In this document: in pieces, positions 1 to 60,429 of the stretch
How the letters are laid out: each line of letters begins with the position of its first letter
Position numbering within the stretch: the stretch's first letter is position 1
Virus record (IMG/VR): IMGVR_UViG_3300045996_001806
Span: 1-60,429 of that record
Source: a virus
Lineage: Duplodnaviria; Caudoviricetes
Length of the DNA: 60,429 nucleotides
Reading direction: 5' to 3' (one strand)
The notes under the pieces: model-generated
What the model saw: only the letters and a program-made list of their open reading frames with translations
What the model was told of the DNA's origin: nothing
Databases searched by the model: none
Made by a program: the position numbers and the translations under genes

Positions 1-5
1 GCCCG

Positions 6-240
6 CGTTTACTTGTCCGGACGAGTCGGGACAGGTGCGGACGGGTCATGTCCCGGGGCATATGCCTACGTGGCCCCGTTTACCTGTCCCCCCCTGTAAG
101 GGGGGCAGGTGCGGGACGGGTGCCACCCTCGAGGGCGGGGGAGGTGTCCCGTAGGCGGGACAGGTGGAAGGGCGGAAGGGCCGCGCCCGGATTCACTCTC
201 GCCCCCCTCGCGCGATTCCATGCCGCGGGCAGGTGCGGAC
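6..240. repeat. Iteron-like GG(G)(A/G)CAGGTG repeats in a G-skewed non-coding region
   Basis: GGGACAGGTG at 28-37 and 157-166, GCAGGTGCGG at 105-114 and 229-238, inverted TACCTGTCCC at 81-90, CGTTTAC(T/C)TGTCC at 6-18 and 77-89. Confidence 0.6.
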
Positions 241-450
241 CCCTGTCGCCCCTCGAGCGGCGGAGCGGGCCACGTACCGCGGCACGGGGCACGGGGGCAC
301 GGGCCGCCCGTGGCGGGGCACGGCGGGGCCAGGGCGGGCATGTGGCAGGGCGGGCGGGTCGACGGGTGGCGGGGCCGCGGCCGCCGTCCGGACTCAGTGC
401 CCCCGGGGCAGGGCCGAAACCGGGGCGCGACCCCCCGCTCACCGTAAGAA

Positions 451-477
451 AAAACCCAACCCTGGGAGTCCTCGCGG
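451..477 (+). repeat. Copy 1 of motif AAAACCCA-N6-GGAGT-N-CTCGCGG
   Basis: Same conserved blocks and spacing as copies at 56375-56401 and 57507-57533. Confidence 0.7.
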
Positions 478-630
478 CCCCAGATCTGTCACCATGCTGC
501 CCATGCCCGGCCTCGAGCCTCATTGCGAACCCTCGTCCGCGGCGCTCGAGCTCCATCGGTCGCGACCACAGGGTGCGCCGACGCCGAGGCCTGCACAAGG
601 TCTACGGACAGGCCGGACAGGTGTTCGCCA

Positions 631-888
631 GTGAGCGACGAGCACATTCGCTCGAGCGGCGGCTTCCTCGTGCCCGAGCTGTACCGCGAGCAGGTCGCCG
701 GTCAGATCCGCGATTCCCTGCCGACCTTCGAGGCGGCCCGAGGCGGCTTCGACTGGAACCGCGAGCCCGGAGCGCCTCCGTCCCGCTGGCAAAAGCGGAA
801 GTGGCGCTGGAGCGCGCGGCTGAACGCTCGTCGGCAGCGGCTGGCTCTGCGCATCGCGCCCTGGCTCGAGCGCGACCCCTGGGAGTGA
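631..888 (+). CDS. Hypothetical protein
   Basis: GTG start in a GTGA overlap, typical codon usage; contains SSGGFLVPE. Confidence 0.6.
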   Translation: MSDEHIRSSGGFLVPELYREQVAGQIRDSLPTFEAARGGFDWNREPGAPPSRWQKRKWRWSARLNARRQRLALRIAPWLERDPWE

Positions 889-937
889 GCTCGTGGCGCT
901 TGTGCGACTGCCGACCAGGCTGCGAACATCCCCGGCC

Positions 938-1144
938 GTGACGTTCAGGCCCGAGCAGGAAGCGCAGGTGCGTGCGATCGTTCGCGAGGAGATCGCTTCT
1001 CTCGCCGGCAAGGCTCTTCGCCGCACGCAGGACCTCGAGTTCTCCCGTTCGCCGGAGCGCAACCTGGCCCTCGAGGTCGCCAACGAGCAGGCCGCGCAAC
1101 TGTGGGGCGAGGTGCTCGCCGAGTACCGCCGCGAAGAGTCCTGA
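938..1144 (+). CDS. Hypothetical protein
   Basis: GTGA-coupled start, TGATG coupling to next gene. Confidence 0.65.
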   Translation: MTFRPEQEAQVRAIVREEIASLAGKALRRTQDLEFSRSPERNLALEVANEQAAQLWGEVLAEYRREES

Positions 1145-1383
1145 TGCATGGCACCCGCGTGGAGATGTGGGAGGAGCTGTTCGCCACACCCGGCGCGTAC
1201 ATGCGCAAGGCCGACGGCACGTGGATGGCGAACACGCCGAACGGTCATCTGGGCAGCCTCGGCAAGCACGACGTCGAGGAGCACGAGGACGGGACGATCA
1301 CGGTCTCGCCGTCGATCCTCGTCAGCGATCACACCGGCGAGCTCTACCACGGGTTCCTGAAGCGCGGAGTCTGGGATCCGTAG
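1144..1383 (+). CDS. DUF6527-like small protein
   Basis: HEDGTITVSPSI...YHGFLKRGVW pattern. Confidence 0.6.
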   Translation: MHGTRVEMWEELFATPGAYMRKADGTWMANTPNGHLGSLGKHDVEEHEDGTITVSPSILVSDHTGELYHGFLKRGVWDP

Positions 1384-1400
1384 TGGCCTTCGTCCAGTGC

Positions 1401-1429
1401 TTGACATAGCGCCCGGATCTTCGTATCGT
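1401..1429 (+). promoter_or_regulatory. Sigma70/SigA-type promoter
   Basis: TTGACA-N17-TATCGT, 11 nt before ATG 1441. Confidence 0.8.
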
Positions 1430-1440
1430 CCGCGACGACG

Positions 1441-1719
1441 ATGGCGCTAGACGACGGAAACGTCACCCTCTCTGAGATCTCGCTCGAGCTGCGCGGGCCT
1501 CTGGTCGCCTCCCCGCCTTCCGGCGTGAGCGAAGCCGAGCTCGAGTCGAGCGTCCGCACGATGGCTCGCGGTGGGATCGAGGGCGCGATCAACGCGGTCA
1601 ACATGGTTCTGCCCGCAGGCTACGAGTTGCGCTTCGCGCGCACCGAGTCTGCCGAGTGGCCTGTCCCTGCCGATTCGGTCTCGGTCGAGACCGTGCGCGA
1701 GGAGCTCGAGCGCGGGTGA
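1441..1719 (+). CDS. Hypothetical protein
   Basis: ORF after promoter, coupled to next gene. Confidence 0.7.
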   Translation: MALDDGNVTLSEISLELRGPLVASPPSGVSEAELESSVRTMARGGIEGAINAVNMVLPAGYELRFARTESAEWPVPADSVSVETVREELERG

Positions 1720-1958
1720 GTGGCCAGGTCCTTACCGACAGCTCAGTCGGCTACGGCGGCGACCCGCGCAATCCCCGCATTCGCGTCGAGCGCCTCGGCT
1801 TCGGGCGCTATCGCTACGAGGCCTGGGCCGACGGCGTTCGCCGCGGTGCCGGCCGGGCGCCGAGGAAGAACTGGGCGCACCGCCAGGCCCTGTGCGCGAT
1901 CGAGTGCCTGGGGATCCACACCGGCTCGGATCTGCGCTGGTGGAGATGGGTCCTCTGA
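1716..1958 (+). CDS. Hypothetical protein
   Basis: GTGA and TGATG overlaps. Confidence 0.65.
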   Translation: MSGQVLTDSSVGYGGDPRNPRIRVERLGFGRYRYEAWADGVRRGAGRAPRKNWAHRQALCAIECLGIHTGSDLRWWRWVL

Positions 1959-2050
1959 TGGGCGGCCTGCTCGCCGACGGGATCTACCTCTCGAGCGGAG
2001 CGATCGTGCTCATCATCGCCGTGATCCTCGTGATCTGGCTTCTGCGATGA
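1958..2050 (+). CDS. Small single-TM membrane peptide (30 aa)
   Basis: MGGLLADGIYLSSGAIVLIIAVILVIWLLR, coupled at both ends. Confidence 0.6.
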   Translation: MGGLLADGIYLSSGAIVLIIAVILVIWLLR

Positions 2051-2418
2051 CGAGCGCCGTGGCGACGCCACAGCAGCACTGGCTCGTCGTGCTCACGATC
2101 GACAAAGAGCCGATCCGCGGTCTCATCGAGGGCGTCGTGCCGGCGGTCTACAAGCCGACCAGCGAGGCGCGCTGGTGCATGGTCAAGGCCGAGACCAAGG
2201 CGCGAGCGGTCGCGCTGGCCGAGGAGTCCTTCCGCCCCGAGCTCGCCGACGACGAATCGGTGTCCGCGGTCTCGGTCTCTGCGTGGTGCGAGTCCGAGGT
2301 CCTCGACGAGGCGGAGAAGCGCACGGATGTCCTGCGCGCGGTCGTCGCCGACTTCGACCGGCGCCGCTCGACGCGCTGGGGGCGCTTCCTGCTCTGGCTG
2401 CTGCGGAAGACCACGTGA
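2047..2418 (+). CDS. Hypothetical protein
   Basis: ATGA overlap, typical codon usage. Confidence 0.7.
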   Translation: MTSAVATPQQHWLVVLTIDKEPIRGLIEGVVPAVYKPTSEARWCMVKAETKARAVALAEESFRPELADDESVSAVSVSAWCESEVLDEAEKRTDVLRAVVADFDRRRSTRWGRFLLWLLRKTT

Positions 2419-2507
2419 TCGTCTGGGTCGCGAGCTTCGCCGGCGTCTACCTCGCGAGTCTCTGGTGGCTCGTCTACTGCGATCGCCAACGTGGCGAGAG
2501 GACGTGA
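2415..2507 (+). CDS. Small membrane peptide (30 aa)
   Basis: GTGA overlap, hydrophobic segment. Confidence 0.5.
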   Translation: MIVWVASFAGVYLASLWWLVYCDRQRGERT

Positions 2508-2558
2508 ACCGACGCATGTGGGAGGATCCGATGAACCACAACCAGAAGGGGGATCACG

Positions 2559-2702
2559 ATGCGCAAGCGCATCCTCGCGACGATCTTCGTGGCAGCGGTT
2601 CTGAGCGCGACAGCGGCTCAGGCTCAGAACGTCAAGACGTTCAAGGTGCAGCCGTACCCCGGCCCGACGGCGTACTCGGCAGGCGTCTCTCTCGCGCAGT
2701 AG
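2559..2702 (+). CDS. Small secreted peptide (47 aa)
   Basis: SD AAGGGGG; MRKRILATIFVAAVLSATAAQA is a signal peptide with an AQA cleavage site. Confidence 0.7.
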   Translation: MRKRILATIFVAAVLSATAAQAQNVKTFKVQPYPGPTAYSAGVSLAQ

Positions 2703-2715
2703 ACCCCGGCATCGC

Positions 2716-2748
2716 AGCCGCGCTCGACTCTGTGGCACGAGCGCGGCT
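2716..2748 (+). terminator. GC-rich hairpin (terminator or RNA stabiliser)
   Basis: Perfect 11-bp inverted repeat AGCCGCGCTCG/CGAGCGCGGCT just after stop 2702; no U tract. Confidence 0.45.
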
Positions 2749-2860
2749 CGAGCGGGCGTGGGAGTTCGAGCTGCGATGACCTGGCGATTCCCGGCGTCTT
2801 CGTCGCCTGCATCGCGCTGGTCGCCCCCTTCCTGGGTGCGCTGACCTTCGGGAGATGGGA

Positions 2861-3046
2861 ATGAGCGCATCCGAGAAGCTGAAGGCGCTGGACGGCGAAG
2901 TCGAGTGGCGTGTGCTCCGCGAGCAGATCGTGGCGGTGGTGGAGGCGGCGCAAGACCTCGCTGCTTATGCTCACGACAGCGACAATACGGAGAAGGCTGA
3001 GCGGGTGGACGCCGCCCTCGCTGCTCTCGACGAGGCGCTGTCGTGA
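2861..3046 (+). CDS. Hypothetical protein
   Basis: ORF with SD, coupled to next gene. Confidence 0.65.
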   Translation: MSASEKLKALDGEVEWRVLREQIVAVVEAAQDLAAYAHDSDNTEKAERVDAALAALDEALS

Positions 3047-3357
3047 GCCACGGAGCACCCGGATACCACTCGATGTCACCTGACCGCGCCCCGATGTCGC
3101 CGCCACCTGAGAACGACCCCCGCCTCGAAGCGATGGGCGACACGCCTAGATTCCTACTGGCTTACCATCCCGCCAGCGGGAAGATGTCTCGTGCTGAGGT
3201 CATCGACATCGCTCGCGATTATCTGGCCGACTTGGACGATGTACCTGACGAGGACTTCAAGGTCGTCTCGTCGCTACACCTACCTGCCGACGATCAGGTC
3301 TACGTCTTTGACGTGGCGCTCATCACTGACCTTTCGGGCGAACTGAGGCTGCGATGA
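3043..3357 (+). CDS. Hypothetical protein
   Basis: GTGA and ATGA overlaps. Confidence 0.6.
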   Translation: MSHGAPGYHSMSPDRAPMSPPPENDPRLEAMGDTPRFLLAYHPASGKMSRAEVIDIARDYLADLDDVPDEDFKVVSSLHLPADDQVYVFDVALITDLSGELRLR

Positions 3358-3551
3358 ATGACGAACGCCTCACAGCCCTGGGCGACACGCCTGGTTCTGA
3401 CGGCTGTGGGTGTACGCGGGTGATGCTGGAGCAGGAGCGCGACTGGCAGCGTACTCGCGGTGAAGCTTACGACGATCTCGTCGTTCTCGGTCGCTGCCCG
3501 CATGGTGTTGATCTCGACCGCGAGTTCTGCCCGAAGGGGTGTCGTGTGTGA
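3354..3551 (+). CDS. Hypothetical Cys-rich protein
   Basis: CGC...CPHG...CPKGC. Confidence 0.6.
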   Translation: MNDERLTALGDTPGSDGCGCTRVMLEQERDWQRTRGEAYDDLVVLGRCPHGVDLDREFCPKGCRV

Positions 3552-4219
3552 CTGAGCCACCCAACACCGAGGCGCTGACGGAGGGGGAGGCTGTGTCGAG
3601 GCGTAAAGTCGCCGGGCTGTCCCCCTCCGTGAGCGTCGAGGCTGCGCTGGCGACGGTGCGGGAGGATTTACTCGGCCACCGCAAGCTCGCGCGGCAGCTA
3701 TTCCAGATGATCCCGCGTGAGGTTTGGCGCGACCACGGCGGTGACGACGGGCAGGGCCACTATGAGGGCGAGTACCACGCGGAGCAGATCGAGCAGAGCC
3801 TCGTCGGGGACGACCTGCCCTCGGTCGCCGCCCTCGACGCCATCGCCTCCGAGCTAGAGCGGCAGCGGCGTGAGTGCGAGATGTTGACGGCCGAGAAGTC
3901 GGGGCAGAACGAGATCACCCGCCGTGAGATCGACCGCGCCGAGGCAGCCGAGGCCGAGCTAGAGCGAGTGCGCGAACGACTCGACGCTGAACAGAAGGAG
4001 CATGGCGAGACGCTGGCCGAGCTAGAGCGGGTGCGAGCGGAGCGGGATGGCGCTGAACTGATGCTGCGGGACGTACGCCGCGACTTGCAGGCCCACCTCG
4101 ACAGGGCGGTGGGGGCGCTGCGGGAGATCGCGGGGCCGTTCGGGGCGGAGTGGCCGGACGCTCAGGATCGCGCCCGCGCTGCCCTGGCCGAGATCGAGGA
4201 GTCCGATGTACCGCGGTGA
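3548..4219 (+). CDS. Coiled-coil hypothetical protein
   Basis: Repeated AELERVR heptads. Confidence 0.7.
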   Translation: MTEPPNTEALTEGEAVSRRKVAGLSPSVSVEAALATVREDLLGHRKLARQLFQMIPREVWRDHGGDDGQGHYEGEYHAEQIEQSLVGDDLPSVAALDAIASELERQRRECEMLTAEKSGQNEITRREIDRAEAAEAELERVRERLDAEQKEHGETLAELERVRAERDGAELMLRDVRRDLQAHLDRAVGALREIAGPFGAEWPDAQDRARAALAEIEESDVPR

Positions 4220-4406
4220 GGTTTGCGAGGACTGCGGCTTTCCGGTGGCGTTCTTCGTGAGCTCGTACTGGACGGCTCCTGACGAGTTGTGGCTCGCGGT
4301 CATGGGCACGGACGCGGGGATTCTCTGTCCGCCATGCTTCACCGGCAGGGCGAGGGACCAGGGCAAGTATGTGTCGTGGCGGGCCGAGATCGAGGAGTCC
4401 GGGTGA
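4206..4406 (+). CDS. Zn-finger hypothetical protein
   Basis: CEDC...W.APDELW...LCPPCF. Confidence 0.7.
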   Translation: MYRGEVCEDCGFPVAFFVSSYWTAPDELWLAVMGTDAGILCPPCFTGRARDQGKYVSWRAEIEESG

Positions 4407-4525
4407 CATCCGCCCCCCTCACGATTCTGCACTCCGTGCGCTGGAACCTGGCGAAGATCATCGCGCTGCTTGCCTGCGTGGTCTTCTGGGTGATCGTGCT
4501 CGAGCTCGCGTTTCGGGTCTTCTGA
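4403..4525 (+). CDS. Small membrane protein
   Basis: Hydrophobic helix, coupled at both ends. Confidence 0.55.
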   Translation: MTSAPLTILHSVRWNLAKIIALLACVVFWVIVLELAFRVF

Positions 4526-4641
4526 TGGATCTCTCCAACCCCATGATCTTCCTCTCGGCGTGCTGCGCCGGGATTCCGCTGCTCGTCGGCTGGGTCAAGC
4601 TCAAGATCTGGGACCTGCGCCGCGAGCGCGGCCTGCCGTGA
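4525..4641 (+). CDS. Small membrane protein
   Basis: Hydrophobic helix, coupled at both ends. Confidence 0.55.
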   Translation: MDLSNPMIFLSACCAGIPLLVGWVKLKIWDLRRERGLP

Positions 4642-5201
4642 TCCCGACGATCACCTGGCACCTGCCGCGCCCGCCGAAGTCGCGCTATCGCGGCGGCTTC
4701 CCGCTCCACTTCGAGGACAACCTGATCCAGCTACTCGGCTACCCCGAGCAGATCCTCCAGCCCTTCGGCGGGCGCGCCGAGCACGGGATTCGCGTCGACC
4801 TCGACCCGCTGACCGAACCCGATGTCGTGGCCGACGCGCACGAGCTCCCCTTCGCCGACGAGTCCTTCGACTGCGTGATCCTCGACCCGCCCTACTCCGA
4901 CGAGGAGGCGCTCGAGTTGTACGGGATCACCCGGCGCCTCGAGCCGGCGAAGTTCGTCGCCGAGGCCGTGCGCGTGCTTCGCCCCGGCGGCGATCTCGTC
5001 ATCTACACAGACCGCGAGCCTCGCCGCCCACCGCGCTGCAATCATCGCTGCCGGATCATGGTCACGCTTCGCCCCGGGCACTCACCGCGGGTGTGCATGG
5101 TCTTCCAGAAGCGAAAGCCCGGGATGCCGTTCTACGGGTCCGAGGCTGGCGAGGAGTTGCCGGACGCCGAGCCTTCTGTCATCCTCGGGGCCGCGCCGTA
5201 G
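4638..5201 (+). CDS. Amino (N6A/N4C) methyltransferase-like protein
   Basis: PFGG SAM-binding-like motif, DPPY catalytic motif, RVLRPGG. Confidence 0.75.
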   Translation: MIPTITWHLPRPPKSRYRGGFPLHFEDNLIQLLGYPEQILQPFGGRAEHGIRVDLDPLTEPDVVADAHELPFADESFDCVILDPPYSDEEALELYGITRRLEPAKFVAEAVRVLRPGGDLVIYTDREPRRPPRCNHRCRIMVTLRPGHSPRVCMVFQKRKPGMPFYGSEAGEELPDAEPSVILGAAP

Positions 5202-5265
5202 AGCAGTCCGGTAGCTCGCCTGGTTCATTGCCAGGAGGTCGCGGGTTCGAATCCCGCCGGCGCTA
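5192..5265 (+). tRNA. tRNA-fMet-like (anticodon CAT) with atypical anticodon arm; CCA not encoded
   Basis: Cloverleaf: CGCGCCG/CGGCGCT acceptor with C1:U72 mismatch, GAGC/GCTC D stem (A11:U24), CCTGG-TTCATTG-CCAGG, GCGGG-TTCGAAT-CCCGC. Confidence 0.9.
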
Positions 5266-5266
5266 T

Positions 5267-5365
5267 GTGATCCGCCGAATCTACATCCACATCATGCGGC
5301 ACCGTGGCAGGCATGTCCTGGCCGAGGACTGCTGGTGCAAGCCGCGCGTCGAGCGAGTGCCTTGA
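5267..5365 (+). CDS. Small His/Cys peptide (32 aa)
   Basis: VIRRIYIHIMRHRGRHVLAEDCWCKPRVERVP. Confidence 0.45.
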   Translation: MIRRIYIHIMRHRGRHVLAEDCWCKPRVERVP

Positions 5366-5390
5366 CATCGCGCTCGAGATGCCCTAGAGT
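5362..5390 (+). promoter_or_regulatory. Sigma70/SigA-type promoter
   Basis: TTGACA-N17-TAGAGT; flanks resemble the 1401 promoter. Confidence 0.8.
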
Positions 5391-5392
5391 CC

Positions 5393-5487
5393 CCGACCTG
5401 CTCGAGTAGGTTGATGCGACGCCCTTCGGGGCCTAGCGGACGAAAGAGCAGCCGGCAGGGCCTCCTTCGGGAGGCTCTCGTCGTTTG
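5393..5487 (+). ncRNA. Candidate small structured RNA
   Basis: Own promoter, CTGCTC/GAGCAG helix, GCCC-UUCG-GGGC hairpin, terminal UUCG hairpin followed by a U-rich tail. Confidence 0.5.
5458..5487 (+). terminator. Intrinsic terminator
   Basis: GGGCCTCC-TTCG-GGAGGCTC followed by TCGTCGTTT. Confidence 0.65.
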
Positions 5488-5522
5488 TGGGGCGCCGATT
5501 CGCACGCTACGCTCGCGCCCAC

Positions 5523-6137
5523 ATGGCCAAGTGGGACTTTCCCTCGGAGGAGCAGCAGGAGCGCTTCCTCGCCGAGATCGCCGACGGGAAGACCCGCCAG
5601 GAGGCCGCGGAGATCGTCGGCTCGAGCTCGACCAAGTTCCGCACGCTGATGAACTCGCAGAAGCCCGAGGGCCTCGCGTTCGCCGCGCGCTACCTGGAGG
5701 TGCTCGAGGAGGTCGGCAAGTCTCCGAGCCCGCTCGCCGGGCGCATCCGCGAGATGGAGGGCGTGCAACTTGCCCACCGCGCGCTCGACGAGTTCATCAT
5801 GCGCGCCCTGGACGCCGAGCGCGGCAAGGCCTCGCCCTCGGGCAACCGGATGCTCTACCAACTCTCCCTGCTCAAGGTCGAGGACTTCAAGCCGCTGCTC
5901 GAGGCCCGGACCCGGCACATCCACGAGGGTGCGGTCGGGATCTACCAGATGCCGCAGATCGACACGGCCAAGTGGTCGCTCGAGCAGCACCGCGAGTTCG
6001 TCGCGCTGCGCAAGCGTCTCTCGGAGCTCGTCGCGCTCGCTCAGCCCGACAGCGCCCAGCCGCCGCGCGAGTTGCCGGTCGGCGCTGACGACATCGAGGG
6101 CGAGGCCGTCGAGATCGAGGACGCGGCGGTCGCCTAG
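5523..6137 (+). CDS. terS: Terminase small subunit (putative)
   Basis: N-terminal HTH (QERFLAEIADGKTRQEAAEIVG), directly upstream of and coupled to terL. Confidence 0.7.
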   Translation: MAKWDFPSEEQQERFLAEIADGKTRQEAAEIVGSSSTKFRTLMNSQKPEGLAFAARYLEVLEEVGKSPSPLAGRIREMEGVQLAHRALDEFIMRALDAERGKASPSGNRMLYQLSLLKVEDFKPLLEARTRHIHEGAVGIYQMPQIDTAKWSLEQHREFVALRKRLSELVALAQPDSAQPPRELPVGADDIEGEAVEIEDAAVA

Positions 6138-7765
6138 TGCTCATCGACGCGCATGACGACGCCATCGAGGCGGACCTCGAGCGGCGCGAGCAGGGCCTGT
6201 CGCTGATCGACGAGGGCGCCGAGCTCTCGAAGAGCCTCTTTCCCTTCGTCCGCGCCTCCTGGCACGTGCTTCGCCCAGACGACGCCTTCGTCAACAACTG
6301 GCACCTGGGCGCGATGTCTGAGGTGCTCGAGGCCATCACTGACGGCGAGCTCGATCGGGTGTTCATCTGGGTGCCTCCCGGCTCGATGAAGACGATCGAG
6401 GTCGACGTCTGCTGGCCTGCCTGGGAGTGGACGAAGCGACCGAGCCTGCGCTACCTGACCTGCTCCTACGACCAGGAGATCCAGATCGAGCAGGGCATGA
6501 TCCCGTCGCGCGATCTCATCCTCTCGGACTGGTACCAGCAGCGCTGGCCGCACGTGGTCCTGAAAGAGACCCGCCGTGCCGCGTACACGAACACCCGCGG
6601 AGGCGCGCGCTGGGCCGCGGCGCCGAACGCGAAGAAGGTCACGGGCCGACACGTGCACCGGATCATCCTCGACGACCCCAACGATGCGAACTCCGCCGAG
6701 GGCGACTCCGACGCCGAGATGCAGCGGATCAACGACTGGCACGACTCGACGCTCGGCACCCGTCTACTCAAGGGCGGCGCGAAGGTCGTCATCCAGCAGC
6801 GCCTACACGAGAACGATCTCTCCGGCCACCTGCTCGAAAAGGACGAGGGCCGCTGGTACAAGCTCTGCCTCCCCGAGCGCTACGACCCCAAGCACCAGTT
6901 CGTGTGGCCCGAGGATCCCCGCACCGAGGAGGGCGAGCTTCTGTGGCCGACGCTCTTCGACTCTCAGCGCCACGAAGAGCGCGTCTCGATCATGGGTGCG
7001 CGTCGCGCGTCGGGGCAGCTTCAGCAGGAGCCCTCTCCGCGTGTCGGCGAGATCCTCAAGCGCACGGGCTGGCGCTACTACCTGCCCGAGCACCTCGAGC
7101 TGATCGAAGAGGGCGCCTTCGACGATCTGCCCGCCGAATCGCCCTTCCGCCGCCTGCGCATGATCCTGATCTCCTGGGACACCTCGCTGAAGGAGCTCAA
7201 CTCTTCCGACGACGCGGCCGGCGGGATCTGGGGAATCCTCGAAGGCGATCGCTTCCTGCTCAAGACCCGGGTCGACAAGATGAACAAGTCGTCCACGAAG
7301 ACCGCGATGCTCGAGCAGCGCGAGTGGGCGCTCGCTCGCTTCCCGCACGCAGCGCACCGCCTGCTCATCGAGAAGAAGTCGAACGGGGTCGAGATCATCG
7401 CCGACTTCCGGCGCACTGTCCCTGGTCTAGCGGTATACAACCCCGGCGACCTGGACAAGATCGCGCGCGCCAAGAACGCCGAGGGCGACTTCGATTCGGG
7501 CAACGTCTGGATCTGCGGCGCGCCCAACGGAGACGGCACCGACTACGACCCCGCGCGCACTCCAGCCTGGGCTCAGAAGGTGATCGAGCAGTGCGCGAAG
7601 TTCCCCAAGGGCCGTGAGGACGATCTCGTCGACATGACGACGCAGGCGATCAACTGGGTGCGCTTCAAGGGCCAGCGCAGGGCCACCATGCACTCGCCCG
7701 AGGAGGTCCTGCTGCCGGCGCTGGCGGGTATCCCCTCCGGAGCCGGTTCTATAGTGCGCGCGTGA
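6137..7765 (+). CDS. terL: Terminase large subunit
   Basis: PPGSMKT Walker A, IILDDP Walker B, QQRLHEND, QQEP, SWDT, FPKGREDDLVD nuclease motif. Confidence 0.95.
   Translation: MLIDAHDDAIEADLERREQGLSLIDEGAELSKSLFPFVRASWHVLRPDDAFVNNWHLGAMSEVLEAITDGELDRVFIWVPPGSMKTIEVDVCWPAWEWTKRPSLRYLTCSYDQEIQIEQGMIPSRDLILSDWYQQRWPHVVLKETRRAAYTNTRGGARWAAAPNAKKVTGRHVHRIILDDPNDANSAEGDSDAEMQRINDWHDSTLGTRLLKGGAKVVIQQRLHENDLSGHLLEKDEGRWYKLCLPERYDPKHQFVWPEDPRTEEGELLWPTLFDSQRHEERVSIMGARRASGQLQQEPSPRVGEILKRTGWRYYLPEHLELIEEGAFDDLPAESPFRRLRMILISWDTSLKELNSSDDAAGGIWGILEGDRFLLKTRVDKMNKSSTKTAMLEQREWALARFPHAAHRLLIEKKSNGVEIIADFRRTVPGLAVYNPGDLDKIARAKNAEGDFDSGNVWICGAPNGDGTDYDPARTPAWAQKVIEQCAKFPKGREDDLVDMTTQAINWVRFKGQRRATMHSPEEVLLPALAGIPSGAGSIVRA
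7750..7755 (+). promoter_or_regulatory. -10 element of a probable leaderless promoter
   Basis: TATAGT 6 nt before GTG 7762. Confidence 0.5.
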
Positions 7766-8094
7766 GTGTGGCCAACGCGGGAGTTGTCTTCATCTGCGAT
7801 GACGGTGAGGATGGCTGCGGCGCCAGCTTCGTAGCAAAGCGGCGCTACGCGGACTACATCCGCCGGGGTGTCCATAGACAGCTCTGCCGCCGCTGCGCTC
7901 GAGATGCCCTTCGCACCAAGCCGAAAGAGCCGCCGACAGAGGCCGACCTGATCTTCTGGCTCGAGCGCTTCGACGACGAGGACATCGCGCTCTTCGTCAT
8001 CGCGTTCTTCTCCGACGCCGAGTTCGACCCAGAGCCGATCGCGCTTCGCCGCGCCGAGCTCATGGGCGCGAACGTTCTCGCCGCGACAGGATGA
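7762..8094 (+). CDS. Zn-finger hypothetical protein
   Basis: CDDGEDGC...LCRRC. Confidence 0.65.
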   Translation: MSVANAGVVFICDDGEDGCGASFVAKRRYADYIRRGVHRQLCRRCARDALRTKPKEPPTEADLIFWLERFDDEDIALFVIAFFSDAEFDPEPIALRRAELMGANVLAATG

Positions 8095-8786
8095 TCGCCG
8101 TCGTCATCCCGGTGCTCGGGCGCCCCGAGGCTGTTCTTCGTGTCGCCGATTCGCTCGAGCACATGACCCACGGCGCCTATCGCCTGTTCTTCCTGTGCTC
8201 GCCTGGCGACGATGCCGCGATCGAGGCTGTGGAGCGAACCGGCGCGGACTACCGCGTCGTCATGTGGCATCCGGACAAGGCCGACTTCGCGATGAAGACG
8301 AACCTCGGCTTCCGTCTCACCAACGAACCCTACGTCTTCCTTGGAGCGACGGACCTACGCTTCCACGTGAGTTGGGATCTGCACGTGCTCCTGGTCGCGC
8401 AGGAGACCGGCGCCGGCGTTATCGGCACCGACGACATGGGCAACCCGCTCGTTCGCCGTGGCAAGCATGCCACCCACGCGCTCGTTCGCCGCACGTACAT
8501 CGAAGAGTGCGGGGGCACCTTCGACGAGGAGCCGGGAGTCGTGTACGCCGAGTGCTACGACCACCAGTGCGTCGACAACGAGCTCGTCTTCGTCGCGCAG
8601 GAGCGCGGCCAGTGGGCGTTCGCGGCCAACTCGAAGGTCGAGCACCTGCACCCGCTCTGGCGCAAGGGCACGATGGATCCGGTCTACCAGAAGGCACTCG
8701 CTCGAGGTCAGGCCGACATCCGGATCTTCGCGTCGCGGCGAGCCGACTGGACAGCGAGGCGAGGGCGTACTAAAGTCGGCGCCTGA
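8091..8786 (+). CDS. Glycosyltransferase (GT-A/GT2-like)
   Basis: IAVVIPVLGRP N-terminal strand, FLGATD, DNEL, VEHLHP. Confidence 0.85.
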   Translation: MIAVVIPVLGRPEAVLRVADSLEHMTHGAYRLFFLCSPGDDAAIEAVERTGADYRVVMWHPDKADFAMKTNLGFRLTNEPYVFLGATDLRFHVSWDLHVLLVAQETGAGVIGTDDMGNPLVRRGKHATHALVRRTYIEECGGTFDEEPGVVYAECYDHQCVDNELVFVAQERGQWAFAANSKVEHLHPLWRKGTMDPVYQKALARGQADIRIFASRRADWTARRGRTKVGA

Positions 8787-8888
8787 CGATGGCGCGACCT
8801 TCTCACGACGATGCCTTTCGGCCCGGCCGCTGACCTGCGCCATCGTCGTCGTATGTTGGCGGCCGGACCGAAGGGCGAGAGGTAGACC

Positions 8889-9134
8889 ATGAAGCGGATT
8901 CACCACCAGGAGACGCCCTTCGGCCCGATCATGGTGGAGACGGTCGCGTGCGATCGCTGCGAGGCCGAGAAGGTGGCCGACGGTGCTCTCATGGGCTGGA
9001 TCCAGCTCGAGCCGATGGGCCTGCTGCGAACCCAGGCGATGCCGAGCGTTCTGCATTTCTGCTCCGACACCTGTGCTAGGGACTGGCTCAGCGAGGTGGG
9101 CTTGCGCCGCTTCGGACCCGGGCAGGTGCAGTGA
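8889..9134 (+). CDS. Zn-finger hypothetical protein
   Basis: CDRC...HFCSDTC. Confidence 0.7.
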   Translation: MKRIHHQETPFGPIMVETVACDRCEAEKVADGALMGWIQLEPMGLLRTQAMPSVLHFCSDTCARDWLSEVGLRRFGPGQVQ

Positions 9135-9694
9135 ACGGCTCTCTTCTCCTCGCTCCCCACAACGACGACGAGACGCTCTTCGCCTCCTACCTATGCCTCA
9201 TGCACAAGCCGCACGTCGTGGTCTGCCTGCGCTCGATGCGGATGGCCGACCCGAACTATCCCGGCGGGATGCCGATCGCCTACGAGATCCGCGAGCGCGA
9301 GACCCAGTGCGCGATGGAGGTGCTCGGCTGCACCTGGGAGCAGTGGATGATCTACGACAACTACCCGCTGAGCTGGGAGCGCGCGCTCGAGGAGCACATG
9401 CAGAACATCCGCCCCGTTCCCGAGCATGTCTTCGCGCCGGCGCCCGAGCTCGGCGGCCACGAGCAGCACAACACGGTCGGCGAGATGGCGCGGCGGATCT
9501 TCGGCGCGGGAAACGTCACCCACTACCTGACGTACACGGCCAAGGGTCGATCGACGAACGACACCCCGATCGAGTGTCCGGTCGGCTGGCTCGACATCAA
9601 GCGAACGGCGATGGCGTGCTACGCCTCGCAGGCAGCTCATCCGGCGACGCGCACGTGGTTCGAGCAGGACGATCTTCGCGAGTTCGCACTGTGA
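9131..9694 (+). CDS. PIG-L/LmbE-family N-deacetylase
   Basis: APHNDDETL, GHEQH, K..AMACYASQ motifs. Confidence 0.85.
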   Translation: MNGSLLLAPHNDDETLFASYLCLMHKPHVVVCLRSMRMADPNYPGGMPIAYEIRERETQCAMEVLGCTWEQWMIYDNYPLSWERALEEHMQNIRPVPEHVFAPAPELGGHEQHNTVGEMARRIFGAGNVTHYLTYTAKGRSTNDTPIECPVGWLDIKRTAMACYASQAAHPATRTWFEQDDLREFAL

Positions 9695-10257
9695 GTGTTC
9701 TCGGCCCAGACGGAACGCGCTGGCCGCCCGGGACCCTGCGTGCGCTCGAGCACGAGTCGATCCGCGGCTTCGTCTACCAGGCTGCTTGCGATGAGTACCT
9801 CTCTGGCCGAGTGCTCGACTGGGGCTGCGGCAAGAAGCCCTATCGCGAGATGATCGAGAAGGCAGGCGGCCACTACGAAGGCTACGACCTGGCCGAGTTT
9901 CCGGCCAACGTGTCGGGCGAGGACGTCGGCAGCGAGCTCTTCTGGGACGCGAACGCCTGGGACGCGATCCTCTGCACGCAGGTTGTCCAGTACGTGCCGT
10001 TCCCGGAGTTGATCGAGTTGCTCGCTGACTTCCGCGACCGTCTCTTCGACGATGGTCATCTCGTGATGACCTACCCGACGAACTGGCCCGAGGTCGAAGG
10101 CGCGGATCTCCATCGCTTCACGAAGGCGGGCATGGAGCGGATGCTCACTGAAGCCAGGTTCGAGATCCTCGAGCACGAGTGCCGCGGCATCGGTGCCGTC
10201 TCACTCTCCGGCGACGAGTTCGCCGTCGGCTACGGGGTGATCGCGCGCCGTGGCTAA
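9691..10257 (+). CDS. Class I SAM-dependent methyltransferase
   Basis: VLDWGCGKKPY, DAILCTQV, DLHRFT. Confidence 0.85.
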   Translation: MSVLGPDGTRWPPGTLRALEHESIRGFVYQAACDEYLSGRVLDWGCGKKPYREMIEKAGGHYEGYDLAEFPANVSGEDVGSELFWDANAWDAILCTQVVQYVPFPELIELLADFRDRLFDDGHLVMTYPTNWPEVEGADLHRFTKAGMERMLTEARFEILEHECRGIGAVSLSGDEFAVGYGVIARRG

Positions 10258-10465
10258 GCCGCGAAACGAGATCACGAACGTCCCGCCACAGTGCCCGCGC
10301 TGTGGGAACAAGAGCTTCAAGCCCGGGACGCTTTACCGCTCGTTCAAGACGTTCCGCTCCGAGAAGCTCATCCTCGAGTGCACCGAGTGCGAGCTCAAGT
10401 TCGACGGCTCTGGCTGGTGGGACGAGGCGGGCGCGGAGTGGACGATGGCGGAGTCAGGCACGTGA
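10250..10465 (+). CDS. Zn-ribbon protein
   Basis: CPRCG...CTEC. Confidence 0.7.
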   Translation: MAKPRNEITNVPPQCPRCGNKSFKPGTLYRSFKTFRSEKLILECTECELKFDGSGWWDEAGAEWTMAESGT

Positions 10466-11169
10466 AGAACGCCGTCATCGTCGTTCCCTACCGCGGCTCG
10501 AGCGCCTGGCGCGAGGCTGGCGAGACGCGCCGGCGCAACTGGGAGTACGCGCGCGCCTGGTGGTCGGAGCTCGGGCTGCCGATCTTCATCGGCGACTCGC
10601 CGGCGAACGCGCGCTTCGACGTCACGAAGGCGCGCAACGCCGCGCTCGCCTTGGCGACTCAGATGAACCCTGACTGGGACGTCGCGCTGATGACGGACGC
10701 CGATGCCGTGCTCGGTTCGCTGAACCAGGCCAAGGCCGCGCTCGGTGTCGCGTTCGCGACGCGCGGCTACGTCGCTGCGCACAGCGAGCTTCGCTACCTG
10801 AGTCCTCGGGGCGCTGCGTATGCCGAGCGCGGCTATGCGATCACGGAGGCCGCCGTCGAGATGACGATCGCCGAGACCTGGGAGACGGTTTTTGCCTTTC
10901 CGCGGGATCTGTGGGAGGAGATCGGCGGCTTTGACCCGCGCTTCAGCGGCTTCGGGCATCAGGTCGAGGCGTTCTTCCACGCTGCAACGACGCTGCGCGG
11001 CAACGACCGCATCACGGGTCCCTGCTACCACTTCTGGCATCCCTACAGCGCGGACTCGCCGCACCCTGCGCTCAAGGCGAACCGCGCGCTCGTCGAGCGC
11101 TATTGGGAAGCCGCCGACAACGAGGCCGCGATGCGCGAGCTGGTCTCCGAGTACGTGGTGGCCGTATGA
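10462..11169 (+). CDS. Glycosyltransferase (GT-A, GT2/GT7-like)
   Basis: IVVPYR, ARN, DAD, IGGFDPRFSGFG, YHFWH. Confidence 0.9.
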   Translation: MKNAVIVVPYRGSSAWREAGETRRRNWEYARAWWSELGLPIFIGDSPANARFDVTKARNAALALATQMNPDWDVALMTDADAVLGSLNQAKAALGVAFATRGYVAAHSELRYLSPRGAAYAERGYAITEAAVEMTIAETWETVFAFPRDLWEEIGGFDPRFSGFGHQVEAFFHAATTLRGNDRITGPCYHFWHPYSADSPHPALKANRALVERYWEAADNEAAMRELVSEYVVAV

Positions 11170-11411
11170 AGCGCCTCCTTCGCAGCGCATGGCTTCGATC
11201 GCGGCCGCTTCTGTATGGGCCGCCAAACTGGCTCGTGGACAAGTTCGACTCCGAGGATCGGCGCATGTTCGGCTTCTGGACGATCATCCTGGCCGCAGTT
11301 GGAGCCGTGTTCTTCGGGCGTGAAGTGCTGTATGTGACCATCCTCAGCATCATCGCGTTGATCCCCAACTACGCGAGCGAGACGCCTGTGGAGACCGAGG
11401 ACGAGGAATGA
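11166..11411 (+). CDS. Small two-TM membrane protein
   Basis: Two hydrophobic segments. Confidence 0.65.
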   Translation: MKRLLRSAWLRSRPLLYGPPNWLVDKFDSEDRRMFGFWTIILAAVGAVFFGREVLYVTILSIIALIPNYASETPVETEDEE

Positions 11412-11686
11412 CACTCTCGCTCGAGCAGGAGCTCGAAGGGCTGATCGAGAGCACGGACTACCAAGTGGTCGTGGCGCACGTGAGCGACAACTATCTGCGC
11501 CTGCGGATTTTGTACCTACCTCATCTCGTCGTGCGCGGCGAAGGTGCGTTCTCCTACGTCGCCACCGGACTCATCGGCGACAAGTCGTTCATGGGCCGCC
11601 GACGGTGGAAGAAGGCGCGCAAGTGGGTCAAGGAGCAGATCGCCGAGCATCGAGAACTGCTGGCGATGGGAGTCAAGGTCTGGTGA
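11408..11686 (+). CDS. Hypothetical protein
   Basis: ATGA and GTGA overlaps. Confidence 0.65.
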   Translation: MTLSLEQELEGLIESTDYQVVVAHVSDNYLRLRILYLPHLVVRGEGAFSYVATGLIGDKSFMGRRRWKKARKWVKEQIAEHRELLAMGVKVW

Positions 11687-12234
11687 CGGTGGTCATCGAC
11701 ATCGGCTGCGCGCGCTACGGCGGCGACTACTCGATCGAGAGACTCCTGGAGGAGTTCAAGCCGGTGACGATGCTGTACGGCTTCGACCCCAACGGAGAGA
11801 TCGTCGCGTCGGCCCCAGAAGGCGCATCGCGTATCAGCCCTACCCGGTGGCAGATGCCCGATGGGGCCGGCGTGGCGCTCGAGCAGAAGGCGGCCTGGAC
11901 CTACGACGGCGAGATCGGCTACCTGTCGGACGGTCTGAACTCGTGCCTGACCGAGCGCAACGACGTCACGCAGGTGGAGTGCTTCGACCTCGCGCGCTTC
12001 ATCGTCGAGCGCTCGCAGCGTGCCGATCAGGCGGGCGGTCTCGACATCGTGCTCAAGATGGACGCTGAGGGATCTGAGTACGACCTGCTCGACCACCTGA
12101 TCGCGGCGGGCGGCGACGCGCTGCTCAAGCTCGCCTGGGTCGAGTGGCACCCGAAGCGGATCGTGAACGCCGCGCAGCGGCGGAAGAACATCGAGGATCG
12201 GATCGCGTGCGAACTCGCGGAGTGGCGCTGGTGA
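11683..12234 (+). CDS. FkbM-family methyltransferase
   Basis: VIDIGC, YGFDP, KAAW, LKMDAEGSEY, VEWH. Confidence 0.85.
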   Translation: MTVVIDIGCARYGGDYSIERLLEEFKPVTMLYGFDPNGEIVASAPEGASRISPTRWQMPDGAGVALEQKAAWTYDGEIGYLSDGLNSCLTERNDVTQVECFDLARFIVERSQRADQAGGLDIVLKMDAEGSEYDLLDHLIAAGGDALLKLAWVEWHPKRIVNAAQRRKNIEDRIACELAEWRW

Positions 12235-12824
12235 GAGTCTCTGCGGTCATCGTCACCCGCGGCGACGTCAACCTCGACCGGATCATCGAGGGGCCGTGGC
12301 CGGAGCCGTTCACCGAGATCGTCGTCTGGGACAACTCCGTCGAGACGGACATGAAGGTCTACGGGCGCTACGCCGCAATCAAGAAGGCGAGCCATCCGGT
12401 GATCTACGTCCAGGACGACGACTGCATCCTCCCGCTCCAGTCGCTGCAGACGCTCGTCGATGCCTACGAGCCGGGGCGCCTGGTCGCGAACATGCCTCGC
12501 TCGCGCTGGGAGGGCTACCCGGATTCGTCGCTCCTCGGCTGGGGTGCCATCTTCGACGCGCACCTTCCGCGCGAGTCCTTCGGGAAGCTCCCGCATCTCT
12601 TCGTCAGGGAGGACGATCGCGAGTGGTTCCACCTCACCTGTGACGTCGCCTTCTCGGCGCTGAGTCGGCGAACGGTCATCGACGTGCCGTTCGTGCACCT
12701 GCCCTGGGCTGAAGGGCCTGACCGCATGTTCACGGGCCGCCCGACACACTCCGAAGAGCGCGAGCGGATGCTCGAGCTGTGCCGGTCCGTCCGCGGCGAA
12801 GACGATGACAGGAGGGACTGGTGA
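12231..12824 (+). CDS. Glycosyltransferase (GT-A fold)
   Basis: VSAVIVT, IVVWDNS, GRY, IYVQDDD. Confidence 0.8.
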   Translation: MRVSAVIVTRGDVNLDRIIEGPWPEPFTEIVVWDNSVETDMKVYGRYAAIKKASHPVIYVQDDDCILPLQSLQTLVDAYEPGRLVANMPRSRWEGYPDSSLLGWGAIFDAHLPRESFGKLPHLFVREDDREWFHLTCDVAFSALSRRTVIDVPFVHLPWAEGPDRMFTGRPTHSEERERMLELCRSVRGEDDDRRDW

Positions 12825-13618
12825 TTCCCGAAGCAGCGACGATCGACATCCTCTACGTCGCGTTCAACCGGCTCGAGATGACGCGCGAGAGCTTCGGCGC
12901 GCTCCTGCGGAACACGCACTGGGATCACGTCGACACGCTGTACGTGGTCGACGACGCCTCGACGGACGGCACGAGCGAGTGGCTCTACGACCAGCAGATG
13001 CTGTGGAAGAGCGACAACGGCCCGCAAGCGGACTACGGGACGGACTTCATTCTCTCCGACCGCAAGCTCGGCGGACCGGTCGCTGCGATGAACTGGTACC
13101 TCGACGCGACGCGCGACCAGGAGCACCCGGACACCTTCGCGAAGATCGACAACGACTTCGTGGTCTGCCCGGGCTGGATGGATATCGCGCTGCGGCTGCA
13201 TTACCTGGGATCGAACATCGACATCATCGGCTTCGAGCCCATGAGCGGGCGACCGCAGATGGTTCGCAAGGACAACCACGCCGAGTGGCGCTTGAACGAG
13301 GCCAATCACATCGGCGGAAAGGGCCTCATCCGCAAGCGCGCCTTCGAGCGCTCGGGCTGCCGCCCGCACCCGCACGGCAAGCACGGTTACCAGGGCTTCA
13401 CCCAATGGCAGCGCAAGCACCCCGACGTCATCAAGGCCTGGATCAGCCCCGATCTGTGCTGCTTCGGCCTCGACCAGCTCCCCTTCGAGCCGTGGAACTC
13501 GCTGACGACGAGCTACGTGCAGAAGCGCTGGCAGCGCCGTTGGGGTCCATACGACTCGCTCGACACGACGTACTGGCAGTGGTGGCTCGATGAGGATGAA
13601 TCGCGGATGGCCGCGTGA
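12821..13618 (+). CDS. Glycosyltransferase (GT2-like)
   Basis: AFNRL, VVDDASTDGT, KIDND. Confidence 0.9.
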   Translation: MIPEAATIDILYVAFNRLEMTRESFGALLRNTHWDHVDTLYVVDDASTDGTSEWLYDQQMLWKSDNGPQADYGTDFILSDRKLGGPVAAMNWYLDATRDQEHPDTFAKIDNDFVVCPGWMDIALRLHYLGSNIDIIGFEPMSGRPQMVRKDNHAEWRLNEANHIGGKGLIRKRAFERSGCRPHPHGKHGYQGFTQWQRKHPDVIKAWISPDLCCFGLDQLPFEPWNSLTTSYVQKRWQRRWGPYDSLDTTYWQWWLDEDESRMAA

Positions 13619-14397
13619 AGCTCGTCGCCTCCCTCGTCGTCCGCAATGAGCTTTCGCGTTACCTCGAGCCCTGCGTCGCCAGCCTGCTCGAATTCTGTGA
13701 CGAGATTCGCGTGCTCGACGACTGCTCGGACGATGGCACCCTGGGTTGGCTGGGAAAGAAGTGGGTGAGTGAGCGGGTCTTCGTGGCGACGACGCAAGAG
13801 CGCTCGTTCTATGTTCACGAGGGCCGGATCCGTCAACAACTGCTCGAGTGGACGCTCAAAGCGGAGCCGACACACATACTCGCGATCGACGCCGACGAGT
13901 TCGTCGCTGACGGTCGGATGCTCCGCAAGGGCCTCACGAACCAGCCGCAGCAGGAGGTCTGGACACTCGGGATGCAGGAGATCTGGAAGGCCGACGAGAA
14001 CGCGCTGTGGATCCGCTCGGACGGCGGTTGGCGCGCGCACGAGACGACGGCGCTCTACCGCGTGCCGCCCGAACTCCCGCACAGCTTCGCGATCGTCGAC
14101 CGCGCGCTCGCCTGCGGCCGCGAACCCCAGTATGTGCGGCGCCAGTACCGGCAGGCTCTTCGGACCGGGACCGAAATCCTCCACTTCGGCTGGACGAACG
14201 TGTCCGAGCGGCGAGTGCGCTACGACCGCTACGTCGTCGCCGACGGTGGTCGCTTCCACGCATCAGCCCACCTGCAGAGCATCCTCTTCGAGGATCGCCG
14301 GGTGCGGCTACGCAAGCGCGAGTGGCCCGCTGAGCTCGCCGCCTACAAGGACGTACTCCTCGAGAAAGTGAGGCACGAACGATGGCAACCCGCGTAG
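13615..14397 (+). CDS. Glycosyltransferase (GT2-like)
   Basis: VVRNE, DEIRVLDDCSDDGT, IDADE, ILHFGW. Confidence 0.9.
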   Translation: MKLVASLVVRNELSRYLEPCVASLLEFCDEIRVLDDCSDDGTLGWLGKKWVSERVFVATTQERSFYVHEGRIRQQLLEWTLKAEPTHILAIDADEFVADGRMLRKGLTNQPQQEVWTLGMQEIWKADENALWIRSDGGWRAHETTALYRVPPELPHSFAIVDRALACGREPQYVRRQYRQALRTGTEILHFGWTNVSERRVRYDRYVVADGGRFHASAHLQSILFEDRRVRLRKREWPAELAAYKDVLLEKVRHERWQPA

Positions 14398-14597
14398 TGC
14401 TCCTCGGCTGGAATGTCCATGTCGAGAAGGTCAAGCAGACGGTCAAGGGCGACAACGGCTTGCCGAAGGAGGAGGACGCCTACAAGCTCGTGTTCTCCGA
14501 GGTCGACACCGACAACACGATCGTCTTCATGCACGCCAAGCACGTCGCCGACTACCTCGTGCGCGAATACACCGGAGTGATCCTCCCGGGTCTGTGA
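14382..14597 (+). CDS. Hypothetical protein
   Basis: ORF with typical codon usage, coupled to next gene. Confidence 0.6.
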   Translation: MATRVVLLGWNVHVEKVKQTVKGDNGLPKEEDAYKLVFSEVDTDNTIVFMHAKHVADYLVREYTGVILPGL

Positions 14598-14941
14598 ACG
14601 AGTACGTCCCCGAACCCTGGGCCTTCGCGCTTATTGCGCTCGGCGCCTGGCGTCTGTGGCTTCTGGTCGCTGATGACGTCATCCTCGAGAAGCCCGTCGA
14701 CATGCTGCTCCTGCGCATTCCCGCGCGCCATCGCGACTACTGGCGGAAGTTCCTCGAATGCCCGCGCTGTCTGGGTTTCTGGCTGTGCGGACTCGGCTAT
14801 GCGATCTGGCTGAGCGTGCTCGGCGATTGGCCTGACACCCTCGGCGAGAGCATTGCGGCGATTGGTGTGTGGTTCGCGCTGAGCGGCGTCGTCGCGCTTC
14901 TCGGCTCGATCTGGGAGACCCTCACGGACGTGCAGGACTAG
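14594..14941 (+). CDS. DUF1360-like membrane protein
   Basis: WRL..L..DD.I, LECPRCLGFW; position upstream of portal. Confidence 0.7.
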   Translation: MNEYVPEPWAFALIALGAWRLWLLVADDVILEKPVDMLLLRIPARHRDYWRKFLECPRCLGFWLCGLGYAIWLSVLGDWPDTLGESIAAIGVWFALSGVVALLGSIWETLTDVQD

Positions 14942-14945
14942 ACGA

Positions 14946-14968
14946 ACTGCCACGGCGCGCTCTATCGT
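14946..14968 (+). promoter_or_regulatory. Putative late promoter ACTGCC-N11-TANNNT
   Basis: ACTGCC-N11-TATCGT. Confidence 0.55.
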
Positions 14969-15002
14969 CGGGACCCGTCGCGACATCGACGAAGGAGCCA
15001 TC

Positions 15003-15071
15003 GTGTGCAACTGCGGGAAGAAGAAGGCCCAGACCCAACAGCCGCCAGCACCCCAGCCCGAATCGAAGTAG
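15003..15071 (+). CDS. Small CxC peptide (22 aa)
   Basis: SD AAGGAG; MCNCGKKKAQ... resembles short head-region peptides of actinophages. Confidence 0.6.
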   Translation: MCNCGKKKAQTQQPPAPQPESK

Positions 15072-15077
15072 GCCTGA

Positions 15078-16889
15078 GTGCCGCTCTTCGGTAGGGGTAG
15101 ACGTGCCTCTAGCCGCTCTCCTGCCGACGTAGAGATCGAGGTCCTGCAGGCGGCCGCGGCTGAGGTGCGGCTGAAGGACGGGCGGGACTACCGGCGCTCG
15201 CTGCCCGCGTGGCAGCGGCAGGCGCTCGAGTTCTACGACCTGCTCGGCGAGTCGTGGTACCCGGCGCAGTTCTACGCCAGGATGCTCTCGAGGGTTCGCC
15301 TGCATCCGGCGATCGAGCTCCCCAACGGCGAGTACGAGGAGATCGAGGACGAGCAGGCCCAGACCATCCTGAAGCGCATCCAGTACCGCCGCTGGGGCGG
15401 CACTTTCGGGCAACTCCAGGCGCTCGTTGGCGACGGCTATCTCGCCGTCTACCTGGACGACGATCAGAGCGAGCGCTGGGACTACTTCTCGCCCGCCGAG
15501 CTCACCGTGCAGGAGACGACGTACCTGCGGCGCATGGGCGACGGCGTGCCGGATCGCGAATACACGAAGGTCGGCTCGATCGGCGAGAACGGTCCCGGGG
15601 AGGGCGAGATGAAGGCCTGGCGCCTGTGGAACCGTCATCCGACGCACTCGGAGATGGCGGACGCGCCGATGAAGGCAGTCCTCGATCGCCTGTCCTACCT
15701 GATGCACCTGGACAAGGCCGCGCTCGCGGCGGCGCTCTCGAGGATCGCGGGCGCGGGCCTGTTCGTGGTCGACGAGCGGATCACGATCCCGCCGAGCGAG
15801 GCAGAGGCCGCCGACGATGATCTGCACGACGACCCCTTCATGCGGCGGCTCCTGAACTACATGGTGAAGCCGATCTCCACCCCGGGCTCCGCTGCGCAGC
15901 AGGCCCCGCTGGTCGCGCGCGTCGAGCCTCCCGAGGGCATGTCCGTGAAGGACATGACGGACTGGATTCGCTTCCACGACCCCAACCAGACGACCGACTG
16001 GGACTCGAAGGTCGAGAAGACGATCCAGCGCATCGCCATGTCGCTCGACATGCCGCCGGCCGAGCTGCTCGGACTCGAGAACGCGAACCAGTGGGTCGGC
16101 TGGCTGATCGGCGAGGACAAGTGGAAGGCCCACGGCGAGCCGGTCATCATCCGGCTCTGCGACGACGTGACGCGCGGCTACTACCGACCTGCGTGTATCG
16201 CCGCCAAGGTAGAGCGAGCGGAGGAGCTCGTCGTCTGGTTCGACCCCGCGCAGGTCGTCGTTCATCCCGACCACGGCAAGGCGGCCGAAGAGGTACACGA
16301 TCGTGGCGCCCTATCGGACAAGGCCCTGCGCGCGGCCCACAACTTCTCCGAGAGCGCGGCGCCGTCGGCGGTAGAGCGAGAGGCCTGGGAGATCATCAAG
16401 ATGAAGCAGCGGGATCGCCCGCAGGATCCCTCCGAGGCTGACGCCCGAGGAAGCGGCTCGCACGTCGAGCCGGGCGCGCCCGAGAACAACGGCAATCGCA
16501 CGAACCAGCCTTCGCCGCAGGGCGACAATCAGCAGCTTCGGATTCTCGGCGCCGCCGAGATCACCTTCGACAAGCTCCGCGAGCGCGCCGGCACGTTCCT
16601 GTGGACGAAGCGGATGCAGTGCGAGGGCTGCTTCACCGGCATGGAGACGGTGCCGCGCGGCGAGCTCGCAGCGACGGCCGGCAAGAACATCGTGAGGATG
16701 CTCGACATTCATTCCGAGCTCGCGCTGATCGCCGGTGGCGCCGACCACTTCGCCGTGAAACTGCACAAGCAGTACGGCTACGACGAGGAACGCGCGCAAG
16801 TCATCGCGAAGGTCCTCGAGCGGCTGGCTGCGGAGTCGCTGTACGAGTCAGAGGCCTCGCTGCCAGAGGACTTCGTGGAGGTGCTCTAG
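15078..16889 (+). CDS. Portal protein
   Basis: WQRQALEFYD..GE, LSRVRL, ADAP, SRIAGAG, LDMPPAELLG..ANQW; size and position. Confidence 0.85.
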   Translation: MPLFGRGRRASSRSPADVEIEVLQAAAAEVRLKDGRDYRRSLPAWQRQALEFYDLLGESWYPAQFYARMLSRVRLHPAIELPNGEYEEIEDEQAQTILKRIQYRRWGGTFGQLQALVGDGYLAVYLDDDQSERWDYFSPAELTVQETTYLRRMGDGVPDREYTKVGSIGENGPGEGEMKAWRLWNRHPTHSEMADAPMKAVLDRLSYLMHLDKAALAAALSRIAGAGLFVVDERITIPPSEAEAADDDLHDDPFMRRLLNYMVKPISTPGSAAQQAPLVARVEPPEGMSVKDMTDWIRFHDPNQTTDWDSKVEKTIQRIAMSLDMPPAELLGLENANQWVGWLIGEDKWKAHGEPVIIRLCDDVTRGYYRPACIAAKVERAEELVVWFDPAQVVVHPDHGKAAEEVHDRGALSDKALRAAHNFSESAAPSAVEREAWEIIKMKQRDRPQDPSEADARGSGSHVEPGAPENNGNRTNQPSPQGDNQQLRILGAAEITFDKLRERAGTFLWTKRMQCEGCFTGMETVPRGELAATAGKNIVRMLDIHSELALIAGGADHFAVKLHKQYGYDEERAQVIAKVLERLAAESLYESEASLPEDFVEVL

Positions 16890-18931
16890 TGCCCTGGTCT
16901 GTCGGAAAGCGCGGGAGCAAGTGGTGCGTCGTCAAGGACGACGATGGCAAGGTCGAGGGTTGTCACGATTCGAGCGCCGCTGCGATCAAGCAGCAGAGGG
17001 CGCTCTACGCGAGTGAGTCGATGGCCGCCAACGGGGATGGCCCCGATACGGCCGAGCTCGCGATGGTCGCGCTCTACCCGCGTCTGGAGGAGGCCGAAGC
17101 ACTCGCCGTCGAGGGCGGTCTCGAGGTCGACGATCTGCACGTGACGCTCATCTTCCTCGGCGAGGTGGGAACCTTCGATGAGGAGGCGCTGCCCGAGGCC
17201 GTCGGCCGAGTAGCCATGTCACACAGCCCGCTCGAGGGAGTGGTTGGCGGCACCGGCTACTTCAGCGCGAACGAGGACGGCGTGCCCGTGATCCTGCTCC
17301 CCGACGTTCCCGGTCTGAGCCGCGTGCGCGAAGACATCGTGGGCGAGTTGCGCGCGCAGGGCATCGAGTCACCCTCCGAGCACGGATTCCTTCCACACAT
17401 GACCCAGATCTACGTCGATTCCGTCGACGACGCTCCGCCTCGAGAGAACCCTCTCGGCCAGGCACTCCACTTCGATGCGGTCTCCGTCGTCATCGGCGAC
17501 CGTCGCCAGGACTACCCTCTCGGAGGTGAAGAGATGAGCACCAACACCGTCACCGTCAAGATCATCCCGGACTTCAGCGAGTGGGATGCCGCGCTCGCGC
17601 AGCGAATCGACATCCTGCCGGGGACGGCTGCGAACGCGGCCGCGGGCGCCATGTGGGAGCTCGCTGCAGGCGCCGTCGCCGCCGTCGAGGCAGGGCAGCA
17701 GTGGGAGGGCATCCTCGCCTTCGAGGCCTACCCCTCCGACGGTGATGGCGGTCTCAAGCGCTACCTGATGACGCCTCTCGGGCATCGCGAGCTGCCGCTG
17801 TCTCTCATGGCGCAGTTCGTGAACGAGGAGGGCCACAAGAAGGCGGGGATCGCCGGCCGCATCGACACGATCGAGCGCATCCCCGCCTCGGAGTTCGCCC
17901 ACGAGGGCTTCGATCTTCCAGACGACCTGCCCGAGGACGCTTTCGTGCACTTCGGGACTGGCGTCTTCGACACGGGAGAGGTTGGCGCCGAGGCTGCGCG
18001 GCTCGTCGAGGCGAAGATGCTGCGAGGCGTCTCCGTCGATCTTTCCGGGACGAAGTGGGTCCCGCTCGATGCCGAGACCTTCCAGGAGATCGAGCAGAAC
18101 GAGATGGGCATGGAGCGGATGCTGCGCGGCGTGCTCGCTGGCGGGAAGAACTCGAAGATCGCCGGCGCCACGATCGTCGCGCATCCCTCGTTCGGCCATG
18201 CGCGCGTCGATCTCGTCGCCTGCGCGTTCGCATCGGCGGAGATCCGCCTGGTGCACGAGGAGGATCTCGTCGCCTGCGCCGCTGGCCCGATCGCGCCGCC
18301 CGCGGAGTGGTTCGCGAACCCGCAGTTCAAGCAGCAGACGCCGGTCACGGTCACGGGCGACGGGCGGGTCTCCGGCCACATCGCGACCTGGGACTGCCAC
18401 ATGGGCTACGAGAACATGTGCATGACGGCCAAGCCGTCCCGCGACGGCTACGCGCGCTTCCACACGGGGACGCTCATCACCGACGACGGCACTCCGGTGA
18501 AGATCGGCCGCATCTCGGTTGCGCCGCACGCGCCGAAGCGCATGTCGCCCGAGCAGGTCATGGCGTACTACTCGGACGCGAAGAAGGTCGCCGCGTTCGT
18601 CTGCCTGTACGAGGACCGCTTCGGGATCGCGTGCGCTGGCGTGACGCGCTCGGATGCGCCGCGCGAGCTCCTGCGCGACTTCCTCGCCAATCCGCCGTCG
18701 GGCGAGTGGCGCCGCGGGGAGTTGCTCGGGATCTCGTCGGTGCCTCTGCCGGGTCTCCCGGTGGTCGCTCCCGAGGCGTACTTCGTGGCGTCCGCCGACG
18801 GCGGTGATGTCACGCCCGAGATGCTGATCCTGCCGCCAGTCGAAGCGCCGGAGCCGACGGAGGACGAGATGGTCCTCGCGGCGGCGGCTGCCGGGGGCGC
18901 GGAGACGCTCCTCGGAGTCATCGCCGGCTGA
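16889..18931 (+). CDS. Prohead maturation protease with N-terminal 2H phosphoesterase domain
   Basis: HVT (17138) and HMT (17396) motifs; protease region H..A.IAGRI, RGVSVD, GATIV..PSF; internal SD GGAGGTG + ATG 17534. Confidence 0.8.
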   Translation: MPWSVGKRGSKWCVVKDDDGKVEGCHDSSAAAIKQQRALYASESMAANGDGPDTAELAMVALYPRLEEAEALAVEGGLEVDDLHVTLIFLGEVGTFDEEALPEAVGRVAMSHSPLEGVVGGTGYFSANEDGVPVILLPDVPGLSRVREDIVGELRAQGIESPSEHGFLPHMTQIYVDSVDDAPPRENPLGQALHFDAVSVVIGDRRQDYPLGGEEMSTNTVTVKIIPDFSEWDAALAQRIDILPGTAANAAAGAMWELAAGAVAAVEAGQQWEGILAFEAYPSDGDGGLKRYLMTPLGHRELPLSLMAQFVNEEGHKKAGIAGRIDTIERIPASEFAHEGFDLPDDLPEDAFVHFGTGVFDTGEVGAEAARLVEAKMLRGVSVDLSGTKWVPLDAETFQEIEQNEMGMERMLRGVLAGGKNSKIAGATIVAHPSFGHARVDLVACAFASAEIRLVHEEDLVACAAGPIAPPAEWFANPQFKQQTPVTVTGDGRVSGHIATWDCHMGYENMCMTAKPSRDGYARFHTGTLITDDGTPVKIGRISVAPHAPKRMSPEQVMAYYSDAKKVAAFVCLYEDRFGIACAGVTRSDAPRELLRDFLANPPSGEWRRGELLGISSVPLPGLPVVAPEAYFVASADGGDVTPEMLILPPVEAPEPTEDEMVLAAAAAGGAETLLGVIAG

Positions 18932-19542
18932 GCGTTTCGTTCTGCATCCAGCACCACCCAGCGCGGGCGCATCTCACCTCGAGGATCCTCGAGCGCGTCG
19001 GTGGGGCTGAGCTCGTCACCGACCCCGATCCGGATGGCGAGCGCAGCCCCTTCCGCACCTACCAGGAGTGCCTGCGTCGCACGCCTGAAGGCGTAACGCA
19101 TCGCTGCGTGGTCCAGGACGACGTGCTCTTCTGCGACAACTTCCGTGAGCGCGCAGAGGCGGCGATCGCAGAGCACCCGACGGCCCTCATGGCGTTCTTC
19201 GTCCCCGGGATCTCGTCCTGCGGAAGCCAGCGGGTCATGTACGCGCTGCAGAAGCGGGAGCCCTACGCGAACATCAGCGGAGCGACCACGATCCCGGTCG
19301 TCGCGCTGGCCTGGCCGGTCGAACAGATCCCACCATTCCTGCGCTATTGCTCGCTCCCGCGCTGGGCGAATCAGCGTGGCGACGACACCGTAGTCGGCTA
19401 CTTCGTGAAGACGAATCGGCTGACAGTTCTGGCAACAGTGCCCTCGCTCGTCGAGCATCCTGACATCGAACCGAGCCTGGTCAGAGGCCAGAACTTCAAC
19501 GGGAAGAGCCGCATTCGCAAGGCCGCGTATTTCGCTGGCTGA
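18928..19542 (+). CDS. Glycosyltransferase (GT-A), probable CTG start
   Basis: Frame open from CTGA overlap: SFCIQHHPAR...VVQDD...PSLVEH. Confidence 0.75.
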   Translation: MSVSFCIQHHPARAHLTSRILERVGGAELVTDPDPDGERSPFRTYQECLRRTPEGVTHRCVVQDDVLFCDNFRERAEAAIAEHPTALMAFFVPGISSCGSQRVMYALQKREPYANISGATTIPVVALAWPVEQIPPFLRYCSLPRWANQRGDDTVVGYFVKTNRLTVLATVPSLVEHPDIEPSLVRGQNFNGKSRIRKAAYFAG

Positions 19543-19550
19543 CTTGCGCG

Positions 19551-19573
19551 ACTGCGAGCGACGCGGATACAAC
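19551..19573 (+). promoter_or_regulatory. Putative late promoter (variant)
   Basis: ACTGCG-N11-TACAAC upstream of the capsid gene. Confidence 0.45.
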
Positions 19574-19661
19574 CTTCCCTCGACGGCCGCGTAGGCAGCC
19601 GACCAAGCCGAGACCGTAGGGACCCGGCGCTGATGTTTTCGACCAGCGAAGGAGTCCCAGG

Positions 19662-21479
19662 ATGCTTTTCCCACAGGTTCCCGAGGATCTCTCGGCCGTC
19701 GATCCCGACGAGCTGCGCGGACTCCTCGACACGTTCACGTCCACCGCCGCGAGCCTGATCGCCGACATGCGTCGGCCGGTCGAGGAGCGGCAGGTCGACA
19801 TCGGAGACATGAGCGCCGCCGATCTTCTCGAGGCACTCAAGGCCGCCGCGACCGACCGCAAGCGGATCGAGGACCATCTCGCCGGACTCGCGGAGTCCGA
19901 GCAGAACTTCCTCACCGAACTCGCGTCCGTCGCTGGCGACCTCGGCGTTGTCGAGGCGAGCGCCGAGTTGGTCGCCGAGACCGAACCCGAGCCCGCTCCC
20001 GAGCCGGAGCCCGCTCCCGAGCCGAGCGAGCCGGAGCCGAGCGAGCCGGAGCCGGAGGCAGCCGCCGAGCCGGTGGCGGCCGCGCCCGCGCTCGCCGTCG
20101 CCGAGGCAACGCCGGAGCCGGAACCCGAGCCGGAGCCCGCTGCCGTCCGCAACCTCTCGATCCCGAGGGGACCGGCGGCGATGGAGCCGCGGCCGACGAT
20201 GGCCGATGGCCAGCCCGCGCAACTCGTCGCGTCGGCGGGTCTCGGCCGCATCGCCCTCCGCGAGGGCCTCGTGCTGGATCGGCTCACGTTCTCCGAGGCC
20301 GTCCGCGACCTCGCGCGCGATCTCGGGCCGCCCAAGCACGTCCGGGGCGGAACCCGCGACTTCTACCCCGTCGCCAAGACCGAGTTCCGGTTCCCGGAGG
20401 AGTTCACGCTCGGCGTCGGCGGCGAGGCGGAACTCGACAAGATCCGCGCCGTCTCGTACCAGTTCCTCGGTCTGCCGGAGGGCGCGTCGATCGACGACGT
20501 GTTCCAGGCGGCCGGCGGAATCTGCGCCCCGCCCACGCCCTTCTACGACGTCCCGAGCTTCGCGTCGCGTGAGCGGCCGGTGCGCGGCGCGCTGCCGAGC
20601 TTCTTCGCGGCACGTGGCGGCGTCTCGCTCCCGTCGGTCTCGACGATCGACCGGGCAGACGAGGGCGTCACGGTCATCGAGGAGTCCGAGGACGCGCAGG
20701 GCGGAACCTTCTCCGCGAAGTCCTGCCGCCGCGTCGAGTGCGCGACGTGGACGGAGACGTTCGTCGGGATCATCTCGCACTGCCTCGAGGTCGGAACGCT
20801 CAACGCCCGGACGTGGCCCGAGGGCATCGCGCTCGAGGAGGACAACCAGATGGCGGCTCACGCCGGCATCGCGGAGGCACGCCTCCTCAACCGCATCAAG
20901 GCCCTCTCGATCCAGCCGTCCAGCTACGGCCAGCCCTACAACGGCGTGCACGGCTTCATCTACGCGCTCGCCAGGGCGAAGGCCGCGATCCGGAACCGCC
21001 TGCGGGCGGCTTCGGGGGCGACGTACACGGCCCTACTCCCCGAATGGGTCCAGGAGTTCCTGGTCGCCGACCTCGCCGCGCAGTCGCAGAACGACGATCG
21101 CTACGTCTCGCTCGCAGCGGTCCAGCGGTTCTTCGAGCAGCTCGGCGTGACGCCGGTCTGGTACAAGGACTCGCCCACCACGGGTCCCGTCCAGAACTTC
21201 ACGGCCGAGGTCGGCGGCACCCCGCTCGACGACTTCCCGGACAACGTGCAGTGGGCGCTGTTCATCAACGGCACCTTCCTCCACCTCGACGGGGGCTCGC
21301 TCGAGCTCGGACTCGTCCGCGACTCGACGCTCAACCACCAGAACGACCACGAGCTGTTCGGGGAGTCGTTCGAGAACGTGGCCCGGGTTGGTCCGGAGCA
21401 GTCGGCTCTGTGGCTGACGAACGCAATCTGCCCGTCGGGCGTCTTCCCGCCGGCAGCGTCCGCGGCCCTGACCTGCTGA
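19662..21479 (+). CDS. Major capsid protein with N-terminal scaffold-like region and Pro/Glu linker
   Basis: AAGGICAP..P.YD, LPSF...RGG, K.C.RV.C, DGGSLELGLVRDSTLN..ND..FGESFE. Confidence 0.9.
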   Translation: MLFPQVPEDLSAVDPDELRGLLDTFTSTAASLIADMRRPVEERQVDIGDMSAADLLEALKAAATDRKRIEDHLAGLAESEQNFLTELASVAGDLGVVEASAELVAETEPEPAPEPEPAPEPSEPEPSEPEPEAAAEPVAAAPALAVAEATPEPEPEPEPAAVRNLSIPRGPAAMEPRPTMADGQPAQLVASAGLGRIALREGLVLDRLTFSEAVRDLARDLGPPKHVRGGTRDFYPVAKTEFRFPEEFTLGVGGEAELDKIRAVSYQFLGLPEGASIDDVFQAAGGICAPPTPFYDVPSFASRERPVRGALPSFFAARGGVSLPSVSTIDRADEGVTVIEESEDAQGGTFSAKSCRRVECATWTETFVGIISHCLEVGTLNARTWPEGIALEEDNQMAAHAGIAEARLLNRIKALSIQPSSYGQPYNGVHGFIYALARAKAAIRNRLRAASGATYTALLPEWVQEFLVADLAAQSQNDDRYVSLAAVQRFFEQLGVTPVWYKDSPTTGPVQNFTAEVGGTPLDDFPDNVQWALFINGTFLHLDGGSLELGLVRDSTLNHQNDHELFGESFENVARVGPEQSALWLTNAICPSGVFPPAASAALTC

Positions 21480-21489
21480 AGCGGTAGGT

Positions 21490-21558
21490 AGCGAGGAGGA
21501 GACCCGATGTTGAGCGATATGGCACAGCCAGTGCTCTTCATCGGGTCTCCGTTCGCTC
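21490..21558 (+). other. Long RNA hairpin covering SD and ATG of a 29-aa uORF (21507-21596)
   Basis: Perfect 12-bp inverted repeat GGAGACCCGATG (21498-21509)/CATCGGGTCTCC (21539-21550) with inner GAGC/GCTC and TGGC/GCCA. Confidence 0.65.
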
Positions 21559-21608
21559 GAACTGCCGAGCCCCACGACCAGAGGCCCTACCTCTAGGAGG
21601 ACTGAACC

Positions 21609-22268
21609 TTGGCGAACGTTTGTCCGACTCCCATCTTCGCCTGTCTCGCCAGGGCCACCCGGCTCAATGCGACGACGGGCGCGGTCGTCGGCGGCGCTGA
21701 TGGAGGCGCCGTTACCGACGGCATGGTCACGATCCAATTCACGCCCGACATCGAGGAGGGCACGGAGTCGATCCTCAAGAACGGCTGCGGTCGCATCCTC
21801 GCTCAGTCGAAGACGCCGGACCGGATGAAGCGCTGGAACATGGTCCTCACGATGGGCGAGTGGAACACGGCTTTCGTCGAGATCCTGACCGGGCACGAGC
21901 CAGTCCTCGACGGCGCCGATCTCGTCGGGATCATCGGCAAGGACGAGTTCGCCGACGACTTCGAGGAGTCGCTCGCCGCGCTCGAGATCTGGGCCGAGGC
22001 CTACGAGGGCGACGCGCCGGATTCGGCGCGGCCGTACTTCTACGGACTCATCACCGCGTCGACCTGGCGCATCGGCGACTTCACGCTCGGCGAGGAAGCC
22101 GCGACCATCCCGCTCAACGGCTTCTCGCGCACGAACTCCATGTGGGGCAACGGGCCTTACGACGACACCGGGATCGCGAATCAGGTCAGGACGTGGATGT
22201 TCGCGTCGACCGACACCGCCGGACCCACGGCGTCGTGCGGCTACATCTCCGTCACGGCTGGCAGCTAG
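21609..22268 (+). CDS. Major tail (tube) protein
   Basis: SD AGGAGG, TTG start; R.TRL...G, EEG.E...KN.CG, LEIW, WGNGPY. Confidence 0.75.
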   Translation: MANVCPTPIFACLARATRLNATTGAVVGGADGGAVTDGMVTIQFTPDIEEGTESILKNGCGRILAQSKTPDRMKRWNMVLTMGEWNTAFVEILTGHEPVLDGADLVGIIGKDEFADDFEESLAALEIWAEAYEGDAPDSARPYFYGLITASTWRIGDFTLGEEAATIPLNGFSRTNSMWGNGPYDDTGIANQVRTWMFASTDTAGPTASCGYISVTAGS

Positions 22269-22285
22269 GCCGAGGAGGCTGAGGA

Positions 22286-23137
22286 ATGCCCGGCATCGCG
22301 GTCTCCGGACTGATTACCGCCACCAGTCCGCCTCCGCAGGAGCGGATGCACAGCCTGCTCACGGTTCCCGGGGTCAACCTCGGAGATCCGGGGGGCCGGT
22401 GGGAGATGGGCGTCAACATCTGGGGCTACCCGACCGCGGTGCCGGATCTGTGGGCGCCTTGCGCCGACGAGGGCACCATGCGGGAGAAGGAGTCCGACAG
22501 CGAGCAGCCGCAGGCTGGCTTCGAGGGCTTCGAGATGTACGTGCCCGTCTTCTGTTCAGCGCGCGGGAACGCCCGTGAGCTCGCCGAGCGCGCCCTGGCC
22601 GTCCTTCGAGCGACACAGGCATGGGGTGTCGAGAAGGCCTTGGCGCACGGGATCGTCGGGATGTCGAACAAGCATCTCGTCGATTCGGATCTGACATCGC
22701 TAGCCACGGGTGTCTCCGCGCGTGTCGGGATCAGCTACCTCGAGAAAGCGATCGCCGCGACTGGCCGCCAGGGTCTGATCCACATCACGCCGTCGGTCGC
22801 GGACGCGGCGGATGGTGCGCTCATGGAACCCAGCCAGGCGAGCGATCCGGTCTACACCCAGGCGGGCACGCCCGTCGCAATCGGCGCGGGCTACGTCGGT
22901 GCGGATCCCTCCATCGACCAGCCTGCCCTGTCGGCCCCAGGAGCGACGACCGACTGGATCTTCGCCACGGGTCCCGTCGAGGTGCGCATCGAGGACGATC
23001 CGCGGCAACTTCCCGAGGACATCGCCGAAGCACTCGATCGCACGAACAACGATCTCGTGTATCGCGCTGAGAAGACCGCCGTGGTCGGCTGGGACACGGC
23101 GCTGCAGGTCGGAGTCCTCGTCAATTGGGCGAGCTGA
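22286..23137 (+). CDS. Virion structural protein (minor capsid-like)
   Basis: RWEMGV, F..Y....CS, GLIH, GTPVAIGAGY, WIFATGPV, N......AE; lies in the structural operon. Confidence 0.65.
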   Translation: MPGIAVSGLITATSPPPQERMHSLLTVPGVNLGDPGGRWEMGVNIWGYPTAVPDLWAPCADEGTMREKESDSEQPQAGFEGFEMYVPVFCSARGNARELAERALAVLRATQAWGVEKALAHGIVGMSNKHLVDSDLTSLATGVSARVGISYLEKAIAATGRQGLIHITPSVADAADGALMEPSQASDPVYTQAGTPVAIGAGYVGADPSIDQPALSAPGATTDWIFATGPVEVRIEDDPRQLPEDIAEALDRTNNDLVYRAEKTAVVGWDTALQVGVLVNWAS

Positions 23138-23154
23138 CGATGATCGTTGGCGCG

Positions 23155-23177
23155 ACTGCCAAGGCCCTATCTAGCGT
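23155..23177 (+). promoter_or_regulatory. Putative late promoter
   Basis: ACTGCC-N11-TAGCGT. Confidence 0.55.
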
Positions 23178-23189
23178 AGGAGGCCGCTG

Positions 23190-23453
23190 ATGCCCGTCTA
23201 CCACTTCAGGCTCACGGACACGGAGACCGGAGAATTCCGGAACGTGTCCGTAGCGGCCGACTCCAAGGAAGAGGCCGAAGAGACCGTCATGCGTCAGGAG
23301 ATGAAGAAGGTCAACTTCGAGGAGGACGCCGTGACGGTCAAGGACCTCGAAGAGCGCATGAAGTCCGGGACGCTCTCGGGTCGCGACAAGGCCCGCCTCC
23401 TCGCCCATCGGCAGGAGAAGCCATATTCGATCGCGAAGGCGAAGGAGGGCTAG
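23190..23453 (+). CDS. Hypothetical protein
   Basis: SD AGGAGG. Confidence 0.75.
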   Translation: MPVYHFRLTDTETGEFRNVSVAADSKEEAEETVMRQEMKKVNFEEDAVTVKDLEERMKSGTLSGRDKARLLAHRQEKPYSIAKAKEG

Positions 23454-23456
23454 ACG

Positions 23457-23951
23457 ATGCGCGGCTTGCACATGCAGACGAGCTTTCGCGAGCTCGTCAA
23501 TCACGCCATCACGGTCGCGTTCTACGGCCTGACGATGGAGAAGATCGCCGAGCAGGTCGGAAACGACGTGAACTACCTGACCGGCACGGCCAAGCTCTCC
23601 CTGCACACGAACACGTATGCGCCGAACCGCGACACCGACGACTTCTTCAACGACGCGACGAACGAAGTCGCAGCGGGCAACGGCTACAACGCCGGCGGAG
23701 AGACGCTCGGCGGCAAGACCATCACCTATGACTCCGCCTCGGATCAGGTGCGCTGGGATGCCAACGACGTGACCTGGACGTTCACCGCCGGCAAGACCTG
23801 GCGGAACGGGGTCATGTATATCGACACGGCGGGCGCGTCCTCGACCGACCCGCTCTACGCGGTGCTCGTCTGGGATTCGGATCAGACGGTCTCGACGTCG
23901 TACACGTTGCAGTGGGACGCGGCCGGGATCCTCTTCATCGACACGACGTAG
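23457..23951 (+). CDS. Virion structural protein (small beta-rich tail-associated)
   Basis: K.SLHT, NEV..GNGY.AGG.TL, DA.DVTW, W...GI; start may be internal. Confidence 0.75.
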   Translation: MRGLHMQTSFRELVNHAITVAFYGLTMEKIAEQVGNDVNYLTGTAKLSLHTNTYAPNRDTDDFFNDATNEVAAGNGYNAGGETLGGKTITYDSASDQVRWDANDVTWTFTAGKTWRNGVMYIDTAGASSTDPLYAVLVWDSDQTVSTSYTLQWDAAGILFIDTT

Positions 23952-23963
23952 CAGCCATCTGCG

Positions 23964-26273
23964 ATGGCGTCGCAGGGACCGAATTTCCCGTCCACCGCGA
24001 CTGCAGTTGCCAGCGGAGACGCGAACGAAGTCACCTGGACGAACCCCGGGAACGTAGGGGCGGACGACGGCACTCAGGCTGAGGTCACGGCTGCCACGTT
24101 CGACTCGCCCGATCCGACCTTCTACCTGTATGCGCGTGGATTCGGCTTCACGATTCCTGCTGGTTCGACTATCGACGGAATCGTGGTCGAGATCGACCGA
24201 CGCTCGATCACCGCGGGCGGAGGTATCGACCGCGAGCTTCGACTGTCGGACGCAAATGGAGCCTTGATCGGGGACTCCAAGCACGACGCTGTGACTGTGT
24301 GGCCGCAGCCCTCCACCATCAAGACCTACGGCGGGACGACGGACACCTGGAACACGGGCCTGTCGGCCGCGAACCTTCTGGCAATGGTGAACGATCCCGA
24401 CTTCGGGGTCTACTTCCAGGCGCAGGCAAACATCGCGAACGCCGACATCGGCGTTGACTTCATCCGCATCACCGTCCATTACACCGAGACTGCGGTACCA
24501 CCTACTCCTGGCGGTGGGATTGCGGGAGGCGCGGCACCAACCGCTCTGACGAGCCCGGCATCCAGCGGAGCCGCCGCCGCGGGCAGCACGCCCTCCCCAC
24601 AGGCACTAGTTACCGCAAGCGGAGCCGCAGGCGCGGGCGTTGCGCCCGCAGCGATCGCGCTCGTAGCTATAGGTGGTGCGACGGCAGGCGGCGTAGCACC
24701 TACGGAATCGAGCGGTGTCTTCGAGACTCCGACCTTCGGAGGCGCGAGTGCAGGCGGCGTAGAGCCAAAGGCGATTGCCTCCGGGATTCACGGCGCGCTG
24801 TGGCCGCCGCCTCTTCTCGACAGCTTCACCGGAACTGACGGTGACATCGACGGGCGAGTTGCCGGCGACCGAATCTGGGAGTCGCCGGGCATCTCGGGAT
24901 CGGCGGCCGCGCAGATTGGGACGAATCGCTTTGCCGGCAGCGCCGGCGCAAACCGCTCGGCTGCCCTCGTCGGCGAGCAGGGGGAGGGTCAGCAGGCGGC
25001 GGCGACGATCGTAGGCACTCCGACCTCGAACAATGTCTACATCTACCTGCGCGCGGGCTCGGGCGGGACGCTCCCGCTCGCGAGCCTGAGCGGCCATTAC
25101 CGAGCTGTGCCGATCATCGGCGCGGGCGCGAGCGATGACGAGTTGCGGATCACTCGCAACATCGGCGGCTCCGATGTCGTCGTCCTGAACGCGACTGGCA
25201 CGGGATTCGACTGGGCCGACGGAGACGCCTTCGGCATGTCGCTCGTCGAGGAGGGCGGGGCGACCATGGTGCGTGCCTACCGCAAGCCCTCCGGCGGATC
25301 GTGGGGGTTGATCGGGAGTTTCGCCGACACGACCGGCTCGAGGCCGATGGACGGCTTCGCGATTATCCGGCTGCAATTCACGGCGGTCTCACTCGACGAC
25401 CTGCTATTCGCCTTCACGACGCAAGCTGCGAGTGCCTTTGGCACGAGCCCGAACCCGAGCGCCTCCGTCCCTGCTGGCGGCGCTGCCGCGCTCGGCACGA
25501 GTCCGAACCCGAGCGCTCCCGTCCCTGCTGGCGGCGCTGCCGCGCTCGGCACGAGCCCGAGTGTGCGCGTCGGGGTCACGCCGGGAGGAGCGACCGCTGG
25601 CGGCGTCGCGCCGACCGAGGGCGCTGTAACCGAGACGCCGGTGCCAGGCGGCGGGATCGCAGGCGGCACGAGCCCGACCGCCCGAGTCGCGGTCAGCCCC
25701 GGCGGAGCGCTCGCCGGCGGAACGGCTCCGAGCTCGCCGCTCATAGAGACGCCCACCCCGGGTGGTGCCATCGCAGGCGGAGCAGGACCAGCGGCGACCG
25801 CGACAAGTGGACAAGGTGGGACGACCGCTTCGTCCTTCACGGTCAGTCCGACCATCACGATCACGTCCGGTGGCGCGGTCTCCGGAGGCAATGCGCCCAG
25901 CGCGCCCATGCTCGAGACGCCCATATTCGGTGGGGCGATCGCAGGTGGCGCCGGGCCGGCGTCAGCAGCAGTGGCGAACCAAGGCGGCTCGCTGGCATCG
26001 GACTTCATTGCGACTGCGGGCGTCACGATCAGCCTCGGTGGAGCTACCACGGGTGGTCTCGAACCCTCAGCGCCGCTGACGGAGATCCCTATCCCTGGCG
26101 TGGCGATCGCCGGCGGATTCCCTCCGCTCGAGATCGGTCTCACTCGCTACGGCTCCGCACTGGGCGGCGATCGGTCTCGCGCGGGCGTGCGCGGTGGCGA
26201 TTTCGCTCGAGGAGGCGCACGTGGAGGCGACCGAGCAAGGCAGTACGCTACTGGCGGCGACAGGAGGAGCTAA
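23964..26273 (+). CDS. Large virion protein with Gly/Ala/Pro/Thr repeats and a lectin-like domain
   Basis: FGFTIP.G.TIDGI.V N-terminal domain, ETP.PGGA.AGG repeats, RGGD repeats at C-terminus. Confidence 0.75.
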   Translation: MASQGPNFPSTATAVASGDANEVTWTNPGNVGADDGTQAEVTAATFDSPDPTFYLYARGFGFTIPAGSTIDGIVVEIDRRSITAGGGIDRELRLSDANGALIGDSKHDAVTVWPQPSTIKTYGGTTDTWNTGLSAANLLAMVNDPDFGVYFQAQANIANADIGVDFIRITVHYTETAVPPTPGGGIAGGAAPTALTSPASSGAAAAGSTPSPQALVTASGAAGAGVAPAAIALVAIGGATAGGVAPTESSGVFETPTFGGASAGGVEPKAIASGIHGALWPPPLLDSFTGTDGDIDGRVAGDRIWESPGISGSAAAQIGTNRFAGSAGANRSAALVGEQGEGQQAAATIVGTPTSNNVYIYLRAGSGGTLPLASLSGHYRAVPIIGAGASDDELRITRNIGGSDVVVLNATGTGFDWADGDAFGMSLVEEGGATMVRAYRKPSGGSWGLIGSFADTTGSRPMDGFAIIRLQFTAVSLDDLLFAFTTQAASAFGTSPNPSASVPAGGAAALGTSPNPSAPVPAGGAAALGTSPSVRVGVTPGGATAGGVAPTEGAVTETPVPGGGIAGGTSPTARVAVSPGGALAGGTAPSSPLIETPTPGGAIAGGAGPAATATSGQGGTTASSFTVSPTITITSGGAVSGGNAPSAPMLETPIFGGAIAGGAGPASAAVANQGGSLASDFIATAGVTISLGGATTGGLEPSAPLTEIPIPGVAIAGGFPPLEIGLTRYGSALGGDRSRAGVRGGDFARGGARGGDRARQYATGGDRRS
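25440..25562 (+). repeat. 54-bp tandem repeat (GTSPNPSAxVPAGGAAAL)
   Basis: About 2.3 near-identical units. Confidence 0.85.
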
Positions 26274-27397
26274 TGGGGCAGTACCCCTACGGTCAGCAGG
26301 TCACGCTCTTTACCACGTTCCTCGACGAGAACGGATCACCGACTGATCCCACGACCGTCACCTTCAGAGTCGAGCGGCCGGACAACCTGATCGTCTCTTA
26401 CGACTTCGGCACGGACCCGGAGATCACGAATCCGAGCACGGGCTACTACGAACTCGCCTACGACCCGCCGAGCGCTGGCCACTACGACTACGAGATCGTC
26501 GGCGCGGGCGCGCTCGAGGCGATCTTCCCAGGCTCCTTCGACGTCACGCCATCCGCACTTGCCGCAGCGCCGATCCCGACGCACGGCCCCTGCGAGCCGT
26601 GGATCGACGATCAGGACGTCGCCGAGTGCTGCGGGGCCGACGTCGGCAGCGATACGTGGCTCTTCCACGCCTCCGCGATCTCATCGTCGAATCTCCTCTG
26701 GCGGCTCTCAGGACGCCAGTATTCGGGCATCTGCCAGCGCACCGTGCGGCCGTGCAATGACCGCGAGTGCGGCTTCCAGACGCTGCCGAGTGGCTACGTC
26801 ATCGACCACAACGCGCTCTGGCTCGGGCGCACGTGGTCGCCGGGGGTGTGCGGATGCGATCCGGTCTCGAAGATCGAACTCGCGAACTACCCCGTCATCG
26901 ACATCGTGGAGGTCAAGATCGCGGGCGTGGCGATCGACCCAAGCGAGTACGAGCTCCGGCGCCACCAGTACCTCATCCGCAAGCGCGACGCCGACGGCAA
27001 CCAGCAGTTCTGGCCCTCCTGTCAGATCCAGGACCTCGACGACACCGAGGAGGGCACCTTCTCGATCCGCTACCTGCACGGGATCAACCCGCCGCAGGAG
27101 GGGATCGACGCTGCCCGTCAGCTCGCGTGCGAGATCTACAAGTCGTGCCCGAACGCCGAGGCGCAGGCAGCAGCGGCGAACTGCGCTTTGCCGAAGAATG
27201 CGACCCGCGTGACCAAGCAGGGGATCACGATCGAGCTCGGCGCTCTGCGCTTCACCAAGAGCGAGGGCTGGAAGACCGGCATGAACCTCGTGGACGCCTT
27301 CCTCAACTCGGTGAACCCCTACGGCAAGCAGCGGCGCCCGGCGATCTGGTCGCCTGACGAACACCTGCCGGAGCCTGTCGCGTCGGTGGGTACCTAG
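26273..27397 (+). CDS. Head-to-tail adaptor with extra N-terminal Ig-like domain
   Basis: GPCEPW, LWRLSGRQY, LACE, CALP...TRVTKQG, TG...VD.F...NP. Confidence 0.8.
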   Translation: MGQYPYGQQVTLFTTFLDENGSPTDPTTVTFRVERPDNLIVSYDFGTDPEITNPSTGYYELAYDPPSAGHYDYEIVGAGALEAIFPGSFDVTPSALAAAPIPTHGPCEPWIDDQDVAECCGADVGSDTWLFHASAISSSNLLWRLSGRQYSGICQRTVRPCNDRECGFQTLPSGYVIDHNALWLGRTWSPGVCGCDPVSKIELANYPVIDIVEVKIAGVAIDPSEYELRRHQYLIRKRDADGNQQFWPSCQIQDLDDTEEGTFSIRYLHGINPPQEGIDAARQLACEIYKSCPNAEAQAAAANCALPKNATRVTKQGITIELGALRFTKSEGWKTGMNLVDAFLNSVNPYGKQRRPAIWSPDEHLPEPVASVGT

Positions 27398-27922
27398 ATG
27401 TCCACGACGACACTTCAGAGCCTGACCGCCTACGCCGACGAGTTGGAGGCAGCCGCTGCGTCCGCGCTCGCGGACACCATCGGGGGGGCGATCGACCACT
27501 CGGGCCTCGTCGCCGGCTCTCCTTCGTTCGAGTGCGAGCGCCTCTCCGTCGAGGTGCGCACCCTCGGCGATGCCGCGCTGTCGTCTCTCTCGCCGCTCGG
27601 CGCCGGAAGCCGCCACATCGGCGGAGCCGTCGATCTCATCGGCTTCCGGATCACCGTGGTCCGCGACTGCGTGGCGACGATCGGCGAGAACGGCGAGTTT
27701 CCGACGATCGCCGAGGAGCGCGCCGACGCCATCCGGGTGCACGAGGACGTGTGGGCGATCTGGACACGCATCCGCACGCTCATCAACCGCGGCGAGATCT
27801 TCGGTGGGCGCTGCAAGAAGCTGTTTTTCGATGGAGCTCGGGCGCTGCCGATCGAGGGCGGTACCGCTGGCTGGGAGATCGACTTCCGCGTGAACATCCC
27901 GGGCTTCGCAAATGCCAGTTAG
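27398..27922 (+). CDS. Tail terminator-like protein
   Basis: Position; C..L.V, VVRDC, P.EGG..GW. Confidence 0.65.
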   Translation: MSTTTLQSLTAYADELEAAAASALADTIGGAIDHSGLVAGSPSFECERLSVEVRTLGDAALSSLSPLGAGSRHIGGAVDLIGFRITVVRDCVATIGENGEFPTIAEERADAIRVHEDVWAIWTRIRTLINRGEIFGGRCKKLFFDGARALPIEGGTAGWEIDFRVNIPGFANAS

Positions 27923-28289
27923 CGTCGCGCCATCCAGCTTCAGGATCGAGCAGGGCGGGTTCGATCGTGTCTTCAGAAGCCGAGGCGGCCCCGTCGGTGT
28001 CGACATTCAGGCACGAGCGCTGCGGGTGACTCGGCAGATGCAACAGAACGCCTCCGGTAGGCCAGGACCCCAGCAGCGGACGGGCAACCTCCACAGCGCA
28101 ATCGCGTTCCTGCGCTTCGGTGTCGACGGCACGGGGGTCTTTGCTCACGTCGGCCTGAACAACCACCGCATGATCCGCCGTGGCTACAACTACGCGCTCA
28201 TCCTCGAGGGCTTCTTCCCGCGCGGCGGAGCACCTCCCGACGGGCACTACCCGTTCATCGCGCGGTCGCTCGAGGCGGCGAAGAACTAG
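27912..28289 (+). CDS. HK97 gp10-like tail completion protein
   Basis: RTGNL.S.I, YA...E, PF..RSL. Confidence 0.7.
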   Translation: MPVSVAPSSFRIEQGGFDRVFRSRGGPVGVDIQARALRVTRQMQQNASGRPGPQQRTGNLHSAIAFLRFGVDGTGVFAHVGLNNHRMIRRGYNYALILEGFFPRGGAPPDGHYPFIARSLEAAKN

Positions 28290-28293
28290 CCGG

Positions 28294-28316
28294 ACTGCCG
28301 ACGACCGTCGTATTCT
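28294..28316 (+). promoter_or_regulatory. Putative late promoter
   Basis: ACTGCC-N11-TATTCT. Confidence 0.55.
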
Positions 28317-28342
28317 CCGGCCACCTACCGGAAGGAGTTGCA

Positions 28343-28798
28343 GTGAGCAAGAACTTCGACGAGGAGGTGCGCGCGGAACGCTTGACGCGCGACAACACCT
28401 TCGTCATCGGGGGCGAGGAGTTCGCATTCAGGCTGGACTTCACCCCCGAGCAATTCTCGGAGCTCACCGCGGACTACGCGGCGATGCAGATCGAGACGAT
28501 GAAGCCGGGCGAGGCGACGACGATCGTGGACGAGACGATCAAGGGCTTCCTGTACGACGACGAGAATCGCGAGCGTTGGGATGCTCTGCGCGCTCGAGCT
28601 GGCGGCGAAGAGGGCGTCGAGAACGCTGAAGACCTCGCCGTCACCGCCTACGACATGAGGCAGGTCATCCTCTTCCTCATCCAGGAGCAGACCGGCCGCC
28701 CTACGGAAGCGCCCTCCCGATCTGGGAACGGGCGCGAAAGCACTGGCCTGAGATCGACGGCGCCCTCCTCCTCGCAAGTGGTGGCCTCGGGGGGCTAG
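28343..28798 (+). CDS. Tail assembly chaperone (G)
   Basis: SD AAGGAG, upstream of tape measure, TGRPT then low-complexity tail. Confidence 0.8.
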   Translation: MSKNFDEEVRAERLTRDNTFVIGGEEFAFRLDFTPEQFSELTADYAAMQIETMKPGEATTIVDETIKGFLYDDENRERWDALRARAGGEEGVENAEDLAVTAYDMRQVILFLIQEQTGRPTEAPSRSGNGRESTGLRSTAPSSSQVVASGG

Positions 28799-29022
28799 GG
28801 AAGTTGTCGATCCCGGAGATCGTGAACGTGACGGAGGCGTACTTCCGCGAGCACGCTTCGCCTGAACGTGTCGCAGAGCTCGAGAGGGTGCTCGCTTCTA
28901 CGACGCCTCCCTCGACCTTCACGCCGCCGACCCCGAAGCGCCGGGAGCATCGTGGTAAGACTGTCGCCAACACCAATGCCCGCAACATCGCCATGTTGCG
29001 CGGCATGGTTCCGAAGGGCTAG
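28699..29022 (+). CDS. Tail assembly chaperone -1 frameshift extension (GT)
   Basis: -1 frame open 28630-29022 and protein-like from PYGSALPIWERARKHWPEIDG; shift probably at CGC CCT A. Confidence 0.7.
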   Translation, partial: PYGSALPIWERARKHWPEIDGALLLASGGLGGLGKLSIPEIVNVTEAYFREHASPERVAELERVLASTTPPSTFTPPTPKRREHRGKTVANTNARNIAMLRGMVPKG

Positions 29023-29025
29023 CGC

Positions 29026-31995
29026 GTGGCGGATCCGATCGCTGAAGCGTTCGTCGCGATCCGACCGGATCTCAGTCAGTTCGAAGGCGATCTGCAGAGA
29101 GGGATCACCCGCGCCCTCCGCGGCGTCACCATCCCGTCATCTGCGCAGCAGAACCTCGGCACCCAACTCTTCGGGCCGGGGTTCTTCTCGCAGGTGTCGA
29201 CCAGGACGACGCAGGCGGTCAGCGGCACGAAGATCCCGACGACGACACAAGCTGGACTCGCCCAGGCTCTCTTCGGCCCGGGCTTCCGCAACGAGACCGG
29301 CCGAGCGATTCAGGGCGCCCTGGTCGGTCTCGGAGGCGGGCAACTCGCCGCCCGCTTCGCCTTCTTCGGCGCCGGCGGAGCCGCGATCGCCGCGATCGCT
29401 AGCGGGTTCGTCGCTTCGGCGCAGGCCGCCGGCACATTCGAGCAGTCGCTCAATGTGCTGCAGGCGACGGCGGATGCGACCGACGAGCAACTCGAGCAGA
29501 TGGCGGAACTGGCCCGTGATCTGGGCGCGGATCTGACCCTCCCGGCCGTTACGGCACAGAACGCCGCCGATGCGATGACCGAGCTCGCTCGAGCCGGGCT
29601 CGACGTGAACGAGGTCATGGGCGCCGCTCGCGGGACCTTGCAGCTAGCGACGGCGGCGAACACGGATGTGGCGACCGCGGCGCGGATCGTGGCAACGTCG
29701 CTCAACGCTTTCAACCTCGCCGGCGAAGAGGCCACCAGGGTCGCCGACCTCCTGGCGGCGGCTTCGATCAATGCCTCGGGCGATATGCAGGACTTCGCAC
29801 TGGCAATCCAGCAGTCGGCGGCGGTCGCCGATCTCGCGGGCCTCACGATCGACCAGCTCGTCGGTGCGCTGACCCTGCTGGCAAACCGCGGCCTCATCGG
29901 ATCGGACGCAGGCACCTCGCTCCGCACGGCACTCCTGCGGCTCATACCGACGACTCGCGAGGCGGCGCAGTTCATGGAGGTCCTCGGGATCCAGATCGAC
30001 CGCACCCGCACGGTTGGGCAGCAGTTGCCGGACCTGCTCGATCAGTACCAGGCCTCTCTCGCCCGGCTCAACCCGACGCTCCGCCAGGCCGTGCTCGCGC
30101 AGATCGCCGGCCAAGACGCGGTGCGATCGCTCTCCTTCCTCATCGAGGGAGGCGGCGACGAGCTCGAGCGCTACATCGAACTGACGAGCCAGGGTGGAGA
30201 AGCCCAGCGGCTCACCGAGGCACGTACCGAGGGCTTCCTCGGAGCACTCCAAGGGCTGAACTCGCAGTTGCAGACGCTCTCCACCAATGTCGGCGGCCTC
30301 TTCATTCCCGTGCTGACGGAGGTGACGAGGGTCGTCACGGGACTCATCGCGCCGATCAACGAACTCTTCGAGGCGCTACGCAAGCTCGACGACCTCGACA
30401 TCAGCGTCGACATCGACTTCCCCGATCCTCCGGACTGGCTGGACGCGCCGTTCTTCGACGTCGATGACGTCATTCCGAGCGATCTCGCGGCTCTCCTCCG
30501 AGACAGGCTCAACCCGATTCCCATCTCGATCCGGGCGACTGTGACCGCAGCGCGCGAGCTACGCGGCGCGCTCGAGGACCTCGGCTTCGTGGACGCTGCG
30601 AATGAGGCTGAGGACTTGGCCGAACGCGCCGAGCGTCTGAACGAGGAACTCTTCGCAGCCGGCACAACTCGCGCTCGGCGCATCCAGATTCAGACCGAAC
30701 TGCGAGTGATCGCGCGCGAGCTCGATGATCTGAGCGCGACCGCAAAGCGGAGCGCCGATACCACCGCTGATGTGTTTACGACCGCCTTCGGACCACTCGC
30801 GGACGCTCTTCGGCCCCCGCTTCAGCAACTTGAGTCGCAACTCCAGGCTGCCGTCGATCCGAACGTTCTCGGCCGTCAGCTTCAGCGCGCGCTCGCTCTT
30901 CTCCAGCGTGGCGACATCTCCGACCAGGCCCGCGAAGCGGCCCGTGGTCTCGTCTCGAGCCTGATCGAGGAACTAGCCAGCCTCGGCCCGGAAGGCGAGC
31001 GTGTTCTCACGTCCCTCGGGGGCCGCCTGATGCAGGCGCTCGGAGATGGCATCACGGCAGAGGAGCAGGTGGCGATCAACGCTGCGCGGCGCGCTCTGGG
31101 GCAGGTCATACAGGAGGGCGAGCGACAGGTTCTGGAGGCCATCCGCTCGGCGCGCGGGAACCTCGAGTCTCTCGGCGAAGGCCTCGGCGACGACCTCGGC
31201 GAGATCATCGAGATCGGACCGATCGGCCAGGCCATCGACCGCATCGAGGAGGAACTCGACCGGCTGCAGGAGACCGTCACGCGCCGCCAGCTTCGTTTCG
31301 ACTTCCGCGAGGCGAAGAGGGACCTGCGTGACGCGAAGGAAGCGATCATCCAGGTCGGCGAGCTCACCCCGGCCCAGAAGCGCGCGCAGCAGGAGTTCCT
31401 CGAGCCGTTCCAGGAGAAGGTCAAGGATGCCAAGTCGTCTCTCCGGGAGTTCGACCTCACCGAGCAGCAGGAGCAACTCGAGGCGACCCGTGACGCTGCC
31501 ATCGACGCGGCCGACAAGGGCATACAGCGCCTGATCCTCAAGTTCGAGGAGGGCAAGCTGTCAGCCGGCGAGTTCGAGACCGCGCTTCGGCGCGAACTCG
31601 GGCCGGCCTTCGACATTCTCGGCTCGAAGGCGGCCTCGGCCCTGGATCCCTTCGTCGTCATCAACTTCCGGCGCGAGGTCGACGCGCTCATCGAGCAGGC
31701 CAAGGCGCTCTCGGCCTTCTTCCCGCTCGGAGGGAGCACGACGCCGGGCGCCACCGTCGTCAAGCCTGCTGAGACCCAGGCGCAGGTGAACCAGCGCATC
31801 GCCGAGTCGGCCGCGTCGCTCGCCCGGATCGAGGCCGACGCGAAGCGCCTTTCGGCGGAGGAGCAGGACAAGCAGCAAGCGGTGATCGGGATCCTGAAGC
31901 AGATCGCGAGGGCGCTCGGCGTCGGTGGCCCAGCCGGCGGTGGCAAGGCCTCCACGGTGCCGAGCAAGACCCCCACGATCCGAGGGGGTGACTGA
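29026..31995 (+). CDS. Tape measure protein (TP901-family core)
   Basis: IAEAFV.IRPD, A.AM.ELARAG, GSDAGTSLRT, long helical protein. Confidence 0.92.
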   Translation: MADPIAEAFVAIRPDLSQFEGDLQRGITRALRGVTIPSSAQQNLGTQLFGPGFFSQVSTRTTQAVSGTKIPTTTQAGLAQALFGPGFRNETGRAIQGALVGLGGGQLAARFAFFGAGGAAIAAIASGFVASAQAAGTFEQSLNVLQATADATDEQLEQMAELARDLGADLTLPAVTAQNAADAMTELARAGLDVNEVMGAARGTLQLATAANTDVATAARIVATSLNAFNLAGEEATRVADLLAAASINASGDMQDFALAIQQSAAVADLAGLTIDQLVGALTLLANRGLIGSDAGTSLRTALLRLIPTTREAAQFMEVLGIQIDRTRTVGQQLPDLLDQYQASLARLNPTLRQAVLAQIAGQDAVRSLSFLIEGGGDELERYIELTSQGGEAQRLTEARTEGFLGALQGLNSQLQTLSTNVGGLFIPVLTEVTRVVTGLIAPINELFEALRKLDDLDISVDIDFPDPPDWLDAPFFDVDDVIPSDLAALLRDRLNPIPISIRATVTAARELRGALEDLGFVDAANEAEDLAERAERLNEELFAAGTTRARRIQIQTELRVIARELDDLSATAKRSADTTADVFTTAFGPLADALRPPLQQLESQLQAAVDPNVLGRQLQRALALLQRGDISDQAREAARGLVSSLIEELASLGPEGERVLTSLGGRLMQALGDGITAEEQVAINAARRALGQVIQEGERQVLEAIRSARGNLESLGEGLGDDLGEIIEIGPIGQAIDRIEEELDRLQETVTRRQLRFDFREAKRDLRDAKEAIIQVGELTPAQKRAQQEFLEPFQEKVKDAKSSLREFDLTEQQEQLEATRDAAIDAADKGIQRLILKFEEGKLSAGEFETALRRELGPAFDILGSKAASALDPFVVINFRREVDALIEQAKALSAFFPLGGSTTPGATVVKPAETQAQVNQRIAESAASLARIEADAKRLSAEEQDKQQAVIGILKQIARALGVGGPAGGGKASTVPSKTPTIRGGD

Positions 31996-32831
31996 TGCCT
32001 CTTCTGCAGTGGGACACGACGATGACCATCATCTCGCCCTACGCGACGCTCTCGCTAAACACGGACATCGGTGGGGGCAGGAAGTACCTCGTCAACCATC
32101 GCAAGTCGGTTGGCCGCCGCCTCGTTCGTGCGCATACCGACAACGTTCCGCAAGGCGACGGCGAGATCTTCCACGAGCGCTATGCGACCGGGTACGAGAT
32201 GCAGGTCTGCGTGCGGTTCATGGACGGCGAGAACCCCGCGTGCGACGCGGCGCTGTGCGAGATGCGCGATGACCTCTACGGAGTCCTCTGGTCGCTGCTT
32301 CGACCTCCCGACGACGGCGGCCGGATCACGTGGGACTCGTGGTGCGGATCTGACCGGATGCTCGACGCCGTGCGACTTCTGTCCATCGCGGATCCCGAGG
32401 AAGACGCTGAGGAGGGTGCGACGGAGATCACGTTCGTGCTCGACTCGCCGTTTCCGTATGCGATCTCGGCGGCCGAGACTGTCGTCGGCCTGTCAGGGTC
32501 GGCGACACTTCCGAACAACGGGAACGTCGAGTTCTACCCCGTGTTCAAGGTCAACGGGCCGTCTGGGGCATGGTCGATCGAGAACAACGCGACCGGCGAG
32601 CTCTACCTCTACGACGGGTCGCGTCCGGGCGCTCAGGCCATTCCGGGAGGCAGCTACGCCGAGATCGACATGTTCCGCGGAGGTCTCATCTACCTGAACG
32701 GCGACCAGAACAATCTGAAGCCTGGAGTCGACGTCGAGGCCTCCGACATCCTGACCGTGGCGGCCGGCGGCACGAGCTACACGATCAACGGCGCCAGCGC
32801 CACGGTCCTGATGCACGACGCATGGGCCTAG
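31995..32831 (+). CDS. Distal tail protein (Dit-like)
   Basis: Follows tape measure; P..DG, P.P, NNGNV..YP...VNGP. Confidence 0.75.
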   Translation: MPLLQWDTTMTIISPYATLSLNTDIGGGRKYLVNHRKSVGRRLVRAHTDNVPQGDGEIFHERYATGYEMQVCVRFMDGENPACDAALCEMRDDLYGVLWSLLRPPDDGGRITWDSWCGSDRMLDAVRLLSIADPEEDAEEGATEITFVLDSPFPYAISAAETVVGLSGSATLPNNGNVEFYPVFKVNGPSGAWSIENNATGELYLYDGSRPGAQAIPGGSYAEIDMFRGGLIYLNGDQNNLKPGVDVEASDILTVAAGGTSYTINGASATVLMHDAWA

Positions 32832-32843
32832 AGAGGAGTCGAG

Positions 32844-32993
32844 ATGTCCCGAGGAGCAGTCCAGCCCGCAGTCGTGACGTTGAAGAAGCCGCTGCGCACG
32901 CAGCCGCAGCCAGTGATCCGCACAAGCGTCGTTCAGCGAGCGGCGATCACCCGGTACACGAGGCTCACGACCACGCCGAGTCCAGTCCGATGA
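32844..32993 (+). CDS. Small basic peptide (49 aa)
   Basis: SD GAGAGGAG; Arg/Thr/Pro rich with no acidic residues. Confidence 0.5.
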   Translation: MSRGAVQPAVVTLKKPLRTQPQPVIRTSVVQRAAITRYTRLTTTPSPVR

Positions 32994-33016
32994 GCACCCA
33001 CTAGGAGGAGAGACCG

Positions 33017-33505
33017 ATGTCGGATGTGCAGAGCAACATCAGCTTGGGCCGCGAGGTCGAGCTCTACAACCGGGTCGACAGCAGCGATCCCACCAACGCG
33101 GCGTTCATCATGCTGATCCTCGCGCTGTCCGGGATCGTCAGCGATTCGGCACTCAAGGAGTACGACACCGTTTCGGACCTGCTCGCCGGGGCGACGAACG
33201 AGGTGGCGAACTCCGGCTACGCGCGGAAGACGCTCACGGACGCCAATCTCAGCGCGTATGTGGTCGATGACGTCAACGATCGCATCGTCCTGACGCTCCC
33301 GCTGCAGACGTTCGCGACGATCGGCGTCGGCGACGTGTGGGGAAAGGTCTGCGTGGCCTACGACCCAGACACGACTGTGGGCACCGACACGACGCTCGTG
33401 CCGATCAGCTATCACGACTGCCTCGACGATGACGGGGAGAACATCATCCCCAACGGCCTCGACATCGACGTCGACCTCTCGAGCGCATGGATCATCGCCA
33501 CGTAG
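33017..33505 (+). CDS. Virion structural protein
   Basis: NEV.NSGYARKTL motif resembling 23457 protein. Confidence 0.75.
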   Translation: MSDVQSNISLGREVELYNRVDSSDPTNAAFIMLILALSGIVSDSALKEYDTVSDLLAGATNEVANSGYARKTLTDANLSAYVVDDVNDRIVLTLPLQTFATIGVGDVWGKVCVAYDPDTTVGTDTTLVPISYHDCLDDDGENIIPNGLDIDVDLSSAWIIAT

Positions 33506-33508
33506 GTC

Positions 33509-34741
33509 ATGCCGCGCTTCTACAAGCCCCCGAACTGGCGGTTCGTCGTAACCGATCTCGACTCGATCGCGGTGACATTCCTCGATCGCATCGCGGCCAA
33601 CCGGGTCATCGAGTACGACCTCAATACGCCGACCTCGATCGCGGGCGTCGTTCCCTCCACTACGCCGGAAGTGAACATCGCCCATACAGACGGCGACCCG
33701 TTCCTTGCGGAGGGAAACAGGCTCCTCTACGCCTTTCGCCGTGAGGGGCCTGTCGGCCAGCCGTGGGTGATCCGCGCCGCTGGAACGATCCTCGATGTCG
33801 ATGATCGCGGCGCCGAGCTCTTCTCGAGTACGACGTTCGGGGCGCTCGACCCCTGGGGCTATCTCTACTCCCGCCAGTGCGTCGATAACCAGGGCGAGTT
33901 GCCCGGCGAGCTCGGTCTCCAGTTCTTCGCCACCGAGGTCGGGGAGATCGCGTTGCAGTTGCTCAAGAACACGATCGCCGCGGCAGGGTCTGTTCGCCTG
34001 GACGCAGGGACCGCGTGGGGGGGCACGCTGAGCTATGACGGGTTCATCGCGACCACGCCGGCGATCGACTACAACGTCCAGCGCGGCAAGACGGTCGGAG
34101 AGGTCTGGGAGGATCTGTGTGCCACGGGCTTGCTCGATCTCGAGATCGTTCCGATCTACGACATCGACGAGCGGCCCGGCTACCTCGGCGAGCTCAACGT
34201 CTACTCGCAGCCACCCGACACAGGACAGCCGCGCGGCGTAGCGCGACCCACTGCGATCTTCGCCTGGGACAAACCGCCCAGGACGCTCGCTGGGATAGGT
34301 CGTCAGATCCGCGGCAACGAGCGCGCCAACTGGATCCAGTTCTACACGCGCTACGGCCAACTCGCCGCTGGTCTACTCGAAGACACGGCTTCGATCACGA
34401 AGTACGGCCAGCAGGAGTACGTGCAGTTCTTCCCGGACCAGATCGAGAAGGATCGCGTCGAGTCATGGGCCTCCTCGCAACTCGCGATTCGCAAGCGCGG
34501 TCTGCGCTCGGTATCTCCGCTGCCCTCGCAGCAGCAGCCGCCGCTTCTCTGGGATGAGTTCTTCGTTGGCGATCTCGTGCCCGTGTATGCGTCCAATCGC
34601 ATCCGCGAGGGGATCCCCGACTTCGATCAGCCCGACGTGTACCAGCGGGTCTACGGGATCACGATCAGCCTCGAGAACGCCGACGCGCTCGAGGTGATCT
34701 CCGACATTCGCGTGTCACAGGATGGAGCGCTGAGCGAGTGA
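33509..34741 (+). CDS. Minor tail / baseplate hub protein
   Basis: Position; S..KYG..E, F.VGD.V, RVYGI. Confidence 0.75.
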   Translation: MPRFYKPPNWRFVVTDLDSIAVTFLDRIAANRVIEYDLNTPTSIAGVVPSTTPEVNIAHTDGDPFLAEGNRLLYAFRREGPVGQPWVIRAAGTILDVDDRGAELFSSTTFGALDPWGYLYSRQCVDNQGELPGELGLQFFATEVGEIALQLLKNTIAAAGSVRLDAGTAWGGTLSYDGFIATTPAIDYNVQRGKTVGEVWEDLCATGLLDLEIVPIYDIDERPGYLGELNVYSQPPDTGQPRGVARPTAIFAWDKPPRTLAGIGRQIRGNERANWIQFYTRYGQLAAGLLEDTASITKYGQQEYVQFFPDQIEKDRVESWASSQLAIRKRGLRSVSPLPSQQQPPLLWDEFFVGDLVPVYASNRIREGIPDFDQPDVYQRVYGITISLENADALEVISDIRVSQDGALSE

Positions 34742-35799
34742 CCGCACGGCGCCGCCGACCCGAGCGCGTCTTTATGAAGAGCGCGGAGGCGATGTCGCAG
34801 GCGGATGACTTCCACCAGCGGATCCGCGCCCTCGAGGCCCTAGGCGGCGGCAATGCCGTCTACGCGATCGAGGTGTTCGAGGTCGATCGGGCGGTCGTGG
34901 CCGGAGACGAGGCCTTCGAGTGGGCCATCCCGGAGCATCTGGACGGCGCCGAGTTGGTCGCGATCGAGGCCTATGTCAACGACCCCTCGAGTTCGGGGTC
35001 GGTCCAGGTGCAGATCCACAACGAGACGCAGGGCCTCGACATGCTCTCGACCAAGGTGTCGATCGACGTAGGCGAGCTCGACTCCGCCAACGCGACCGTG
35101 CCTGTCGTCATCAACACCGCGAACTCTGTCGTCGCTCACAAAGACCACCTCCGCGTAGACGTCGATTCAGCGGGCGTTGGGGCGACTGGGCTCGGCCTCA
35201 TCCTCACCTTCCTGCCGTCGGTGAGTCTCAGGCTGCTCGTGCAAGGTGCGCAAGGGCCTGCGGGCGGAGTGACGACCTGGACGGGCGGCTGGCAAGGCGG
35301 GACGACCTACAACGAGGGCGACGCGGTATCGAACAACGGCTCCAGCTACGTCTCCATCGTCAACCACATCTCCGGTGCGACGAGCGAGCCGGGGGTCGGC
35401 GCCAACTGGGAGGACTTCTGGCAGCTCCTCAGCGAGCACCAGACGAACTCCGCCGTGACTCTCGTCATCAACGGGAACGGACTCGTCATCGACGTCGGGG
35501 TCAAGGGTCACATCGAGGTCCCGTTCACGTGCGAGATATGGGAGGTCGTTCTTCTCGCGGACCAGATCGGCTCCGTGGTCGTCGACGTCTGGAAGGAAAC
35601 GTATGCGAACTACCCGCCGATCAACGGCGACTCCATCACCGGGAGCTCGCCGCCGACTATCTCGAGCGCCCAGAAGTCCGTCGATTCCGTCCTAGCCGGA
35701 TGGACGACCACCATCAACGCCGGCGACATTCTCGCGTTCCACGTCGACTCCTGTTCGCTCATCACGCGACTCACGGTTGCTTTGAAAGTCAGGAGGTAG
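34738..35799 (+). CDS. Minor tail protein with carbohydrate-binding-like module
   Basis: RIRALE coiled coil, W...TTYN.GD.V...GSSY (CBM5/12-like), two related beta domains. Confidence 0.75.
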   Translation: MTARRRRPERVFMKSAEAMSQADDFHQRIRALEALGGGNAVYAIEVFEVDRAVVAGDEAFEWAIPEHLDGAELVAIEAYVNDPSSSGSVQVQIHNETQGLDMLSTKVSIDVGELDSANATVPVVINTANSVVAHKDHLRVDVDSAGVGATGLGLILTFLPSVSLRLLVQGAQGPAGGVTTWTGGWQGGTTYNEGDAVSNNGSSYVSIVNHISGATSEPGVGANWEDFWQLLSEHQTNSAVTLVINGNGLVIDVGVKGHIEVPFTCEIWEVVLLADQIGSVVVDVWKETYANYPPINGDSITGSSPPTISSAQKSVDSVLAGWTTTINAGDILAFHVDSCSLITRLTVALKVRR

Positions 35800-35803
35800 G
35801 GAG

Positions 35804-36820
35804 ATGCTCCGTTTCGTCGACTCCGCCGACCACTACTCCTCGCTCGCGGACAAATACAACTCGTCGCAGAACGCAACGGTCGAGGCGCGCGGTCGCACGG
35901 GTCCGAACGCGCTCAACCTCAATCAGTGGGGGTCGGCGTCGACCATCAACAAGATCCTCGATCTTCAACCGACGTGGATCGTCGGGATTGCGTTCCGGAC
36001 GAATATCACGAGCAGCAACACGGCGACGCTTTTCAGGTTCACAGAGAACGCCGTCACAACTCACGTCTCACTCGACCTCACGACCGCTATGAAGCTGCGG
36101 CTCGTGCGCGGCGGCGTCCAACTCGGCTCCGACAGCGCGGTCACGATTGCGCTCAACACGTGGTACTACGTCGAGGTCAAGGTCACGATTCACGACTCCG
36201 CCGGCGTCGCCGGACTCAAGATAAACGGCGTCGATCAAGTCAACCTCACCGGCCAGGACACTCAGAATGGCGGGAGTGCGCAAGCCGACCTCATCACGTT
36301 TGGTGGGGCAGGTACCTCGGCGTTCGGGAATATCGACATCGACGACATCTATATGTGCGACGGCACCGGGTCGTCGCCAACGAACGACTATCTCGGAGAC
36401 GTTCGCGTCGACGCGCTCGACCCGAACGGGAACGGGAACTCCTCGCAATTCACCGGATCGGACGGTAACTCGGTCGACAACTACGCGCTCGTGGACGAGT
36501 CTCCTCCGAACGGCGACACGGACTACGTTGAGTCAGCGACCGTGGGAAACAAGGACACGTATGCATACGAGAATCATCCGCTCTCCGCGGGAACCGTCTA
36601 CGGCGTTCAGGTCAACGTGAACGCGCGCAAGACCGACGCCGGCACGAGGAAGATCGTTAGCGTCGCGAGGCTCTCTGGGACGGAGGTCGACTCCGCCGAG
36701 CATTCGCTCTCGAGCACGTATCAGTATTTCCGGGATATTCGCGAGACAAAGCCCGGAGGCGGGAGTTGGTCCATCGCGGACATCAACGGAGCGGAGTTCG
36801 GACAGAAAGTGAGTGCATAG
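35804..36820 (+). CDS. Virion protein with ConA/LamG-like domain
   Basis: LNTWYYVEVK, IDDIY.CD, YLGDVRV..L.P. Confidence 0.75.
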   Translation: MLRFVDSADHYSSLADKYNSSQNATVEARGRTGPNALNLNQWGSASTINKILDLQPTWIVGIAFRTNITSSNTATLFRFTENAVTTHVSLDLTTAMKLRLVRGGVQLGSDSAVTIALNTWYYVEVKVTIHDSAGVAGLKINGVDQVNLTGQDTQNGGSAQADLITFGGAGTSAFGNIDIDDIYMCDGTGSSPTNDYLGDVRVDALDPNGNGNSSQFTGSDGNSVDNYALVDESPPNGDTDYVESATVGNKDTYAYENHPLSAGTVYGVQVNVNARKTDAGTRKIVSVARLSGTEVDSAEHSLSSTYQYFRDIRETKPGGGSWSIADINGAEFGQKVSA

Positions 36821-37405
36821 ATGGCGGATCTCAAGATCAGCGAGCTCGGCGCCGTCACTGACGTTCAGGACACGGACGAGTTCGTTCTAGCGCGAGCCGG
36901 CACGACGAAGAAGATCGACGGGGTAGACCTCCGGGCGGAAATGGGGGGAGGCGGCGGCCTGTTCGACGCATACGCGAAGCTCTCCGATCAGAAGACGACC
37001 GGGACAGGAGGAGGCTCCGCATCGGCGACTACCTGGAACGTCCGTACGTTGCAAACGGAGGACTCGGACGCCGATGGCATCGTCTCGCTCTCCTCGAATC
37101 AGTTCACCCTCCAGGCTGGGCGCTACCGCGTGTTCTGCCAAGCACCTGCGCACAACGTGGCCCAGCACAAGCTCCGCCTGCGCAACGTGACGGACAGCAC
37201 CACGGTGCTCAACGGCATCTCGCTCTACAACACAGGGGTGTCCAACATCGCGACCTGCGTCGGGGAATTCACGATCGCGTCAGCGAAGGCCTTCGAGCTG
37301 CAGCACTACACCGCGGGCGCGCAGGCGGGGAATGGACTCGGGACGGAGGTGGGCGGCGGCGAGGTGGAGGTCTACGCCGTTGTCGAGATCTGGAGGTTCG
37401 CGTGA
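36821..37405 (+). CDS. Tail fibre-like protein
   Basis: MADLKISEL...TTKK N-terminal module, C1q-like beta C-terminus. Confidence 0.7.
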   Translation: MADLKISELGAVTDVQDTDEFVLARAGTTKKIDGVDLRAEMGGGGGLFDAYAKLSDQKTTGTGGGSASATTWNVRTLQTEDSDADGIVSLSSNQFTLQAGRYRVFCQAPAHNVAQHKLRLRNVTDSTTVLNGISLYNTGVSNIATCVGEFTIASAKAFELQHYTAGAQAGNGLGTEVGGGEVEVYAVVEIWRFA

Positions 37406-37446
37406 GCGCACCTACCCTCCCCGGTCTTTCGTAGGGCGGTAGCCCG

Positions 37447-37896
37447 TTGCCCGACTACCTCGTCCAAGAGGAGGACGGCTCATCGCGTCTCACGCTTGAG
37501 GAGGGCGGAGGGTCCCTCCTCCTCGAAGAGTCCGGGACCGAAGTCGCGTCCATCGGCGGGGCGACGGCCGGTGGGTTCTCACCACGAGCGGTGGCAACCT
37601 CTGGCGTCACCGGCGCAACTGCCGGCGGCCCGAGCCCGAAGGCGGTCGTTCCGGTATCCCCGGGCGGTGCAACTGCCGATGGCTTTGAGCCGAATGACTC
37701 ACTCGACCCCCCGGCGCGAATCACTCAGAACGTCGTTGAGGTCGTCGCTCTCCCGACTACCCAGGCGGCTCGTGTAACTCAGAACGTCGTCGAGGTCATC
37801 CTGCTACCGGAAGGTCCGGCTCGTGTAACTCAGAACGTCGTCGAGGTAATCATCCGCAAGACGTATGAGGACGTGTTCCTCGCGGTGATCGACTGA
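37447..37896 (+). CDS. Virion-associated repeat protein
   Basis: L.LEE motif, GGATAGG repeats, three AR(I/V)TQNVVEV. Confidence 0.7.
   Translation: MPDYLVQEEDGSSRLTLEEGGGSLLLEESGTEVASIGGATAGGFSPRAVATSGVTGATAGGPSPKAVVPVSPGGATADGFEPNDSLDPPARITQNVVEVVALPTTQAARVTQNVVEVILLPEGPARVTQNVVEVIIRKTYEDVFLAVID
37766..37847 (+). repeat. Exact 31-bp direct repeat within CDS
   Basis: CGGCTCGTGTAACTCAGAACGTCGTCGAGGT at 37766 and 37817; degenerate third copy near 37713. Confidence 0.85.
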
Positions 37897-37897
37897 T

Positions 37898-38575
37898 ATG
37901 GCAGATATCCGACAGTCGCCTCTCCTCGACGACTTCAACCGGCCGGACGAGGACCCGCTCTCGTTCGACGGCCGGTGGACGAATCACGAGACCCTCGGAG
38001 GCGTTATGAGGCTGGAGAGTGGCCGCGCCGAAGTTCATGCCGTCACCGGCGGATCGGTCGTCTCGTCGCTCTGGACGGGACAACGGCGCGAGGCGTTCTT
38101 TACCGGCGACCAAGAAGTGTGGGGTCACGTCACTGGTAGCCATGACATTACGGAGGGGATTCGGATGTTCCTGTGCGTTCAGCGACCGGGGGCAACGGGG
38201 ATCGGACGGGGATACAACGGATACCTTGCGCGTTGGATCGACCCGATCGGTTCACCGGCATGGGAGCTACTGCGTGTTGACGAGTCCTCACTCTCATCGC
38301 TCGACAGTCTTCTTACGTCGTTCCCAACCGCCGATGGCTGGGTGCTCATGCGACGCAACGGTGACGATGTAGAGGTCTGGACGGCGAACGGCACCGGTGG
38401 GGCAACGTCGCCGCCTGGAGACCCCTGGACCCTGGTGCTGAGCGCAACCGACACCACGTACCGGTTCGGCTATGGCGGCATCGGAACCTCGCAAGACGAC
38501 GATAACCCGGCGTGGGACGCATTCGGAGGCGGCGAGCTCCGCCGCACCCAGATCTACCGCTACGTGAGCAACTGA
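37898..38575 (+). CDS. Virion lectin-like beta-sandwich protein
   Basis: LLDDFNR.D, TDTTY..GY.GI, D.FGGG. Confidence 0.7.
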   Translation: MADIRQSPLLDDFNRPDEDPLSFDGRWTNHETLGGVMRLESGRAEVHAVTGGSVVSSLWTGQRREAFFTGDQEVWGHVTGSHDITEGIRMFLCVQRPGATGIGRGYNGYLARWIDPIGSPAWELLRVDESSLSSLDSLLTSFPTADGWVLMRRNGDDVEVWTANGTGGATSPPGDPWTLVLSATDTTYRFGYGGIGTSQDDDNPAWDAFGGGELRRTQIYRYVSN

Positions 38576-38637
38576 GTTGGCCGAACTGCTGCCTATGCTC
38601 TGCAAAGCGACACTGCGGCAGATGGGAGGAGCGTGAG

Positions 38638-38859
38638 TTGGAGAGCGGTTCAGATCCACTGCTTCAGTGGCTTTCAAGCGCCGGCTCGCTCGGGATCCTC
38701 GCGGCCGCGTGTGTCGCTTTCCTGCGCGGGTGGATCGTCTCGGGCGCCGCACACATGCGCGTCATCGCCGAGCGCGACCGGGCGATGGATCTCGTCTACA
38801 AGCAGGCCGAGATCGCTCAGAAGGCGCTCGAGGCGGCAGAACAGAGGCGGCAGAAGTGA
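38638..38859 (+). CDS. Membrane protein (lysis cassette, holin-like)
   Basis: SD GGAGGA, TTG start, one TM then G.IV...H and coiled coil. Confidence 0.65.
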   Translation: MESGSDPLLQWLSSAGSLGILAAACVAFLRGWIVSGAAHMRVIAERDRAMDLVYKQAEIAQKALEAAEQRRQK

Positions 38860-39026
38860 GGTTCTTCGGACGGCGGAAGCGCGCTGAGTCGATGGAGCAC
38901 CAGGAGGTCGTGAGGACGTTGCACGCCCACGAGAAGAAGCTGGCCGCTCACGAGAAGCGGCTGCAGCGCATCGAGCACTTGCGCCGCGAAGCCGACCTGC
39001 ACCGGCCCTCGAACGGGATGGCCTGA
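38856..39026 (+). CDS. Hypothetical coiled-coil protein
   Basis: Coupled at both ends. Confidence 0.6.
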   Translation: MRFFGRRKRAESMEHQEVVRTLHAHEKKLAAHEKRLQRIEHLRREADLHRPSNGMA

Positions 39027-39445
39027 TGCTCGCCTTCCATCAGGTGTACGAGATTCCGTCCTGGGGCAGTTGGACGCTTATTGAGATCATCTGGCTCGCG
39101 ACAGGCCTCATCGCTCTGATGTTTTCGCTCGCACGCATCCGCTCTCTCGTCTGGGACTATCAGGATGCCGTCGCCGTCGGCGAGGACGACCTTCGCCTGA
39201 TCGCGCGGGCGCACCTACGACGCGAGGTAATCCGCATCGCGCAAGGTGTGGCGATCGTCGGCATCGGTCTTTACGTCGGGTTGCAGGAGCAGATGGTCCC
39301 GGGACCGGCCAGAGTGACAACGGGAGGCCTCGTCCTAACCGCTGGGCTGATCTGGATTGCAGCCGGCATCGCGCTGCAGAGTGCGCTCGACTGGCGGGCA
39401 CGCAGCCAGGTGATCGACATACTCCGGAGCTCGCGCCATGCTTGA
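39026..39445 (+). CDS. Three-TM membrane protein
   Basis: Three hydrophobic helices. Confidence 0.7.
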
Positions 39446-40193
39446 CCCGAACCCGGAGGGCAAGCGCAGGCGTAGGACGAACGTTGTCACGATCGTCATC
39501 GTCGCGCTGTGGCTGATCGTTGCCGCCCTGCTGGGGTTGTCCGCCTGTCGCCAGCTCCAGACGGAGGGCGACGTCAACACGATCGAGCGGATCATCGAGA
39601 CCGGCGTGTGCGCGGGCCTCGATCGCGAGGTGTGCATCGAGCAACTCGAGACACGCTTCGCCGACCTCATCGAGAAGGGCGAGCAGGGTGAGGTCGGAGT
39701 CCGAGGCCCCGTTGGCCCACCTGGACCACCTGGCCCTGCGGGTCCAAAGGGCGAACCAGGCGATCCCGGTGGCCCGCGAGGAGCTACCGGCCCAGCCGGC
39801 CCGCGTGGGCCACGAGGATTGCGAGGTCTCCGCGGCTTCGGTGGCGCTGTCGGACCAGCCGGTCAGCCCGGCTCAGCAGGACCCGTCGGCCCCGCAGGAG
39901 CACCAGGCGCGCGCGGTCCTGGCGGTCCCGCGGGACCTGCCGGTCCACCCGGCGAAGGACGCCCTGGTCCTCCGGGGCCTCCGGGGCCAGGTGGACCTCC
40001 TGGACCCCCCGGGGGTGGAGGGCCGCCCGGGCCGCCTGGAGGTGGAGGGCCGCCCGGAGGGGGAGGCCCGCCCGGACCCCCAGGACCCCCAGGCCCTCCG
40101 GGTCCACCGGGACAATCCATACCACCCGAGTTGATGCAAGCCATCGTCGACTACTTCTGCGCGAACATACTTCCGCCCGGCTTCTGTAAATGA
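39438..40193 (+). CDS. Membrane-anchored collagen-like protein
   Basis: Basic N-terminus, TM helix, long Gly-X-Y tract, C-terminal YFC......FC. Confidence 0.85.
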
Positions 40194-40203
40194 GGAGGAT
40201 CCG

Positions 40204-40680
40204 ATGACTGACGCTGAACGAGCAAAGCGCGCAAAGCAACTTGCGCACGAGGCGCTCTTTCCCTATCGGCTTCGGCCGAACTCGCCTCGCTGGAACGAGT
40301 TTGACCGACTCATGGACGAGATCATCGTCGGCCAGCCTGATCCACCACCTCCGCCACCACCTCCGCCACCACCTCCGCCTCCGCCTCCGCCCCTGAAGTA
40401 CGCGCCGCGCTCGTACAACACGAGCTCGAGCGGCGATGCACGCTTCTGCATGAGTTCTCAGTACGGCGTCGTTCCTCATGGCGCTGGGTTTCGCGACGCG
40501 ATGGGCGTGACCTACGACATCGACGGCCGGGACCTTGGCGGCAGGACGAAGACGATCGTGCCTCAGTTGAAGCCATCGAACGAGATGGACGGCCGCGATC
40601 CGTGCGATCAGTACGTCGGGCCGACCGGAGCTACGATCGGCGGATCCGCTGGCTATCCCGCCCAGAGCTTCGAGCGCTGA
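40204..40680 (+). CDS. Hypothetical protein with polyproline tract
   Basis: SD GAGGAGG; uninterrupted proline run. Confidence 0.7.
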   Translation: MTDAERAKRAKQLAHEALFPYRLRPNSPRWNEFDRLMDEIIVGQPDPPPPPPPPPPPPPPPPPLKYAPRSYNTSSSGDARFCMSSQYGVVPHGAGFRDAMGVTYDIDGRDLGGRTKTIVPQLKPSNEMDGRDPCDQYVGPTGATIGGSAGYPAQSFER

Positions 40681-40684
40681 GCTG

Positions 40685-41473
40685 ATGGCACTCACGCTCT
40701 CTCAGTTCCCGTACACAGGCCCGCTCTACGGCCCCTCGCATCCAGAGGGGCCAACGCTGAACCGCAGTTCGGTGAAGGGGATCAAGCGGGCGATGATTCG
40801 CCTGCGCTACCTCGACACGGATCTCGGCGACGAGACGGACGACTTCGGCGGCGAGCTCGAGCGCGCGCTCAAGGTCTACCAGCGCGAGGTCGGCCTCTCA
40901 GGCACCGGCCAGTACGGCCGTGGAACGTGGACCGCGCTTCGCTACGAGAAGCTCACCGCGGGGCCGAACAAGGGCCAGTACGCAGTCGACGCGCTCGCCC
41001 GGGAGTACGTCCAGCAGGACGCGCTGCGCAAGTGCCATCCGCACGAGGCCGGCGTCGACTCGAGCATCTGCCAGGGTCTGCATCAGACCTCCGGCCTGCT
41101 CGGCAACTGGGCGATCGACTTCTGCGCCGATGGCGGGACGAAGGTCGTCGCTGTCGAGGCGGCGAAGATCACGAAGCTCTCGGGCCGCGACCCAGCGCTC
41201 GGCGAGCTTCCGAACTCGCCCGGCATCTTCGGCTGGTCGATCCACTACGAGACGCCTTCCGGGTACCGCTACTTCTCGACGCACTACGGCTGGCGGGCCA
41301 ACCTGGCGATCGGCACGGCTGTCGACTGCGGCCAGGTGCTCGGGACGGTAGGCGACTGGCCGAACGATCCTCCGCGATCGCATACGCACCTCGGCGTCAC
41401 CTCGCCGCTCGGTACGGCGGACGCGAAGAAGAGGATCACCGAGATCTCGAAGGCCCCGCGCGTCGTCGTCTAG
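40685..41473 (+). CDS. Endolysin: peptidoglycan-binding domain + M23 peptidase
   Basis: FG.....ALKVYQR..GL..TG..G..TW; H...AIDF, STH, HTH. Confidence 0.85.
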   Translation: MALTLSQFPYTGPLYGPSHPEGPTLNRSSVKGIKRAMIRLRYLDTDLGDETDDFGGELERALKVYQREVGLSGTGQYGRGTWTALRYEKLTAGPNKGQYAVDALAREYVQQDALRKCHPHEAGVDSSICQGLHQTSGLLGNWAIDFCADGGTKVVAVEAAKITKLSGRDPALGELPNSPGIFGWSIHYETPSGYRYFSTHYGWRANLAIGTAVDCGQVLGTVGDWPNDPPRSHTHLGVTSPLGTADAKKRITEISKAPRVVV

Positions 41474-41541
41474 CCGCGAAATCCTCCGTCCCGCGGGTCG
41501 GGCATCCTGGGTGGCACTTCCCATCGCCGCCGGATCTCACT

Positions 41542-41766
41542 GTGTCGACTCGCCGACCCGACACTTCGCCAAGCCCAGAGCTCGTTCGCCTCGTCCAGGA
41601 GGTCTACCCGCTCGTGGCTGGACGGCATCGGTCGCGCGTGGCTTCACTCGCCCTCGCGCACGGACTGCTGACGCTCTACGCGCAGCGCATGGGCCATCAC
41701 GACGAGGACTGGCCGGACATGGCGCTGCGCGTGATGCTCGAGTATGAGCGCGAAGGCACCCCTTGA
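41542..41766 (+). CDS. Hypothetical protein
   Basis: GTG start, TTGA coupling to next gene. Confidence 0.55.
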   Translation: MSTRRPDTSPSPELVRLVQEVYPLVAGRHRSRVASLALAHGLLTLYAQRMGHHDEDWPDMALRVMLEYEREGTP

Positions 41767-42005
41767 CGAGCAACAACCTCCCGACCTGGCTGCTGGAAGT
41801 CAAGGTCGAGGGGATTGCGCTGAGCCGACGGGAGCGGCAGGTTCTGCGACTGCTCGCCCGTGGACTAACGATGGAAGAGGCGGCTGCGGAGCTGGGTATA
41901 GCTCGCGAGACGGTCAGGACGCAGGCCCGCTATGCACGGGCGAAGCTCCGAGCGCGGAACATCACACACGCGGTCGCGATCGCGATCTCTCTCGATCTCA
42001 TCTAA
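41763..42005 (+). CDS. LuxR/GerE-type HTH regulator
   Basis: LSRRERQVLRLLARGLT.EEAA.ELGI..ETVR......KL.A.N..HAVAIA. Confidence 0.9.
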   Translation: MTSNNLPTWLLEVKVEGIALSRRERQVLRLLARGLTMEEAAAELGIARETVRTQARYARAKLRARNITHAVAIAISLDLI

Positions 42006-42056
42006 TCGTCCGACTCCGCGGCCAGTATCCAGGGGCTAGCTAGCGAAGGAGGGTCC

Positions 42057-42356
42057 TTGTCGGACTTCGAGATGTGGAGCCTGATCGTGGGCTTCGTGCT
42101 GCCGCCCGCTCTGGCGGTCATCCAGCAGAGCGGCTGGTCACAGCAGTTGAGGGCGATGGTGGCGTTTGTGGCTTGCGCTATCGCCGGAGCCGGCGTTGCC
42201 TACTTCCAGGGAGATCTCAATCTCGAGCGCTGGGTGGAGGCAGCACTCGTGGTGCTCGTGACCGCGGTCGCCACCTATCGCAACTTCTGGAAGCCCACCC
42301 AGATCGCGCCGGCGATCGAGTCGAAGACGAACCTTGGCGGGGACGGAGGAACGTAG
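42057..42356 (+). CDS. Holin
   Basis: SD AAGGAGG; three TM segments, WS...RA, Y..FWKP. Confidence 0.8.
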   Translation: MSDFEMWSLIVGFVLPPALAVIQQSGWSQQLRAMVAFVACAIAGAGVAYFQGDLNLERWVEAALVVLVTAVATYRNFWKPTQIAPAIESKTNLGGDGGT

Positions 42357-42400
42357 TACGATCGACGAACCCAGATCCTCCCCAGTACGTACCGCAGTGA

Positions 42401-42437
42401 GAAACGGCCCCACCCCCTCGGGGCCGTTTCCCTTTCC
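42401..42437 (+). terminator. Intrinsic terminator ending the late operon
   Basis: GAAACGGCCCC/GGGGCCGTTTC inverted repeat then CCTTTCC. Confidence 0.8.
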
Positions 42438-42440
42438 AGC

Positions 42441-42472
42441 TTGACACAGACCAGTACGGGTGTAACATCCGT
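42441..42472 (+). promoter_or_regulatory. Leaderless promoter with overlapping operator
   Basis: TTGACA-N16-TAACAT, ATG 7 nt downstream; near-palindrome ACGGGTGT-A-ACATCCGT. Confidence 0.7.
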
Positions 42473-42475
42473 TCC

Positions 42476-42649
42476 ATGAGTACGAATGAACAGCAGGTAC
42501 CGATCATGCTCCGGGCTCGGCTGACCGAGACGGAGTGGGCCGAGATCCGCAAGCTGGCCATCGACGAGAAGGAGCACAACGCGGATCTCGTGGCCGATCT
42601 CATTCGCAGGGGCTTGGCCGCACGTAAGGCCGAAGCAGCCGCTGCCTGA
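42476..42649 (+). CDS. Ribbon-helix-helix DNA-binding protein (57 aa)
   Basis: MLRARLTETEWAEIRKLAIDE....ADLVADLIRRGL; below ORF-track cutoff. Confidence 0.75.
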   Translation: MSTNEQQVPIMLRARLTETEWAEIRKLAIDEKEHNADLVADLIRRGLAARKAEAAAA

Positions 42650-42664
42650 CCGAAAGGGACCCAG

Positions 42665-43009
42665 ATGACGACTGGACTTCTCCTCACGTACCCCTTCTCC
42701 GACCGCGACGGCAAGGCCGCCGACATGGAAGAGGCCTGGGCGATCTGGCACGAGCGCGCTCTGCGCGAGCTGCGGTTCCGCGCGAGCCTCGACCAGGACG
42801 ACATGCTCGAGCTTCGGGAGGTCACGCTCACCGAGCGGGTGGCTGCACGAGATGCTGGCGATGTCTGCCACGTCTGCGGGGAACTCGTGACCTGGGTCGA
42901 CCACCTGCCCCCGCGTGATCCCTTCGGCGCCGTGCGCTGCTTCAAGAACGTGCGCACGCTGCAGCCGACGCAGATCGAAGTCATCGACATCCTCGGGAGG
43001 CAGGTCTGA
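42665..43009 (+). CDS. Hypothetical protein (CxxC)
   Basis: SD GAAAGGG. Confidence 0.7.
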   Translation: MTTGLLLTYPFSDRDGKAADMEEAWAIWHERALRELRFRASLDQDDMLELREVTLTERVAARDAGDVCHVCGELVTWVDHLPPRDPFGAVRCFKNVRTLQPTQIEVIDILGRQV

Positions 43010-44154
43010 TGAGCCAGGCACCAGCAGTCCGCGAGATGCCGGATCAGGCTGCTCCGGCGCTCCGTACCGAGAACACGCTCTCCAACGAGCAGATCCGCTA
43101 CATCGCGAACACGGAGATCGTGCCGAAGCACCTGCGCGGCAAGCCCGACGCGATGATCGCGGTCATCCTCAAGGGCCGCGCGCTCGGCCTCGACGACATC
43201 CATTCGCTGACGGCCGTCAACTTCATCGAGGGCAAGCCGACGCTCGCCGCCGAGACGATGGTCACGCTCGTGCGCCGACGCGGCCACTCGATCATGTGGG
43301 ACGCGAAGACCGGCGAGTCGTGCACGGTGACTGGCAAGCGCTCCGACACCGGGGACGAGGGTTCCGTCACGTGGACGATGAAGATGGCCAAGGACGCGGG
43401 CCTGATCGGCAAGGACAACTGGCGCCGCTACCCCGACACAATGCTCTTCTGGCGTGCGGTGTCGCAGCTTTGCCGGATGCTCTTCGCCGACGTCCTCATG
43501 GGCGCCTCGTACACCGAGGACGAGGCCCAGGAGGCAGCCGAGCGCGGCCGCGTCACTGAGGCGGTCTCCGGGCTTCCCGCGGTCGAGGAAGCGCACATCC
43601 GCCAGGAGCCGGTCGCCGGCCCCAGCGAGGCGCAGCTCAACCGCCTTGCTCGGCTCGAGGAGCGCTCGGGCGATGCCTACAAGGTCGTGCTGCGCGGCGT
43701 GTTCGGGGTCGAGATGTCCTCGCAACTCGACGCGAGCGCGGCAACCCAGTACGAGGCGATGCTGACGCAGGCATTGCCTCCAGAGGACTCGGCAGAGGGT
43801 CCACACGAGGGCACGCCCTCGGACGAGGACGAGCGTGGAGGCTCCTCACCTGACGGCGATGAGAAGAGCGACTCGTCCCCCTCTGCCGAGCTACCCGACG
43901 AACCCGCGCCGGAGGTCGACGAGGTGGTCAACGGCGAGATCGTCGAAGAGACGGACGAGCGCCTCATCGAGATCGCTGGCGAGACCGAGATCCCGATCGG
44001 CAGCTACCGCGGCAAGACGCTCGCCGAGATCCACGACGGCTGGATCAAGTACGGCCTCGAGAACACCGGGAAGCTCCCGGATGCGTTCGTCGAGGCCCTC
44101 GAGCTTTGGGCGCGCGAGCGCAAGCCCGAGATCTGGCAGCAGGTGCGCGGATGA
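43009..44154 (+). CDS. RecT-like single-strand annealing protein
   Basis: IVPKHLRGKP, G..LGL, I.GKP, A..AGL..K.NW..YP..ML..RA, F.DVL.G..Y..DE. Confidence 0.85.
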   Translation: MSQAPAVREMPDQAAPALRTENTLSNEQIRYIANTEIVPKHLRGKPDAMIAVILKGRALGLDDIHSLTAVNFIEGKPTLAAETMVTLVRRRGHSIMWDAKTGESCTVTGKRSDTGDEGSVTWTMKMAKDAGLIGKDNWRRYPDTMLFWRAVSQLCRMLFADVLMGASYTEDEAQEAAERGRVTEAVSGLPAVEEAHIRQEPVAGPSEAQLNRLARLEERSGDAYKVVLRGVFGVEMSSQLDASAATQYEAMLTQALPPEDSAEGPHEGTPSDEDERGGSSPDGDEKSDSSPSAELPDEPAPEVDEVVNGEIVEETDERLIEIAGETEIPIGSYRGKTLAEIHDGWIKYGLENTGKLPDAFVEALELWARERKPEIWQQVRG

Positions 44155-44567
44155 GCACCTACCGGAAGAAGCCGGTCAAGGTCGAGGCGGTCCAGCTTCG
44201 CGGCGGTTACACCCAGGAGATCAAGGACTTCATGGGCGAGCACCCGCATGAATGGGACGGCGCGGTGGGCCTGAAGATCCCGACGCTCGAGGGCGTCATG
44301 GTCGCCTCGCAGTACGACTGGATCATCCGCGGTGTGGAGGGAGAACTCTACCCCTGCAAGCCCGGCATCTTCGGAGCGACCTACGAGGAGGTCCTCGAGT
44401 TCGACGCCGAAGAGCAGACGGCCGAGTGCGAGCCGCACCTCGGGTGCGCGACGACGGCGCAGATGCTCCACGAGTTGACTGTGCGCGCGGAGATCGGCGG
44501 CTACGCCAACTACCGCACCGTGGATGGTCACGACGCACTCGAGAAGCCGGTCGACCTGCAGCCATGA
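44151..44567 (+). CDS. Conserved phage protein (YRKKPV family)
   Basis: YRKKPV.VEAVQ, IPTLEG.M.A...DWIIRGV.GE.YPCKP.IF..TYE. Confidence 0.8.
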   Translation: MSTYRKKPVKVEAVQLRGGYTQEIKDFMGEHPHEWDGAVGLKIPTLEGVMVASQYDWIIRGVEGELYPCKPGIFGATYEEVLEFDAEEQTAECEPHLGCATTAQMLHELTVRAEIGGYANYRTVDGHDALEKPVDLQP

Positions 44568-45559
44568 GCGACACCGCCGAACGTCTCCGAGGCGCGACGC
44601 GCTGGTCGATGGCGTCGCGCTGCGCCCGGCAGGCGAGCTACGGCCTGCTCGGCGTCGAGCCGACTCCGCCGACTGCCCGGGAGTCCGGGCGCATGGCTCG
44701 AGGTCGCGACGCTGGTCAGTATTTCGCTCGCCAGATGGCCGCGAAGCACGGCGCCGAGAACGTCATCCCCGAGATGGGGATCCCGTGGCCCGCGCCTCCG
44801 GCCCTGCCCATCGGCGAGCTTCACATCGACGTCGGCCTCATCAAGGACCGGATCGCGATCGAAGCGAAGAACTCGATCTACGTCGACTCCATGTACGACT
44901 CGGCGGTCATCCAGCTCGCCGGCGCGCTGCACTTCGGGCGCGAGCACTTCGACTCCGGTCTCGTCGTCTTCCTCGACCGCGACTACCAGATCACGCACGA
45001 GTTCCCGGTCTTCCTGACGGACGAGCTCGTCGAGAGCGTCGAGACGATCGCCGCGGCCGTGATCGAGGCCGGGAAGAACGGCACGATCCCCGAGCGCGTC
45101 TGCAGCACTCCCGCGGATGGCAAGGGACGCTTCTGCCCGTTCATCGAGCACTGCTTCGAGGGCTGGGTGCCGCCGGATCCCGATGAGCGCGCCGACCTCT
45201 CGCAACTCGCGTCCGAGGGCTGGCTGATCCAGCGCGATCTGAAGGCCGCGCGCGGCAGCGAGAAGGAGTTGCAAGAGCGCTGGGACGAGTGGAAGGAGCG
45301 CATGGCGGCCGCGACCGAGGGGACGCCGCCCGGCGTCGAACTCCTGGCTGGCCCGGTGAAGATCAAGCGCATCGACGTCAAGGGCCGCGAGACCTTCTCG
45401 CTGGCCAAGGCGCGCACCGCTGGCGTCTGGGGTCCCGGCGACGAAGAGCGCTTCGGCCCCTTCACGAAGATCGGCGAGCCGTCTGTGCGCTTCGACCTCA
45501 TGCGCACCGAAGCGGGCGGAGATCTCGACATCGACTACGGCGAGGAGGCTCCGTTCTGA
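44564..45559 (+). CDS. Cas4-like PD-(D/E)XK exonuclease
   Basis: S.ASRC.R, HID...EAK, QL, C...FCPF..HC. Confidence 0.8.
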   Translation: MSDTAERLRGATRWSMASRCARQASYGLLGVEPTPPTARESGRMARGRDAGQYFARQMAAKHGAENVIPEMGIPWPAPPALPIGELHIDVGLIKDRIAIEAKNSIYVDSMYDSAVIQLAGALHFGREHFDSGLVVFLDRDYQITHEFPVFLTDELVESVETIAAAVIEAGKNGTIPERVCSTPADGKGRFCPFIEHCFEGWVPPDPDERADLSQLASEGWLIQRDLKAARGSEKELQERWDEWKERMAAATEGTPPGVELLAGPVKIKRIDVKGRETFSLAKARTAGVWGPGDEERFGPFTKIGEPSVRFDLMRTEAGGDLDIDYGEEAPF

Positions 45560-45822
45560 TGCCCAACGAGAAGCGCTACGTGATCGTGCAGGCGTCCAGC
45601 ATCGAAGAGTTCGCCATGCCATCTCCGCCGACAGCGAGCAGCGACCACGATCCGCGTGCGCGGCTGAACGTCAGTGCGATCCGCGAGATCGCGAAGGCCG
45701 ACGTCGTGATCGCGATGGACCCGTCGGGCGCCGCCATCGTCGTCTTCGATTCCGACCTCGAGGACGATCAGCAAGGCGCCTTCGTGACGACGATTTACTC
45801 GCAGCCGGTGCAGTGGGCATGA
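45559..45822 (+). CDS. Hypothetical protein
   Basis: TGATG coupling. Confidence 0.65.
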   Translation: MPNEKRYVIVQASSIEEFAMPSPPTASSDHDPRARLNVSAIREIAKADVVIAMDPSGAAIVVFDSDLEDDQQGAFVTTIYSQPVQWA

Positions 45823-46259
45823 GCATCGTCGAGAGAGGGCAGGCGGAGATCGAGCAGCGCGAGCGCGAAGCTCAGGCCCGTAGGGAGCGCTGGTACGACG
45901 AGAACCGCCGACACACGATCTCGAGGTTCCGGCAGGACTTCTACAGGCATCTCTACATCCGCAATCCGGACAAACGCGCCTGGTCGCGCGTGATCCCCGG
46001 CCCGGACATGCCCGAAGTGACCGACTGGGATACCACTGGCCCTGGCGATACACGCGCGCCTTCCACCTTCATCTGCGAGGGCATCCGCTACGCCTGCCGC
46101 TGGGAATACAGGGGAGGCTCGGACCGCGCGGACTGGGATGACGGCTGGTGGCCCCAGTGGTTCGTTGTCGTCGAGCGGCCCAGGTTCTTCGGGCTGCTGC
46201 GTCGGCGCGAAGAGATCCAGGTGCACGGCCCTGCGCAGGTAGCGGAAGCGCTGGCATGA
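45819..46259 (+). CDS. Hypothetical protein
   Basis: ATGA overlaps. Confidence 0.65.
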   Translation: MSIVERGQAEIEQREREAQARRERWYDENRRHTISRFRQDFYRHLYIRNPDKRAWSRVIPGPDMPEVTDWDTTGPGDTRAPSTFICEGIRYACRWEYRGGSDRADWDDGWWPQWFVVVERPRFFGLLRRREEIQVHGPAQVAEALA

Positions 46260-47458
46260 GGATCATCACCCTCAAGGCCGAGAACGTGAAGCGGCTGAAG
46301 GCGGTCGAGATCTCACCCGACGGCGACGTCGTGGTCATCGCCGGCCGCAACGCACAGGGCAAGACAAGCGTGCTCGACGCGATCTGGATGGCGCTGGCAG
46401 GCGCCGCCGGAGCGAAGGAGACGAGCCGCCCGATCAGGGACGGCGAGAAACAGGCGAGCGTAGTGCTCGACCTCGGCGATCTCGTCGTCACCCGGAAGTG
46501 GACGGATGCGGGCACTTCGCTCGCCGTAGCTGCTGCTGATGGCGCGAAGTACCCCTCCCCGCAGTCCGTCCTCGATGGTCTGATCGGGCGGCTCACCTTC
46601 GACCCGCTCGCGTTCGCAGAGGCCTCGCAGAAGGACCAGCTTGCCACGCTGCTCTCGGTGGTCGAACTCCCCTTCGACCCGGCGAAGCTCGCGATGGAGC
46701 GGCAGGGCATCTTCGACCAGCGCACGGACGTGAACCGCGAGATCAAGCGGCTCGAGGGGGCAATCGGCGAGATCCCCGACTACCCCGATGGCACGCCGGA
46801 TGAAGAGGTCTCGGTCGCCGACATCGCCGAGGAACTCGCCCTAGCCGAGCGCCTGTCAGCGCAGTACGAGGCCATGAACGCGCAGCTTCAGCGCGACCAG
46901 GCACGTCTGCGGGAGATCGAAGAGGAGGCGCGGGTCCTTCGTGCTGCGATCGCATCGGGCAAGTCCGAACTCGAGAGGTACTCCATGCCGGATGCCGATG
47001 CGCTGCGCGAGCGCATGGCAAGCGCCGAGTCGGTCAACGCGCACGTGCGAGCACAGGCGGAGACTCGTCGGCTCGTGGGCCAGCGCGGAACGATGCTGAC
47101 GGAATCCGAGCGGCTCACCGCCAGGCTCGCTGAGATCGACCGCGGGAAGGCCGACGCTCTCGCCAAGGCGAAGATGCCGCTCGAGGGCCTCTCCTTCGAC
47201 GACGAGGGCGTGCTCTTCAACGGCGTGCCCTTCTCGCAGGTCTCGGACTCGGAGAAGCTTCGCGCGTCGATGGCGATCGCGATGGCGCTCAACCCGAAGA
47301 TCCGGGTCCTGCGGATCACGGACGGGTCGCTGCTCGACTCCGAGAACATGCGCCTCATCTCGGAGATGGCCGGCGAGCACGACTTCCAGGTCTGGATCGA
47401 GCGCGTCGACGAGTCGGGAGAGGTCGGCGTGACGATCGAGGATGGGGCAGTAGCATGA
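46256..47458 (+). CDS. SMC/Rad50-like ABC ATPase
   Basis: ENVKRLK, GRNAQGKTS Walker A, coiled coil, S.SE signature, DGSLLD. Confidence 0.9.
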   Translation: MRIITLKAENVKRLKAVEISPDGDVVVIAGRNAQGKTSVLDAIWMALAGAAGAKETSRPIRDGEKQASVVLDLGDLVVTRKWTDAGTSLAVAAADGAKYPSPQSVLDGLIGRLTFDPLAFAEASQKDQLATLLSVVELPFDPAKLAMERQGIFDQRTDVNREIKRLEGAIGEIPDYPDGTPDEEVSVADIAEELALAERLSAQYEAMNAQLQRDQARLREIEEEARVLRAAIASGKSELERYSMPDADALRERMASAESVNAHVRAQAETRRLVGQRGTMLTESERLTARLAEIDRGKADALAKAKMPLEGLSFDDEGVLFNGVPFSQVSDSEKLRASMAIAMALNPKIRVLRITDGSLLDSENMRLISEMAGEHDFQVWIERVDESGEVGVTIEDGAVA

Positions 47459-47461
47459 AAG

Positions 47462-47613
47462 GGGGTGAGCACAGGGCACGGCGGCCTTATCGCCACGAGG
47501 CTGAACGGTGGGTTCCCGTACCGGACTCGCAATTGAGCGTAGGTCTGACGGGACGCGAGGGTAGGCCGGCCATAGCGATGACCGCCCCCGGTTCCGTGTC
47601 CTGTGCTGACTCC
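47462..47613 (+). ncRNA. Candidate structured RNA (about 150 nt) overlaid by a 53-aa ORF (47455-47616)
   Basis: 14-bp closing helix 47468-47481/47594-47607 extended by GGGGT/ACTCC; internal helices. Confidence 0.55.
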
Positions 47614-47615
47614 TG

Positions 47616-47777
47616 ATGCGGAGGCTGCTCGGACGCTGGCTCTGCCGCCTTGGTCGTCACGACTGGCGCTACTACATCGGCCACGATTTCGGCGCTGGGC
47701 TGAGCACCGCTGTGGTCGCGCGCTGTCGTCGACGTTGCGGCATCCCTGACGAACTCATCGAGGTCGTGCGTGGCTGA
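47616..47777 (+). CDS. Small Zn-binding protein (DUF1660-like)
   Basis: WLCRLGRHDW...CRRRCG. Confidence 0.65.
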   Translation: MRRLLGRWLCRLGRHDWRYYIGHDFGAGLSTAVVARCRRRCGIPDELIEVVRG

Positions 47778-47779
47778 CA

Positions 47780-47956
47780 ATGCTGACCCAGCGTGACTAC
47801 CTCGAGATCGAACTGCAGGGCCTGGAACGACGTCTCGCTGACGTTACGGCCCCAGGCCGTCAAGTCGCACCGACCGAAGAAGGCCGGGCCTATCGCGAGA
47901 AGCTCGAAGACGACATCGCCGAGCTCCGGGAGCGACTGGCGTCCGAGGGGGGTTAG
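47780..47956 (+). CDS. Hypothetical coiled-coil protein (58 aa)
   Basis: MLTQRDYLEIELQGLERRL... Confidence 0.65.
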   Translation: MLTQRDYLEIELQGLERRLADVTAPGRQVAPTEEGRAYREKLEDDIAELRERLASEGG

Positions 47957-48145
47957 ATACTCACGTCACTTCAGATAGCAGCCCTCGTCACGGTCATCGT
48001 GGTGGTCTCGGCTCTCTGGTTGTGCGTGTACCTCAAGGCCTCCGCGATGACGGAGCAAGCCCGCGCTCGTTTGGCAAGCGCGGAGGACCTGTCATCGGAC
48101 AAGGAGAAGGGATCATCTTTCGTGTTTTCGCAGGAGTCGTCATAG
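47957..48145 (+). CDS. Small membrane protein, probable ATA start
   Basis: SD GAGGGGG then ATA; ILTSLQIAALVTVIVVVSALWLCVYL is a full TM helix. Confidence 0.5.
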   Translation: MLTSLQIAALVTVIVVVSALWLCVYLKASAMTEQARARLASAEDLSSDKEKGSSFVFSQESS

Positions 48146-48879
48146 CCGCCGCGGCCGCCATCGCTTTCGTAGGCTTCACGGGCTCGGGGGCCGCCGTGGG
48201 CGAGCACCCCTTTCGTGCTCAGGCCGTAACGGACCCCAGCGCGGTTGCAGCCGCGAAGTCGAGAGGGACTGTGCGGCGGTGCCCCGATGCCCGTGGGGGA
48301 TTGCGCTTCTATCGCGTGCGCTACTCGCACCACCGCGGGGTGCGTGGCCTAGATACGCCCTGGCCGGCGGGTCGCAAGCCTCGCAACTGCGCGGACGCTC
48401 GGTACCTGTCAAGCGACGTGTGGCCTGGCCGCGCGTACAAGGAGCGGTTGAGAACGCAGAAGTGGCTTCAGTTCCAACTGCCGGACGTGGCCTCCTGGCT
48501 CGTGGCTGTGCGAATCGTGCAGCGCTTCTTCCCAGGCACCGAGCGATGGATGCTCTCGTGCTCAGACGCCGAGGGCTACAACAAGGGCGACCCTACGCGC
48601 TGGGTCACTTACGGGGGCGATCCCTTTTCGATGGCCGCCTGGTTCGCCGACGAGGTAGGGGGTCCTCCGCAGTACCGGCCAAGCACGTTCCAGGGCCACT
48701 ACCGCAACGGTCTCGACTACATCGAGGCCCGTGGCTATCGCGCTCCAGACCACCTACGCGACCACTCGACGACGACCGCCTGGCGCTCGATGTTGGCACA
48801 GGCGATCGCGATGGGCTGGGCGAGGTTCACCGGCAACGACAACTCCCACTGGTCCGCGAGTTGGGGCAACGGCTGCTGA
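48112..48879 (+). CDS. Secreted lysozyme/transglycosylase-like protein, probable ATC start
   Basis: SD AAGGAG before ATC ATC; signal peptide; C..AEG...GPPQYRPSTF...HW. Confidence 0.6.
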   Translation: MIFRVFAGVVIAAAAAIAFVGFTGSGAAVGEHPFRAQAVTDPSAVAAAKSRGTVRRCPDARGGLRFYRVRYSHHRGVRGLDTPWPAGRKPRNCADARYLSSDVWPGRAYKERLRTQKWLQFQLPDVASWLVAVRIVQRFFPGTERWMLSCSDAEGYNKGDPTRWVTYGGDPFSMAAWFADEVGGPPQYRPSTFQGHYRNGLDYIEARGYRAPDHLRDHSTTTAWRSMLAQAIAMGWARFTGNDNSHWSASWGNGC

Positions 48880-49100
48880 TGAATTACGGGCGAGGAGAGG
48901 TCATCCGAAAGCGCTGGCCTCTCCTCGCCATCCTGCTCGCGAACGCACTCGCGGCGATCACGCTCTTCTGGGCGGGCATGTGGGCCGCGGAGACGAACCG
49001 CTACGACGGATGTCAGTACGTCGATGTCGGGGCTCCGTCGTTCTGGGCGTGCCCCGCAGAGAGGTCTAGGCCAGCACCGCCGACCTCCGAGCAAACGTGA
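48879..49100 (+). CDS. Small membrane protein
   Basis: One TM, coupled at both ends. Confidence 0.6.
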   Translation: MNYGRGEVIRKRWPLLAILLANALAAITLFWAGMWAAETNRYDGCQYVDVGAPSFWACPAERSRPAPPTSEQT

Positions 49101-49252
49101 GCGCTCCGGAGCCTCCATCTCGAGTCGTGGTTTGCACCCGCTGCGGCGAGGATGTGGAGGTCTTCGGGGCGCTCTCCCTCATACGGCATCCCTACGTGTG
49201 CGTGGCCTGCCTGGATCCGAGGCACAAGTCGACTCAGAGCCTGGAGGAATAG
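49097..49252 (+). CDS. Zn-finger peptide (51 aa)
   Basis: CTRCG...YVCVAC. Confidence 0.6.
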   Translation: MSAPEPPSRVVVCTRCGEDVEVFGALSLIRHPYVCVACLDPRHKSTQSLEE

Positions 49253-49257
49253 TGTTG

Positions 49258-49431
49258 ATGCGCTTTATCGACAAGGTGCTCGGCGTGTCGGAGCCTCCAC
49301 CGGAGGGCAAGACCATTGCGCAACTGCCAGTGGCAACCTCGCTGCGTCCCGATGACGTGATCCCGGTCATGCAGGGCGGAGTCACGAAGCAGATCACGGT
49401 TGCTCAGTTGCGGGAGGCGATGCGTGAATGA
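49258..49431 (+). CDS. Small protein resembling a tail-fibre N-terminal module
   Basis: TIAQLPVA......D..PV.QGGVTKQIT. Confidence 0.6.
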   Translation: MRFIDKVLGVSEPPPEGKTIAQLPVATSLRPDDVIPVMQGGVTKQITVAQLREAMRE

Positions 49432-49763
49432 GCGACCAACTCTCCCTCGTCGGCCCGTCGACACCGCCGGACCTGAAGCTCACGAAGAGGCAGCGCTTCT
49501 CCCTCGAGTTCATCGCGCACCGGCCGCCCTCGAGCGAGGAGCTCGGCGCTGCCCTGCACGAGTACCGGATGCAGGGAGGCGGCCGCGGCCACCGGGCGGA
49601 GAACCGCTGCGACTGGTGCCAGGCCGAGGGCGCGCACATGGGCAACCGCCTGCGCCAGCTCAAGCTCGTGCGCTTCGCGCGCGGACTGGGCGTGTGGTAC
49701 CTCGCTGAGAGCGGCAAGCCGAAGGCCGTCAGCGGCTCCCAGTCGGACGACATCCCCTTCTAG
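49428..49763 (+). CDS. Winged-HTH-like protein ending in DDIPF
   Basis: LTKRQ...L.FI, CDWC, RL.QL.LV. Confidence 0.65.
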   Translation: MSDQLSLVGPSTPPDLKLTKRQRFSLEFIAHRPPSSEELGAALHEYRMQGGGRGHRAENRCDWCQAEGAHMGNRLRQLKLVRFARGLGVWYLAESGKPKAVSGSQSDDIPF

Positions 49764-49794
49764 GTGCCTGTGGCCCCGCTCCACCCCCGAGTCC

Positions 49795-49823
49795 TTGACA
49801 CCCGTTTTATAAAACGAAAGACT
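49795..49823 (+). promoter_or_regulatory. Promoter with perfect 14-bp palindromic operator
   Basis: TTGACA-N17-AAGACT; CGTTTTATAAAACG at 49803-49816. Confidence 0.7.
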
Positions 49824-49833
49824 GGCATTCTCG

Positions 49834-50085
49834 TTGCCACGTGTCAGTCCGTATCTCGCTCTTCAGATCGTCCCTCGTTTTCGTGAGATCCGTGGCACTC
49901 GCAGACTCCTTGCGATGAACGAGCTCACGCAGATCCGCGACTACCCGAAAGGAATTCCCGTGGCGACCCTCTCACAGATCGAGCATGGCCATCGCATTCC
50001 GCGCCCAGAGGAGATGGACCGCCTCGAGCGCGCCTATGGCCATCGCGATCGCTGGTACGCGGTCGAGTTGCGGATCGTCGGATGA
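49834..50085 (+). CDS. XRE-family HTH regulator
   Basis: GIPVATLSQIEHG.R.P...E..RL..AY. Confidence 0.75.
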   Translation: MPRVSPYLALQIVPRFREIRGTRRLLAMNELTQIRDYPKGIPVATLSQIEHGHRIPRPEEMDRLERAYGHRDRWYAVELRIVG

Positions 50086-50699
50086 GCGGCTACGCAGACC
50101 TGCGCGAGCTCGGCGTCGCGTTCGTGCCGCCCGATGGCCCGATGCCTCCGGCGCTCAACCGCGTCCCCCAGTTCAGCGCGTCGTGGTCGCAGACCGTCGA
50201 GCTTCTCGCTCGCGAGCTTCGACACCTGGACGCAAAGGGAATCTCGATCGAGCTCGACATGGAGGCGCGCATGTTCCGGCAGGACGGCCTGCCGCGCTCG
50301 GACGCGCGCTCGCGCTCCGACGCCGTGCGGATCTCCTTCACCTCGCGCTTCGGGCCGCTGCGCTACGAGACGGGGGAGTTCCGGGCCAGCCCGTACTACC
50401 GCTCGTCGCTGGCGGGCTGGCAGAACAACCTGCGCGCGATCGCGCTCTCGCTCGAGGCGTTGCGCAAGGTCGACCGCTATGGCGTGTCCAAGCGCGGCGA
50501 GCAGTACCGCGGCTGGCGGGCGCTGCCTACTGGCACGGACCCGGCCGACGCGATCGCGACACCGGAGATCGCGCGTGCGTTCCTGGCGCAGTGGGGAGGC
50601 GACTGGAAGACCGCCGTGAAGGCTACGCACCCCGACGCCGGCGGCGATCCGACCGAGTACCGCAAGGTCATTCGGGCCAAGGAGCTCGTCGGCGCCTGA
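50082..50699 (+). CDS. Phage protein with C-terminal J-domain-like HPD motif
   Basis: W..NLRAIALSLEALRKVDRYGV...EQY.GW.AL; THPDAGGD. Confidence 0.8.
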   Translation: MSGYADLRELGVAFVPPDGPMPPALNRVPQFSASWSQTVELLARELRHLDAKGISIELDMEARMFRQDGLPRSDARSRSDAVRISFTSRFGPLRYETGEFRASPYYRSSLAGWQNNLRAIALSLEALRKVDRYGVSKRGEQYRGWRALPTGTDPADAIATPEIARAFLAQWGGDWKTAVKATHPDAGGDPTEYRKVIRAKELVGA

Positions 50700-51220
50700 T
50701 GTACGCGGGCATCGACTACGACACGAACACGGTGCACGTCGTGCTGCTACCCGAGGAGGAGCCGCCGCGCTACCTGCCCTTCGTGATGCATGGCCATGAT
50801 TCTTTCGAGCGCGCGCGCGCGGTGCGAGAAGTGATGCCTCCGCGCGGCTGGTGGGACGATGAGGGTGTGATCGCGATCGGTATCGAGGACCCGATGCAGA
50901 AAGGACCCGCGAGTCGCACCTTCCTGCCGAAGCTCAAGATGATCCAGGGTGCCATCCTGGCCTGCCTGCCGCCCGGCACCCTGGTTCAACCCTTCGTAGC
51001 GACGTCGTGGCGGAAGGAGGTCGGCCTCTCTGGGCGCGCGACGAAGGAGGACATCGCCGACTTCGTGTACGACGCTCAGAACCAGGGCGATGCGCGCGAG
51101 GGCGACGTTCTCGAGCTTGACACGCGCGCCTTCTGGGACGCGCAGTGGCCGCAGGACGCCTGCGATGCGTACTGCCTCGCGCTCTGCGTCGAGAAGCTGA
51201 CCGAGCCGATGGCAGCCTGA
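50699..51220 (+). CDS. RuvC-like Holliday junction resolvase
   Basis: YAGID, IE.P, WRK.VG..G.ATK, QD.CDA. Confidence 0.75.
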   Translation: MYAGIDYDTNTVHVVLLPEEEPPRYLPFVMHGHDSFERARAVREVMPPRGWWDDEGVIAIGIEDPMQKGPASRTFLPKLKMIQGAILACLPPGTLVQPFVATSWRKEVGLSGRATKEDIADFVYDAQNQGDAREGDVLELDTRAFWDAQWPQDACDAYCLALCVEKLTEPMAA

Positions 51221-51990
51221 TGCCACAGCCCGGTCTTCGCGGGAACCGCGCGCGGAACTACCGCAAGGTGAAGCGGCTGCGCGACAAGGGCTACTACCAC
51301 CGGGAGATCGCGTACCTCACGGGCCTCTCACGTTCCTATGTCGCCTGCCTTCTCAGCGATCCCGATGGCAGGGCCGATCGTGTCCGCAAGGCGAGCTACG
51401 CGGGTACGTGCGGTCGCTGCGGAGGTCCCACCGATGGCAGCAACGGGCGCGCGCAAGCGCCGGACTACTGCGCTACGTGCCATCCAATCGTCATGCGCAA
51501 GTGGACACGCGAGCGCGTGGTCGAGGCTGTCCGAGAATGGGCGCGGCGCCGTGGACGTGCTCCTACCGCGAATGAGTGGATCGCCAGGGTGGTCGATCCC
51601 GACGGCTACGAGTTCCCGCCTCGCACCGCGGTGTACGACTCCGGCAATCACTACCTGCGACCGAACTTCGACTCGTGGGCGGACGCGATCGAGGCGGCTG
51701 GATTCCCGCACCCGGGATCGAGCCGCAACTACATCGACAAGGACGAATGGAGGGTGGAGAACATGGGTGACGTGAAGCTCACCAGGCAGTACGTCGTCTT
51801 CAAGGTTGGAGAAGACGGCGAGCTCGAGGTCCTCGACCAGCACGTCGAGGCCTCGACGCTCAACGGCGCCGTCGAATCTGTGGCGGTCTCCGGTCACGCG
51901 AAGTACGCGGCCATTCCGCGATCGCAGGTCATCGAGTTCAGCGCTCAGCCGAGGTTCGTCGCCTCGAGAAACGGGAGGGATGATGGTTAG
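51220..51990 (+). CDS. HTH + Zn-finger + homing-endonuclease-associated repeat protein
   Basis: REIA..TGLSRS.V, CGRC..C..C, WTRE.VVEA.REW....GR.PT..EW...F.SW..A.EAAG. Confidence 0.7.
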   Translation: MPQPGLRGNRARNYRKVKRLRDKGYYHREIAYLTGLSRSYVACLLSDPDGRADRVRKASYAGTCGRCGGPTDGSNGRAQAPDYCATCHPIVMRKWTRERVVEAVREWARRRGRAPTANEWIARVVDPDGYEFPPRTAVYDSGNHYLRPNFDSWADAIEAAGFPHPGSSRNYIDKDEWRVENMGDVKLTRQYVVFKVGEDGELEVLDQHVEASTLNGAVESVAVSGHAKYAAIPRSQVIEFSAQPRFVASRNGRDDG

Positions 51991-52294
51991 GCCACGCAGT
52001 AGACGCAGGGTGCAGATGTCCCTGTACGAGTCGGACGTCACCGAGCACCACCCCGATCTCGTAAAGGCACTCAACCATCGGCAGGCGATGTCCGAAGCGC
52101 TGTCGACGGCGAAGCAGAACTACGACACCGCGCACAAGGCGTGCGAGCCGCTCATCGCGAAGCTCGAGCTGGGCGAGGACGCCGCGGTGCGGGTGGGCGA
52201 CTTCGTGATCTCGCAGAAGCTCGGCAAGTCCGCGCACGTGGAGTTCGAGCGGAAGTCGTCACTGCGCACGAGGATCCGCAAGCTCGATGAGTGA
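51980..52294 (+). CDS. Hypothetical protein
   Basis: SD GGGAGG. Confidence 0.65.
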   Translation: MMVRPRSRRRVQMSLYESDVTEHHPDLVKALNHRQAMSEALSTAKQNYDTAHKACEPLIAKLELGEDAAVRVGDFVISQKLGKSAHVEFERKSSLRTRIRKLDE

Positions 52295-52829
52295 CGCGAT
52301 CCTCCGGATCTACAACCCCGAGGAGTGCCAACTCACGGGGTACCCGGCGGCGTGGGACCACGACTCGTTCATCGGGGCCGATCGCTTCCCGGCGATCAAG
52401 CACTACGTGCGGATGCTCGCCGGCGATCGCTGCGAGCGCTGCGGGCATCCGTACAGGGTCGGCCAGTCGGAGCCTCAGTGGTCGGCCTGCGACGAGCAGT
52501 GCGTACACGACGGACCCGTGAAGAAGGTGATTAGCGACGGCATCGAGTTCGAGCTCGTGCTGGCGAAGTGGCGCGTTCTCACCGTCCACCACCTGAACGG
52601 CGTCAAGTACGACTGCCGCTGGTGGAACCTCGCTGCTCTCTGCCAGCGCTGCCACCTCTCGATCCAGGGCCGGGTCGTCATGGAGCGCGCGTTCATTTTC
52701 GAGCACTCCGACTGGTTCAAGTCGCACGCGGCAGGCTGGTACGCCGACAAGTACCTCGGCGAGGACCTGAGTCGGGAGGAGACGTTCGCGCGCATGGACG
52801 AGCTCCTCGCGCTCGAGCAGCTCGCATGA
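52287..52829 (+). CDS. HNH endonuclease
   Basis: RCERCG, LTVHHL.G...DC...NL.ALCQRCH. Confidence 0.85.
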   Translation: MSDAILRIYNPEECQLTGYPAAWDHDSFIGADRFPAIKHYVRMLAGDRCERCGHPYRVGQSEPQWSACDEQCVHDGPVKKVISDGIEFELVLAKWRVLTVHHLNGVKYDCRWWNLAALCQRCHLSIQGRVVMERAFIFEHSDWFKSHAAGWYADKYLGEDLSREETFARMDELLALEQLA

Positions 52830-53035
52830 CGCTCTCGGAGAGACAGCGCCGCGCGCTCATCGTGCTGCGCAGCCACGGCAACTGGATGAGTTCGGGCCAC
52901 TTTGGCGTGAGAACGAACACCCTCGACTCGCTCCAGAAGAAGGGTCTCGTCGAGATGCGGACGCGCTACCACTCGCTCGACTTCGAGTACCGCATCATCG
53001 ACGACGGCCGGCGCCTACTGGCGTCCCTCGAATGA
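52826..53035 (+). CDS. Small winged-HTH-like protein
   Basis: LSERQRRAL...TL.SL.KKGLVE...Y.I...GR. Confidence 0.7.
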   Translation: MTLSERQRRALIVLRSHGNWMSSGHFGVRTNTLDSLQKKGLVEMRTRYHSLDFEYRIIDDGRRLLASLE

Positions 53036-53076
53036 GGTATTTCGCGCTCGAAGCGACAGGCCCGGATCGTTGGCCC

Positions 53077-53105
53077 TTGTAAGACGTCGGGTATGCCGTT
53101 AGGCT
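53077..53105 (+). promoter_or_regulatory. Sigma70/SigA-type promoter of the helicase gene
   Basis: TTGTAA-N17-TAGGCT. Confidence 0.7.
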
Positions 53106-53110
53106 CGTCG

Positions 53111-53250
53111 TTCTCGTGACGAGCTCTCTCTATAGGCCTGGGCAGTACCACCCGGGGTCGGTGCTCGTGGCGAAGGCGGGATCTGCTGCGGCGGATCCAG
53201 CCGCTCGCTCGTCACGAGGAGCCGCGAGCACCGTCCCGGGGTGGGGCTGA
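53111..53250 (+). ncRNA. Structured 5' leader RNA with 44-aa uORF (53116-53250)
   Basis: About 23-bp helix 53148-53171/53221-53244, inner hairpin, 12-bp complementarity 53113-53124/53207-53218. Confidence 0.65.
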
Positions 53251-53269
53251 GTTCTGGTAGGGCGGTCCG

Positions 53270-54895
53270 ACGTCTTCGCCTGCGCTAGAGCCGTATAACC
53301 TCGAGGCCGAAGAGACCGTACTCGGTGCGTGTCTCCTGTCGGGCTCGGCGATCGACGTCGCGAGCGAGTACCTCGAGCCATCGACGTTCTATCGCGATAC
53401 GCACGGCGCGATCTACGGCGCCCTGCAGGCGCTTCGCTCTCGCGAGCAACCCACAGAGCCGCTTGCCGTCGCGGCAGAACTAGAACGTCAGGGCAAGCTC
53501 GCGGCGGTCGGCGGAAAGGCTCGCCTGGCCGAGCTCGCGGCGCTGGTGCCGGCGACGGGCAACGTCGGCCACTACGCAGCGATGGTGCTCGAGATCCATC
53601 GCTCGCGGGTCCTCTGCCGTGCAGCCGTTGCGATCCAGGCTGCAGCACAGAACGGCGGCGTCTCGCTGCATCCCGAGCTGCTCGACGAGATGCAGGAGGC
53701 GATGGACGCGGCCCGCGCGCTTCCCGGCGAGCCTTCGCTCCCGCCGGGTCCGATCTTCATCACCGCTCACGAGTTCGCGGCGTCGCACTTCGAGCCGCCG
53801 GAGCCGTTGCTCGGGACCACCGAGACGGCGATCCTGGCGGCGGGAAGCTTGAACCTCCTCGCGGGGCGTCCGGGCACCGGCAAGACGACCACCGTGCTCG
53901 ACCTCTGCTGCCATCTCGCTGCAGGTCTTCCCTGGCCTCCAGTCGACCCGGCCAACACGAAAGCTCCGCAGTCGTGGCCGTGCCCCCGCCCCCTTCGCTG
54001 CGCGATCATCGTGAACGAGGGTCCGCAGGAGATGTTCCGGGCCAAGGTGCAGGACAAGCTCACGAAGTTCCCGCACTCGATTGAGGACGCCGGCGGCGGA
54101 CTCTTTATCCAGTCGCTGAACTGGGGCGCGTTCTCTTTCCGCGACCGCTCGATCTTCGAACGCCTGCGCGACGAGCTCGACAGCCGCGACGTTGACCTTG
54201 TGGTCGGAGACCCGCTCGGCTCGCTCGGCCTCGAGGGCGTCGGCTCTCCAGCCGAGACGCTCGACTTCGTGAACCTGCTGAAGCCCCTCGGACTCGGCAC
54301 GCGCAGGGCCTTCCTTTTCCTCCACCACTTCCGCGAGCGAGTCGAGAAGGGAGAGGACGAGGTAGCGCGCCTGTCGGGAGCCTGGGGCGGCCATCTCGAC
54401 ACGCTCATCACGCTCGCCGCCGGGTCGCAGACCGACCAATCGCGCCTCGCCTATCCGAAGTTGCGCTGGAACACCCGAGAAAATCCAAGTCCCATCGTCC
54501 TCGCGCGCATCCGGAACACCCGCAGCGTCGAGGTCATCGGCGAGGAGTCCGACCACACCCTGCTCGAGCCTCAGATCCACGCCTACCTCGAGCGCTCGCG
54601 AGAGACCAAGGCGGATACCCAAGGCTGGCAGACCACGGACCAGATCCGGGCGGGCATCGAGGCTCGCCGCGTGGCCGTGCAGAAGGCCCTCGAGGGCGCT
54701 CCGCATCTCTTCGTCATGGTCACAGGCGACGAGGCCAAGAACCTCGGCGCGAAGTCGAAGGCCGCAAAGCTCTGGGGCCTGCGCGAATGGACAGAGGGCG
54801 AAGACTGGCGCGCCGAGCTCGAGGAGGATTCCTTCGGCAAGGCCGACGAGCAGGCCCGCTTCACGGATCGCGGCTCAGACGACATCCCGTTCTAG
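53270..54895 (+). CDS. Replicative helicase: DnaB N-terminal domain + RepA/AAA_25-like ATPase; probable ACG start
   Basis: PYNLEAEETVLGACLL...FYRDTH..IY...ELE..GKL..VGG in frame upstream of 53546; GRPGTGKT, VVGDPL, FLHH; ends DDIPF. Confidence 0.8.
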   Translation, partial: TSSPALEPYNLEAEETVLGACLLSGSAIDVASEYLEPSTFYRDTHGAIYGALQALRSREQPTEPLAVAAELERQGKLAAVGGKARLAELAALVPATGNVGHYAAMVLEIHRSRVLCRAAVAIQAAAQNGGVSLHPELLDEMQEAMDAARALPGEPSLPPGPIFITAHEFAASHFEPPEPLLGTTETAILAAGSLNLLAGRPGTGKTTTVLDLCCHLAAGLPWPPVDPANTKAPQSWPCPRPLRCAIIVNEGPQEMFRAKVQDKLTKFPHSIEDAGGGLFIQSLNWGAFSFRDRSIFERLRDELDSRDVDLVVGDPLGSLGLEGVGSPAETLDFVNLLKPLGLGTRRAFLFLHHFRERVEKGEDEVARLSGAWGGHLDTLITLAAGSQTDQSRLAYPKLRWNTRENPSPIVLARIRNTRSVEVIGEESDHTLLEPQIHAYLERSRETKADTQGWQTTDQIRAGIEARRVAVQKALEGAPHLFVMVTGDEAKNLGAKSKAAKLWGLREWTEGEDWRAELEEDSFGKADEQARFTDRGSDDIPF

Positions 54896-55960
54896 CAATC
54901 TGCGGCCGATCCACTCAGCCACGTTGACGGTCACGGCGTCGCCGATCGCGGCGTAGCGCTTCGTGTCGGCGCCGGGAAGGGTCCAGTTGTCGGGGAGTCC
55001 CTGCAGCCGCTCGCACTCGATGGGCATGAGCCGGCGCACGGTCATCCCCTGGCGAACGGTCGAGTAGCCCTGCCCAGGCTTCCCGCCGCCCGCCGTCAGT
55101 TGGTGAGCATACGGCGTCTCGAGCACCTCGGCGCGCTGGTTCTCGGACACGGCGTAGGCGCCGATCACGTCAACGTCAGTTGTCCGGAATCCTCCGTCGG
55201 CGAGGGACCCGAAGGTTCCGGCGACCCGGCTAGAGAGATCAGGGCGACCTTCAAGAACGGCGGCAACGTCTTCCCCCTCTTCGTCGCTCGCGCCAGAATG
55301 CCGGCTGCAGCTCGCGTTGAGAGCAAGTACGTCTCCGGCACGTTCTGCGGCGGCTCGAGGATCTCCGTCAGCATGGGCTCCGAGGATGAACACCCGTCTT
55401 CGTCGCTGCGGCACTCCGAAGAAGCGGCTGTTGACAGTCCGCCAAGCCATGCCATACCCGAGGTCGGCCAGCGTGCCAAGGACTGCTCCGAAGTCCCGAC
55501 CGCCATGTGAAGAGAAGAGACCCGGAACGTTCTCGACAAGGACCCATCGAGGTCGAACAGACTCGGCGACTCGAGCGAACTCGAAGAAGAGTCCGGACTC
55601 GTCTCCGGCGAGGCCTGCGCGCTTTCCGGCGACGGAGACGTCGGTGCAGGGGAAGCCTCCGGCGAGGAGTCCGGGGAGGTCTCCTCGATCGCCACGAGGA
55701 GCTGCGGGTTCCCCGGGTAGCGCAGGTCCATCGGCGTCAGCGTCGGAGCCACCGGGGTCTCCGTCCAGATGTCCGCCTCGCGGCTCGAGCCCCTGTGCGA
55801 CTTCTCGAACGTCCGCGTAGACAATGCATCCGGGGAAGCGCTCGCGGAGGATGCTTCGTCTCCATCCGTCTTTCTCGCAGAGGAGGGTGTGGGTGAGTCC
55901 GGCTCGCCGGAGGCCCTCGTCGAGTCCCCCGATCCCGGAGAAGAGTGACCAGACATTCAC
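54875..55960 (-). CDS. dcm: DNA cytosine-5 methyltransferase
   Basis: LFSGIGG, GGFPC, ENV, PQRRRRVF, RRL.P.ECERLQG.P, IGDAV. Confidence 0.95.
   Translation of the reverse strand: MNVWSLFSGIGGLDEGLRRAGLTHTLLCEKDGWRRSILRERFPGCIVYADVREVAQGLEPRGGHLDGDPGGSDADADGPALPGEPAAPRGDRGDLPGLLAGGFPCTDVSVAGKRAGLAGDESGLFFEFARVAESVRPRWVLVENVPGLFSSHGGRDFGAVLGTLADLGYGMAWRTVNSRFFGVPQRRRRVFILGAHADGDPRAAAERAGDVLALNASCSRHSGASDEEGEDVAAVLEGRPDLSSRVAGTFGSLADGGFRTTDVDVIGAYAVSENQRAEVLETPYAHQLTAGGGKPGQGYSTVRQGMTVRRLMPIECERLQGLPDNWTLPGADTKRYAAIGDAVTVNVAEWIGRRLLERDVV
55165..55956 (-). CDS. Alternative-frame ORF inside dcm (M.EcoHK31I beta-like)
   Basis: 263-aa frame with W..SGM...G, SE.., L..ILE, Y.LS..A..GIL.RA..RGK.LP..L..AL. 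Confidence 0.55.
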   Translation of the reverse strand: MSGHSSPGSGDSTRASGEPDSPTPSSARKTDGDEASSASASPDALSTRTFEKSHRGSSREADIWTETPVAPTLTPMDLRYPGNPQLLVAIEETSPDSSPEASPAPTSPSPESAQASPETSPDSSSSSLESPSLFDLDGSLSRTFRVSSLHMAVGTSEQSLARWPTSGMAWLGGLSTAASSECRSDEDGCSSSEPMLTEILEPPQNVPETYLLSTRAAAGILARATKRGKTLPPFLKVALISLAGSPEPSGPSPTEDSGQLTLT

Positions 55961-56169
55961 CCCAACACTCCGCGTTCCTGCTGCCGCTCGAAAACTCTCG
56001 CTTCGCGCTCCTCGCGGGCACGTCGCCGAGCTGCGCGCTCCTCATACGTCTGCCGCTCGTGATGATGGCAGCGGGTACGCACGCGGACGCCGGACGGGAG
56101 GCTCGGGAGCTTTATCCCGCAGTCCCTCCCGTCCGCCGTCACGCCGTCGCAGAAGTTGCGCCCGTTCAT
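55957..56169 (-). CDS. Zn-finger hypothetical protein
   Basis: FCDG...DCG...CHHH; coupled at both ends. Confidence 0.6.
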   Translation of the reverse strand: MNGRNFCDGVTADGRDCGIKLPSLPSGVRVRTRCHHHERQTYEERAARRRAREEREARVFERQQERGVLG

Positions 56170-56513
56170 TTCGCTTCGCGGGCGAGGATGTTGTAGACCG
56201 TCTGCCTCGTCACGCCCGTCTCGCGGGACATCGCCCGCCGGGGCACGCCCGCCTTGTCGGCGGCGACGATGGCGACCGCGAGTGCCCTGTCGGCCACCTC
56301 GAGCGCCGAGACGGCGACCTGGCGATTCCTGCCGGCGGCCCGCAGCACCTCGAGCGGATCGTCCGAGTCGCTAGAAAACCCAGGCTCCGGAGTGCTCGCG
56401 GGCTGCTCCTCTGGCGCCGCCCACGGCTCGGGCTCAGCCTCGGCGTCTAGCTCAACGACAGGCTCCTCGTTGAACTCCTGCCCTGCGGTGTCGTGTACGC
56501 GCACAGTCGGCAT
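56166..56513 (-). CDS. HTH DNA-binding protein
   Basis: AGVPRRAMSRETGVTRQTVYNIL. Confidence 0.75.
   Translation of the reverse strand: MPTVRVHDTAGQEFNEEPVVELDAEAEPEPWAAPEEQPASTPEPGFSSDSDDPLEVLRAAGRNRQVAVSALEVADRALAVAIVAADKAGVPRRAMSRETGVTRQTVYNILAREAK
56369..56401. repeat. 33-bp exact repeat, copy A
   Basis: CGCTAGAAAACCCAGGCTCCGGAGTGCTCGCGG. Confidence 0.9.
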
Positions 56514-56969
56514 CTACTCCTCCGTTCCCTCGAGCTTGTGGGCCAGGCCCATCAGACGCTCGTAGTCGGTGTTTTCGCCCGCGTCGATCTCGGCGAGCGT
56601 CTTCAGCATGTCAGCGGCGAAGGCCGCGTCTTCCGGGCTGAGAGTCGCCTCGGCAAGGCCGCGCGCTCGCCACCCGATGTAGAGACCGTCGTAGTAGCAG
56701 GCCTGAAAGACGATGTGCGCGGCCCGCTCGAGCGGATCTAGGGCGACCATTTCCGGCGTCGTGGTCGACAGGATCGCGGGAGTGAATCCCGGTCTCTGCT
56801 GCAGTACGACGCGAAGCGCGCGCTGGTCAGCGATGTGCTGGTACTCCTCGGTGTTTATGCCCTGCCGCCGCAGGGTCTCGAAGAGGTCCGTCTCCTCCGC
56901 GTCGGCGTCGCCATAGCGGGCCGCCACGCGCCAAGCGGAGTGCGGCCCGTCCTGCGTATGGCGGCTCAT
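56514..56969 (-). CDS. Hypothetical protein
   Basis: Coupled leftward ORF. Confidence 0.7.
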   Translation of the reverse strand: MSRHTQDGPHSAWRVAARYGDADAEETDLFETLRRQGINTEEYQHIADQRALRVVLQQRPGFTPAILSTTTPEMVALDPLERAAHIVFQACYYDGLYIGWRARGLAEATLSPEDAAFAADMLKTLAEIDAGENTDYERLMGLAHKLEGTEE

Positions 56970-57202
56970 CGAGCGAGCATGGTCTCGAGGGACGGGAGCA
57001 CCCGGTCCTCGAGGACCGATGCAACCGTGTCCATTGACTGCGCGATGGCGAGGCTCGCGTGCACCTCGGCCATCCGCAGGTTGTGTGTCACGAGACTCTC
57101 GCGGGCCTCGGCACTCATGCCGTCGCGGTTCGCGTAGCTGTCAGCGTTGTCCAGGTACGCGCGCGCTTCGGCGGCGTGGTCGATATGGCGTGGCATGATC
57201 AT
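56966..57202 (-). CDS. Hypothetical protein
   Basis: SD GAAAGGGG; A.VHA.LA.A motif. Confidence 0.7.
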   Translation of the reverse strand: MIMPRHIDHAAEARAYLDNADSYANRDGMSAEARESLVTHNLRMAEVHASLAIAQSMDTVASVLEDRVLPSLETMLAR

Positions 57203-57693
57203 TCCCCTTTCGCTTGTCGGTACTCGGCCAGGATGGCCCCTGCGTCGAGCATGGCTTCCTGTCGTGCCTCGCGGCGCAGCGCTTCCCGCTCAGTTTCTGC
57301 CGGCGGCCGACTCGCGCCCATGTCGGCGAGGTGATCGCTCATCTCGAACCATCGCCCGTCGACCTCGTGGCGCGTCCACCCGCACGAGCACACGGGCGGC
57401 ATTCCGGCGGGGCCGGGGTTCGCGACGTGCTCGCCCTCGAAATGCTCCGGCGGAGTGATCGGCTGTCCGTAGAAATTGCGCTCGAGCTCCTCCTCCTCGC
57501 CGCTAGAAAACCCAGGCTCCGGAGTGCTCGCGGTGATCCTCGCAGGCGTGCCGCAGGAGACGCAGGCCTGTGAGACCCGTCCGAAGGTGTGCCGCCCGCT
57601 CGCGCTCAGGCATGGCAGGGGCCATGTCACCTCCGCGTAGATTCCCGGGCCGACGTGATCGTTGACGCGCAGCCGCTCGGTGTAGCCGCTCAT
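57199..57693 (-). CDS. Hypothetical Zn-binding protein
   Basis: SD GAAAGGG; C....H.F....CVSCG, CSCGW...H. Confidence 0.65.
   Translation of the reverse strand: MSGYTERLRVNDHVGPGIYAEVTWPLPCLSASGRHTFGRVSQACVSCGTPARITASTPEPGFSSGEEEELERNFYGQPITPPEHFEGEHVANPGPAGMPPVCSCGWTRHEVDGRWFEMSDHLADMGASRPPAETEREALRREARQEAMLDAGAILAEYRQAKGE
57501..57533. repeat. 33-bp exact repeat, copy B
   Basis: Identical to 56369-56401. Confidence 0.9.
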
Positions 57694-57977
57694 GTCTCGC
57701 CCCTTTCGTTTGAGAGAAGCCACGCGGGCAGGGCGACAGGCTCGCCGCCCTCCACGTAGCGGAACAGAATCCCCTCCTCGGTCAGTTCCACCCGGAACAC
57801 ACGGTCTCGCCCGACGAGCTTGGCTAGCTGCGCGGGAACGTTGAGATGCGCCGTGCCCTTCTCGCCTGCCTGCGAGAATTGCAGGCGAGCCATTCCTCGA
57901 GGGAGGAGGTAGCGGCCCGTCGCACCCTTGCGGTGCGGACCTCCCGGGCCACTACGCACCTTCTCCTCGGCGCTCAC
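57690..57977 (-). CDS. AbrB/MazE-like DNA-binding protein
   Basis: LNVPAQLAKLVG....F.VELTEEGILFR. Confidence 0.55.
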   Translation of the reverse strand: MSAEEKVRSGPGGPHRKGATGRYLLPRGMARLQFSQAGEKGTAHLNVPAQLAKLVGRDRVFRVELTEEGILFRYVEGGEPVALPAWLLSNERGET

Positions 57978-58225
57978 GAGAACGCATCCCCGTCACGCTC
58001 GCCCCGGTAGTTGGCCAGGGCGACCCGCGCGACGACCTCGGCAAGCGGCTCGGCCGCCTCGGCATCGGTCAGCGTGTCGCAGTAGTGGAGGATGTCGGTT
58101 AGGACGTCGACCGCGTTGCCGATGGCGTCGTCGGAGTAGACGGCGGACATGGAGCGGGCGACGTGACCCATCGCCCGCATCCCCTGCTCCGCCCGTGTCG
58201 CGTTTCGCTCCTCGAGCGCGCTCAT
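57974..58225 (-). CDS. Hypothetical protein
   Basis: N..RAE, D.LTDILH.CD, A..NY..E. Confidence 0.7.
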   Translation of the reverse strand: MSALEERNATRAEQGMRAMGHVARSMSAVYSDDAIGNAVDVLTDILHYCDTLTDAEAAEPLAEVVARVALANYRGERDGDAFS

Positions 58226-58752
58226 CGGAGGGCCGCCAGTAGTTCCGGCACGTCGTGATCCGGCTCGTCCTCGAGCCGATCCTCTTTCCATGCCTCGAAC
58301 TCGTTGAGGTAGACGGACTGCAGCATCTGATACGGGATGTCCGCGGCCTCGGCCTTGGCGAAGCGCTCGAACCGCCGCCACTTGGCCAGGTCGACCGCGT
58401 TCCACTCATCCACGTCGCCGATCCCGGAGACGACTGCCCAGCCGCCGGAGCGGCCTTCGGCGTATACCTTCACGCCGTAGAAGGGCCAGATCTCCTCGGC
58501 GAGACCCTGCAGGTACTCGAAGCCGTGCTCGCAGCACATATGGAACAGGTGCATCCAGTCGTCCTCGGACACCCGCTCCTCGACCCACTCCCGCGTGAAG
58601 CGCGGATCGTGATCGTCCCCCTGGTACTTCTCGAAGTCGGCCCACCCCTCGCGGTCGACGGCTCCGTACACCTTCACGTTGGCCATCGGCAGGCCGCTCG
58701 ACCCCTGATGGTAGGAGCGCTGAACGTCGTCCTTGCGATAGCCCCTAGGCAT
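58222..58752 (-). CDS. Hypothetical protein (GRSGGW motif)
   Basis: A.NVK, EGRSGGW.V. Confidence 0.75.
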   Translation of the reverse strand: MPRGYRKDDVQRSYHQGSSGLPMANVKVYGAVDREGWADFEKYQGDDHDPRFTREWVEERVSEDDWMHLFHMCCEHGFEYLQGLAEEIWPFYGVKVYAEGRSGGWAVVSGIGDVDEWNAVDLAKWRRFERFAKAEAADIPYQMLQSVYLNEFEAWKEDRLEDEPDHDVPELLAALR

Positions 58753-59338
58753 CCGACTCACCCCTCGAGACCTGCGCGTACACCTCGTAGTTGGTCACGA
58801 CCATGCCGAGGAGGTTGGCCCGCTCCGGGTGCCGCCCCTCCGCCGTGTAGCGGTAGATGGGCGACATCTCCGGGTCATCCCGGGCGACGTCGCGCGGATC
58901 CGCGAATCCCTCCGAGATGGAGTAGCCCGCGAGCGCGTCGACCGGGCAGGTGGCATCGAACTCCGCCATCCCGATCCCGTTGTAGGCGTCCACGATCTCG
59001 TAGCGGATCACGGGCGGTGCGTCCTCGGCGTCGTGCACGGGGCACGTGTCGTCGTGCTCGAGCCGCCCGGGAACGCCGCCATCCCGGGTGCCCGTGCAGC
59101 GGCCCTCGGAGAAGGCGAGAAGGGCCGGACTGTTCACGGCCATCATCCGGACAAACTGCTCGAAGGTCTCTTTCAACTGCTCCTGCTCCCCCGGCATGAC
59201 GTCGCCATAGACGGGTCCGTAGCCCGCGGTCTCGAGCCGGGAGCAGATGAGCGCGAAGGCCGCTTGCAGCGCGTCCTCGGCGATGTCCTCGACGTTGACG
59301 TCGGCGGGGAGGTACTCGACGGTGTGAAGTGAAAGCAT
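58745..59338 (-). CDS. Hypothetical protein
   Basis: SD GAAAGGGG, acidic protein. Confidence 0.7.
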   Translation of the reverse strand: MLSLHTVEYLPADVNVEDIAEDALQAAFALICSRLETAGYGPVYGDVMPGEQEQLKETFEQFVRMMAVNSPALLAFSEGRCTGTRDGGVPGRLEHDDTCPVHDAEDAPPVIRYEIVDAYNGIGMAEFDATCPVDALAGYSISEGFADPRDVARDDPEMSPIYRYTAEGRHPERANLLGMVVTNYEVYAQVSRGESDA

Positions 59339-59340
59339 GA

Positions 59341-59544
59341 CTAGCCCCTTTCGCTAGTAGGTGCGGCCGCGGTGCGCGGCGCGTACAGGTAGATGGGCAC
59401 GGACGGGAAGGCCTCCTGATGAGCCTTCGCGCAGGATGCGCAGGACGGGAGGAGGCACCCGTCCTCGGCGGGGATGGCATGAGTCGTCGGTGCGTCACAG
59501 ACGCTGCACGTGGCCATCCCGAAGGGCGACAGGGCGAGGGACAT
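59341..59544 (-). CDS. Zn-finger hypothetical protein
   Basis: CSVC...CASC. Confidence 0.6.
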   Translation of the reverse strand: MSLALSPFGMATCSVCDAPTTHAIPAEDGCLLPSCASCAKAHQEAFPSVPIYLYAPRTAAAPTSERG

Positions 59545-60128
59545 CAGAAGTCCCGCGTGTCGCCCTTGCGGGCACGGTCGATGAGTGTCTGGACCATCTC
59601 GCCCACCTTGGCGGGGGGCACGTTGTCGGGACTGCACCATCCCTCGCAGTCGTGATCGAGGCACGCGCCGAAGGTGGCGTCCGGCTCCTCGGCGGGGTCC
59701 GGGATGCTCGCGTCGTCGGCGACCATGATGTCGTGCTCCACGCCGTCGATGTCGATGACGGCGCCGATGCAGAAGCACCCGCCGCCCGTGTGCCATACGC
59801 CGACGCTCTCCGGGCGGACGCCCTCGAGGGCCTTCAGCGCGGCGTGAATCTCCGGCCAGTGCTCATCCTGCGTGCGGCCCACGTAGAAGCACCCGCGGCA
59901 GAAGTCGACGTCCGGCTTGGTCGACTGAATCTCGGCGCCGCAGTAGCGGCAGGGCCGAGACTCACGCTCGACCTCCACGATCTCGAGGTACTCCTCGCCA
60001 ATCAGGACGCGGCCATCGGAGTACGTCTTGGTCCGGTTTACCATCGCCTCGACTGCCTCCCCGTGCGTGCGGAAGTAGTCGGTGAGCGCGGTGGTCTCGG
60101 GATGCTCCTTGTCGATGAGTGCGTACAT
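59544..60128 (-). CDS. Hypothetical protein (TGGGC motif, Zn finger)
   Basis: SD GAAAGGAG; CRYC..FCRGC, WHTGGGC. Confidence 0.75.
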   Translation of the reverse strand: MYALIDKEHPETTALTDYFRTHGEAVEAMVNRTKTYSDGRVLIGEEYLEIVEVERESRPCRYCGAEIQSTKPDVDFCRGCFYVGRTQDEHWPEIHAALKALEGVRPESVGVWHTGGGCFCIGAVIDIDGVEHDIMVADDASIPDPAEEPDATFGACLDHDCEGWCSPDNVPPAKVGEMVQTLIDRARKGDTRDF

Positions 60129-60131
60129 GGT

Positions 60132-60428
60132 CTACAACTCCTTTCCGAAGTCGGGCAGAGCAGTTCGCAGGTGCTCGAGCGTCGTGATGTCCGTGCCCAC
60201 GTAGGGAGCGTTCGGATGGCCGACGACTCCGAACTCCGGATCGGCATCGGACGCTTCGCCCTGGACGATCGCCTCGCCCGCCAGGTAGTCGATCTCGTCC
60301 TCGGTCAGTCCGGTGACGTCGTAGGCGACGATGAGAATCTGGCCGGGAGTCGCATCCGACGAGGAACCCCTGGCGATGAGAAGGCCGGAGCCGTCATCGG
60401 GCAGGAACTCGGTTGCGTCCTCTTCGGA
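60132..60428 (-). CDS. Hypothetical protein, 5' end outside window
   Basis: Open frame from edge: SEEDATEFLPDDG...PDFGKEL stop. Confidence 0.65.
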   Translation of the reverse strand, partial: SEEDATEFLPDDGSGLLIARGSSSDATPGQILIVAYDVTGLTEDEIDYLAGEAIVQGEASDADPEFGVVGHPNAPYVGTDITTLEHLRTALPDFGKEL

Positions 60429-60429
60429 G

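What the first reader, a model, noticed from the sequence alone, without database searches (positions are those of the whole stretch)
5192..5265. Initiator-type tRNA with a rewired anticodon arm
It keeps the initiator marks C1:U72, A11:U24 and CAU. Its loop is UU-CAU-UG, with U37 where a purine is nearly universal, and U29:A41 replaces one of the three G:C pairs used for IF3 and P-site selection. VapC-type toxins cleave tRNA-fMet at this arm and depend on those pairs, so this may be a nuclease-resistant replacement. It may also initiate with altered fidelity. The gene overlaps the stop codon of the DPPY methyltransferase, which could conceivably act on RNA.
Basis: partly seen in the sequence, partly recalled or inferred. 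Interest (0 to 1): 0.7.

Follow-up and report, generated by a model that had tools for sequence, protein, structure and literature searches.

The report
Phage initiator tRNA with U37 loop
An uncultured soil phage carries an intact start-of-translation (initiator) tRNA whose anticodon loop breaks the near-universal purine-37 rule, and the same oddity turns out to recur, conserved, in many other viruses but almost never in cells.

Summary
Window 5192-5265 (+) is a real tRNA-Met(CAU) (ARAGORN; Rfam 56.6 bits), and the only tRNA on a 60-kb virus record. That record looks like a siphovirus, and its portal and capsid match only actinobacteriophages.

All initiator and formylation marks are present: C1·U72, A73, G2:C71, C3:G70, G4:C69 and A11:U24. 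All 20 stem pairs are intact. The deviations are U29:A41 and the loop UUCAUUG (U32, U37, G38).

- **U29:A41 is ordinary for viruses.** The 29:41 pair is G:C in only 39 of 117 virus-borne initiator-like tRNAs sampled.
- **U37 is rare in cells.** There were 62 tRNA hits in 185,579 species genomes, many of them on phage DNA.
- **U37 recurs in viruses.** There were at least 114 loci (113 unique sequences when pooled with the genome hits), with strong stem covariation. It is invariant in 85 of 85 syntenic copies in one Bacteroidales Mu-like phage family.

So this looks like a selected variant rather than decay. This tRNA's own lineage has no relatives, so that inference is indirect.

The mechanism is open. 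The leading idea is escape from nucleases that cut tRNA-fMet. The bolder idea is nt37:mRNA(-1) pairing; it has suggestive support in the Bacteroidales family and none in this phage.

The parts
5192..5265 (+). Initiator-type tRNA-Met(CAU) gene, 74 nt, no encoded CCA
   Evidence: ARAGORN; Rfam RF00005 56.6 bits; cloverleaf MFE; identical in contigs of three further studies
5219..5235 (+). Anticodon arm. Stem CCUGG/CCAGG with U29:A41 (5221/5233). Loop UUCAUUG with U32 (5224), anticodon CAU (5226-5228), U37 (5229) and G38 (5230).
   Evidence: Read from the sequence. This exact 17-mer occurs once elsewhere in IMG/VR, inside a coding region and not in a tRNA.
4560..5201 (+). DPPY-motif methyltransferase ORF. 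Its stop codon TAG (5199-5201) is U8-A9-G10 of the tRNA. The start codon is uncertain.
   Evidence: Translation; PHROG DNA methyltransferase families, E 4e-13; Pfam Methyltransf_11; only sub-threshold NCBIfam hits
5362..5390 (+). Sigma-70-like promoter match (TTGACA-17-TAGAGT) downstream of the tRNA
   Evidence: Consensus scan: 1 found against 0.1 expected. This is a consensus match only.
5457..5478 (+). Terminator-like G+C hairpin with a T-rich tail, just before the next gene
   Evidence: Consensus scan. This is a consensus match only.
5487..6137 (+). ORF of unknown family in the small-terminase position
   Evidence: No PHROG, Pfam or NCBIfam hit. The role is assigned by position only (inference).
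6137..7765 (+). Terminase large subunit
   Evidence: phrog_38, E 2e-58
16889..18931 (+). MuF-like head protein with an N-terminal 2H phosphoesterase domain (HVTL at residue 84, HMTQ at 170). This is context: a possible RNA-end or cyclic-nucleotide enzyme.
   Evidence: Pfam PF13563, 27.7 bits against a cut-off of 27; TIGR02258, E 1.3e-6, below its cut-off; motifs; weak PDB hits 1iuh and 5h7e, E 0.007; PHROG portal/MuF-like C-terminal part

Best explanation
This is a working initiator tRNA encoded by an uncultured soil siphovirus, probably of an actinobacterium.

**Inferred life cycle.**
- It is transcribed at the end of the leftward small-gene/methyltransferase block and cut out by host RNase P and 3' processing.
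- It is given CCA by the host.
- It is charged by host MetRS through CAU and A73.
- It is formylated through the unpaired C1·U72, G2:C71, C3:G70, G4:C69 and A11:U24.
- It is then used in the P site.

**The odd loop.** The non-canonical anticodon arm (U32, U37, G38 and U29:A41) is a selected state, not decay. It belongs to a virus-enriched class of initiator tRNAs with altered loop positions 32, 37 and 38.

**Most likely purpose.** It gives the phage a spare initiator that a host tRNA-fMet-directed anticodon-loop nuclease (VapC-like, cutting 38|39) or another loop-reading host factor does not recognise. Initiation then continues when the host attacks its own initiator tRNA.

**Shown:** gene, fold, identity elements, phage context, and class-level recurrence and conservation. 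**Inferred:** expression, charging, formylation, and above all the nuclease-escape purpose.
For: **The gene and its context.**
- Real tRNA with every formylation and initiator determinant. Sequence. Determinants as listed in PMC9976931 (passages).
- It sits on a virus record with terminase, portal, capsid, tape-measure and RecT genes.
- Portal and capsid matched 865 and 787 phage records; the host genera named in the tallies are actinobacterial.
- It is the only tRNA on the record.
- All 20 stem pairs are intact, and U29:A41 is a compensated pair.

**Loop variation is a viral trait.**
- CUCAUAA in 89 of 117 virus-borne initiator-like tRNAs.
- CUCAUAA in 148 of 150 listed matches in cells.

**U37 specifically.**
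- 62 tRNA-like hits in 185,579 species genomes.
- In 12 of 20 of those genomes examined, a canonical copy also matched elsewhere.

**The U37 class is under selection (113 unique U37 tRNAs).**
- 1:72 is unpaired in 101, A73 is present in 104 and A11 in 112.
- Stems are 97.9-99.4% paired. There are 422 double-change cells against 112.5±16.9 in shuffles, and 0 of 500 shuffles reach that.
- In a family defined by TerL, not by the tRNA, U37 is kept in 85 of 85 copies and C38 in 84 of 85, while 40 of 77 alignment columns vary.

**A37U is viable.** An E. coli tRNA-fMet A37U mutant is tolerated and functional (bioRxiv 10.1101/2022.05.02.490318, passages).

**The nuclease framework.**
- The published hypothesis is that phage tRNAs carry loop changes to evade anticodon nucleases (PMC10264068, passages).
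- Enteric VapC cuts tRNA-fMet between A38 and C39 (PMC4105405, passage), beside the changed U37 and G38.

**Circumstantial.** The phage carries a 2H phosphoesterase domain, a fold that includes RNA 2',3'-cyclic phosphodiesterases.
Against: - **No relatives of this lineage.** An acceptor-specific, loop-agnostic pattern found 0 hits in viral and 0 in metagenome contigs. TerL relatives reach at most 49% identity, and 0 of 29 loci carry a tRNA. Selection on this particular loop is therefore inferred only by analogy with other viruses.
- **No population variation to read.** Three further studies hold an identical sequence.
- **Host unknown.** No nuclease is known, and no cleavage or expression data exist.
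- **Published counter-trend.** The eLife paper says that phages of Shigella generally avoid encoding tRNA-fMet, so nuclease-escape initiators are not an established case.
- **Possible cost of G38.** U32·G38 may close the loop to 5 nt and could impair function. G38 is rare even within the U37 class: 4 U32·G38 rows of 114.
- **Alternative cause.** Loop variability in phages could reflect relaxed constraint on an auxiliary tRNA.
- **Chemistry (recalled, not tested).** VapC is a PIN nuclease. Whether a 2H enzyme is relevant to its products is doubtful.
Confidence: 0.4

Rival explanations
1. **Start-context retuning (a private initiation channel).** Nucleotide 37 of the initiator pairs with mRNA position -1. 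A U37 initiator would therefore favour mRNAs with A (or G by wobble) before the start codon. The phage's own genes would be initiated preferentially over host genes that are tuned to A37 and U(-1).
For: **Experimental precedent.** In E. coli, complementarity between mRNA -1 and tRNA-fMet nt 37 raises translation for A37, A37G and A37U, with a small gain for G-U wobble (bioRxiv 10.1101/2022.05.02.490318, passages).

**Class-level pattern found here.**
- In 15 genomes, genes within 10 kb of a U37 tRNA have A(-1) in 114 of 271 starts, against 43 of 200 in far regions of the same contig. U(-1) is 81 of 271 against 101 of 200.
- A is up in 12 of 15 genomes and U is down in 13 of 15. Starts whose -1 base lies in a stop triplet were dropped.
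- In G003 (record titled Xylanibacter caecicola), prophage genes have A(-1) in 24 of 38 starts against 40 of 97 in host genes.

**Within one Mu-like phage family.**
- 85 loci with the U37 tRNA: A .381 and U .302 at -1 (633 unique contexts).
- 62 related loci without it: A .257 and U .462 (483 contexts). Fisher p is 1e-5 for A and 5e-8 for U.

**G37 phages.** They keep pyrimidine at -1: U 84 and C 44 of 199.
Against: **No support in this window's phage.**
- The -1 base is G 34, C 20, A 7, U 4 of 65 starts.
- With one start caller, high-GC U37, G37 and A37 records do not differ (G versus C p 0.78-1.0).

**Weaknesses of the class-level signal.**
- The family contrast is probably one clade split, that is, one evolutionary event.
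- G+C differs between the two groups (.546 against .466).
- Five contigs were fetched twice (four with the tRNA, one without).
- Starts were called crudely, as the first ATG of ORFs of 90 aa or more.
- A first cross-locus signal (G(-2), p 1e-5) collapsed to p about 0.05 once one repeated homologous gene was removed.
- Loci with the CUCAUUA loop gave mixed shifts.
Confidence: 0.2
2. **Functional but neutral variant.** The phage simply supplies extra initiator tRNA. Because the host's own copies carry the essential load, loop positions 32, 37 and 38 and pair 29:41 are free to drift. The odd loop would then have no purpose of its own.
For: - A37U and A37G are tolerated in E. coli.
- First-pair variants sustain growth and occur naturally (PMC5389676, passages).
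- Many different loop variants occur on viral contigs: 28 of 117 are non-canonical, of about 15 kinds.
- An earlier scan note reports a U37 that 'drifts freely' in another phage tRNA family (e1-5997453; unchecked).
Against: - Drift should also erode stems and tertiary positions, yet these are intact here and class-wide.
- U37 is fixed in 85 of 85 and C38 in 84 of 85 copies in a family whose tRNA varies at 40 of 77 columns. That pattern is purifying selection, not drift.
Confidence: 0.2
3. **Pseudo-tRNA or non-translational tRNA-like element.** Candidates are a decaying captured host gene, an attachment-site remnant, or merely an RNase P/Z processing signal between operons.
For: - U37 and a possible U32-G38 closure are unfavourable for a canonical loop.
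- The gene lies at an operon boundary, with promoter-like and terminator-like sites downstream.
- The lineage is a singleton.
- Initiator-derived tRNA-like RNAs that no longer decode were noted elsewhere in the scan (e1-2979084; unchecked).
Against: - All 20 stem pairs, the tertiary nucleotides and every formylation and MetRS determinant are retained.
- It is a full-length gene in the middle of phage DNA, with no integrase found nearby.
- The same kind of tRNA is conserved in other viruses.
Confidence: 0.08

Closest known systems
Bacterial initiator tRNA-fMet (E. coli metZWV/metY type)
   Same: - CAU anticodon.
- Unpaired 1:72, A73, G2:C71, C3:G70, G4:C69 and A11:U24.
- G30:C40 and G31:C39.
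- Identical D arm and variable-loop sequence pattern (GGUAGCUCG ... AGGUC).
   Different: - U29:A41 instead of G29:C41.
- Loop UUCAUUG instead of the near-invariant CUCAUAA.
- C1·U72 rather than C1·A72.
- Encoded by a virus as a solitary tRNA.

In the E. coli crystal structure A37 makes a base triple with G29-C41, and C32·A38 extends the stem (PMC2528185, passages). Here all four of those residues are changed. U32·G38 can form a wobble pair of the same pyrimidine-32/purine-38 type (inference).
Phage tRNAs with anticodon-loop substitutions proposed to escape anticodon nucleases (van den Berg et al. 2023, PMC10264068; also retron evasion by phage tRNAs, PMC11555353, listing and abstract only)
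   Same: It is phage-encoded, its body is conserved, and its changes are confined to the anticodon loop next to a known cleavage site of the cognate cellular tRNA.
   Different: That work concerns elongator tRNAs of tRNA-rich phages. For tRNA-fMet it reports avoidance rather than resistant copies. Here the host, the nuclease and resistance are all unknown.
Natural 'unconventional' initiators with a weakened first G:C pair (alpha-proteobacteria, some mycoplasmas; PMC5389676, citing Samhita 2012)
   Same: Only pairs 30:40 and 31:39 are G:C, and the first pair is a Watson-Crick A/U pair.
   Different: Those keep purine:pyrimidine (A29:U41). This one is U29:A41. U:A occurs in 17 of 117 virus-borne initiator-like tRNAs. 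Those also keep the CUCAUAA loop.
Engineered E. coli tRNA-fMet A37U (Hollerer & Jeschek, bioRxiv 10.1101/2022.05.02.490318)
   Same: U at position 37 of an initiator. It was shown to be tolerated and to shift the preferred mRNA -1 base to the complementary one.
   Different: It is a laboratory point mutant with the rest of the loop canonical. This tRNA is natural and also carries U32 and G38.
U37 initiator tRNAs of Bacteroidales Mu-like phages and other viral contigs
   Same: Initiator body plus U37. Usually the only tRNA nearby (97 of 113 loci). It sits next to the terminase genes, both in that family and in this window.
   Different: - The loop there is UUCAUUC or CUCAUUC (C38), and the hosts have lower G+C.
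- There is no detectable kinship of the phages: TerL of this window finds nothing in 5 such records.
- G38 is rare: the UUCAUUG loop occurs in 3 of 113 unique sequences.

Membership tests
tRNA (Rfam RF00005) | Cloverleaf with conserved D-loop and T-loop nucleotides, scoring above the curated threshold | tested here: met
   56.6 bits against 29; ARAGORN; cloverleaf MFE
Bacterial initiator tRNA-fMet | Anticodon CAU and discriminator A73 (MetRS identity) | tested here: met
   C34 A35 U36 at 5226-5228 and A73 at 5265. Identity rules from PMC9976931.
Bacterial initiator tRNA-fMet | Unpaired 1:72, with G2:C71, C3:G70 and G4:C69 (formyltransferase identity) | tested here: met
   C1·U72, G2:C71, C3:G70 and G4:C69 read from the sequence. 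Rules from PMC9976931.
Bacterial initiator tRNA-fMet | Purine-11:pyrimidine-24 pair (A11:U24) | tested here: met
   D stem GAGC/GCUC
Bacterial initiator tRNA-fMet | Three consecutive G:C pairs, 29-31:39-41 | tested here: not met
   U29:A41, G30:C40 and G31:C39. Two of three are G:C. The first pair is also not purine:pyrimidine.
Bacterial initiator tRNA-fMet | Anticodon loop CUCAUAA with unmodified A37 | tested here: not met
   The loop is UUCAUUG. In cells the loop reads CUCAUAA in 148 of 150 listed matches.
Bacterial initiator tRNA-fMet | Aminoacylated with Met, formylated, and used in the ribosomal P site | not testable with these tools
   No listed run holding the stretch is on record as RNA. 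Biochemistry is needed.
Phage tRNAs that evade host anticodon nucleases | Encoded by a phage | tested here: met
   Virus record with phage structural genes
Phage tRNAs that evade host anticodon nucleases | Loop differs from the host's cognate tRNA at or near the nuclease's site | tested here: inconclusive
   It differs from the cellular consensus at positions 32, 37 and 38, beside the enteric VapC cut at 38|39. The host and its tRNA are unknown.
Phage tRNAs that evade host anticodon nucleases | The host has a nuclease aimed at that tRNA, and the phage tRNA resists it | not testable with these tools
Virus-borne U37 initiator tRNA class (delimited here) | Initiator body (unpaired 1:72, A11, G2:C71, C3:G70, A73) with U at position 37, on viral DNA | tested here: met
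   The window tRNA aligns in A1 with 113 unique members.
tRNA-Ile2 (CAU read as lysidine) | Paired 1:72 and an elongator-type body | tested here: not met
   C1·U72 mismatch and A11:U24. The TilS determinants are recalled only and were not tested.

The most novel reading that the evidence does not exclude
Position 37 of phage-encoded initiator tRNAs may be a tuning knob for a private initiation channel.

- By carrying U37, and here also G38, the phage initiator would pair with a purine at mRNA -1 (and C/U at -2).
- It would then favour the phage's own start sites over host messages adapted to A37 and U(-1).
- The same change would also remove the A37-A38 motif that host tRNA-fMet nucleases see.
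- This tRNA would be a high-G+C, actinophage example of a virus-wide strategy.

The best trace of that strategy found here is the U-to-A shift at -1 in Bacteroidales Mu-like phages that carry a conserved U37 initiator.
Probability: 0.2. Interest if true: 0.85.

Novelty: new variant of a known kind. Interest (0 to 1): 0.6.

Why it matters
**The rule being broken.** Initiator tRNA is among the most conserved RNAs, and its anticodon loop is essentially invariant in cells. A recurrent, conserved, virus-specific departure (U37, often with C38, here with G38) says that phages do something to translation initiation that cells do not.

**If it is nuclease escape.** This would extend the phage-tRNA counter-defence idea to the one tRNA whose loss stops all translation. 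It would also predict undiscovered tRNA-fMet-directed defences in soil actinobacteria and gut Bacteroidales.

**If it is -1:37 pairing.** This would be a natural orthogonal initiator. It would show that the 'quadruplet' start-codon interaction seen in E. coli libraries is exploited in nature. It would also give synthetic biology ready-made parts.

**Testability.** Either reading can be tested directly with a short tRNA gene, reporter libraries and cleavage assays. One carrier is a prophage in an isolate genome (G003, the record of L256).

Tried and rejected
**Relatives of this tRNA.**
- The exact anticodon-arm 17-mer in IMG/VR gave one chance hit inside a coding region.
- A loop-agnostic pattern fixing this acceptor stem gave 0 hits in viral and 0 in metagenome contigs.
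- TerL relatives: 11 viral loci (at most 42% identity) and 18 metagenome loci (at most 49%), none with a tRNA.
- There is no near DNA match among 50,697 phage records.
- TerL of this window found nothing in five other U37-bearing viral records.

**Expression.** No RNA holder is listed among 13 runs.

**Population variation.** There is none to read. The T>C at 5224 comes from other organisms' tRNAs, with 9-10 differences per 65 nt.

**Start-context idea in this phage.**
- The -1 base is G 34, C 20, A 7, U 4 of 65 starts.
- A first-ATG tally hinted at G>C for U37 and C>G for G37 high-G+C records. This vanished with one consistent start caller.

**Cross-locus test.** G(-2) with C38 (p 1e-5) was driven by one homologous gene with TATGAATGGCA. 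Without stop-like triplets p is about 0.05.

**Control prophages in the same genomes.** PF03237 found only 2 in 16 genomes, so this control was abandoned.

**Cultured phages.**
- Eight initiator-like tRNAs were checked. Six have CUCAUAA, PaMx74 has UUCAUAC and CN1A has CUCAUAU. None has U37.
- No cultured phage is close to the UUCAUUC class: 8 hits, all in the 80-90% identity band.

**Readings rejected.**
- tRNA-Ile2 reading, because of the 1:72 mismatch and A11:U24.
- Attachment-site remnant, because the gene is full length, mid-contig, and has no integrase found nearby.
- Methyltransferase acting on the tRNA, because it hits DNA-methyltransferase families only.

**Literature and earlier notes.**
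- Winther & Gerdes 2011 (PMC3088637) is not held. The cut site is cited second-hand.
- The eLife supplements that list loop mutations were not opened.
- Earlier scan notes on this genome: none.
Full report
**What is there**

The window is a single IMG/VR virus record: 60,429 bases, linear, CheckV completeness 78%. It has about 66% G+C.

- **Gene content.** It encodes a large terminase, portal, MuF-like protein, major capsid, major tail protein, tape measure, RecT-like protein, AAA proteins, an endolysin-like protein, a block of glycosyltransferases and two DNA methyltransferases.
- **Likely host.** It has no near relative among 50,697 phage records. Its portal and capsid proteins match 865 and 787 records. 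The organism and host names in the tallies are Mycobacterium, Gordonia, Microbacterium, Arthrobacter, Streptomyces and other actinobacterial genera, all in the under-60% identity band. TerL is odd in matching proteobacterial phages best, at 34%. An actinobacterial host is therefore likely, but not shown.
- **Occurrence.** The same DNA occurs in soil or terrestrial metagenome runs of 7 studies.

**The tRNA**

ARAGORN finds exactly one tRNA in the window, tRNA-Met(cat) at 5192-5265 +. Rfam's tRNA model gives 56.6 bits against a threshold of 29.

The sequence reads: CGCGCCG UA GAGC AGUCCGGUA GCUC G CCUGG UUCAUUG CCAGG AGGUC GCGGG UUCGAAU CCCGC CGGCGCU A.

Every element that a review lists for formylation identity is present (PMC9976931, passages):
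- an unpaired 1:72 pair, here C1·U72;
- A73, G2:C71, C3:G70 and G4:C69;
- the purine-11:pyrimidine-24 pair, here A11:U24.

The CAU anticodon, which is the MetRS determinant, is also present. All 20 stem pairs are Watson-Crick and the usual tertiary nucleotides are in place. No CCA is encoded.

The gene begins 10 bases before the end of a DPPY-motif methyltransferase ORF, whose TAG stop is U8-A9-G10. A promoter-like and a terminator-like site lie between the tRNA and the next gene.

Independent assemblies from three further studies reproduce the tRNA and its flanks without a single difference. The odd bases are therefore not assembly errors.

**What is unusual, and how unusual**

Two things depart from the cellular initiator:
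- pair 29:41 is U:A instead of G:C;
- the loop is UUCAUUG instead of CUCAUAA.

I scanned public collections with a pattern that fixes only the initiator-type D-stem strand, CAU and the variable loop.

- Pair 29:41 was A:U in 61, G:C in 39 and U:A in 17.
- Position 37 was A in 105, G in 8 and U in 4.
- Position 38 was A in 101, C in 11, U in 4 and G in 1.
- The full loop was CUCAUAA in 89 of 117.

*Cellular control.* The same pattern matched in 155 of 401 Bacteroidota genomes. Of the 150 matches listed (30 more were not), 148 read CUCAUAA by eye. One read CUCAUAU and one CUCAUUA; the latter was in the centre genome, which I had chosen because it has U37.

So the weakened first pair is commonplace on viral DNA. 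An A:U first pair is natural in all alpha-proteobacteria (PMC5389676, passages). Loop variation is a viral trait.

**U37 is a recurrent, virus-enriched, selected state**

*Where it occurs.*
- It gave only 64 hits in 185,579 species genomes. Two of those are not tRNAs.
- Most genome hits are on gut Bacteroidales or Clostridia MAG contigs.
- In 12 of 20 such genomes examined, a canonical CUCAUAA copy also matched elsewhere. The U37 gene is therefore an extra copy.

*It is a tRNA, and usually solitary.* ARAGORN calls tRNA-Met(cat) in 113 of the 114 viral loci. In 97 of those 113 it is the only tRNA within 1.5 kb.

*It keeps initiator identity.* Pooling both collections gives 113 unique sequences from 175 loci.
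- 1:72 is unpaired in 101.
- A73 is present in 104, A11 in 112, G2:C71 in 110 and C3:G70 in 103.

*Its stems covary.* The window tRNA was aligned with them (A1).
- The acceptor, anticodon and T stems are 99.4, 98.4 and 97.9% paired.
- There are 422 double-change cells against 112.5±16.9 in shuffles, and 0 of 500 shuffles reach that value.
- The covariation score is 0.454, against at most 0.111 for slid partners.
- Because these loci were picked for U37, that alignment cannot show conservation of U37 itself.

*An unbiased test of U37 conservation.* This came from a prophage in G003, the record of L256, titled Xylanibacter caecicola.
- There the U37 tRNA lies in a Mu-like myovirus prophage, between a head-protease-like gene and the DNA-binding/terminase genes.
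- Searching IMG/VR with that TerL, and with the TerL of a tRNA-less relative, gave 158 distinct loci from two kept sets of 80; two loci were returned by both searches.
- 85 of these loci carry a tRNA-Met(cat). Four of them are contigs fetched twice.
- U37 is present in 85 of 85 and C38 in 84 of 85.
- Meanwhile the 36 unique tRNA sequences vary at 40 of 77 alignment columns and show 16 compensated anticodon-arm variants.
- In the first set (TerL 62-100% identical to the query), the tRNA lies about 700 bases upstream of TerL, on the opposite strand, in 70 of 80 loci.
- This is purifying selection on U37.

I found no paper describing U37 initiators. One search used 'phage-encoded', 'initiator tRNA', 'tRNAfMet', 'bacteriophage' and 'position 37'. 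One search used 'U37', 'initiator tRNA', 'anticodon loop' and 'phage'. Earlier notes of this scan report U37 in phage tRNA-Glu and in tRNA arrays (unchecked by me).

**Limits for this particular tRNA**

- **Singleton lineage.** A pattern fixing its acceptor stem but leaving the arm free found nothing in viral or metagenome contigs.
- **No syntenic relatives.** The nearest TerL relatives (at most 49% identity) carry no tRNA in 0 of 29 loci.
- **G38 is rare.** The loop UUCAUUG occurs in 3 of the 113 unique sequences. One of them (L188) also has U29:A41.
- **Indirect inference.** Selection on this loop is inferred from the intactness of the rest of the molecule, the compensated U29:A41 pair, and the behaviour of the class.

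**Structure-based remark (inference)**

In the E. coli tRNA-fMet crystal structure, C32·A38 forms a wobble-like, probably protonated pair that extends the stem. A37 makes a base triple with G29-C41. In the ribosomal P site the canonical loop is restored (PMC2528185, passages).

In the phage tRNA all four residues differ. U32·G38 can form a wobble of the same pyrimidine-32/purine-38 kind, and the MFE fold draws it. So the extended-stem geometry may be kept while the A37 triple is lost.

**Mechanism**

*Nuclease escape (published frame).*
- Phage tRNAs are proposed to carry loop changes that make them insensitive to host anticodon nucleases (PMC10264068, passages).
- Enteric VapC cuts tRNA-fMet between A38 and C39 (PMC4105405, passage), next to the changed U37 and G38.
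- The contrast between an invariant loop in cells and a variable loop in viruses fits an arms race.
- There is no direct evidence, and the eLife authors saw avoidance of tRNA-fMet in Shigella phages.
- I hold this as the best single explanation at 0.4.

*Start-context pairing (second frame).* This rests on an experiment. In E. coli, A37U and A37G initiators are tolerated, and translation rises when mRNA -1 is complementary to nt 37 (bioRxiv 10.1101/2022.05.02.490318, passages). I tested its prediction as follows.

- **Near versus far in 15 genomes.** Genes within 10 kb of a U37 tRNA have A at -1 in 171 of 337 starts, against 68 of 229 in far regions (13 of 15 genomes positive). After dropping starts whose -1 base belongs to a stop triplet, the figures are A 114 of 271 against 43 of 200, and U 81 of 271 against 101 of 200.
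- **Within the Mu-like family.** U37-bearing phages have A .381 and U .302 at -1 (633 unique contexts). tRNA-less relatives have A .257 and U .462 (483 contexts).
- **G37 phages.** They keep pyrimidines at -1: 128 of 199.
- **Weaknesses.** The family contrast is probably one clade split, the G+C differs (.546 against .466), and the start calls are crude. An earlier cross-locus signal was largely one repeated gene.
- **In this window's phage there is no support.** The -1 base is G 34, C 20, A 7, U 4 of 65 starts. High-G+C U37, G37 and A37 records do not differ under one start caller.

I therefore keep this as the most novel reading, at 0.2.

**Other readings**

- **Neutral drift of an auxiliary tRNA (0.2).** This is contradicted at class level by the fixed U37.
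- **Pseudo-tRNA, attachment remnant or processing signal (0.08).** These fit poorly with a fully intact initiator body in the middle of phage DNA.
- **RNA methylation by the neighbouring enzyme.** The methyltransferase matches DNA-methyltransferase families only.

**Verdict**

It is an intact initiator-type tRNA with a non-canonical arm, and plausibly a nuclease-resistant spare.
- The 'missing G:C pair' is ordinary for viruses, and the RNA-methylation idea has no support.
- The tRNA is a new, G38-bearing, high-G+C member of an apparently undescribed, virus-enriched class of U37 initiator tRNAs. That makes it a new variant of the known kind 'phage tRNAs with altered anticodon loops'.

Noticed in passing
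window 16889-18931 (+): A MuF-like head protein carries an N-terminal 2H phosphoesterase domain. It has two HxT motifs (HVTL at 84, HMTQ at 170). Pfam PF13563 is just over its cut-off, and there are weak PDB hits to 2'-5' RNA ligase / RNA 2',3'-cyclic phosphodiesterase. It could be a virion-delivered RNA-end or cyclic-nucleotide phosphodiesterase.
   Followed up: partly
window 8091-14397 (+): A block of glycosyltransferase-like genes plus a PIG-L-type deacetylase (9131-9694) lies between the terminase and the portal. This may serve virion or host-surface glycosylation.
   Followed up: no
window 54875-55960 (-) and 51145-51990 (+): A C-5 cytosine DNA methylase (Pfam E 5e-54) lies on the minus strand. 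A protein with a homing-endonuclease-associated repeat is also present. The phage therefore has two DNA methyltransferases.
   Followed up: no
window 5266-5486: The 220-base spacer after the tRNA holds a good sigma-70-like promoter match (5362-5390). About 70 bases further on there is a strong hairpin with a T tail (5457-5478), directly before the next gene. This is an odd order, which could mean a short RNA, an attenuator or a packaging site.
   Followed up: no
L463-L465 (G003:C1:350001-405397): The isolate genome behind L256 has a roughly 37-kb Mu-like prophage. It carries transposase and MuB-like genes, a sheath, a tape measure and a reverse transcriptase (phrog_1423, E 3e-115). It also carries a conserved UUCAUUC initiator tRNA beside the terminase genes. 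This is a culturable system for testing U37 initiators.
   Followed up: partly
L070, L098, L112, L124, L128 (IMG/VR): Five of 117 virus-borne initiator-like tRNAs have C33 (loops CCCAUAA or CCCAUAC) instead of the universal U33. From memory, this trait is known in eukaryotic cytoplasmic initiators.
   Followed up: no
far host regions L486-L500: Host genes of these mostly Bacteroidales genomes have U at -1 in 101 of 200 start contexts. That is the base complementary to A37 of their own initiator tRNA.
   Followed up: partly
L618, L619, L620: Three tRNA-fMet-less relatives in the Mu-like phage family instead carry a tRNA-Val whose anticodon loop reads CUGACAA.
   Followed up: no
L303 (G004:C1:2412255-2412285): A Synechococcus chromosome with five canonical initiator copies also has a sixth initiator-like gene. 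Its loop is AUCAUUA and its T arm is imperfect. It may be a decaying copy.
   Followed up: no

Follow-up and report, generated by a model that had tools for sequence, protein, structure and literature searches.

The window, i.e. the whole stretch of 60,429 nucleotides that was analysed, is from an uncultured siphovirus of soil with a G+C content of ~66% and covers most of its genome. Stop/start overlaps chain its genes densely, with 38 of the 95 predicted starts lying within ATGA, GTGA or TTGA, and TAG is an ordinary stop that terminates 29 of the 98 predicted genes. Four genes had been predicted to start at near-cognate codons instead (CTG, ATA, ATC and ACG), and each of these codons, together with its context, does occur in the window sequence at the position given for it (Table 1).

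Table 1. Coordinates of the genes and sequence features discussed in the text
Feature	Position	Strand	Basis
tRNA-Met(CAT), initiator type, the only tRNA of the window	5192..5265	+	ARAGORN, Rfam
Head gene upstream of the glycosyltransferase gene	16889..18931	+	phrog_859 (annotated 'portal') and LigT/2H-phosphoesterase-like N-domain
Glycosyltransferase gene, 204 aa from CTG	18928..19542	+	CTGA stop/start overlap
Gene 'A', 58 codons, ATG start, TAG stop	47780..47956	+	last codons contain GAGGGGGG (47945-47952)
One-pass membrane ORF, 56 codons, candidate start ATA	47957..48126	+	same frame as gene A
AAGGAG Shine-Dalgarno-like motif	48101..48106	+	duplex energies
Predicted exported enzyme, Ala/Gly-rich hydrophobic leader	48112..48879	+	candidate start ATC 48112 or 48115
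Highly structured leader before the helicase	53131..53258	+	inverted repeat, stretch conserved in relatives
DnaB_N + AAA_25 replicative-type helicase, 541 aa from ACG	53270..54895	+	profile matches, homologue alignment

Glycosyltransferase and helicase genes

CTG 18928 overlaps the TGA (18929-31) that ends the head gene, of which the C-terminal coding score is +0.58 per codon. The earliest in-frame ATG, GTG or TTG is GTG 19108, 60 codons on, so that 60 N-terminal residues of the glycosyltransferase depend on the CTG, as had been claimed. Residues 3-201 of the CTG-started protein match positions 3-197 (of 211) of the PHROG 854 profile (glucosyltransferase); the N-terminus of the profile fits a start at CTG. 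The 75% identical homologue P0001 has its initial V exactly opposite CTG 18928. Over residues 2-60, identity to 12 full-length homologues is 58-73%, compared to 38-77% over the remainder, and the codon score is +0.07 in the start-less N-terminal stretch versus +0.44 in the rest of the gene.

Conservation of the start codon, assessed in 38 family members (the window and 37 viral loci), turned out to be partial: nine have CTG, while 26 have ATG, GTG or TTG no more than 3 codons away from the predicted N-terminus (the other three being one with a canonical start at -7, one without any, and one partial match). The CTG-type members, i.e. those without a canonical start within 10 codons, are the window, L020, L021, L025, L034, L040, L041, L050 and L051. 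Since L041 is an identical copy of L040, CTG occurs in eight other loci with seven distinct sequences. In eight of the nine a CTGA overlap is present, closing an upstream frame of 30-509 codons. These comparisons argue strongly for initiation of the glycosyltransferase at CTG 18928. The CUGA junction is there and it recurs; we infer that a ribosome which terminates at the UGA of the head gene starts again on the CUG that overlaps it, as would happen at GUGA and UUGA in the relatives.

In the helicase frame, TAG 53258-60 is followed by no ATG, GTG or TTG until GTG 53546, which is codon 95 in the open frame. The clear DnaB-N sequence that had been noted in between is borne out by a full-length match to Pfam DnaB_N over residues 10-111 (E 1.8e-25); in the protein read from ACG, residue 7 aligns with position 2 of TIGR00665. 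The coding score begins at codon 9, versus codon 95 for the first canonical start, and the score forfeited by starting there (32.8) is far above that of every complete gene; per codon it is +0.28 in the start-less N-terminal stretch versus +0.50 in the rest of the gene. Identity to 17 homologues is 51-74% over residues 10-95, compared to 49-73% elsewhere in the protein. The helicase has no canonical start and yet an N-terminal domain that is conserved at the protein level.

The motif reported ahead of ACG 53270 is present as GGGCGG (53260-65), 4 nt earlier. Among the nine codons available to the helicase, ACG is the sole one-base neighbour of ATG. The 17 aligned homologues have their M, V or L start 4-8 residues ahead of an EPxNxEAEE motif, and ACG 53270 stands where homologues have Met. 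The relative P0093 has Thr at the equivalent place and no M, V or L close by, and several members of the helicase subclade (P0093, P0106, P0114) are likewise without a canonical N-terminal start. Against ACG, the more distant DnaB_N loci for which DNA is available (L055, L090-L095) have a canonical start in 7 out of 7. ACG 53270 is a reasonably supported candidate for the helicase start. Since a near-cognate codon anywhere within a stretch of nine codons is not rare (by our own arithmetic), the lack of a canonical start is robust, whereas the exact start codon is something we infer; the CTG of the glycosyltransferase is excepted, because the same codon recurs in relatives.

The leader that precedes the helicase contains an imperfect inverted repeat of 29 nt (53143-71 / 53221-49) enclosing two hairpins. 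It is conserved, as can be seen from the relatives P0093 and P0094, in which this region was translated by gene callers; no Rfam family matched it. Downstream of this leader, the helicase including its DnaB N-domain would be translated from ACG 53270, behind the weak SD-like GGGCGG.

The membrane ORF and the exported enzyme

As described originally, ATC 48112 has AAGGAG 5 nt ahead of it (8 nt for the second candidate, ATC 48115) and a hydrophobic leader after it. Canonical options for the enzyme are GTG 48022 and GTG 48196, and as the former, unmentioned in the original prediction, lies upstream in frame, ATC 48112 is not strictly needed. Between GTG 48022 and 48111 the frame looks non-coding, with a score of -0.36 per codon and a GC3 of 0.50; the leader from 48112 scores +0.25. 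Many homologues of the enzyme start at the hydrophobic segment. Against ATC, a GTG that is part of a GTGA overlap in L067 lines up with a position 4 codons 3' of ATC 48112. The best fold matches of residues 151-285 are lytic transglycosylases, namely phiKZ gp144 (Z 7.4, rmsd 2.8, 100 aligned), MltC (Z 7.0) and Slt70 (Z 7.0), and an enzyme with such a fold would need to be exported. ATC 48112 is a plausible start, and the enzyme probably begins at AUC 48112 or 48115 behind AAGGAG, retaining its export leader.

Together with the small ORF before it, the enzyme resembles a signal-anchor-release endolysin with a small holin: the lytic-transglycosylase-like protein, with its Ala/Gly-rich N-terminal hydrophobic segment, is immediately preceded by a small ORF with one predicted membrane pass. 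Unlike in that arrangement, the pair sits among early and replication genes. A second, weak endolysin match lies in the window at 40685-41470.

The SD-like GAGGGGGG reported upstream of ATA 47957 is present as well. GTG 47999, the first canonical start of the membrane ORF, would halve the membrane segment. A search for homologues of the ORF gave no matches among 1.84 billion representatives. As a start, ATA 47957 is a weak candidate: the ORF may arise by restart at AUA directly after the UAG of gene A, which is the least secure step of the proposed mechanism. Since the ATA is the codon right after the in-frame TAG of gene A (ATG 47780), the arrangement may instead reflect read-through or a split gene. 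It is possible, if somewhat doubtful, that a single gene (47780-48126) is cut by this TAG and that the ORF forms its second half, with either low-level read-through or a nonsense split that leaves the tail silent. The frame is unchanged across the TAG, the ORF by itself has no homologues, and in L067 a single 139-aa protein precedes the homologous enzyme and is weakly collinear with gene A plus the ORF (7 of 15 residues identical at the N-terminus, E 0.006; 6 of 11 in the membrane segment, E 0.64). This likeness is weak, however, and TAG is an ordinary stop in a window of which the sole tRNA is Met-CAT. Furthermore, GAGGGGGG is strongly SD-like and properly spaced for a start at 47957, and the coding score of the ORF is positive (+0.19 per codon).

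SD-like pairing energies amount to -12.5 kcal/mol for the ATA, -9.6 and -9.9 for ATC 48112 and 48115, and -8.1 for the ACG, compared to a mean of -8.1 for 36 confident starts, with -8 being reached by 10% of background 20-mers. Canonical alternatives pair much more weakly (GTG 19108 -2.8, GTG 47999 -2.9, GTG 48022 -2.7, GTG 53546 -2.2, ATG 53582 -1.7). This bears on the alternative that starts were lost recently, such that the N-terminal stretches are untranslated and shorter proteins arise from internal canonical codons (GTG 19108 or 19123; GTG 53546 or ATG 53582; GTG 48196), or the genes are dead. Although we consider this unlikely, it would agree with the weaker codon scores of the N-terminal stretches and with the IMG/VR gene calls, which are the short forms (P0002, 139 aa; P0083, 437 aa). 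The helicases of the relatives L002-L007 have no DnaB_N domain (411-413 aa), so that a product from GTG 53546 or ATG 53582 might work, while GTG 48196 is preceded by an SD-like G-run (-8.6) and the homologue P0241 is called from the position aligned with it. Against it, the N-terminal stretches are conserved like the remainder of the proteins, with no stops or frameshifts; frames are intact in the eight other CTG loci; and DnaB_N is still clearly recognised here, while P0093, P0106 and P0114 lack a canonical start too. Beyond that G-run, SD-like pairing is missing at the internal starts (-1.7 to -4.0). GTG 53546 falls inside DnaB_N, GTG 19108 would delete the start of the glycosyltransferase fold, and a wall-cleaving enzyme without its leader would remain cytoplasmic.

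The initiator-type tRNA

The phage tRNA has a C1-U72 mismatch, A11:U24, an anticodon stem of U29:A41/G30:C40/G31:C39 and the loop UUCAUUG. Compared with the tRNAs of eight relatives, loop positions 32, 37 and 38 vary, and five of the nine have something other than AA at 37-38. Among the tRNAs found in this phage group, the initiator type is the most frequent, and often there is no other.

It had been speculated that this variant relaxes start choice and thereby switches on the near-cognate-started genes, which we now regard as very improbable. The tRNA is of the initiator type yet atypical (two of the three G:C pairs checked by IF3, U37/G38 in the loop), start fidelity is governed by IF3 and those G:C pairs (PMC2268962), and three CTG-type phages have an initiator-like tRNA. 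However, such a tRNA-Met occurs in 3 of 9 CTG-type versus 5 of 29 other records, most of them fragments, which amounts to no association. G033 (95% complete, CTG-type) has no tRNA, whereas G011 (100% complete, GTG-type) has one, and G034, the closest tRNA relative, combines a normal CUCAUAA loop with a CTG-started gene. In addition, the four codons mismatch at anticodon positions 36, 35 and 34, so that a single tRNA change cannot explain them all.

Most likely, the tRNA is a separate, group-wide feature of which the altered loop would allow escape from host tRNA nucleases. Van den Berg et al. (2023, PMC10264068) proposed that mutations in the anticodon loops of phage tRNAs protect these from host anticodon nucleases such as VapC, and the variation at positions 32, 37 and 38 fits this. 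According to the same paper, a tRNA-fMet gene is generally avoided by phages if the anticodon is what the nuclease attacks; here, by contrast, an initiator-type tRNA is common, and a host nuclease for this phage is not known.

That sequencing or assembly errors produced all four sites is scarcely credible: the record is a metagenome assembly, but ATA 47957, ATC 48112 and ACG 53270 are identical (0 differences) in Logan contigs from independent soil studies, which excludes errors at these three (X4 covers 47700-48090 and 53241-53658, X3 48033-48453 and 53018-53588; a further contig, X1, extends over the whole stretch but is possibly the source itself), and the CTG state is found again in unrelated assemblies.

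Weak starts and their consequences

Classic conserved non-canonical starts in bacteria are the AUU of infC, the AUU of pcnB and the CUG of E. coli hda. Similar to these, the phage genes would have a one-base neighbour of AUG at an N-terminus defined by homology, with weak initiation by a normal initiator tRNA; the autoregulatory logic of the bacterial cases is, in contrast, not known for them. To our knowledge ACG, a second-position mismatch, is absent from the classic starts, and literature on 'ACG start codon' and bacteria gave no natural bacterial or phage ACG start among the matches listed. In gene pairs that overlap as ATGA or GTGA, translation proceeds by termination-reinitiation (Huber et al. 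2019, PMC6728339; review PMC12548453). The glycosyltransferase junction shares the 4-nt overlap and the co-directed genes, with GTGA or TTGA in its place in relatives, but has CUG as the start; a term search gave no mention of CUG or CTG in either paper.

Most likely, as judged from sequence comparison, the glycosyltransferase and the replication helicase are conserved genes without a normal start, for which CTG and ACG are the probable start codons. We favour, with moderate confidence, the reading that a few genes of this phage use weak non-standard starts that the ordinary initiator tRNA would read, the phage tRNA being a separate feature. The original prediction thus stands well for CTG and reasonably for ACG, is plausible for ATC and weak for ATA, and fails in its link to the tRNA.

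In E. coli, AUA, AUC, AUU and CUG initiate at 1-2% of AUG, as stated in bioRxiv 10.1101/063800, which places ACG in a class of 0.1-1% with an N-terminal Met product. The very weak ACG is a counterpoint for the helicase. In practice, gene callers truncate proteins with such starts. For the phage, low-level synthesis of the proteins concerned is a likely consequence, and it is a reasonable idea that weak starts may serve to keep some of its proteins scarce.

Genome layout and the CTGA junction of the glycosyltransferase

The record is linear, estimated to be 78% complete and 63-70% G+C, with recognisable head and tail genes (table) followed, downstream of the tape measure, by RecT-like, exonuclease and helicase genes and, at the right end of the window, by a leftward arm. 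No close cultured phage was found, as DNA searches of cultured phages returned nothing and the protein search returned distant DnaB-like genes of less than 33% identity. Gene finding with a crude model of codon usage, for which 26 long frames served as training set, predicted 98 genes, for which the predicted starts (n = 95) comprise 52 ATG, 37 GTG and 6 TTG. Since 38 of these 95 starts lie within an ATGA, GTGA or TTGA overlap with the preceding stop, translational chaining is the norm in this phage. Furthermore, a CTGATG junction recurs six times, in which the TGA stop shares one base with the next ATG and an in-frame CTG lies one codon upstream of that ATG.

Features of the window by position; (-) marks the minus strand
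Feature	Position	Remark
Large terminase	6137	PHROG match
Glycosyltransferase-like gene	8091-8783	
Glycosyltransferase-like gene	10438-11166	
Portal	15078	PHROG match
Head protein	16889-18931	phrog_859
Glycosyltransferase	18928-19542	candidate start CTG
Major head protein	19662	PHROG match
Major tail protein	21609	PHROG match
Tail assembly chaperone pair	28343-29022	-1 frameshift
Tape measure	29026	PHROG match
CTGATG junctions	31992, 39023, 40682, 43006, 50696, 51217	
Gene A (58 codons)	47780-47956	start ATG, stop TAG
Membrane ORF	47957	candidate start ATA
Enzyme	48112	candidate start ATC
HNH endonuclease	52287-52826	
Helicase	53270	candidate start ACG
Methyltransferase-like frame	54875-55960 (-)	

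The original prediction placed near-cognate starts at four positions, and all four codons are indeed present there. For ATA 47957, ATC 48112 and ACG 53270, as well as for the stop TAG 53258 ahead of the helicase, identical Logan contigs from other soil studies (0 differences) mean that these are not assembly errors; the contigs of sequencing run X4 cover 47700-48090 and 53241-53658, those of X3 48033-48453 and 53018-53588. X1 covers the whole stretch, although it may itself be the source of the record.

The strongest case is the glycosyltransferase. Its frame is open from 18808 and the first in-frame ATG, GTG or TTG (GTG 19108) lies 60 codons in, so that, as predicted, the CTG is needed for the first 60 residues: no canonical start exists between the upstream stop and the conserved N-terminal domain. 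Positions 3-197 (of 211) of PHROG 854 match residues 3-201 of the CTG-started protein, and the full-length homologues (204-212 aa) start 1-3 residues before the motif S-x-C-x-Q-H-H-P. The initial V of one homologue that is 75% identical (P0001) aligns exactly with the window CTG, as do the GTG codons of four related viral loci (L019, L028, L029 and L030); the other five members of the closest clade have database calls of only 117-144 aa. Residues 2-60 share 58-73% identity with 12 full-length homologues, i.e. they are conserved at least as well as the remainder. Upstream of 18928 the frame scores -0.89 per codon, like non-coding DNA, compared with +0.58 for the frame of the upstream gene itself. 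Neither the glycosyltransferase nor the enzyme nor the membrane ORF had a match in Pfam or NCBIfam.

The same codon recurs among relatives, as seen when the window, together with 37 viral loci related to it (38 in total), was searched with an HMM built from full-length glycosyltransferases. An ATG, GTG or TTG is found within three codons of the predicted N-terminus in 26 of the 38, many as GTGA or TTGA overlaps, and in nine (the window and L020, L021, L025, L034, L040, L041, L050 and L051) a CTG stands at the predicted N-terminus and no ATG, GTG or TTG lies within 10 codons; as L041 is identical to L040, the eight non-window loci represent seven distinct sequences, of 37. The remaining three are L033 (canonical start at -7), L032 (none) and L035 (partial HMM hit only, with GTGA in a separate motif scan). 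Eight of the nine CTG-type members have a CTGA overlap that closes an upstream frame of 30-509 codons. In the window, the two co-directed genes share the NTGA-type junction CTGA at 18928-18931, which closes an upstream frame that is open for 829 codons.

A -1 frameshift fusing the glycosyltransferase to the upstream head gene was rejected, no slippery heptamer X XXY YYZ being present on reading through 18808-18931. A standard -1 frameshift does explain the start-less frame 28630-29022 of the tail assembly chaperone pair, with a slippery G GGG GGC at 28789-28795 just before TAG 28796 and a -1 frame that goes on to 29022, beside the tape-measure gene, and start-less frames therefore need to be read case by case. 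For the glycosyltransferase, it is concluded from the sequence comparison that the CUG within the CUGA junction would be the working start. Because the start in the overlap is CTG rather than canonical, we file the junction as a variant of termination-reinitiation coupling: in the known coupling at 4-nt overlaps the start in the overlap is canonical, whereas here it is CTG. A term search found CUG/CTG unmentioned in two coupling papers (PMC6728339 and PMC12548453); a report of reinitiation at non-canonical codons (PMC4648390) concerns Xenopus oocytes and is not applicable.

The head region (terminase to capsid) contains three glycosyltransferase-like genes in all, a hint that virion proteins, or else a surface molecule of the host, may be glycosylated. 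In addition, the head protein that ends at the CTGA junction has an N-terminal LigT/2',5'-RNA-ligase-like (2H phosphoesterase) domain, with weak Pfam/NCBIfam matches and a match to the PHROG 'RNA ligase' (1.2e-19).

The helicase start and its leader

The helicase was claimed to lack any ATG, GTG or TTG from TAG 53258 up to 53546, and this is borne out: no canonical start precedes codon 95 (GTG 53546) of the 544-codon frame, while Pfam DnaB_N spans residues 10-111 (whole model, E 1.8e-25), followed by AAA_25. Position 2 of TIGR00665 corresponds to residue 7 of the ACG-started protein, the coding score rises from about codon 9, and ahead of TAG 53258 the frame has a score of -0.42 per codon. The best canonical start would cost the helicase a score of 32.8, compared to 9.4 for the glycosyltransferase, 10.7 for the portal (whose canonical GTG agrees with its profile despite this loss) and at most 6.5 for all other complete genes; a single value of 41.5 belongs to a frame running off the window end.

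Homologues of 531-553 aa are 65-72% identical at 98-99% query coverage, and residues 10-95 are as well conserved in 17 homologues (51-74% identity) as the remainder (49-73%). Seventeen aligned homologues start with M, V or L, 4-8 residues ahead of EPxNxEAEE; the window's T-S-S-P-A-L-E-P aligns with M-S-S-T-D-V-P-P, which puts the ACG at the Met of MSS-type N-termini. Nine codons are available for the start (GGC GGT CCG ACG TCT TCG CCT GCG CTA), among which ACG is the sole one-base neighbour of ATG. Among 40 homologues with both PF00772 and PF13481, 19 have a proper N-terminus, four a long, unlikely extension (P0085, P0093, P0094 and P0143) and 17 a called start inside the domain. Some of the latter may reflect the choice of the gene caller, as the EAEE motif supplies a GAGGAG ahead of a GTG, and others may be contig ends. 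The extension of P0093 is the window's upstream leader read as protein (RGRCSWRR...PLARHE-PRAPSRGG), with Thr at the position of the window ACG and no M, V or L nearby.

As caveats, ACG initiates poorly in E. coli, the related loci L002-L007 encode helicases without the N-domain, and the seven distant DnaB_N loci with DNA (six of which came from an N-domain alignment search) all have canonical starts. Viral scans with the helicase, an alignment, the protein P0107 and a pattern of the leader DNA found no close DnaB_N relative, a scan of genome contigs found one Paenibacillus DnaB, and a metagenome scan found only helicases that are distant or lack the N-domain. The DnaB family is defined by DnaB_N (PF00772) together with DnaB_C (PF03796); here DnaB_N is joined to an ATPase domain of the AAA_25 type (PF13481), and DnaB_C is not among the listed hits. 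The NCBIfam DnaB matches all lie far under their cut-offs and are limited to the N-domain. In E. coli, AUA, AUC, AUU and CUG initiate at 1-2% of AUG, and ACG falls in the 0.1-1% class, with an N-terminal Met being made (10.1101/063800). A natural ACG start would be unusual among bacteria. It is an improbable reading that a whole family of phage helicases naturally starts at a conserved ACG; if true, this would be without bacterial precedent.

In the region 53100-53300, the gap of 225 nt ahead of the helicase is predicted to fold very stably (-112.5 kcal/mol, z -4.56, with 0 of 200 shuffles as good), in which a 29-nt imperfect inverted repeat (53143-53171 and 53221-53249) surrounds two hairpins. 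Since its sequence is visible, as protein, in the N-terminal 'extensions' of P0093 and P0094, the leader is considered a conserved nucleic-acid element. It matched no Rfam family (on which ground a group I intron was rejected), and a scan for promoters and terminators was without any find. A 15-codon uORF (GTG 53241 to TAG 53288) overlaps the ACG; a frameshift from this uORF into the helicase frame was rejected, no slippery site being seen.

Two further observations concern the neighbourhood. One low-depth X4 contig links 51560 to 52740, omitting a stretch of 1179 nt in which the gene of the HNH endonuclease lies, which may be a weak hint of a variant without this gene, the shorter side of the joint being only 22 letters. 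In the methyltransferase-like frame on the minus strand, just the final ~97 codons (54878-55168) look coding, and the DNA methyltransferase profile that they match is covered only towards its C-terminus (positions 132-219 of 236); the ~550 nt to the right (55177-55730) have no clear coding signal on either strand. The frame may thus represent a truncated or split methyltransferase.

The membrane ORF and the enzyme

The ATA of the membrane ORF is the next codon after the TAG of gene A, in the same frame, and the canonical GTG 47999 would leave the membrane segment halved. The proposed Shine-Dalgarno (SD) sequence ahead of the ATA was found, with an SD-like pairing stronger than at the other three sites (-12.5 kcal/mol against the anti-SD string, as for all such energies here). 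A positive coding score (+0.19 per codon) also favours the ORF, whereas the 0 hits among 1.84 billion protein representatives speak against it. Because gene A and the membrane ORF together show weak collinear similarity to a single 139-aa gene at the same place in the related locus L067, the comparison suggests that the ORF could be part of a gene split by the TAG. A TAG-recoded phage was rejected, as TAG ends 29 of the 98 predicted genes and the sole tRNA is Met-CAT, with no suppressor.

For the enzyme, the absence of a canonical start before the N-terminal domain does not hold, as there is an in-frame GTG at 48022. The 30 codons that it adds score -0.36 per codon (GC3 0.50), against +0.16 there for the overlapping frame of the membrane ORF and +0.25 for the leader from ATC 48112; GTG 48022 has no SD-like pairing (-2.7 kcal/mol). 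The predicted SD at the right spacing is present, i.e. AAGGAG lies 5 nt before ATC 48112 (-9.6 kcal/mol) and 8 nt before ATC 48115 (-9.9 kcal/mol). Many of the 74 homologues begin at or within the hydrophobic segment, followed as in the window by a G-S-G-A-A-like stretch, and ATC 48112 aligns approximately with homologue starts. For some homologues the called protein extends further upstream, so that the SD is translated as Q-G-E-G (P0199), and the two closest (P0195 and P0196) are truncated calls. In L067, the only related locus covering the N-terminus, an ATC aligns with the window's second ATC, and three codons beyond it lies a GTG in a GTGA overlap, where the window has GTT.

The AlphaFold model of the enzyme has a pLDDT of 74.8. 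For its C-terminal domain (residues 151-285), the five best structural matches are lytic transglycosylases, with Z scores that lie below the tool's caution line of 8 (phiKZ gp144, 7.4; MltC, 7.0; Slt70, 7.0; P. aeruginosa Slt, 6.9; MltE, 6.7), and Foldseek against the PDB gave no significant match for the model. GH23-like lytic transglycosylases combine a lysozyme-like fold with a catalytic Glu; Glu184 of the enzyme is invariant in 20 sequences. An enzyme of this predicted kind would have to be exported across the membrane, which favours initiation ahead of the leader.

The initiator-type tRNA and consequences for annotation

Bacterial initiator tRNAs have no Watson-Crick pair at 1:72, a CAU anticodon and A11:U24, as well as three G:C pairs in a row (29:41, 30:40 and 31:39) and a CUCAUAA loop. 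The window's only tRNA shares the first three features (C1-U72, A11:U24 and CAU), but it lacks the full set of G:C pairs and the CUCAUAA loop, having U29:A41, G30:C40, G31:C39 and the loop UUCAUUG. IF3 disfavours initiation at non-canonical codons and monitors these three G:C pairs (PMC2268962). Eight more initiator-type tRNA-Met genes occur in related records (G001, G011, G034, G016, G007, G008, G029 and G039; loci L069, L070, L072-L076 and L089), all mismatched at 1:72 (C-U, C-C, U-C or U-U), and in at least four records (G001, G008, G034 and G039) this is the only tRNA match. In G001 the gene directly follows that of the glycosyltransferase. The anticodon loops of the relatives are CUCAUAA (three times), CCCAUAA, CUCAUGC, UUCAUGC, CUCAUAC and UUCAUGA, with positions 32, 37 and 38 varying.

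The speculated link between this tRNA and the near-cognate starts is not supported by its distribution: by raw counts, the tRNA is found in three of nine CTG-type records versus five of 29 others. G033 (95% complete, CTG-type) has no tRNA and G011 (complete, GTG-type) has one, although absences weigh little, as most records are fragments. It is highly improbable that a soil-phage lineage long keeps its helicase, virion-region glycosyltransferase and holin-like/transglycosylase pair on near-cognate starts, with its own initiator tRNA (two of three G:C pairs, U37/G38) raising such initiation during infection; if true, the phage would have a switch of its own for the stringency of start-codon choice. 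PMC10264068 proposes changes in phage tRNA anticodon loops as an escape from host anticodon nucleases, and cites cleavage of initiator tRNA by VapC.

Standard gene callers accept ATG, GTG and TTG only, and thereby lose the catalytic N-terminus of the glycosyltransferase and the DnaB N-domain of the helicase: the database copies of the window proteins are 139 aa (instead of 204 aa) and 437 aa (instead of 541 aa), respectively. The same truncation appears to affect a sizeable share of relatives, judging from the CTG state in 9 of 38 glycosyltransferases and the ~17 of 40 helicases called inside the domain, some of which may be contig-edge or caller artefacts. For ACG and ATC, the protein-level hints in relatives are truncated or over-extended calls. 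The group-wide phage initiator tRNAs, whose anticodon loops vary, offer a starting point for work on phage counter-defence, and the CTGA series, as comparative evidence, speaks for a tolerance of CUG in restarts that follow a stop codon.

Follow-up and report, generated by a model that had tools for sequence, protein, structure and literature searches.

A three-way-junction hairpin upstream of a phage helicase gene that lacks a canonical start codon: a candidate leader RNA

A stable hairpin with a three-way junction lies on the plus strand directly upstream of a helicase gene in the window, the whole stretch of 60,429 nucleotides of soil-phage DNA that was analysed. [quoted passage not shown] The preferred reading of this arrangement, put forward tentatively and with a likelihood somewhat short of even, is that a new cis-acting leader RNA gates the translation of the helicase from an ACG codon at position 53270.

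The helicase gene and its 5' end

The features of the gene and its immediate surroundings are as follows.

52826..53035, plus strand: upstream ORF of 69 aa, the last gene before the gap, sharing the reading frame of the helicase
53258..53260, plus strand: in-frame TAG, the 5' bound of the helicase frame, read in the sequence and confirmed in other runs
53259..53265, plus strand: Shine-Dalgarno-like AGGGCGG, 4-10 nt before the ACG and partly within the stem of the start hairpin
53260..53281, plus strand: start hairpin GGGCGG/UCGCCU, with the ACG in a 10-nt loop (-7.2 kcal/mol)
53270..54895, plus strand: helicase gene as proposed, with an ACG start (53270-72), a stop at 54893-95, and DnaB_N and AAA_25 domains

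The helicase matches the Pfam families DnaB_N (E 1.8e-25) and AAA_25, a RepA-like ATPase domain (E 9.6e-17), and is assigned to PHROG 19, DnaB-like helicase. Its ATPase domain matches AAA_25 and not DnaB_C (PF03796), which departs from the DnaB-family architecture; on these profile matches, the protein is a DnaB_N-AAA_25 fusion. The frame is free of ATG, GTG and TTG from 53261 to 53546, a start-less 5' part of 95 codons, against no more than 38 in the others among 27 coding-like ORFs, in line with the non-canonical helicase start proposed in the earlier, sequence-only reading. The match to the DnaB_N profile spans positions 2-103 of 103 without a stop, and the domain shares 73% identity with that of the relative P0011, from which we conclude that it is under selection, and hence has to be translated. 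The gene as called by the source, P0001 (437 aa), starts inside the domain, at 53582.

Logan contigs from two other studies, in run X7 (53082-53399) and run X5 (52950-53206 and 53241-53450), are identical to the window, with 0 differences, and the start-less 5' part is therefore not an assembly error. The TAG at 53258 is likewise confirmed in the contigs of other runs, and the same sequence is present in nine runs, each with no less than 0.66 of the words sampled; the runs listed are of DNA. Read-through of this TAG was rejected because its frame has no start upstream, and a genome-wide alternative code because the helicase alone is affected, one of the 27 ORFs.

The ATG of the 69-aa ORF overlaps the stop of the HNH gene (ATGA, 52826). 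No Pfam or PHROG family was found for its product, and the AlphaFold model, of low confidence (pLDDT 68.5), has no Foldseek match in the PDB at E<=0.001, which leaves a first impression from the sequence, that of a winged-helix protein, unsupported. An intron joining this ORF to the helicase was also rejected: the frame is shared, but such an N-terminal domain occurs in no relative.

In the stretch from 53261 to the conserved EPxNxEAEE motif, a single codon differs from ATG by one base, namely ACG 53270. Initiation at this codon would give M-S-S-P-A-L-E-P, and the relatives begin M/V/L-S-[ST/A]..., 4-8 residues before the motif. The ACG is also the sole candidate start with a Shine-Dalgarno-like element, given that AGGGCGG scores -7.2 kcal/mol against a generic anti-Shine-Dalgarno sequence, compared with -1.7 to -2.4 for the starts at 53116, 53241, 53546, and 53582. 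The region presents, in short, the pattern of a near-cognate start, with no canonical start codon, a Shine-Dalgarno-like element, and a near-cognate codon at the homologous position. P0011 has a Thr at the position aligned with ACG 53270, and conservation of the ACG is seen through that single relative. P0011 itself may start at an upstream Val codon (if this is GTG) or at its called ATG, in which case its Thr codon would be uninformative.

In E. coli, ACG is described as one of a group of codons whose initiation reaches about 0.1-1% of that of AUG (bioRxiv 10.1101/063800), which seems low for an essential replication protein. A literature search for the ACG start codon and bacteriophages gave none on a phage gene among the matches listed, and a search for non-canonical start codons in actinobacteriophages gave a match that concerns GTG, not ACG.

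In the family, 41 relatives were compared, with 39-78% identity in the N domain. The gene calls start inside DnaB_N in 19 of the 41, and 18 have ordinary starts; the truncated calls are not clustered on a quick tree (13 changes against a shuffled mean of 14.1, with 179 of the 500 shuffles as low). One DnaB_N relative, L042, has a coupled GTG start and no leader, and the helicases of L002-L007 (411-420 aa) lack DnaB_N.

The junction hairpin and its pairings

The gap between the upstream operon and the helicase ACG is 234 nt, the only large gap in a tightly coupled operon, and it contains the following elements.

53077..53105, plus strand: promoter-like hexamers TTGTAA (53077-82) and TAGGCT (53100-05) with a 17-nt spacer, a weak match
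53081..53090, plus strand: AAGACGTCGG, 5' arm of a perfect 10-nt inverted repeat, able to pair with the start-codon region 53267-76 in read-through transcripts
53102..53125, plus strand: H0 hairpin of 9 bp, GCTCGTCG-TTCTCG-TGACGAGC (-12.7 kcal/mol)
53113..53124, plus strand: 12-nt segment, partner of 53207-18, containing copy 1 of an 11-mer, CTCGTGACGAG (53113-23)
53116..53250, plus strand: uORF of 44 codons with a GTG start, running across the structure and ending 19 nt 5' of ACG 53270
53143..53249, plus strand: core three-way junction (107 nt), from the fold, shuffles, and inverted-repeat ranking
53143-71/53221-49, plus strand: P1 stem, 29 positions with 24 Watson-Crick pairs, 2 G.U pairs, and 3 mismatches
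53175-53202, plus strand: P2, from the predicted fold
53205-53220, plus strand: P3, from the predicted fold, holding copy 2 of the 11-mer
53207..53218, plus strand: junction segment in P3, partner of 53113-24, containing copy 2 of the 11-mer, CTCGTCACGAG (53208-18)
53267..53276, plus strand: CCGACGTCTT, 3' arm of the 10-nt inverted repeat, covering the ACG codon

The segment 53140-53252 has a folding energy of -80.1 kcal/mol, whereas its shuffled versions average -54.0 (z -6.86) and none of the 200 reaches the same stability; for the wider stretch 53100-53300, z is -4.56. P1 ranks first of the 45 inverted repeats of the whole window, and the long three-way-junction stem that had been described from the letters alone is confirmed by these values. 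The core ends 20 nt 5' of ACG 53270, and has one generic property of a structured cis-regulatory 5' leader, namely a beyond-chance structure of the mRNA strand directly upstream of a start.

Two relatives, P0011 and P0012, are known as proteins only; their gene calls run through the homologous leader, and the leader bases were compared wherever they could be determined from the protein. In P0011, the forced differences amount to 4 of 39 determinable bases in P1 and P3, against 12 of 22 in the P2/junction and spacer; the coding domain next to the leader has 51 of 231. Its P2 is 15 nt shorter, and the segment 53207-18 shows no forced difference at the determinable positions. Both relatives have C->U opposite G at 53247, where the pairing is kept as G.U, and P0012 has the same change at 53223 and 53235, where the pairing is also kept, assuming an unchanged 5' arm, which is unseen. 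The changes seen at paired P1 positions are one-sided and G.U-compatible in this protein-level view of two relatives, and this partial evidence suggests that the stem arms are under selection.

The segments 53113-53124 and 53207-53218 are 100% complementary over their 12 nt (duplex -22.0 kcal/mol), exactly as the sequence-only reading had stated. Of the pseudoknot or mutually exclusive fold that it had proposed from this pairing, the former is energetically possible; forcing the 12-bp pairing as an alternative fold costs 11 kcal/mol relative to the MFE. No further partner for 53207-18 with at most one mismatch was found nearby, nor a second target elsewhere in the 60-kb contig. Copy 1 of the 11-mer is included in H0, which overlaps the putative -10 hexamer and the putative transcription start, and whose palindrome has its sole exact copy in the window at this site.

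The start region has pairings of its own. The start hairpin is lengthened by a helix of 53251-58 with 53284-91 in transcripts beginning near 53112 (-19.0 kcal/mol), the duplex of 53081-90 with 53267-76 (-15.7 kcal/mol) forms in the fold of 52990-53330, and, in folding, the start region can also pair with the junction strand 53169-78 in a helix of 10 nt.

The dedicated promoter of the sequence-only reading proved to be at chance level, with hexamers that agree with the consensus at 4/6 and 3/6, and 0 sites at the threshold of a consensus promoter scan of 52000-54500 on both strands, itself a weak test; no terminator-like sites were found in the same interval. The near-leaderless uORF of that reading does span the structure and stop just before the ACG, but it is at chance level, given that an open frame of 44 codons is, by our estimate, common at 67-74% GC. 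It has no coding signature, with a GC content by codon position of 0.68/0.73/0.73 against about 0.6-0.7/0.41-0.48/0.84-0.91 in the three neighbouring genes measured, and no Shine-Dalgarno match (-2.4 kcal/mol). It is probably a chance ORF, although it may be translated. The minus-strand ORF that overlies the leader had no match in a protein search.

Searches for further copies of the leader covered several collections. A 20-mer pattern of the leader was found at seven loci in IMG/VR, none of which encodes the helicase, and the GTDB genomes, IMG/VR, and the JGI metagenomes yielded only C-terminal relatives (L002-L007 and duplicates), L042, and distant DnaB genes, with no blastn match of the leader to these related loci. 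The leader-derived N-terminus of P0011 recovered only P0011 itself in a protein search. The best blastn matches of the leader in phage and plasmid collections (E 0.9 and 0.005, covering at most 24% of the query) were read as chance-level, and a single-sequence covariance model run against the window and 35 loci found nothing better than E 0.23 beyond its own sequence (both strands). The leader has no second copy in the window by blastn. Over the whole window, tRNA was the sole Rfam match at the gathering score; the phage tRNA-Met (5192-5265) is initiator-like, with a C1.U72 mismatch.

A possible gate on helicase translation and its alternatives

In the preferred reading, the 234-nt gap would carry a cis-acting plus-strand leader RNA with the hairpin 53143-53249 as its core, and the full-length helicase would start at the near-cognate ACG 53270, using the Shine-Dalgarno-like AGGGCGG. 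The ACG start would be intrinsically weak, and the start region would be held in three competing pairings, that is, the local hairpin, with the ACG in its loop and the Shine-Dalgarno element in its stem, the 10-bp long-range helix with 53081-90, in read-through transcripts only, and the 10-nt helix with the junction strand 53169-78. Given a weak ACG and these competing pairings, the leader would set, and may switch, the frequency with which ribosomes start at the ACG, making the helicase output low or conditional. We infer the transcription of the leader, the use of the ACG, and translational regulation by the pairings, as well as the switch character of the leader.

A much broader proposition, which is speculative and rather improbable, is that an uncultured soil-phage clade has a conserved ACG helicase start and a pseudoknot-capable three-way-junction leader that reads the translation or transcription state of the host, and decides the timing of replication. 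The inputs to such a leader could be IF3 stringency, or read-through as opposed to local transcripts, the phage tRNA-Met might take part in relaxed initiation, and the 19 relatives called inside DnaB_N would represent further hidden non-canonical starts. If the preferred reading holds, a phage gene would make natural and conserved use of ACG as its start codon, and there would be a new family of structured leaders controlling a replication protein, such leaders being candidates for replication timing in temperate or soil phages. Given that gene callers cut this helicase to 437 aa and start 19 of the 41 relatives within the first domain, annotation pipelines may systematically miss starts of this kind.

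An element acting at the level of the DNA is unlikely, but has a number of points in its favour. Here, the 11-mers would be operators for a dimeric DNA-binding protein, one of them lying over the putative -10 hexamer and transcription start, or the inverted repeat would belong to the replication origin or be a single-strand initiation hairpin beside the gene of the RepA-like helicase, with the RNA fold as a by-product. Both partners of the 12-nt complement are one palindromic 11-mer, CTCGT[G/C]ACGAG, and its only two exact copies in the whole window both lie here, 95 bp apart. The palindromy of each copy (CTCGT-S-ACGAG) is not required by RNA-RNA pairing and is typical of protein-binding DNA sites, and both may therefore equally be such sites, so that RNA pairing and a protein-binding DNA site explain the complement equally well. 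In addition, H0 covers the putative -10 hexamer as a palindrome of 22 bp, the flank 53036-53142 is AT-richer (59.8% GC against 66.6% for the whole window), copy 2 of the 11-mer has no forced change in P0011, and ssi hairpins are used with a RepA (AAA_25-type) helicase at the IncQ oriV. The minus strand of the core folds well too (-65.8 kcal/mol, z -5.87), and an inverted repeat scores well on either strand, but the plus strand is 14.3 kcal/mol more stable because of its U.G pairs, and the forced C->U changes opposite G in the relatives would be mismatches in a DNA cruciform. There are, moreover, no iterons or extra copies of the 11-mer in the window, the GC skew has no turn near 53 kb, the 69-aa neighbour gives no signal of a DNA binder (family, AlphaFold, or Foldseek), and the 11-mer is seemingly not kept in P0012, in an alignment read by hand.

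A static element of RNA processing or stability, such as an RNase III-type site or a 5' stabiliser uncoupling the helicase mRNA from the upstream operon, is improbable. A P1 duplex of 29 positions with three single mismatches, placed in the only large gap of the operon, with conserved arms and a variable apical P2, would suit such a role, which nonetheless leaves unexplained both the missing start codon and the additional perfect complements, of 12 nt and 10 nt, in which the 5' flank and the start codon are involved.

Even less credence is given to a selfish or decaying feature, in which a palindromic insertion bracketed by 53081-90/53267-76 would have accompanied the loss of the start (ATG->ACG), leaving a short helicase or none. 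The absence of a second copy in the window, IMG/VR, and the phage or plasmid collections argues against this, and no target-site duplication was seen, even though a perfect 10-nt inverted repeat does bracket the element. The helicases of L002-L007, without DnaB_N, suggest that a shortened helicase could function, the gene called by the source begins at 53582, and ordinary starts are found in L042, without the leader, and in 18 of the 41 relatives. The DnaB_N domain is, however, intact and close to that of the leader-carrying P0011 (73% identity), the sequence is carried by all nine runs mentioned above, and the internal starts have no Shine-Dalgarno element.

There is little likelihood that the leader is processed, in the manner of P4 CI or P1 C4, into an RNA that acts in trans in immunity or copy control, even though 53207-18 has a perfect complement upstream within its transcript unit, beside replication genes. 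The sequence-only reading had pointed to this likeness, but cmscan of 52000-54500 at E<=10 returned only a chance match to CRISPR-DR29, on the other strand; with no Rfam family match, there is none to the antisense or immunity RNA models. There is also a single target site rather than the two that flank CI in P4, the 60-kb contig holds no second target, and 52000-54500 has no terminator-like site.

Recoding is highly improbable, whether by uORF ribosomes hopping from one GGC codon to another, as in T4 gene 60, or by a -1 shift from the frame of GTG 53241. The take-off codon, GGC 53245, is followed by the stop codon TGA and matches the landing codon, GGC 53261, which comes just after the TAG, 13 nt away, and a frame-0 ORF from GTG 53241 to TAG 53288 overlaps the helicase frame. 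However, the uORF lacks both a coding signature and a Shine-Dalgarno element, none of the 41 relatives compared has a comparable conserved N-terminal extension, no slippery heptamer was seen in 53261-53288, and the GGC match has, by our estimate, a chance of about 5%.

Comparison with known systems

In the rep leaders of IncI1 and IncB plasmids (repY-repZ and repB-repA), a short leader ORF stops close to the start of rep, whose translation requires a long-range pseudoknot, as described in PMC8053102. The present leader is similar in having an ORF whose end lies 19 nt 5' of the proposed start, and in allowing a pseudoknot-type pairing of 12 bp. It differs in that the ORF looks non-coding, without a Shine-Dalgarno element, the partner of the 5' end in the 12-nt pairing is the junction (P3) and not the Shine-Dalgarno/ACG region, and the start codon is ACG. 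There is no sequence similarity to the plasmids, and a counterpart of their antisense RNA, as a promoter or RNA gene on the opposite strand, was not found (0 promoter-like sites in 52000-54500, a weak test).

P4 CI is described as acting through two target sites, one upstream and one downstream, causing termination (PMC4825925). P4 CI and P1 C4 resemble the present case in their position, within a replication-operon leader, and in that part of the RNA is complementary to another site of the same transcript, but here there is no covariance-model match, one target rather than two, and no termination site was found.

In the E. coli infC gene, an AUU start codon is sensed by IF3. The helicase would be comparable in having a weak, IF3-discriminated start on a gene whose dosage matters, but the codon here is ACG, and the product is a phage helicase rather than a translation factor, with no known feedback partner. 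Measurable initiation at ACG in E. coli is described in bioRxiv 10.1101/063800.

The leader can also be set beside two arrangements of phage genes. Like an RNase III site, it is a long duplex between genes, interrupted by small internal mismatches, and lies 5' of a gene whose translation it may influence. Such sites are found in phage early mRNAs, in the intergenic R sites of T7 and the lambda N leader; where these are simple hairpins, the present structure has a three-way junction, and the 5' flank and the start codon are engaged in additional long-range complements. T7 gene 4A/4B, in turn, provides an example of replication proteins with two starts. The internal starts of the helicase differ in having no Shine-Dalgarno element, and its short form is putative, but the two cases are alike in that a long form would be made from the upstream ACG and a short form possibly from GTG 53546 or ATG 53582.

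The helicase gene and its missing canonical start codon

The linear IMG/VR record (60,429 bp; CheckV completeness 78; ~67% GC) carries the leader and the helicase on the + strand, within an early recombination and replication module. The surrounding genes are:

43009-44151, + strand, RecT-like protein
44252-45556, + strand, exonuclease
46148-47455, + strand, SbcC-like ATPase
52287-52829, + strand, HNH endonuclease
52826-53035, + strand, 69-aa ORF, joined to the HNH gene through overlapping start and stop codons (ATGA)
54875-55960, minus strand, C5-cytosine methyltransferase, convergent with the helicase

A gap of 234 nt separates the 69-aa ORF from the helicase, the 3' end of which shares 21 nt (54875-54895) with the methyltransferase gene. 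The ORF and the helicase frame (53261-54895) are in the same reading frame, as expected by chance in one case out of three, with three in-frame stops between them (TGA 53033, TGA 53117, and TAG 53258); no fusion of this type of ORF to the helicase was found in any of the 41 relatives compared. Elsewhere in the window, two strong hairpins at gene ends, 8813-8876 (27-nt arms, 10-nt loop) and 21498-21550 (18-nt arms, 89% complementary), could be terminators. A phage tRNA-Met with a CAT anticodon lies at 5192-5265 on the + strand (ARAGORN; Rfam 56.6 bits); read by eye, it has a C1.U72 mismatch topping the acceptor stem, an initiator-like D arm (A11), just two G-C pairs beside the anticodon loop, and an unusual UUCAUUG loop, and may be an initiator-like tRNA.

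Two domains are encoded by the open frame at 53261-54892: DnaB_N in full (E 1.8e-25; residues 10-111, matching profile positions 2-103 of 103), and a RepA-like AAA_25 ATPase domain (E 9.6e-17). The frame opens past the TAG at 53258-60 and contains no ATG, GTG or TTG before 53546, which bears out the non-canonical start that the sequence-only reading had proposed; in the annotation of the source, the gene (P0001, 437 aa) begins at ATG 53582, within DnaB_N. The start-less stretch covers 95 codons, compared with at most 38 in the other coding-like ORFs of the window. A genome-wide peculiarity of the code is rejected, given that the helicase alone, 1 of 27 such ORFs, is affected.

Nine codons (GGC GGT CCG ACG TCT TCG CCT GCG CTA) lead from the TAG to the EPxNxEAEE motif, and ACG 53270 is the only one that is a single base removed from ATG. 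Initiation here would produce M-S-S-P-A-L-E-P, in register with the N-termini of the relatives (41 members of the DnaB_N-AAA_25 family, with N domains 39-78% identical to that of the window), 18 of which start 1-14 residues ahead of the motif, typically with M/V/L-S-[T/S/A]. The upstream AGGGCGG reaches -7.2 kcal/mol against a generic anti-Shine-Dalgarno motif, compared with -1.7 to -2.4 kcal/mol at the other candidate starts (53116, 53241, 53546, and 53582). In Escherichia coli, ACG is reported to be one of a group of codons whose initiation reaches about 0.1-1% of that at AUG, and the product of ACG initiation to have been confirmed by mass spectrometry (bioRxiv 10.1101/063800). The helicase could thus start at ACG, though only weakly. 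The proposed codon lies within the palindrome GACGTC (CCGACGTCTT, 53267-53276).

The gene calls of 19 of the 41 relatives (P0006, P0013, P0017-P0020, P0024-P0029, P0031-P0036, and P0092) start within DnaB_N, and four more have long extensions. The internal starts could be due to contig ends, further genes without canonical starts, or start-prediction errors, as where the GAGGAG of the EAEE motif acts as a false Shine-Dalgarno ahead of a GTG; no clustering of these calls was seen on a quick tree.

The structured leader and its relatives

The core of the leader is formed by a long stem, P1 (53143-71/53221-49), with 29 positions (24 Watson-Crick pairs, two G.U pairs, and three mismatches), which closes a three-way junction over P2 (53175-53202) and P3 (53205-53220). 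This structure, described from the sequence alone, is real: P1 ranks first among the 45 inverted repeats of the whole window, and the core folds at -80.1 kcal/mol, compared with -54.0 in shuffles (z -6.86; 0/200 equal it), with a z of -4.56 for the 201-nt stretch around the leader. The + strand fold is 14.3 kcal/mol better than that of the minus strand. Contigs from two sequencing runs of other studies are identical to the window (X7 over 53082-53399, X5 over 52950-53206 and 53241-53450, with 0 differences), which excludes misassembly of the record as the source of the TAG, ACG, and hairpin.

In IMG/VR, the related loci L002-L007 encode proteins of 411-420 aa without DnaB_N, and the single DnaB_N relative, L042, has a GTG start overlapping the upstream stop, and no leader. 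Homologous leaders are found in Logan assemblies, where the N-terminal extensions of P0011 (588 aa) and P0012 (564 aa) are out-of-frame translations of such a leader. The comparison thus covers three sequences, with the relatives read as proteins, and no double-sided change is visible.

Forced differences/determinable bases in the back-translation of P0011
P1 5' arm: 2/14
P3: 1/10
P1 3' arm: 1/15
Junction and P2: 6/10
Spacer 53250-69: 6/12
Adjacent DnaB_N coding region: 51/231

P2 of P0011 is shorter by 15 nt. At 53247, C->U in both relatives faces G53145, which would keep the pairing, and in P0012, C->U at 53223 and 53235 each face a G in the 5' arm of the window, that of P0012 being unseen. 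Back-translation cannot read the partner of 53150 (A->G in P0011), which occupies the third position of its codon, and two more forced changes hit positions unpaired in the window. The changes at paired P1 positions appear compatible with pairing. A C->U change opposite G preserves a helix only in RNA of the + strand, which, together with the strand asymmetry, favours, if thinly, a leader that would act as + strand RNA.

P0011 has a Thr aligned with the ACG (Q-T-S-P-A-A-I-E-P), which hints that an ACN codon at this position may be old; the start of P0011 itself could be a Val codon further upstream, if GTG, or the called ATG. The back-translation of P0011 would allow GACGTC to be present there too, at the aligned position (Q-T-S = CAR ACN TCN). 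More distant relatives in the X5 and X7 soils have the conserved motif joined to a different upstream sequence at 53290, with ...AGGC ATG AGC ACC... in an X7 contig and ...AGGC ACG AGA ACC... in an unreliable two-contig X5 consensus (agreement 0.78), which may represent a second ACG at the start position.

The N domain of the window helicase is nearest to P0024 (78%), P0011 (73%), and P0010 (range 72-78%), and its ATPase domain to P0006 (79%) and P0005 (77%), with 75-79% for P0002-P0006 and just 61% for P0011. The helicase is a mosaic, and, as the nearest relatives of its domains differ, the leader, start, and DnaB_N seem to move together as a single module. Across L002-L007 and many of the related proteins, the AAA_25 core is found with varied N-terminal modules: none (about 400-420 aa), DnaB_N, Prim-Pol (PF09250), and Toprim-type (PF13362).

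Possible regulatory pairings and alternative explanations

In a transcript from ~53112, a hairpin (53260-65/53276-81) is predicted to present the ACG in its 10-nt loop and to hold part of the Shine-Dalgarno sequence in its stem, with a further predicted helix (53251-58/53284-91) extending it. In read-through transcripts, a perfect 10-nt complement (53081-90/53267-76, -15.7 kcal/mol) spans the ACG, and a third (53169-78/53271-80, 9/10 positions, -16.8 kcal/mol) would pair the region of the start with the junction strand. These predicted competing helices may be regulatory, and provide a concrete basis for the reading tentatively preferred here, with rather less than even confidence, in which a new cis-acting leader RNA gates translation of the full-length helicase from a weak ACG start.

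The perfect 12-nt complement claimed between 53113-24 and 53207-18 was confirmed by inverted-repeat comparison. Each partner contains one of the only two exact copies, in the 60-kb window, of a palindromic 11-mer, CTCGT[G/C]ACGAG, and the copies pair with each other because each is self-complementary except at the central base. Forcing the 12-bp helix into a nested fold gives -91.1 kcal/mol, 11 worse than the MFE (-102.3), while a pseudoknot that retains P1 and P2, with the helix replacing P3, reaches ~-94.8 plus -22.0, the pseudoknot penalty not included. Of the two forms proposed for this pairing, the pseudoknot is therefore energetically possible, and a simple two-state switch with the MFE fold less likely.

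The best-placed alternative, albeit an unlikely one, is an element acting as DNA, an operator or origin with the 11-mers and the large inverted repeat as its basis. A dimeric DNA-binding protein requires palindromy, which RNA-RNA pairing does not, and this keeps the operator alive, with copy 1 inside a 22-bp palindrome spanning the putative -10 hexamer and transcription start; the C->U changes and the strand asymmetry favour RNA instead. The dedicated promoter once claimed (TTGTAA-17-TAGGCT) does not rise above chance, matching the consensus hexamers at 4/6 and 3/6, with no promoter-like site found in a scan of 52000-54500; its sole further support is the lower GC content of the 5' flank (59.8%, compared with 66.6% for the window).

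A static hairpin for RNase III-type processing or stabilisation is somewhat less probable than the operator, and a palindromic, selfish insertion accompanied by loss of the start codon is improbable. A trans-acting RNA like P4 CI or P1 C4, the logic first suggested, is very unlikely, and membership in this kind is rejected: no match to a covariance model of such an RNA was found, and the leader has a single target site, whereas P4 CI is reported to have two (PMC4825925). Recoding out of the uORF, in which ribosomes would leave at one GGC codon and land on another 13 nt away, hardly merits consideration. The 44-codon uORF is itself unproven as a translated gene and not above chance, with GC per codon position of 0.68/0.73/0.73, compared with about 0.6-0.7/0.41-0.48/0.84-0.91 in the three neighbouring genes measured, no coding signature by this measure in any of the leader's six frames, and no Shine-Dalgarno complement at its GTG (-2.4 kcal/mol).

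Comparison with known systems

Overall, the main parts of the sequence-only observation are real, and its interpretation is partly supported. The likeness to plasmid rep leaders holds in part: those of IncI1/IncB, in which a leader ORF and a pseudoknot are reported to act together with reinitiation (PMC8053102), are the known system closest in working. They differ in two defining features, an antisense gene, none being found at the window leader in the promoter scan of 52000-54500, and a pseudoknot partner that adjoins the ribosome-binding site, which that of the window does not. In the literature searched, no phage gene was found described as starting at ACG. The finding is a structured leader ahead of a replication gene, and its unusual feature is the missing canonical start, with the proposed near-cognate start of the helicase resembling that of infC.
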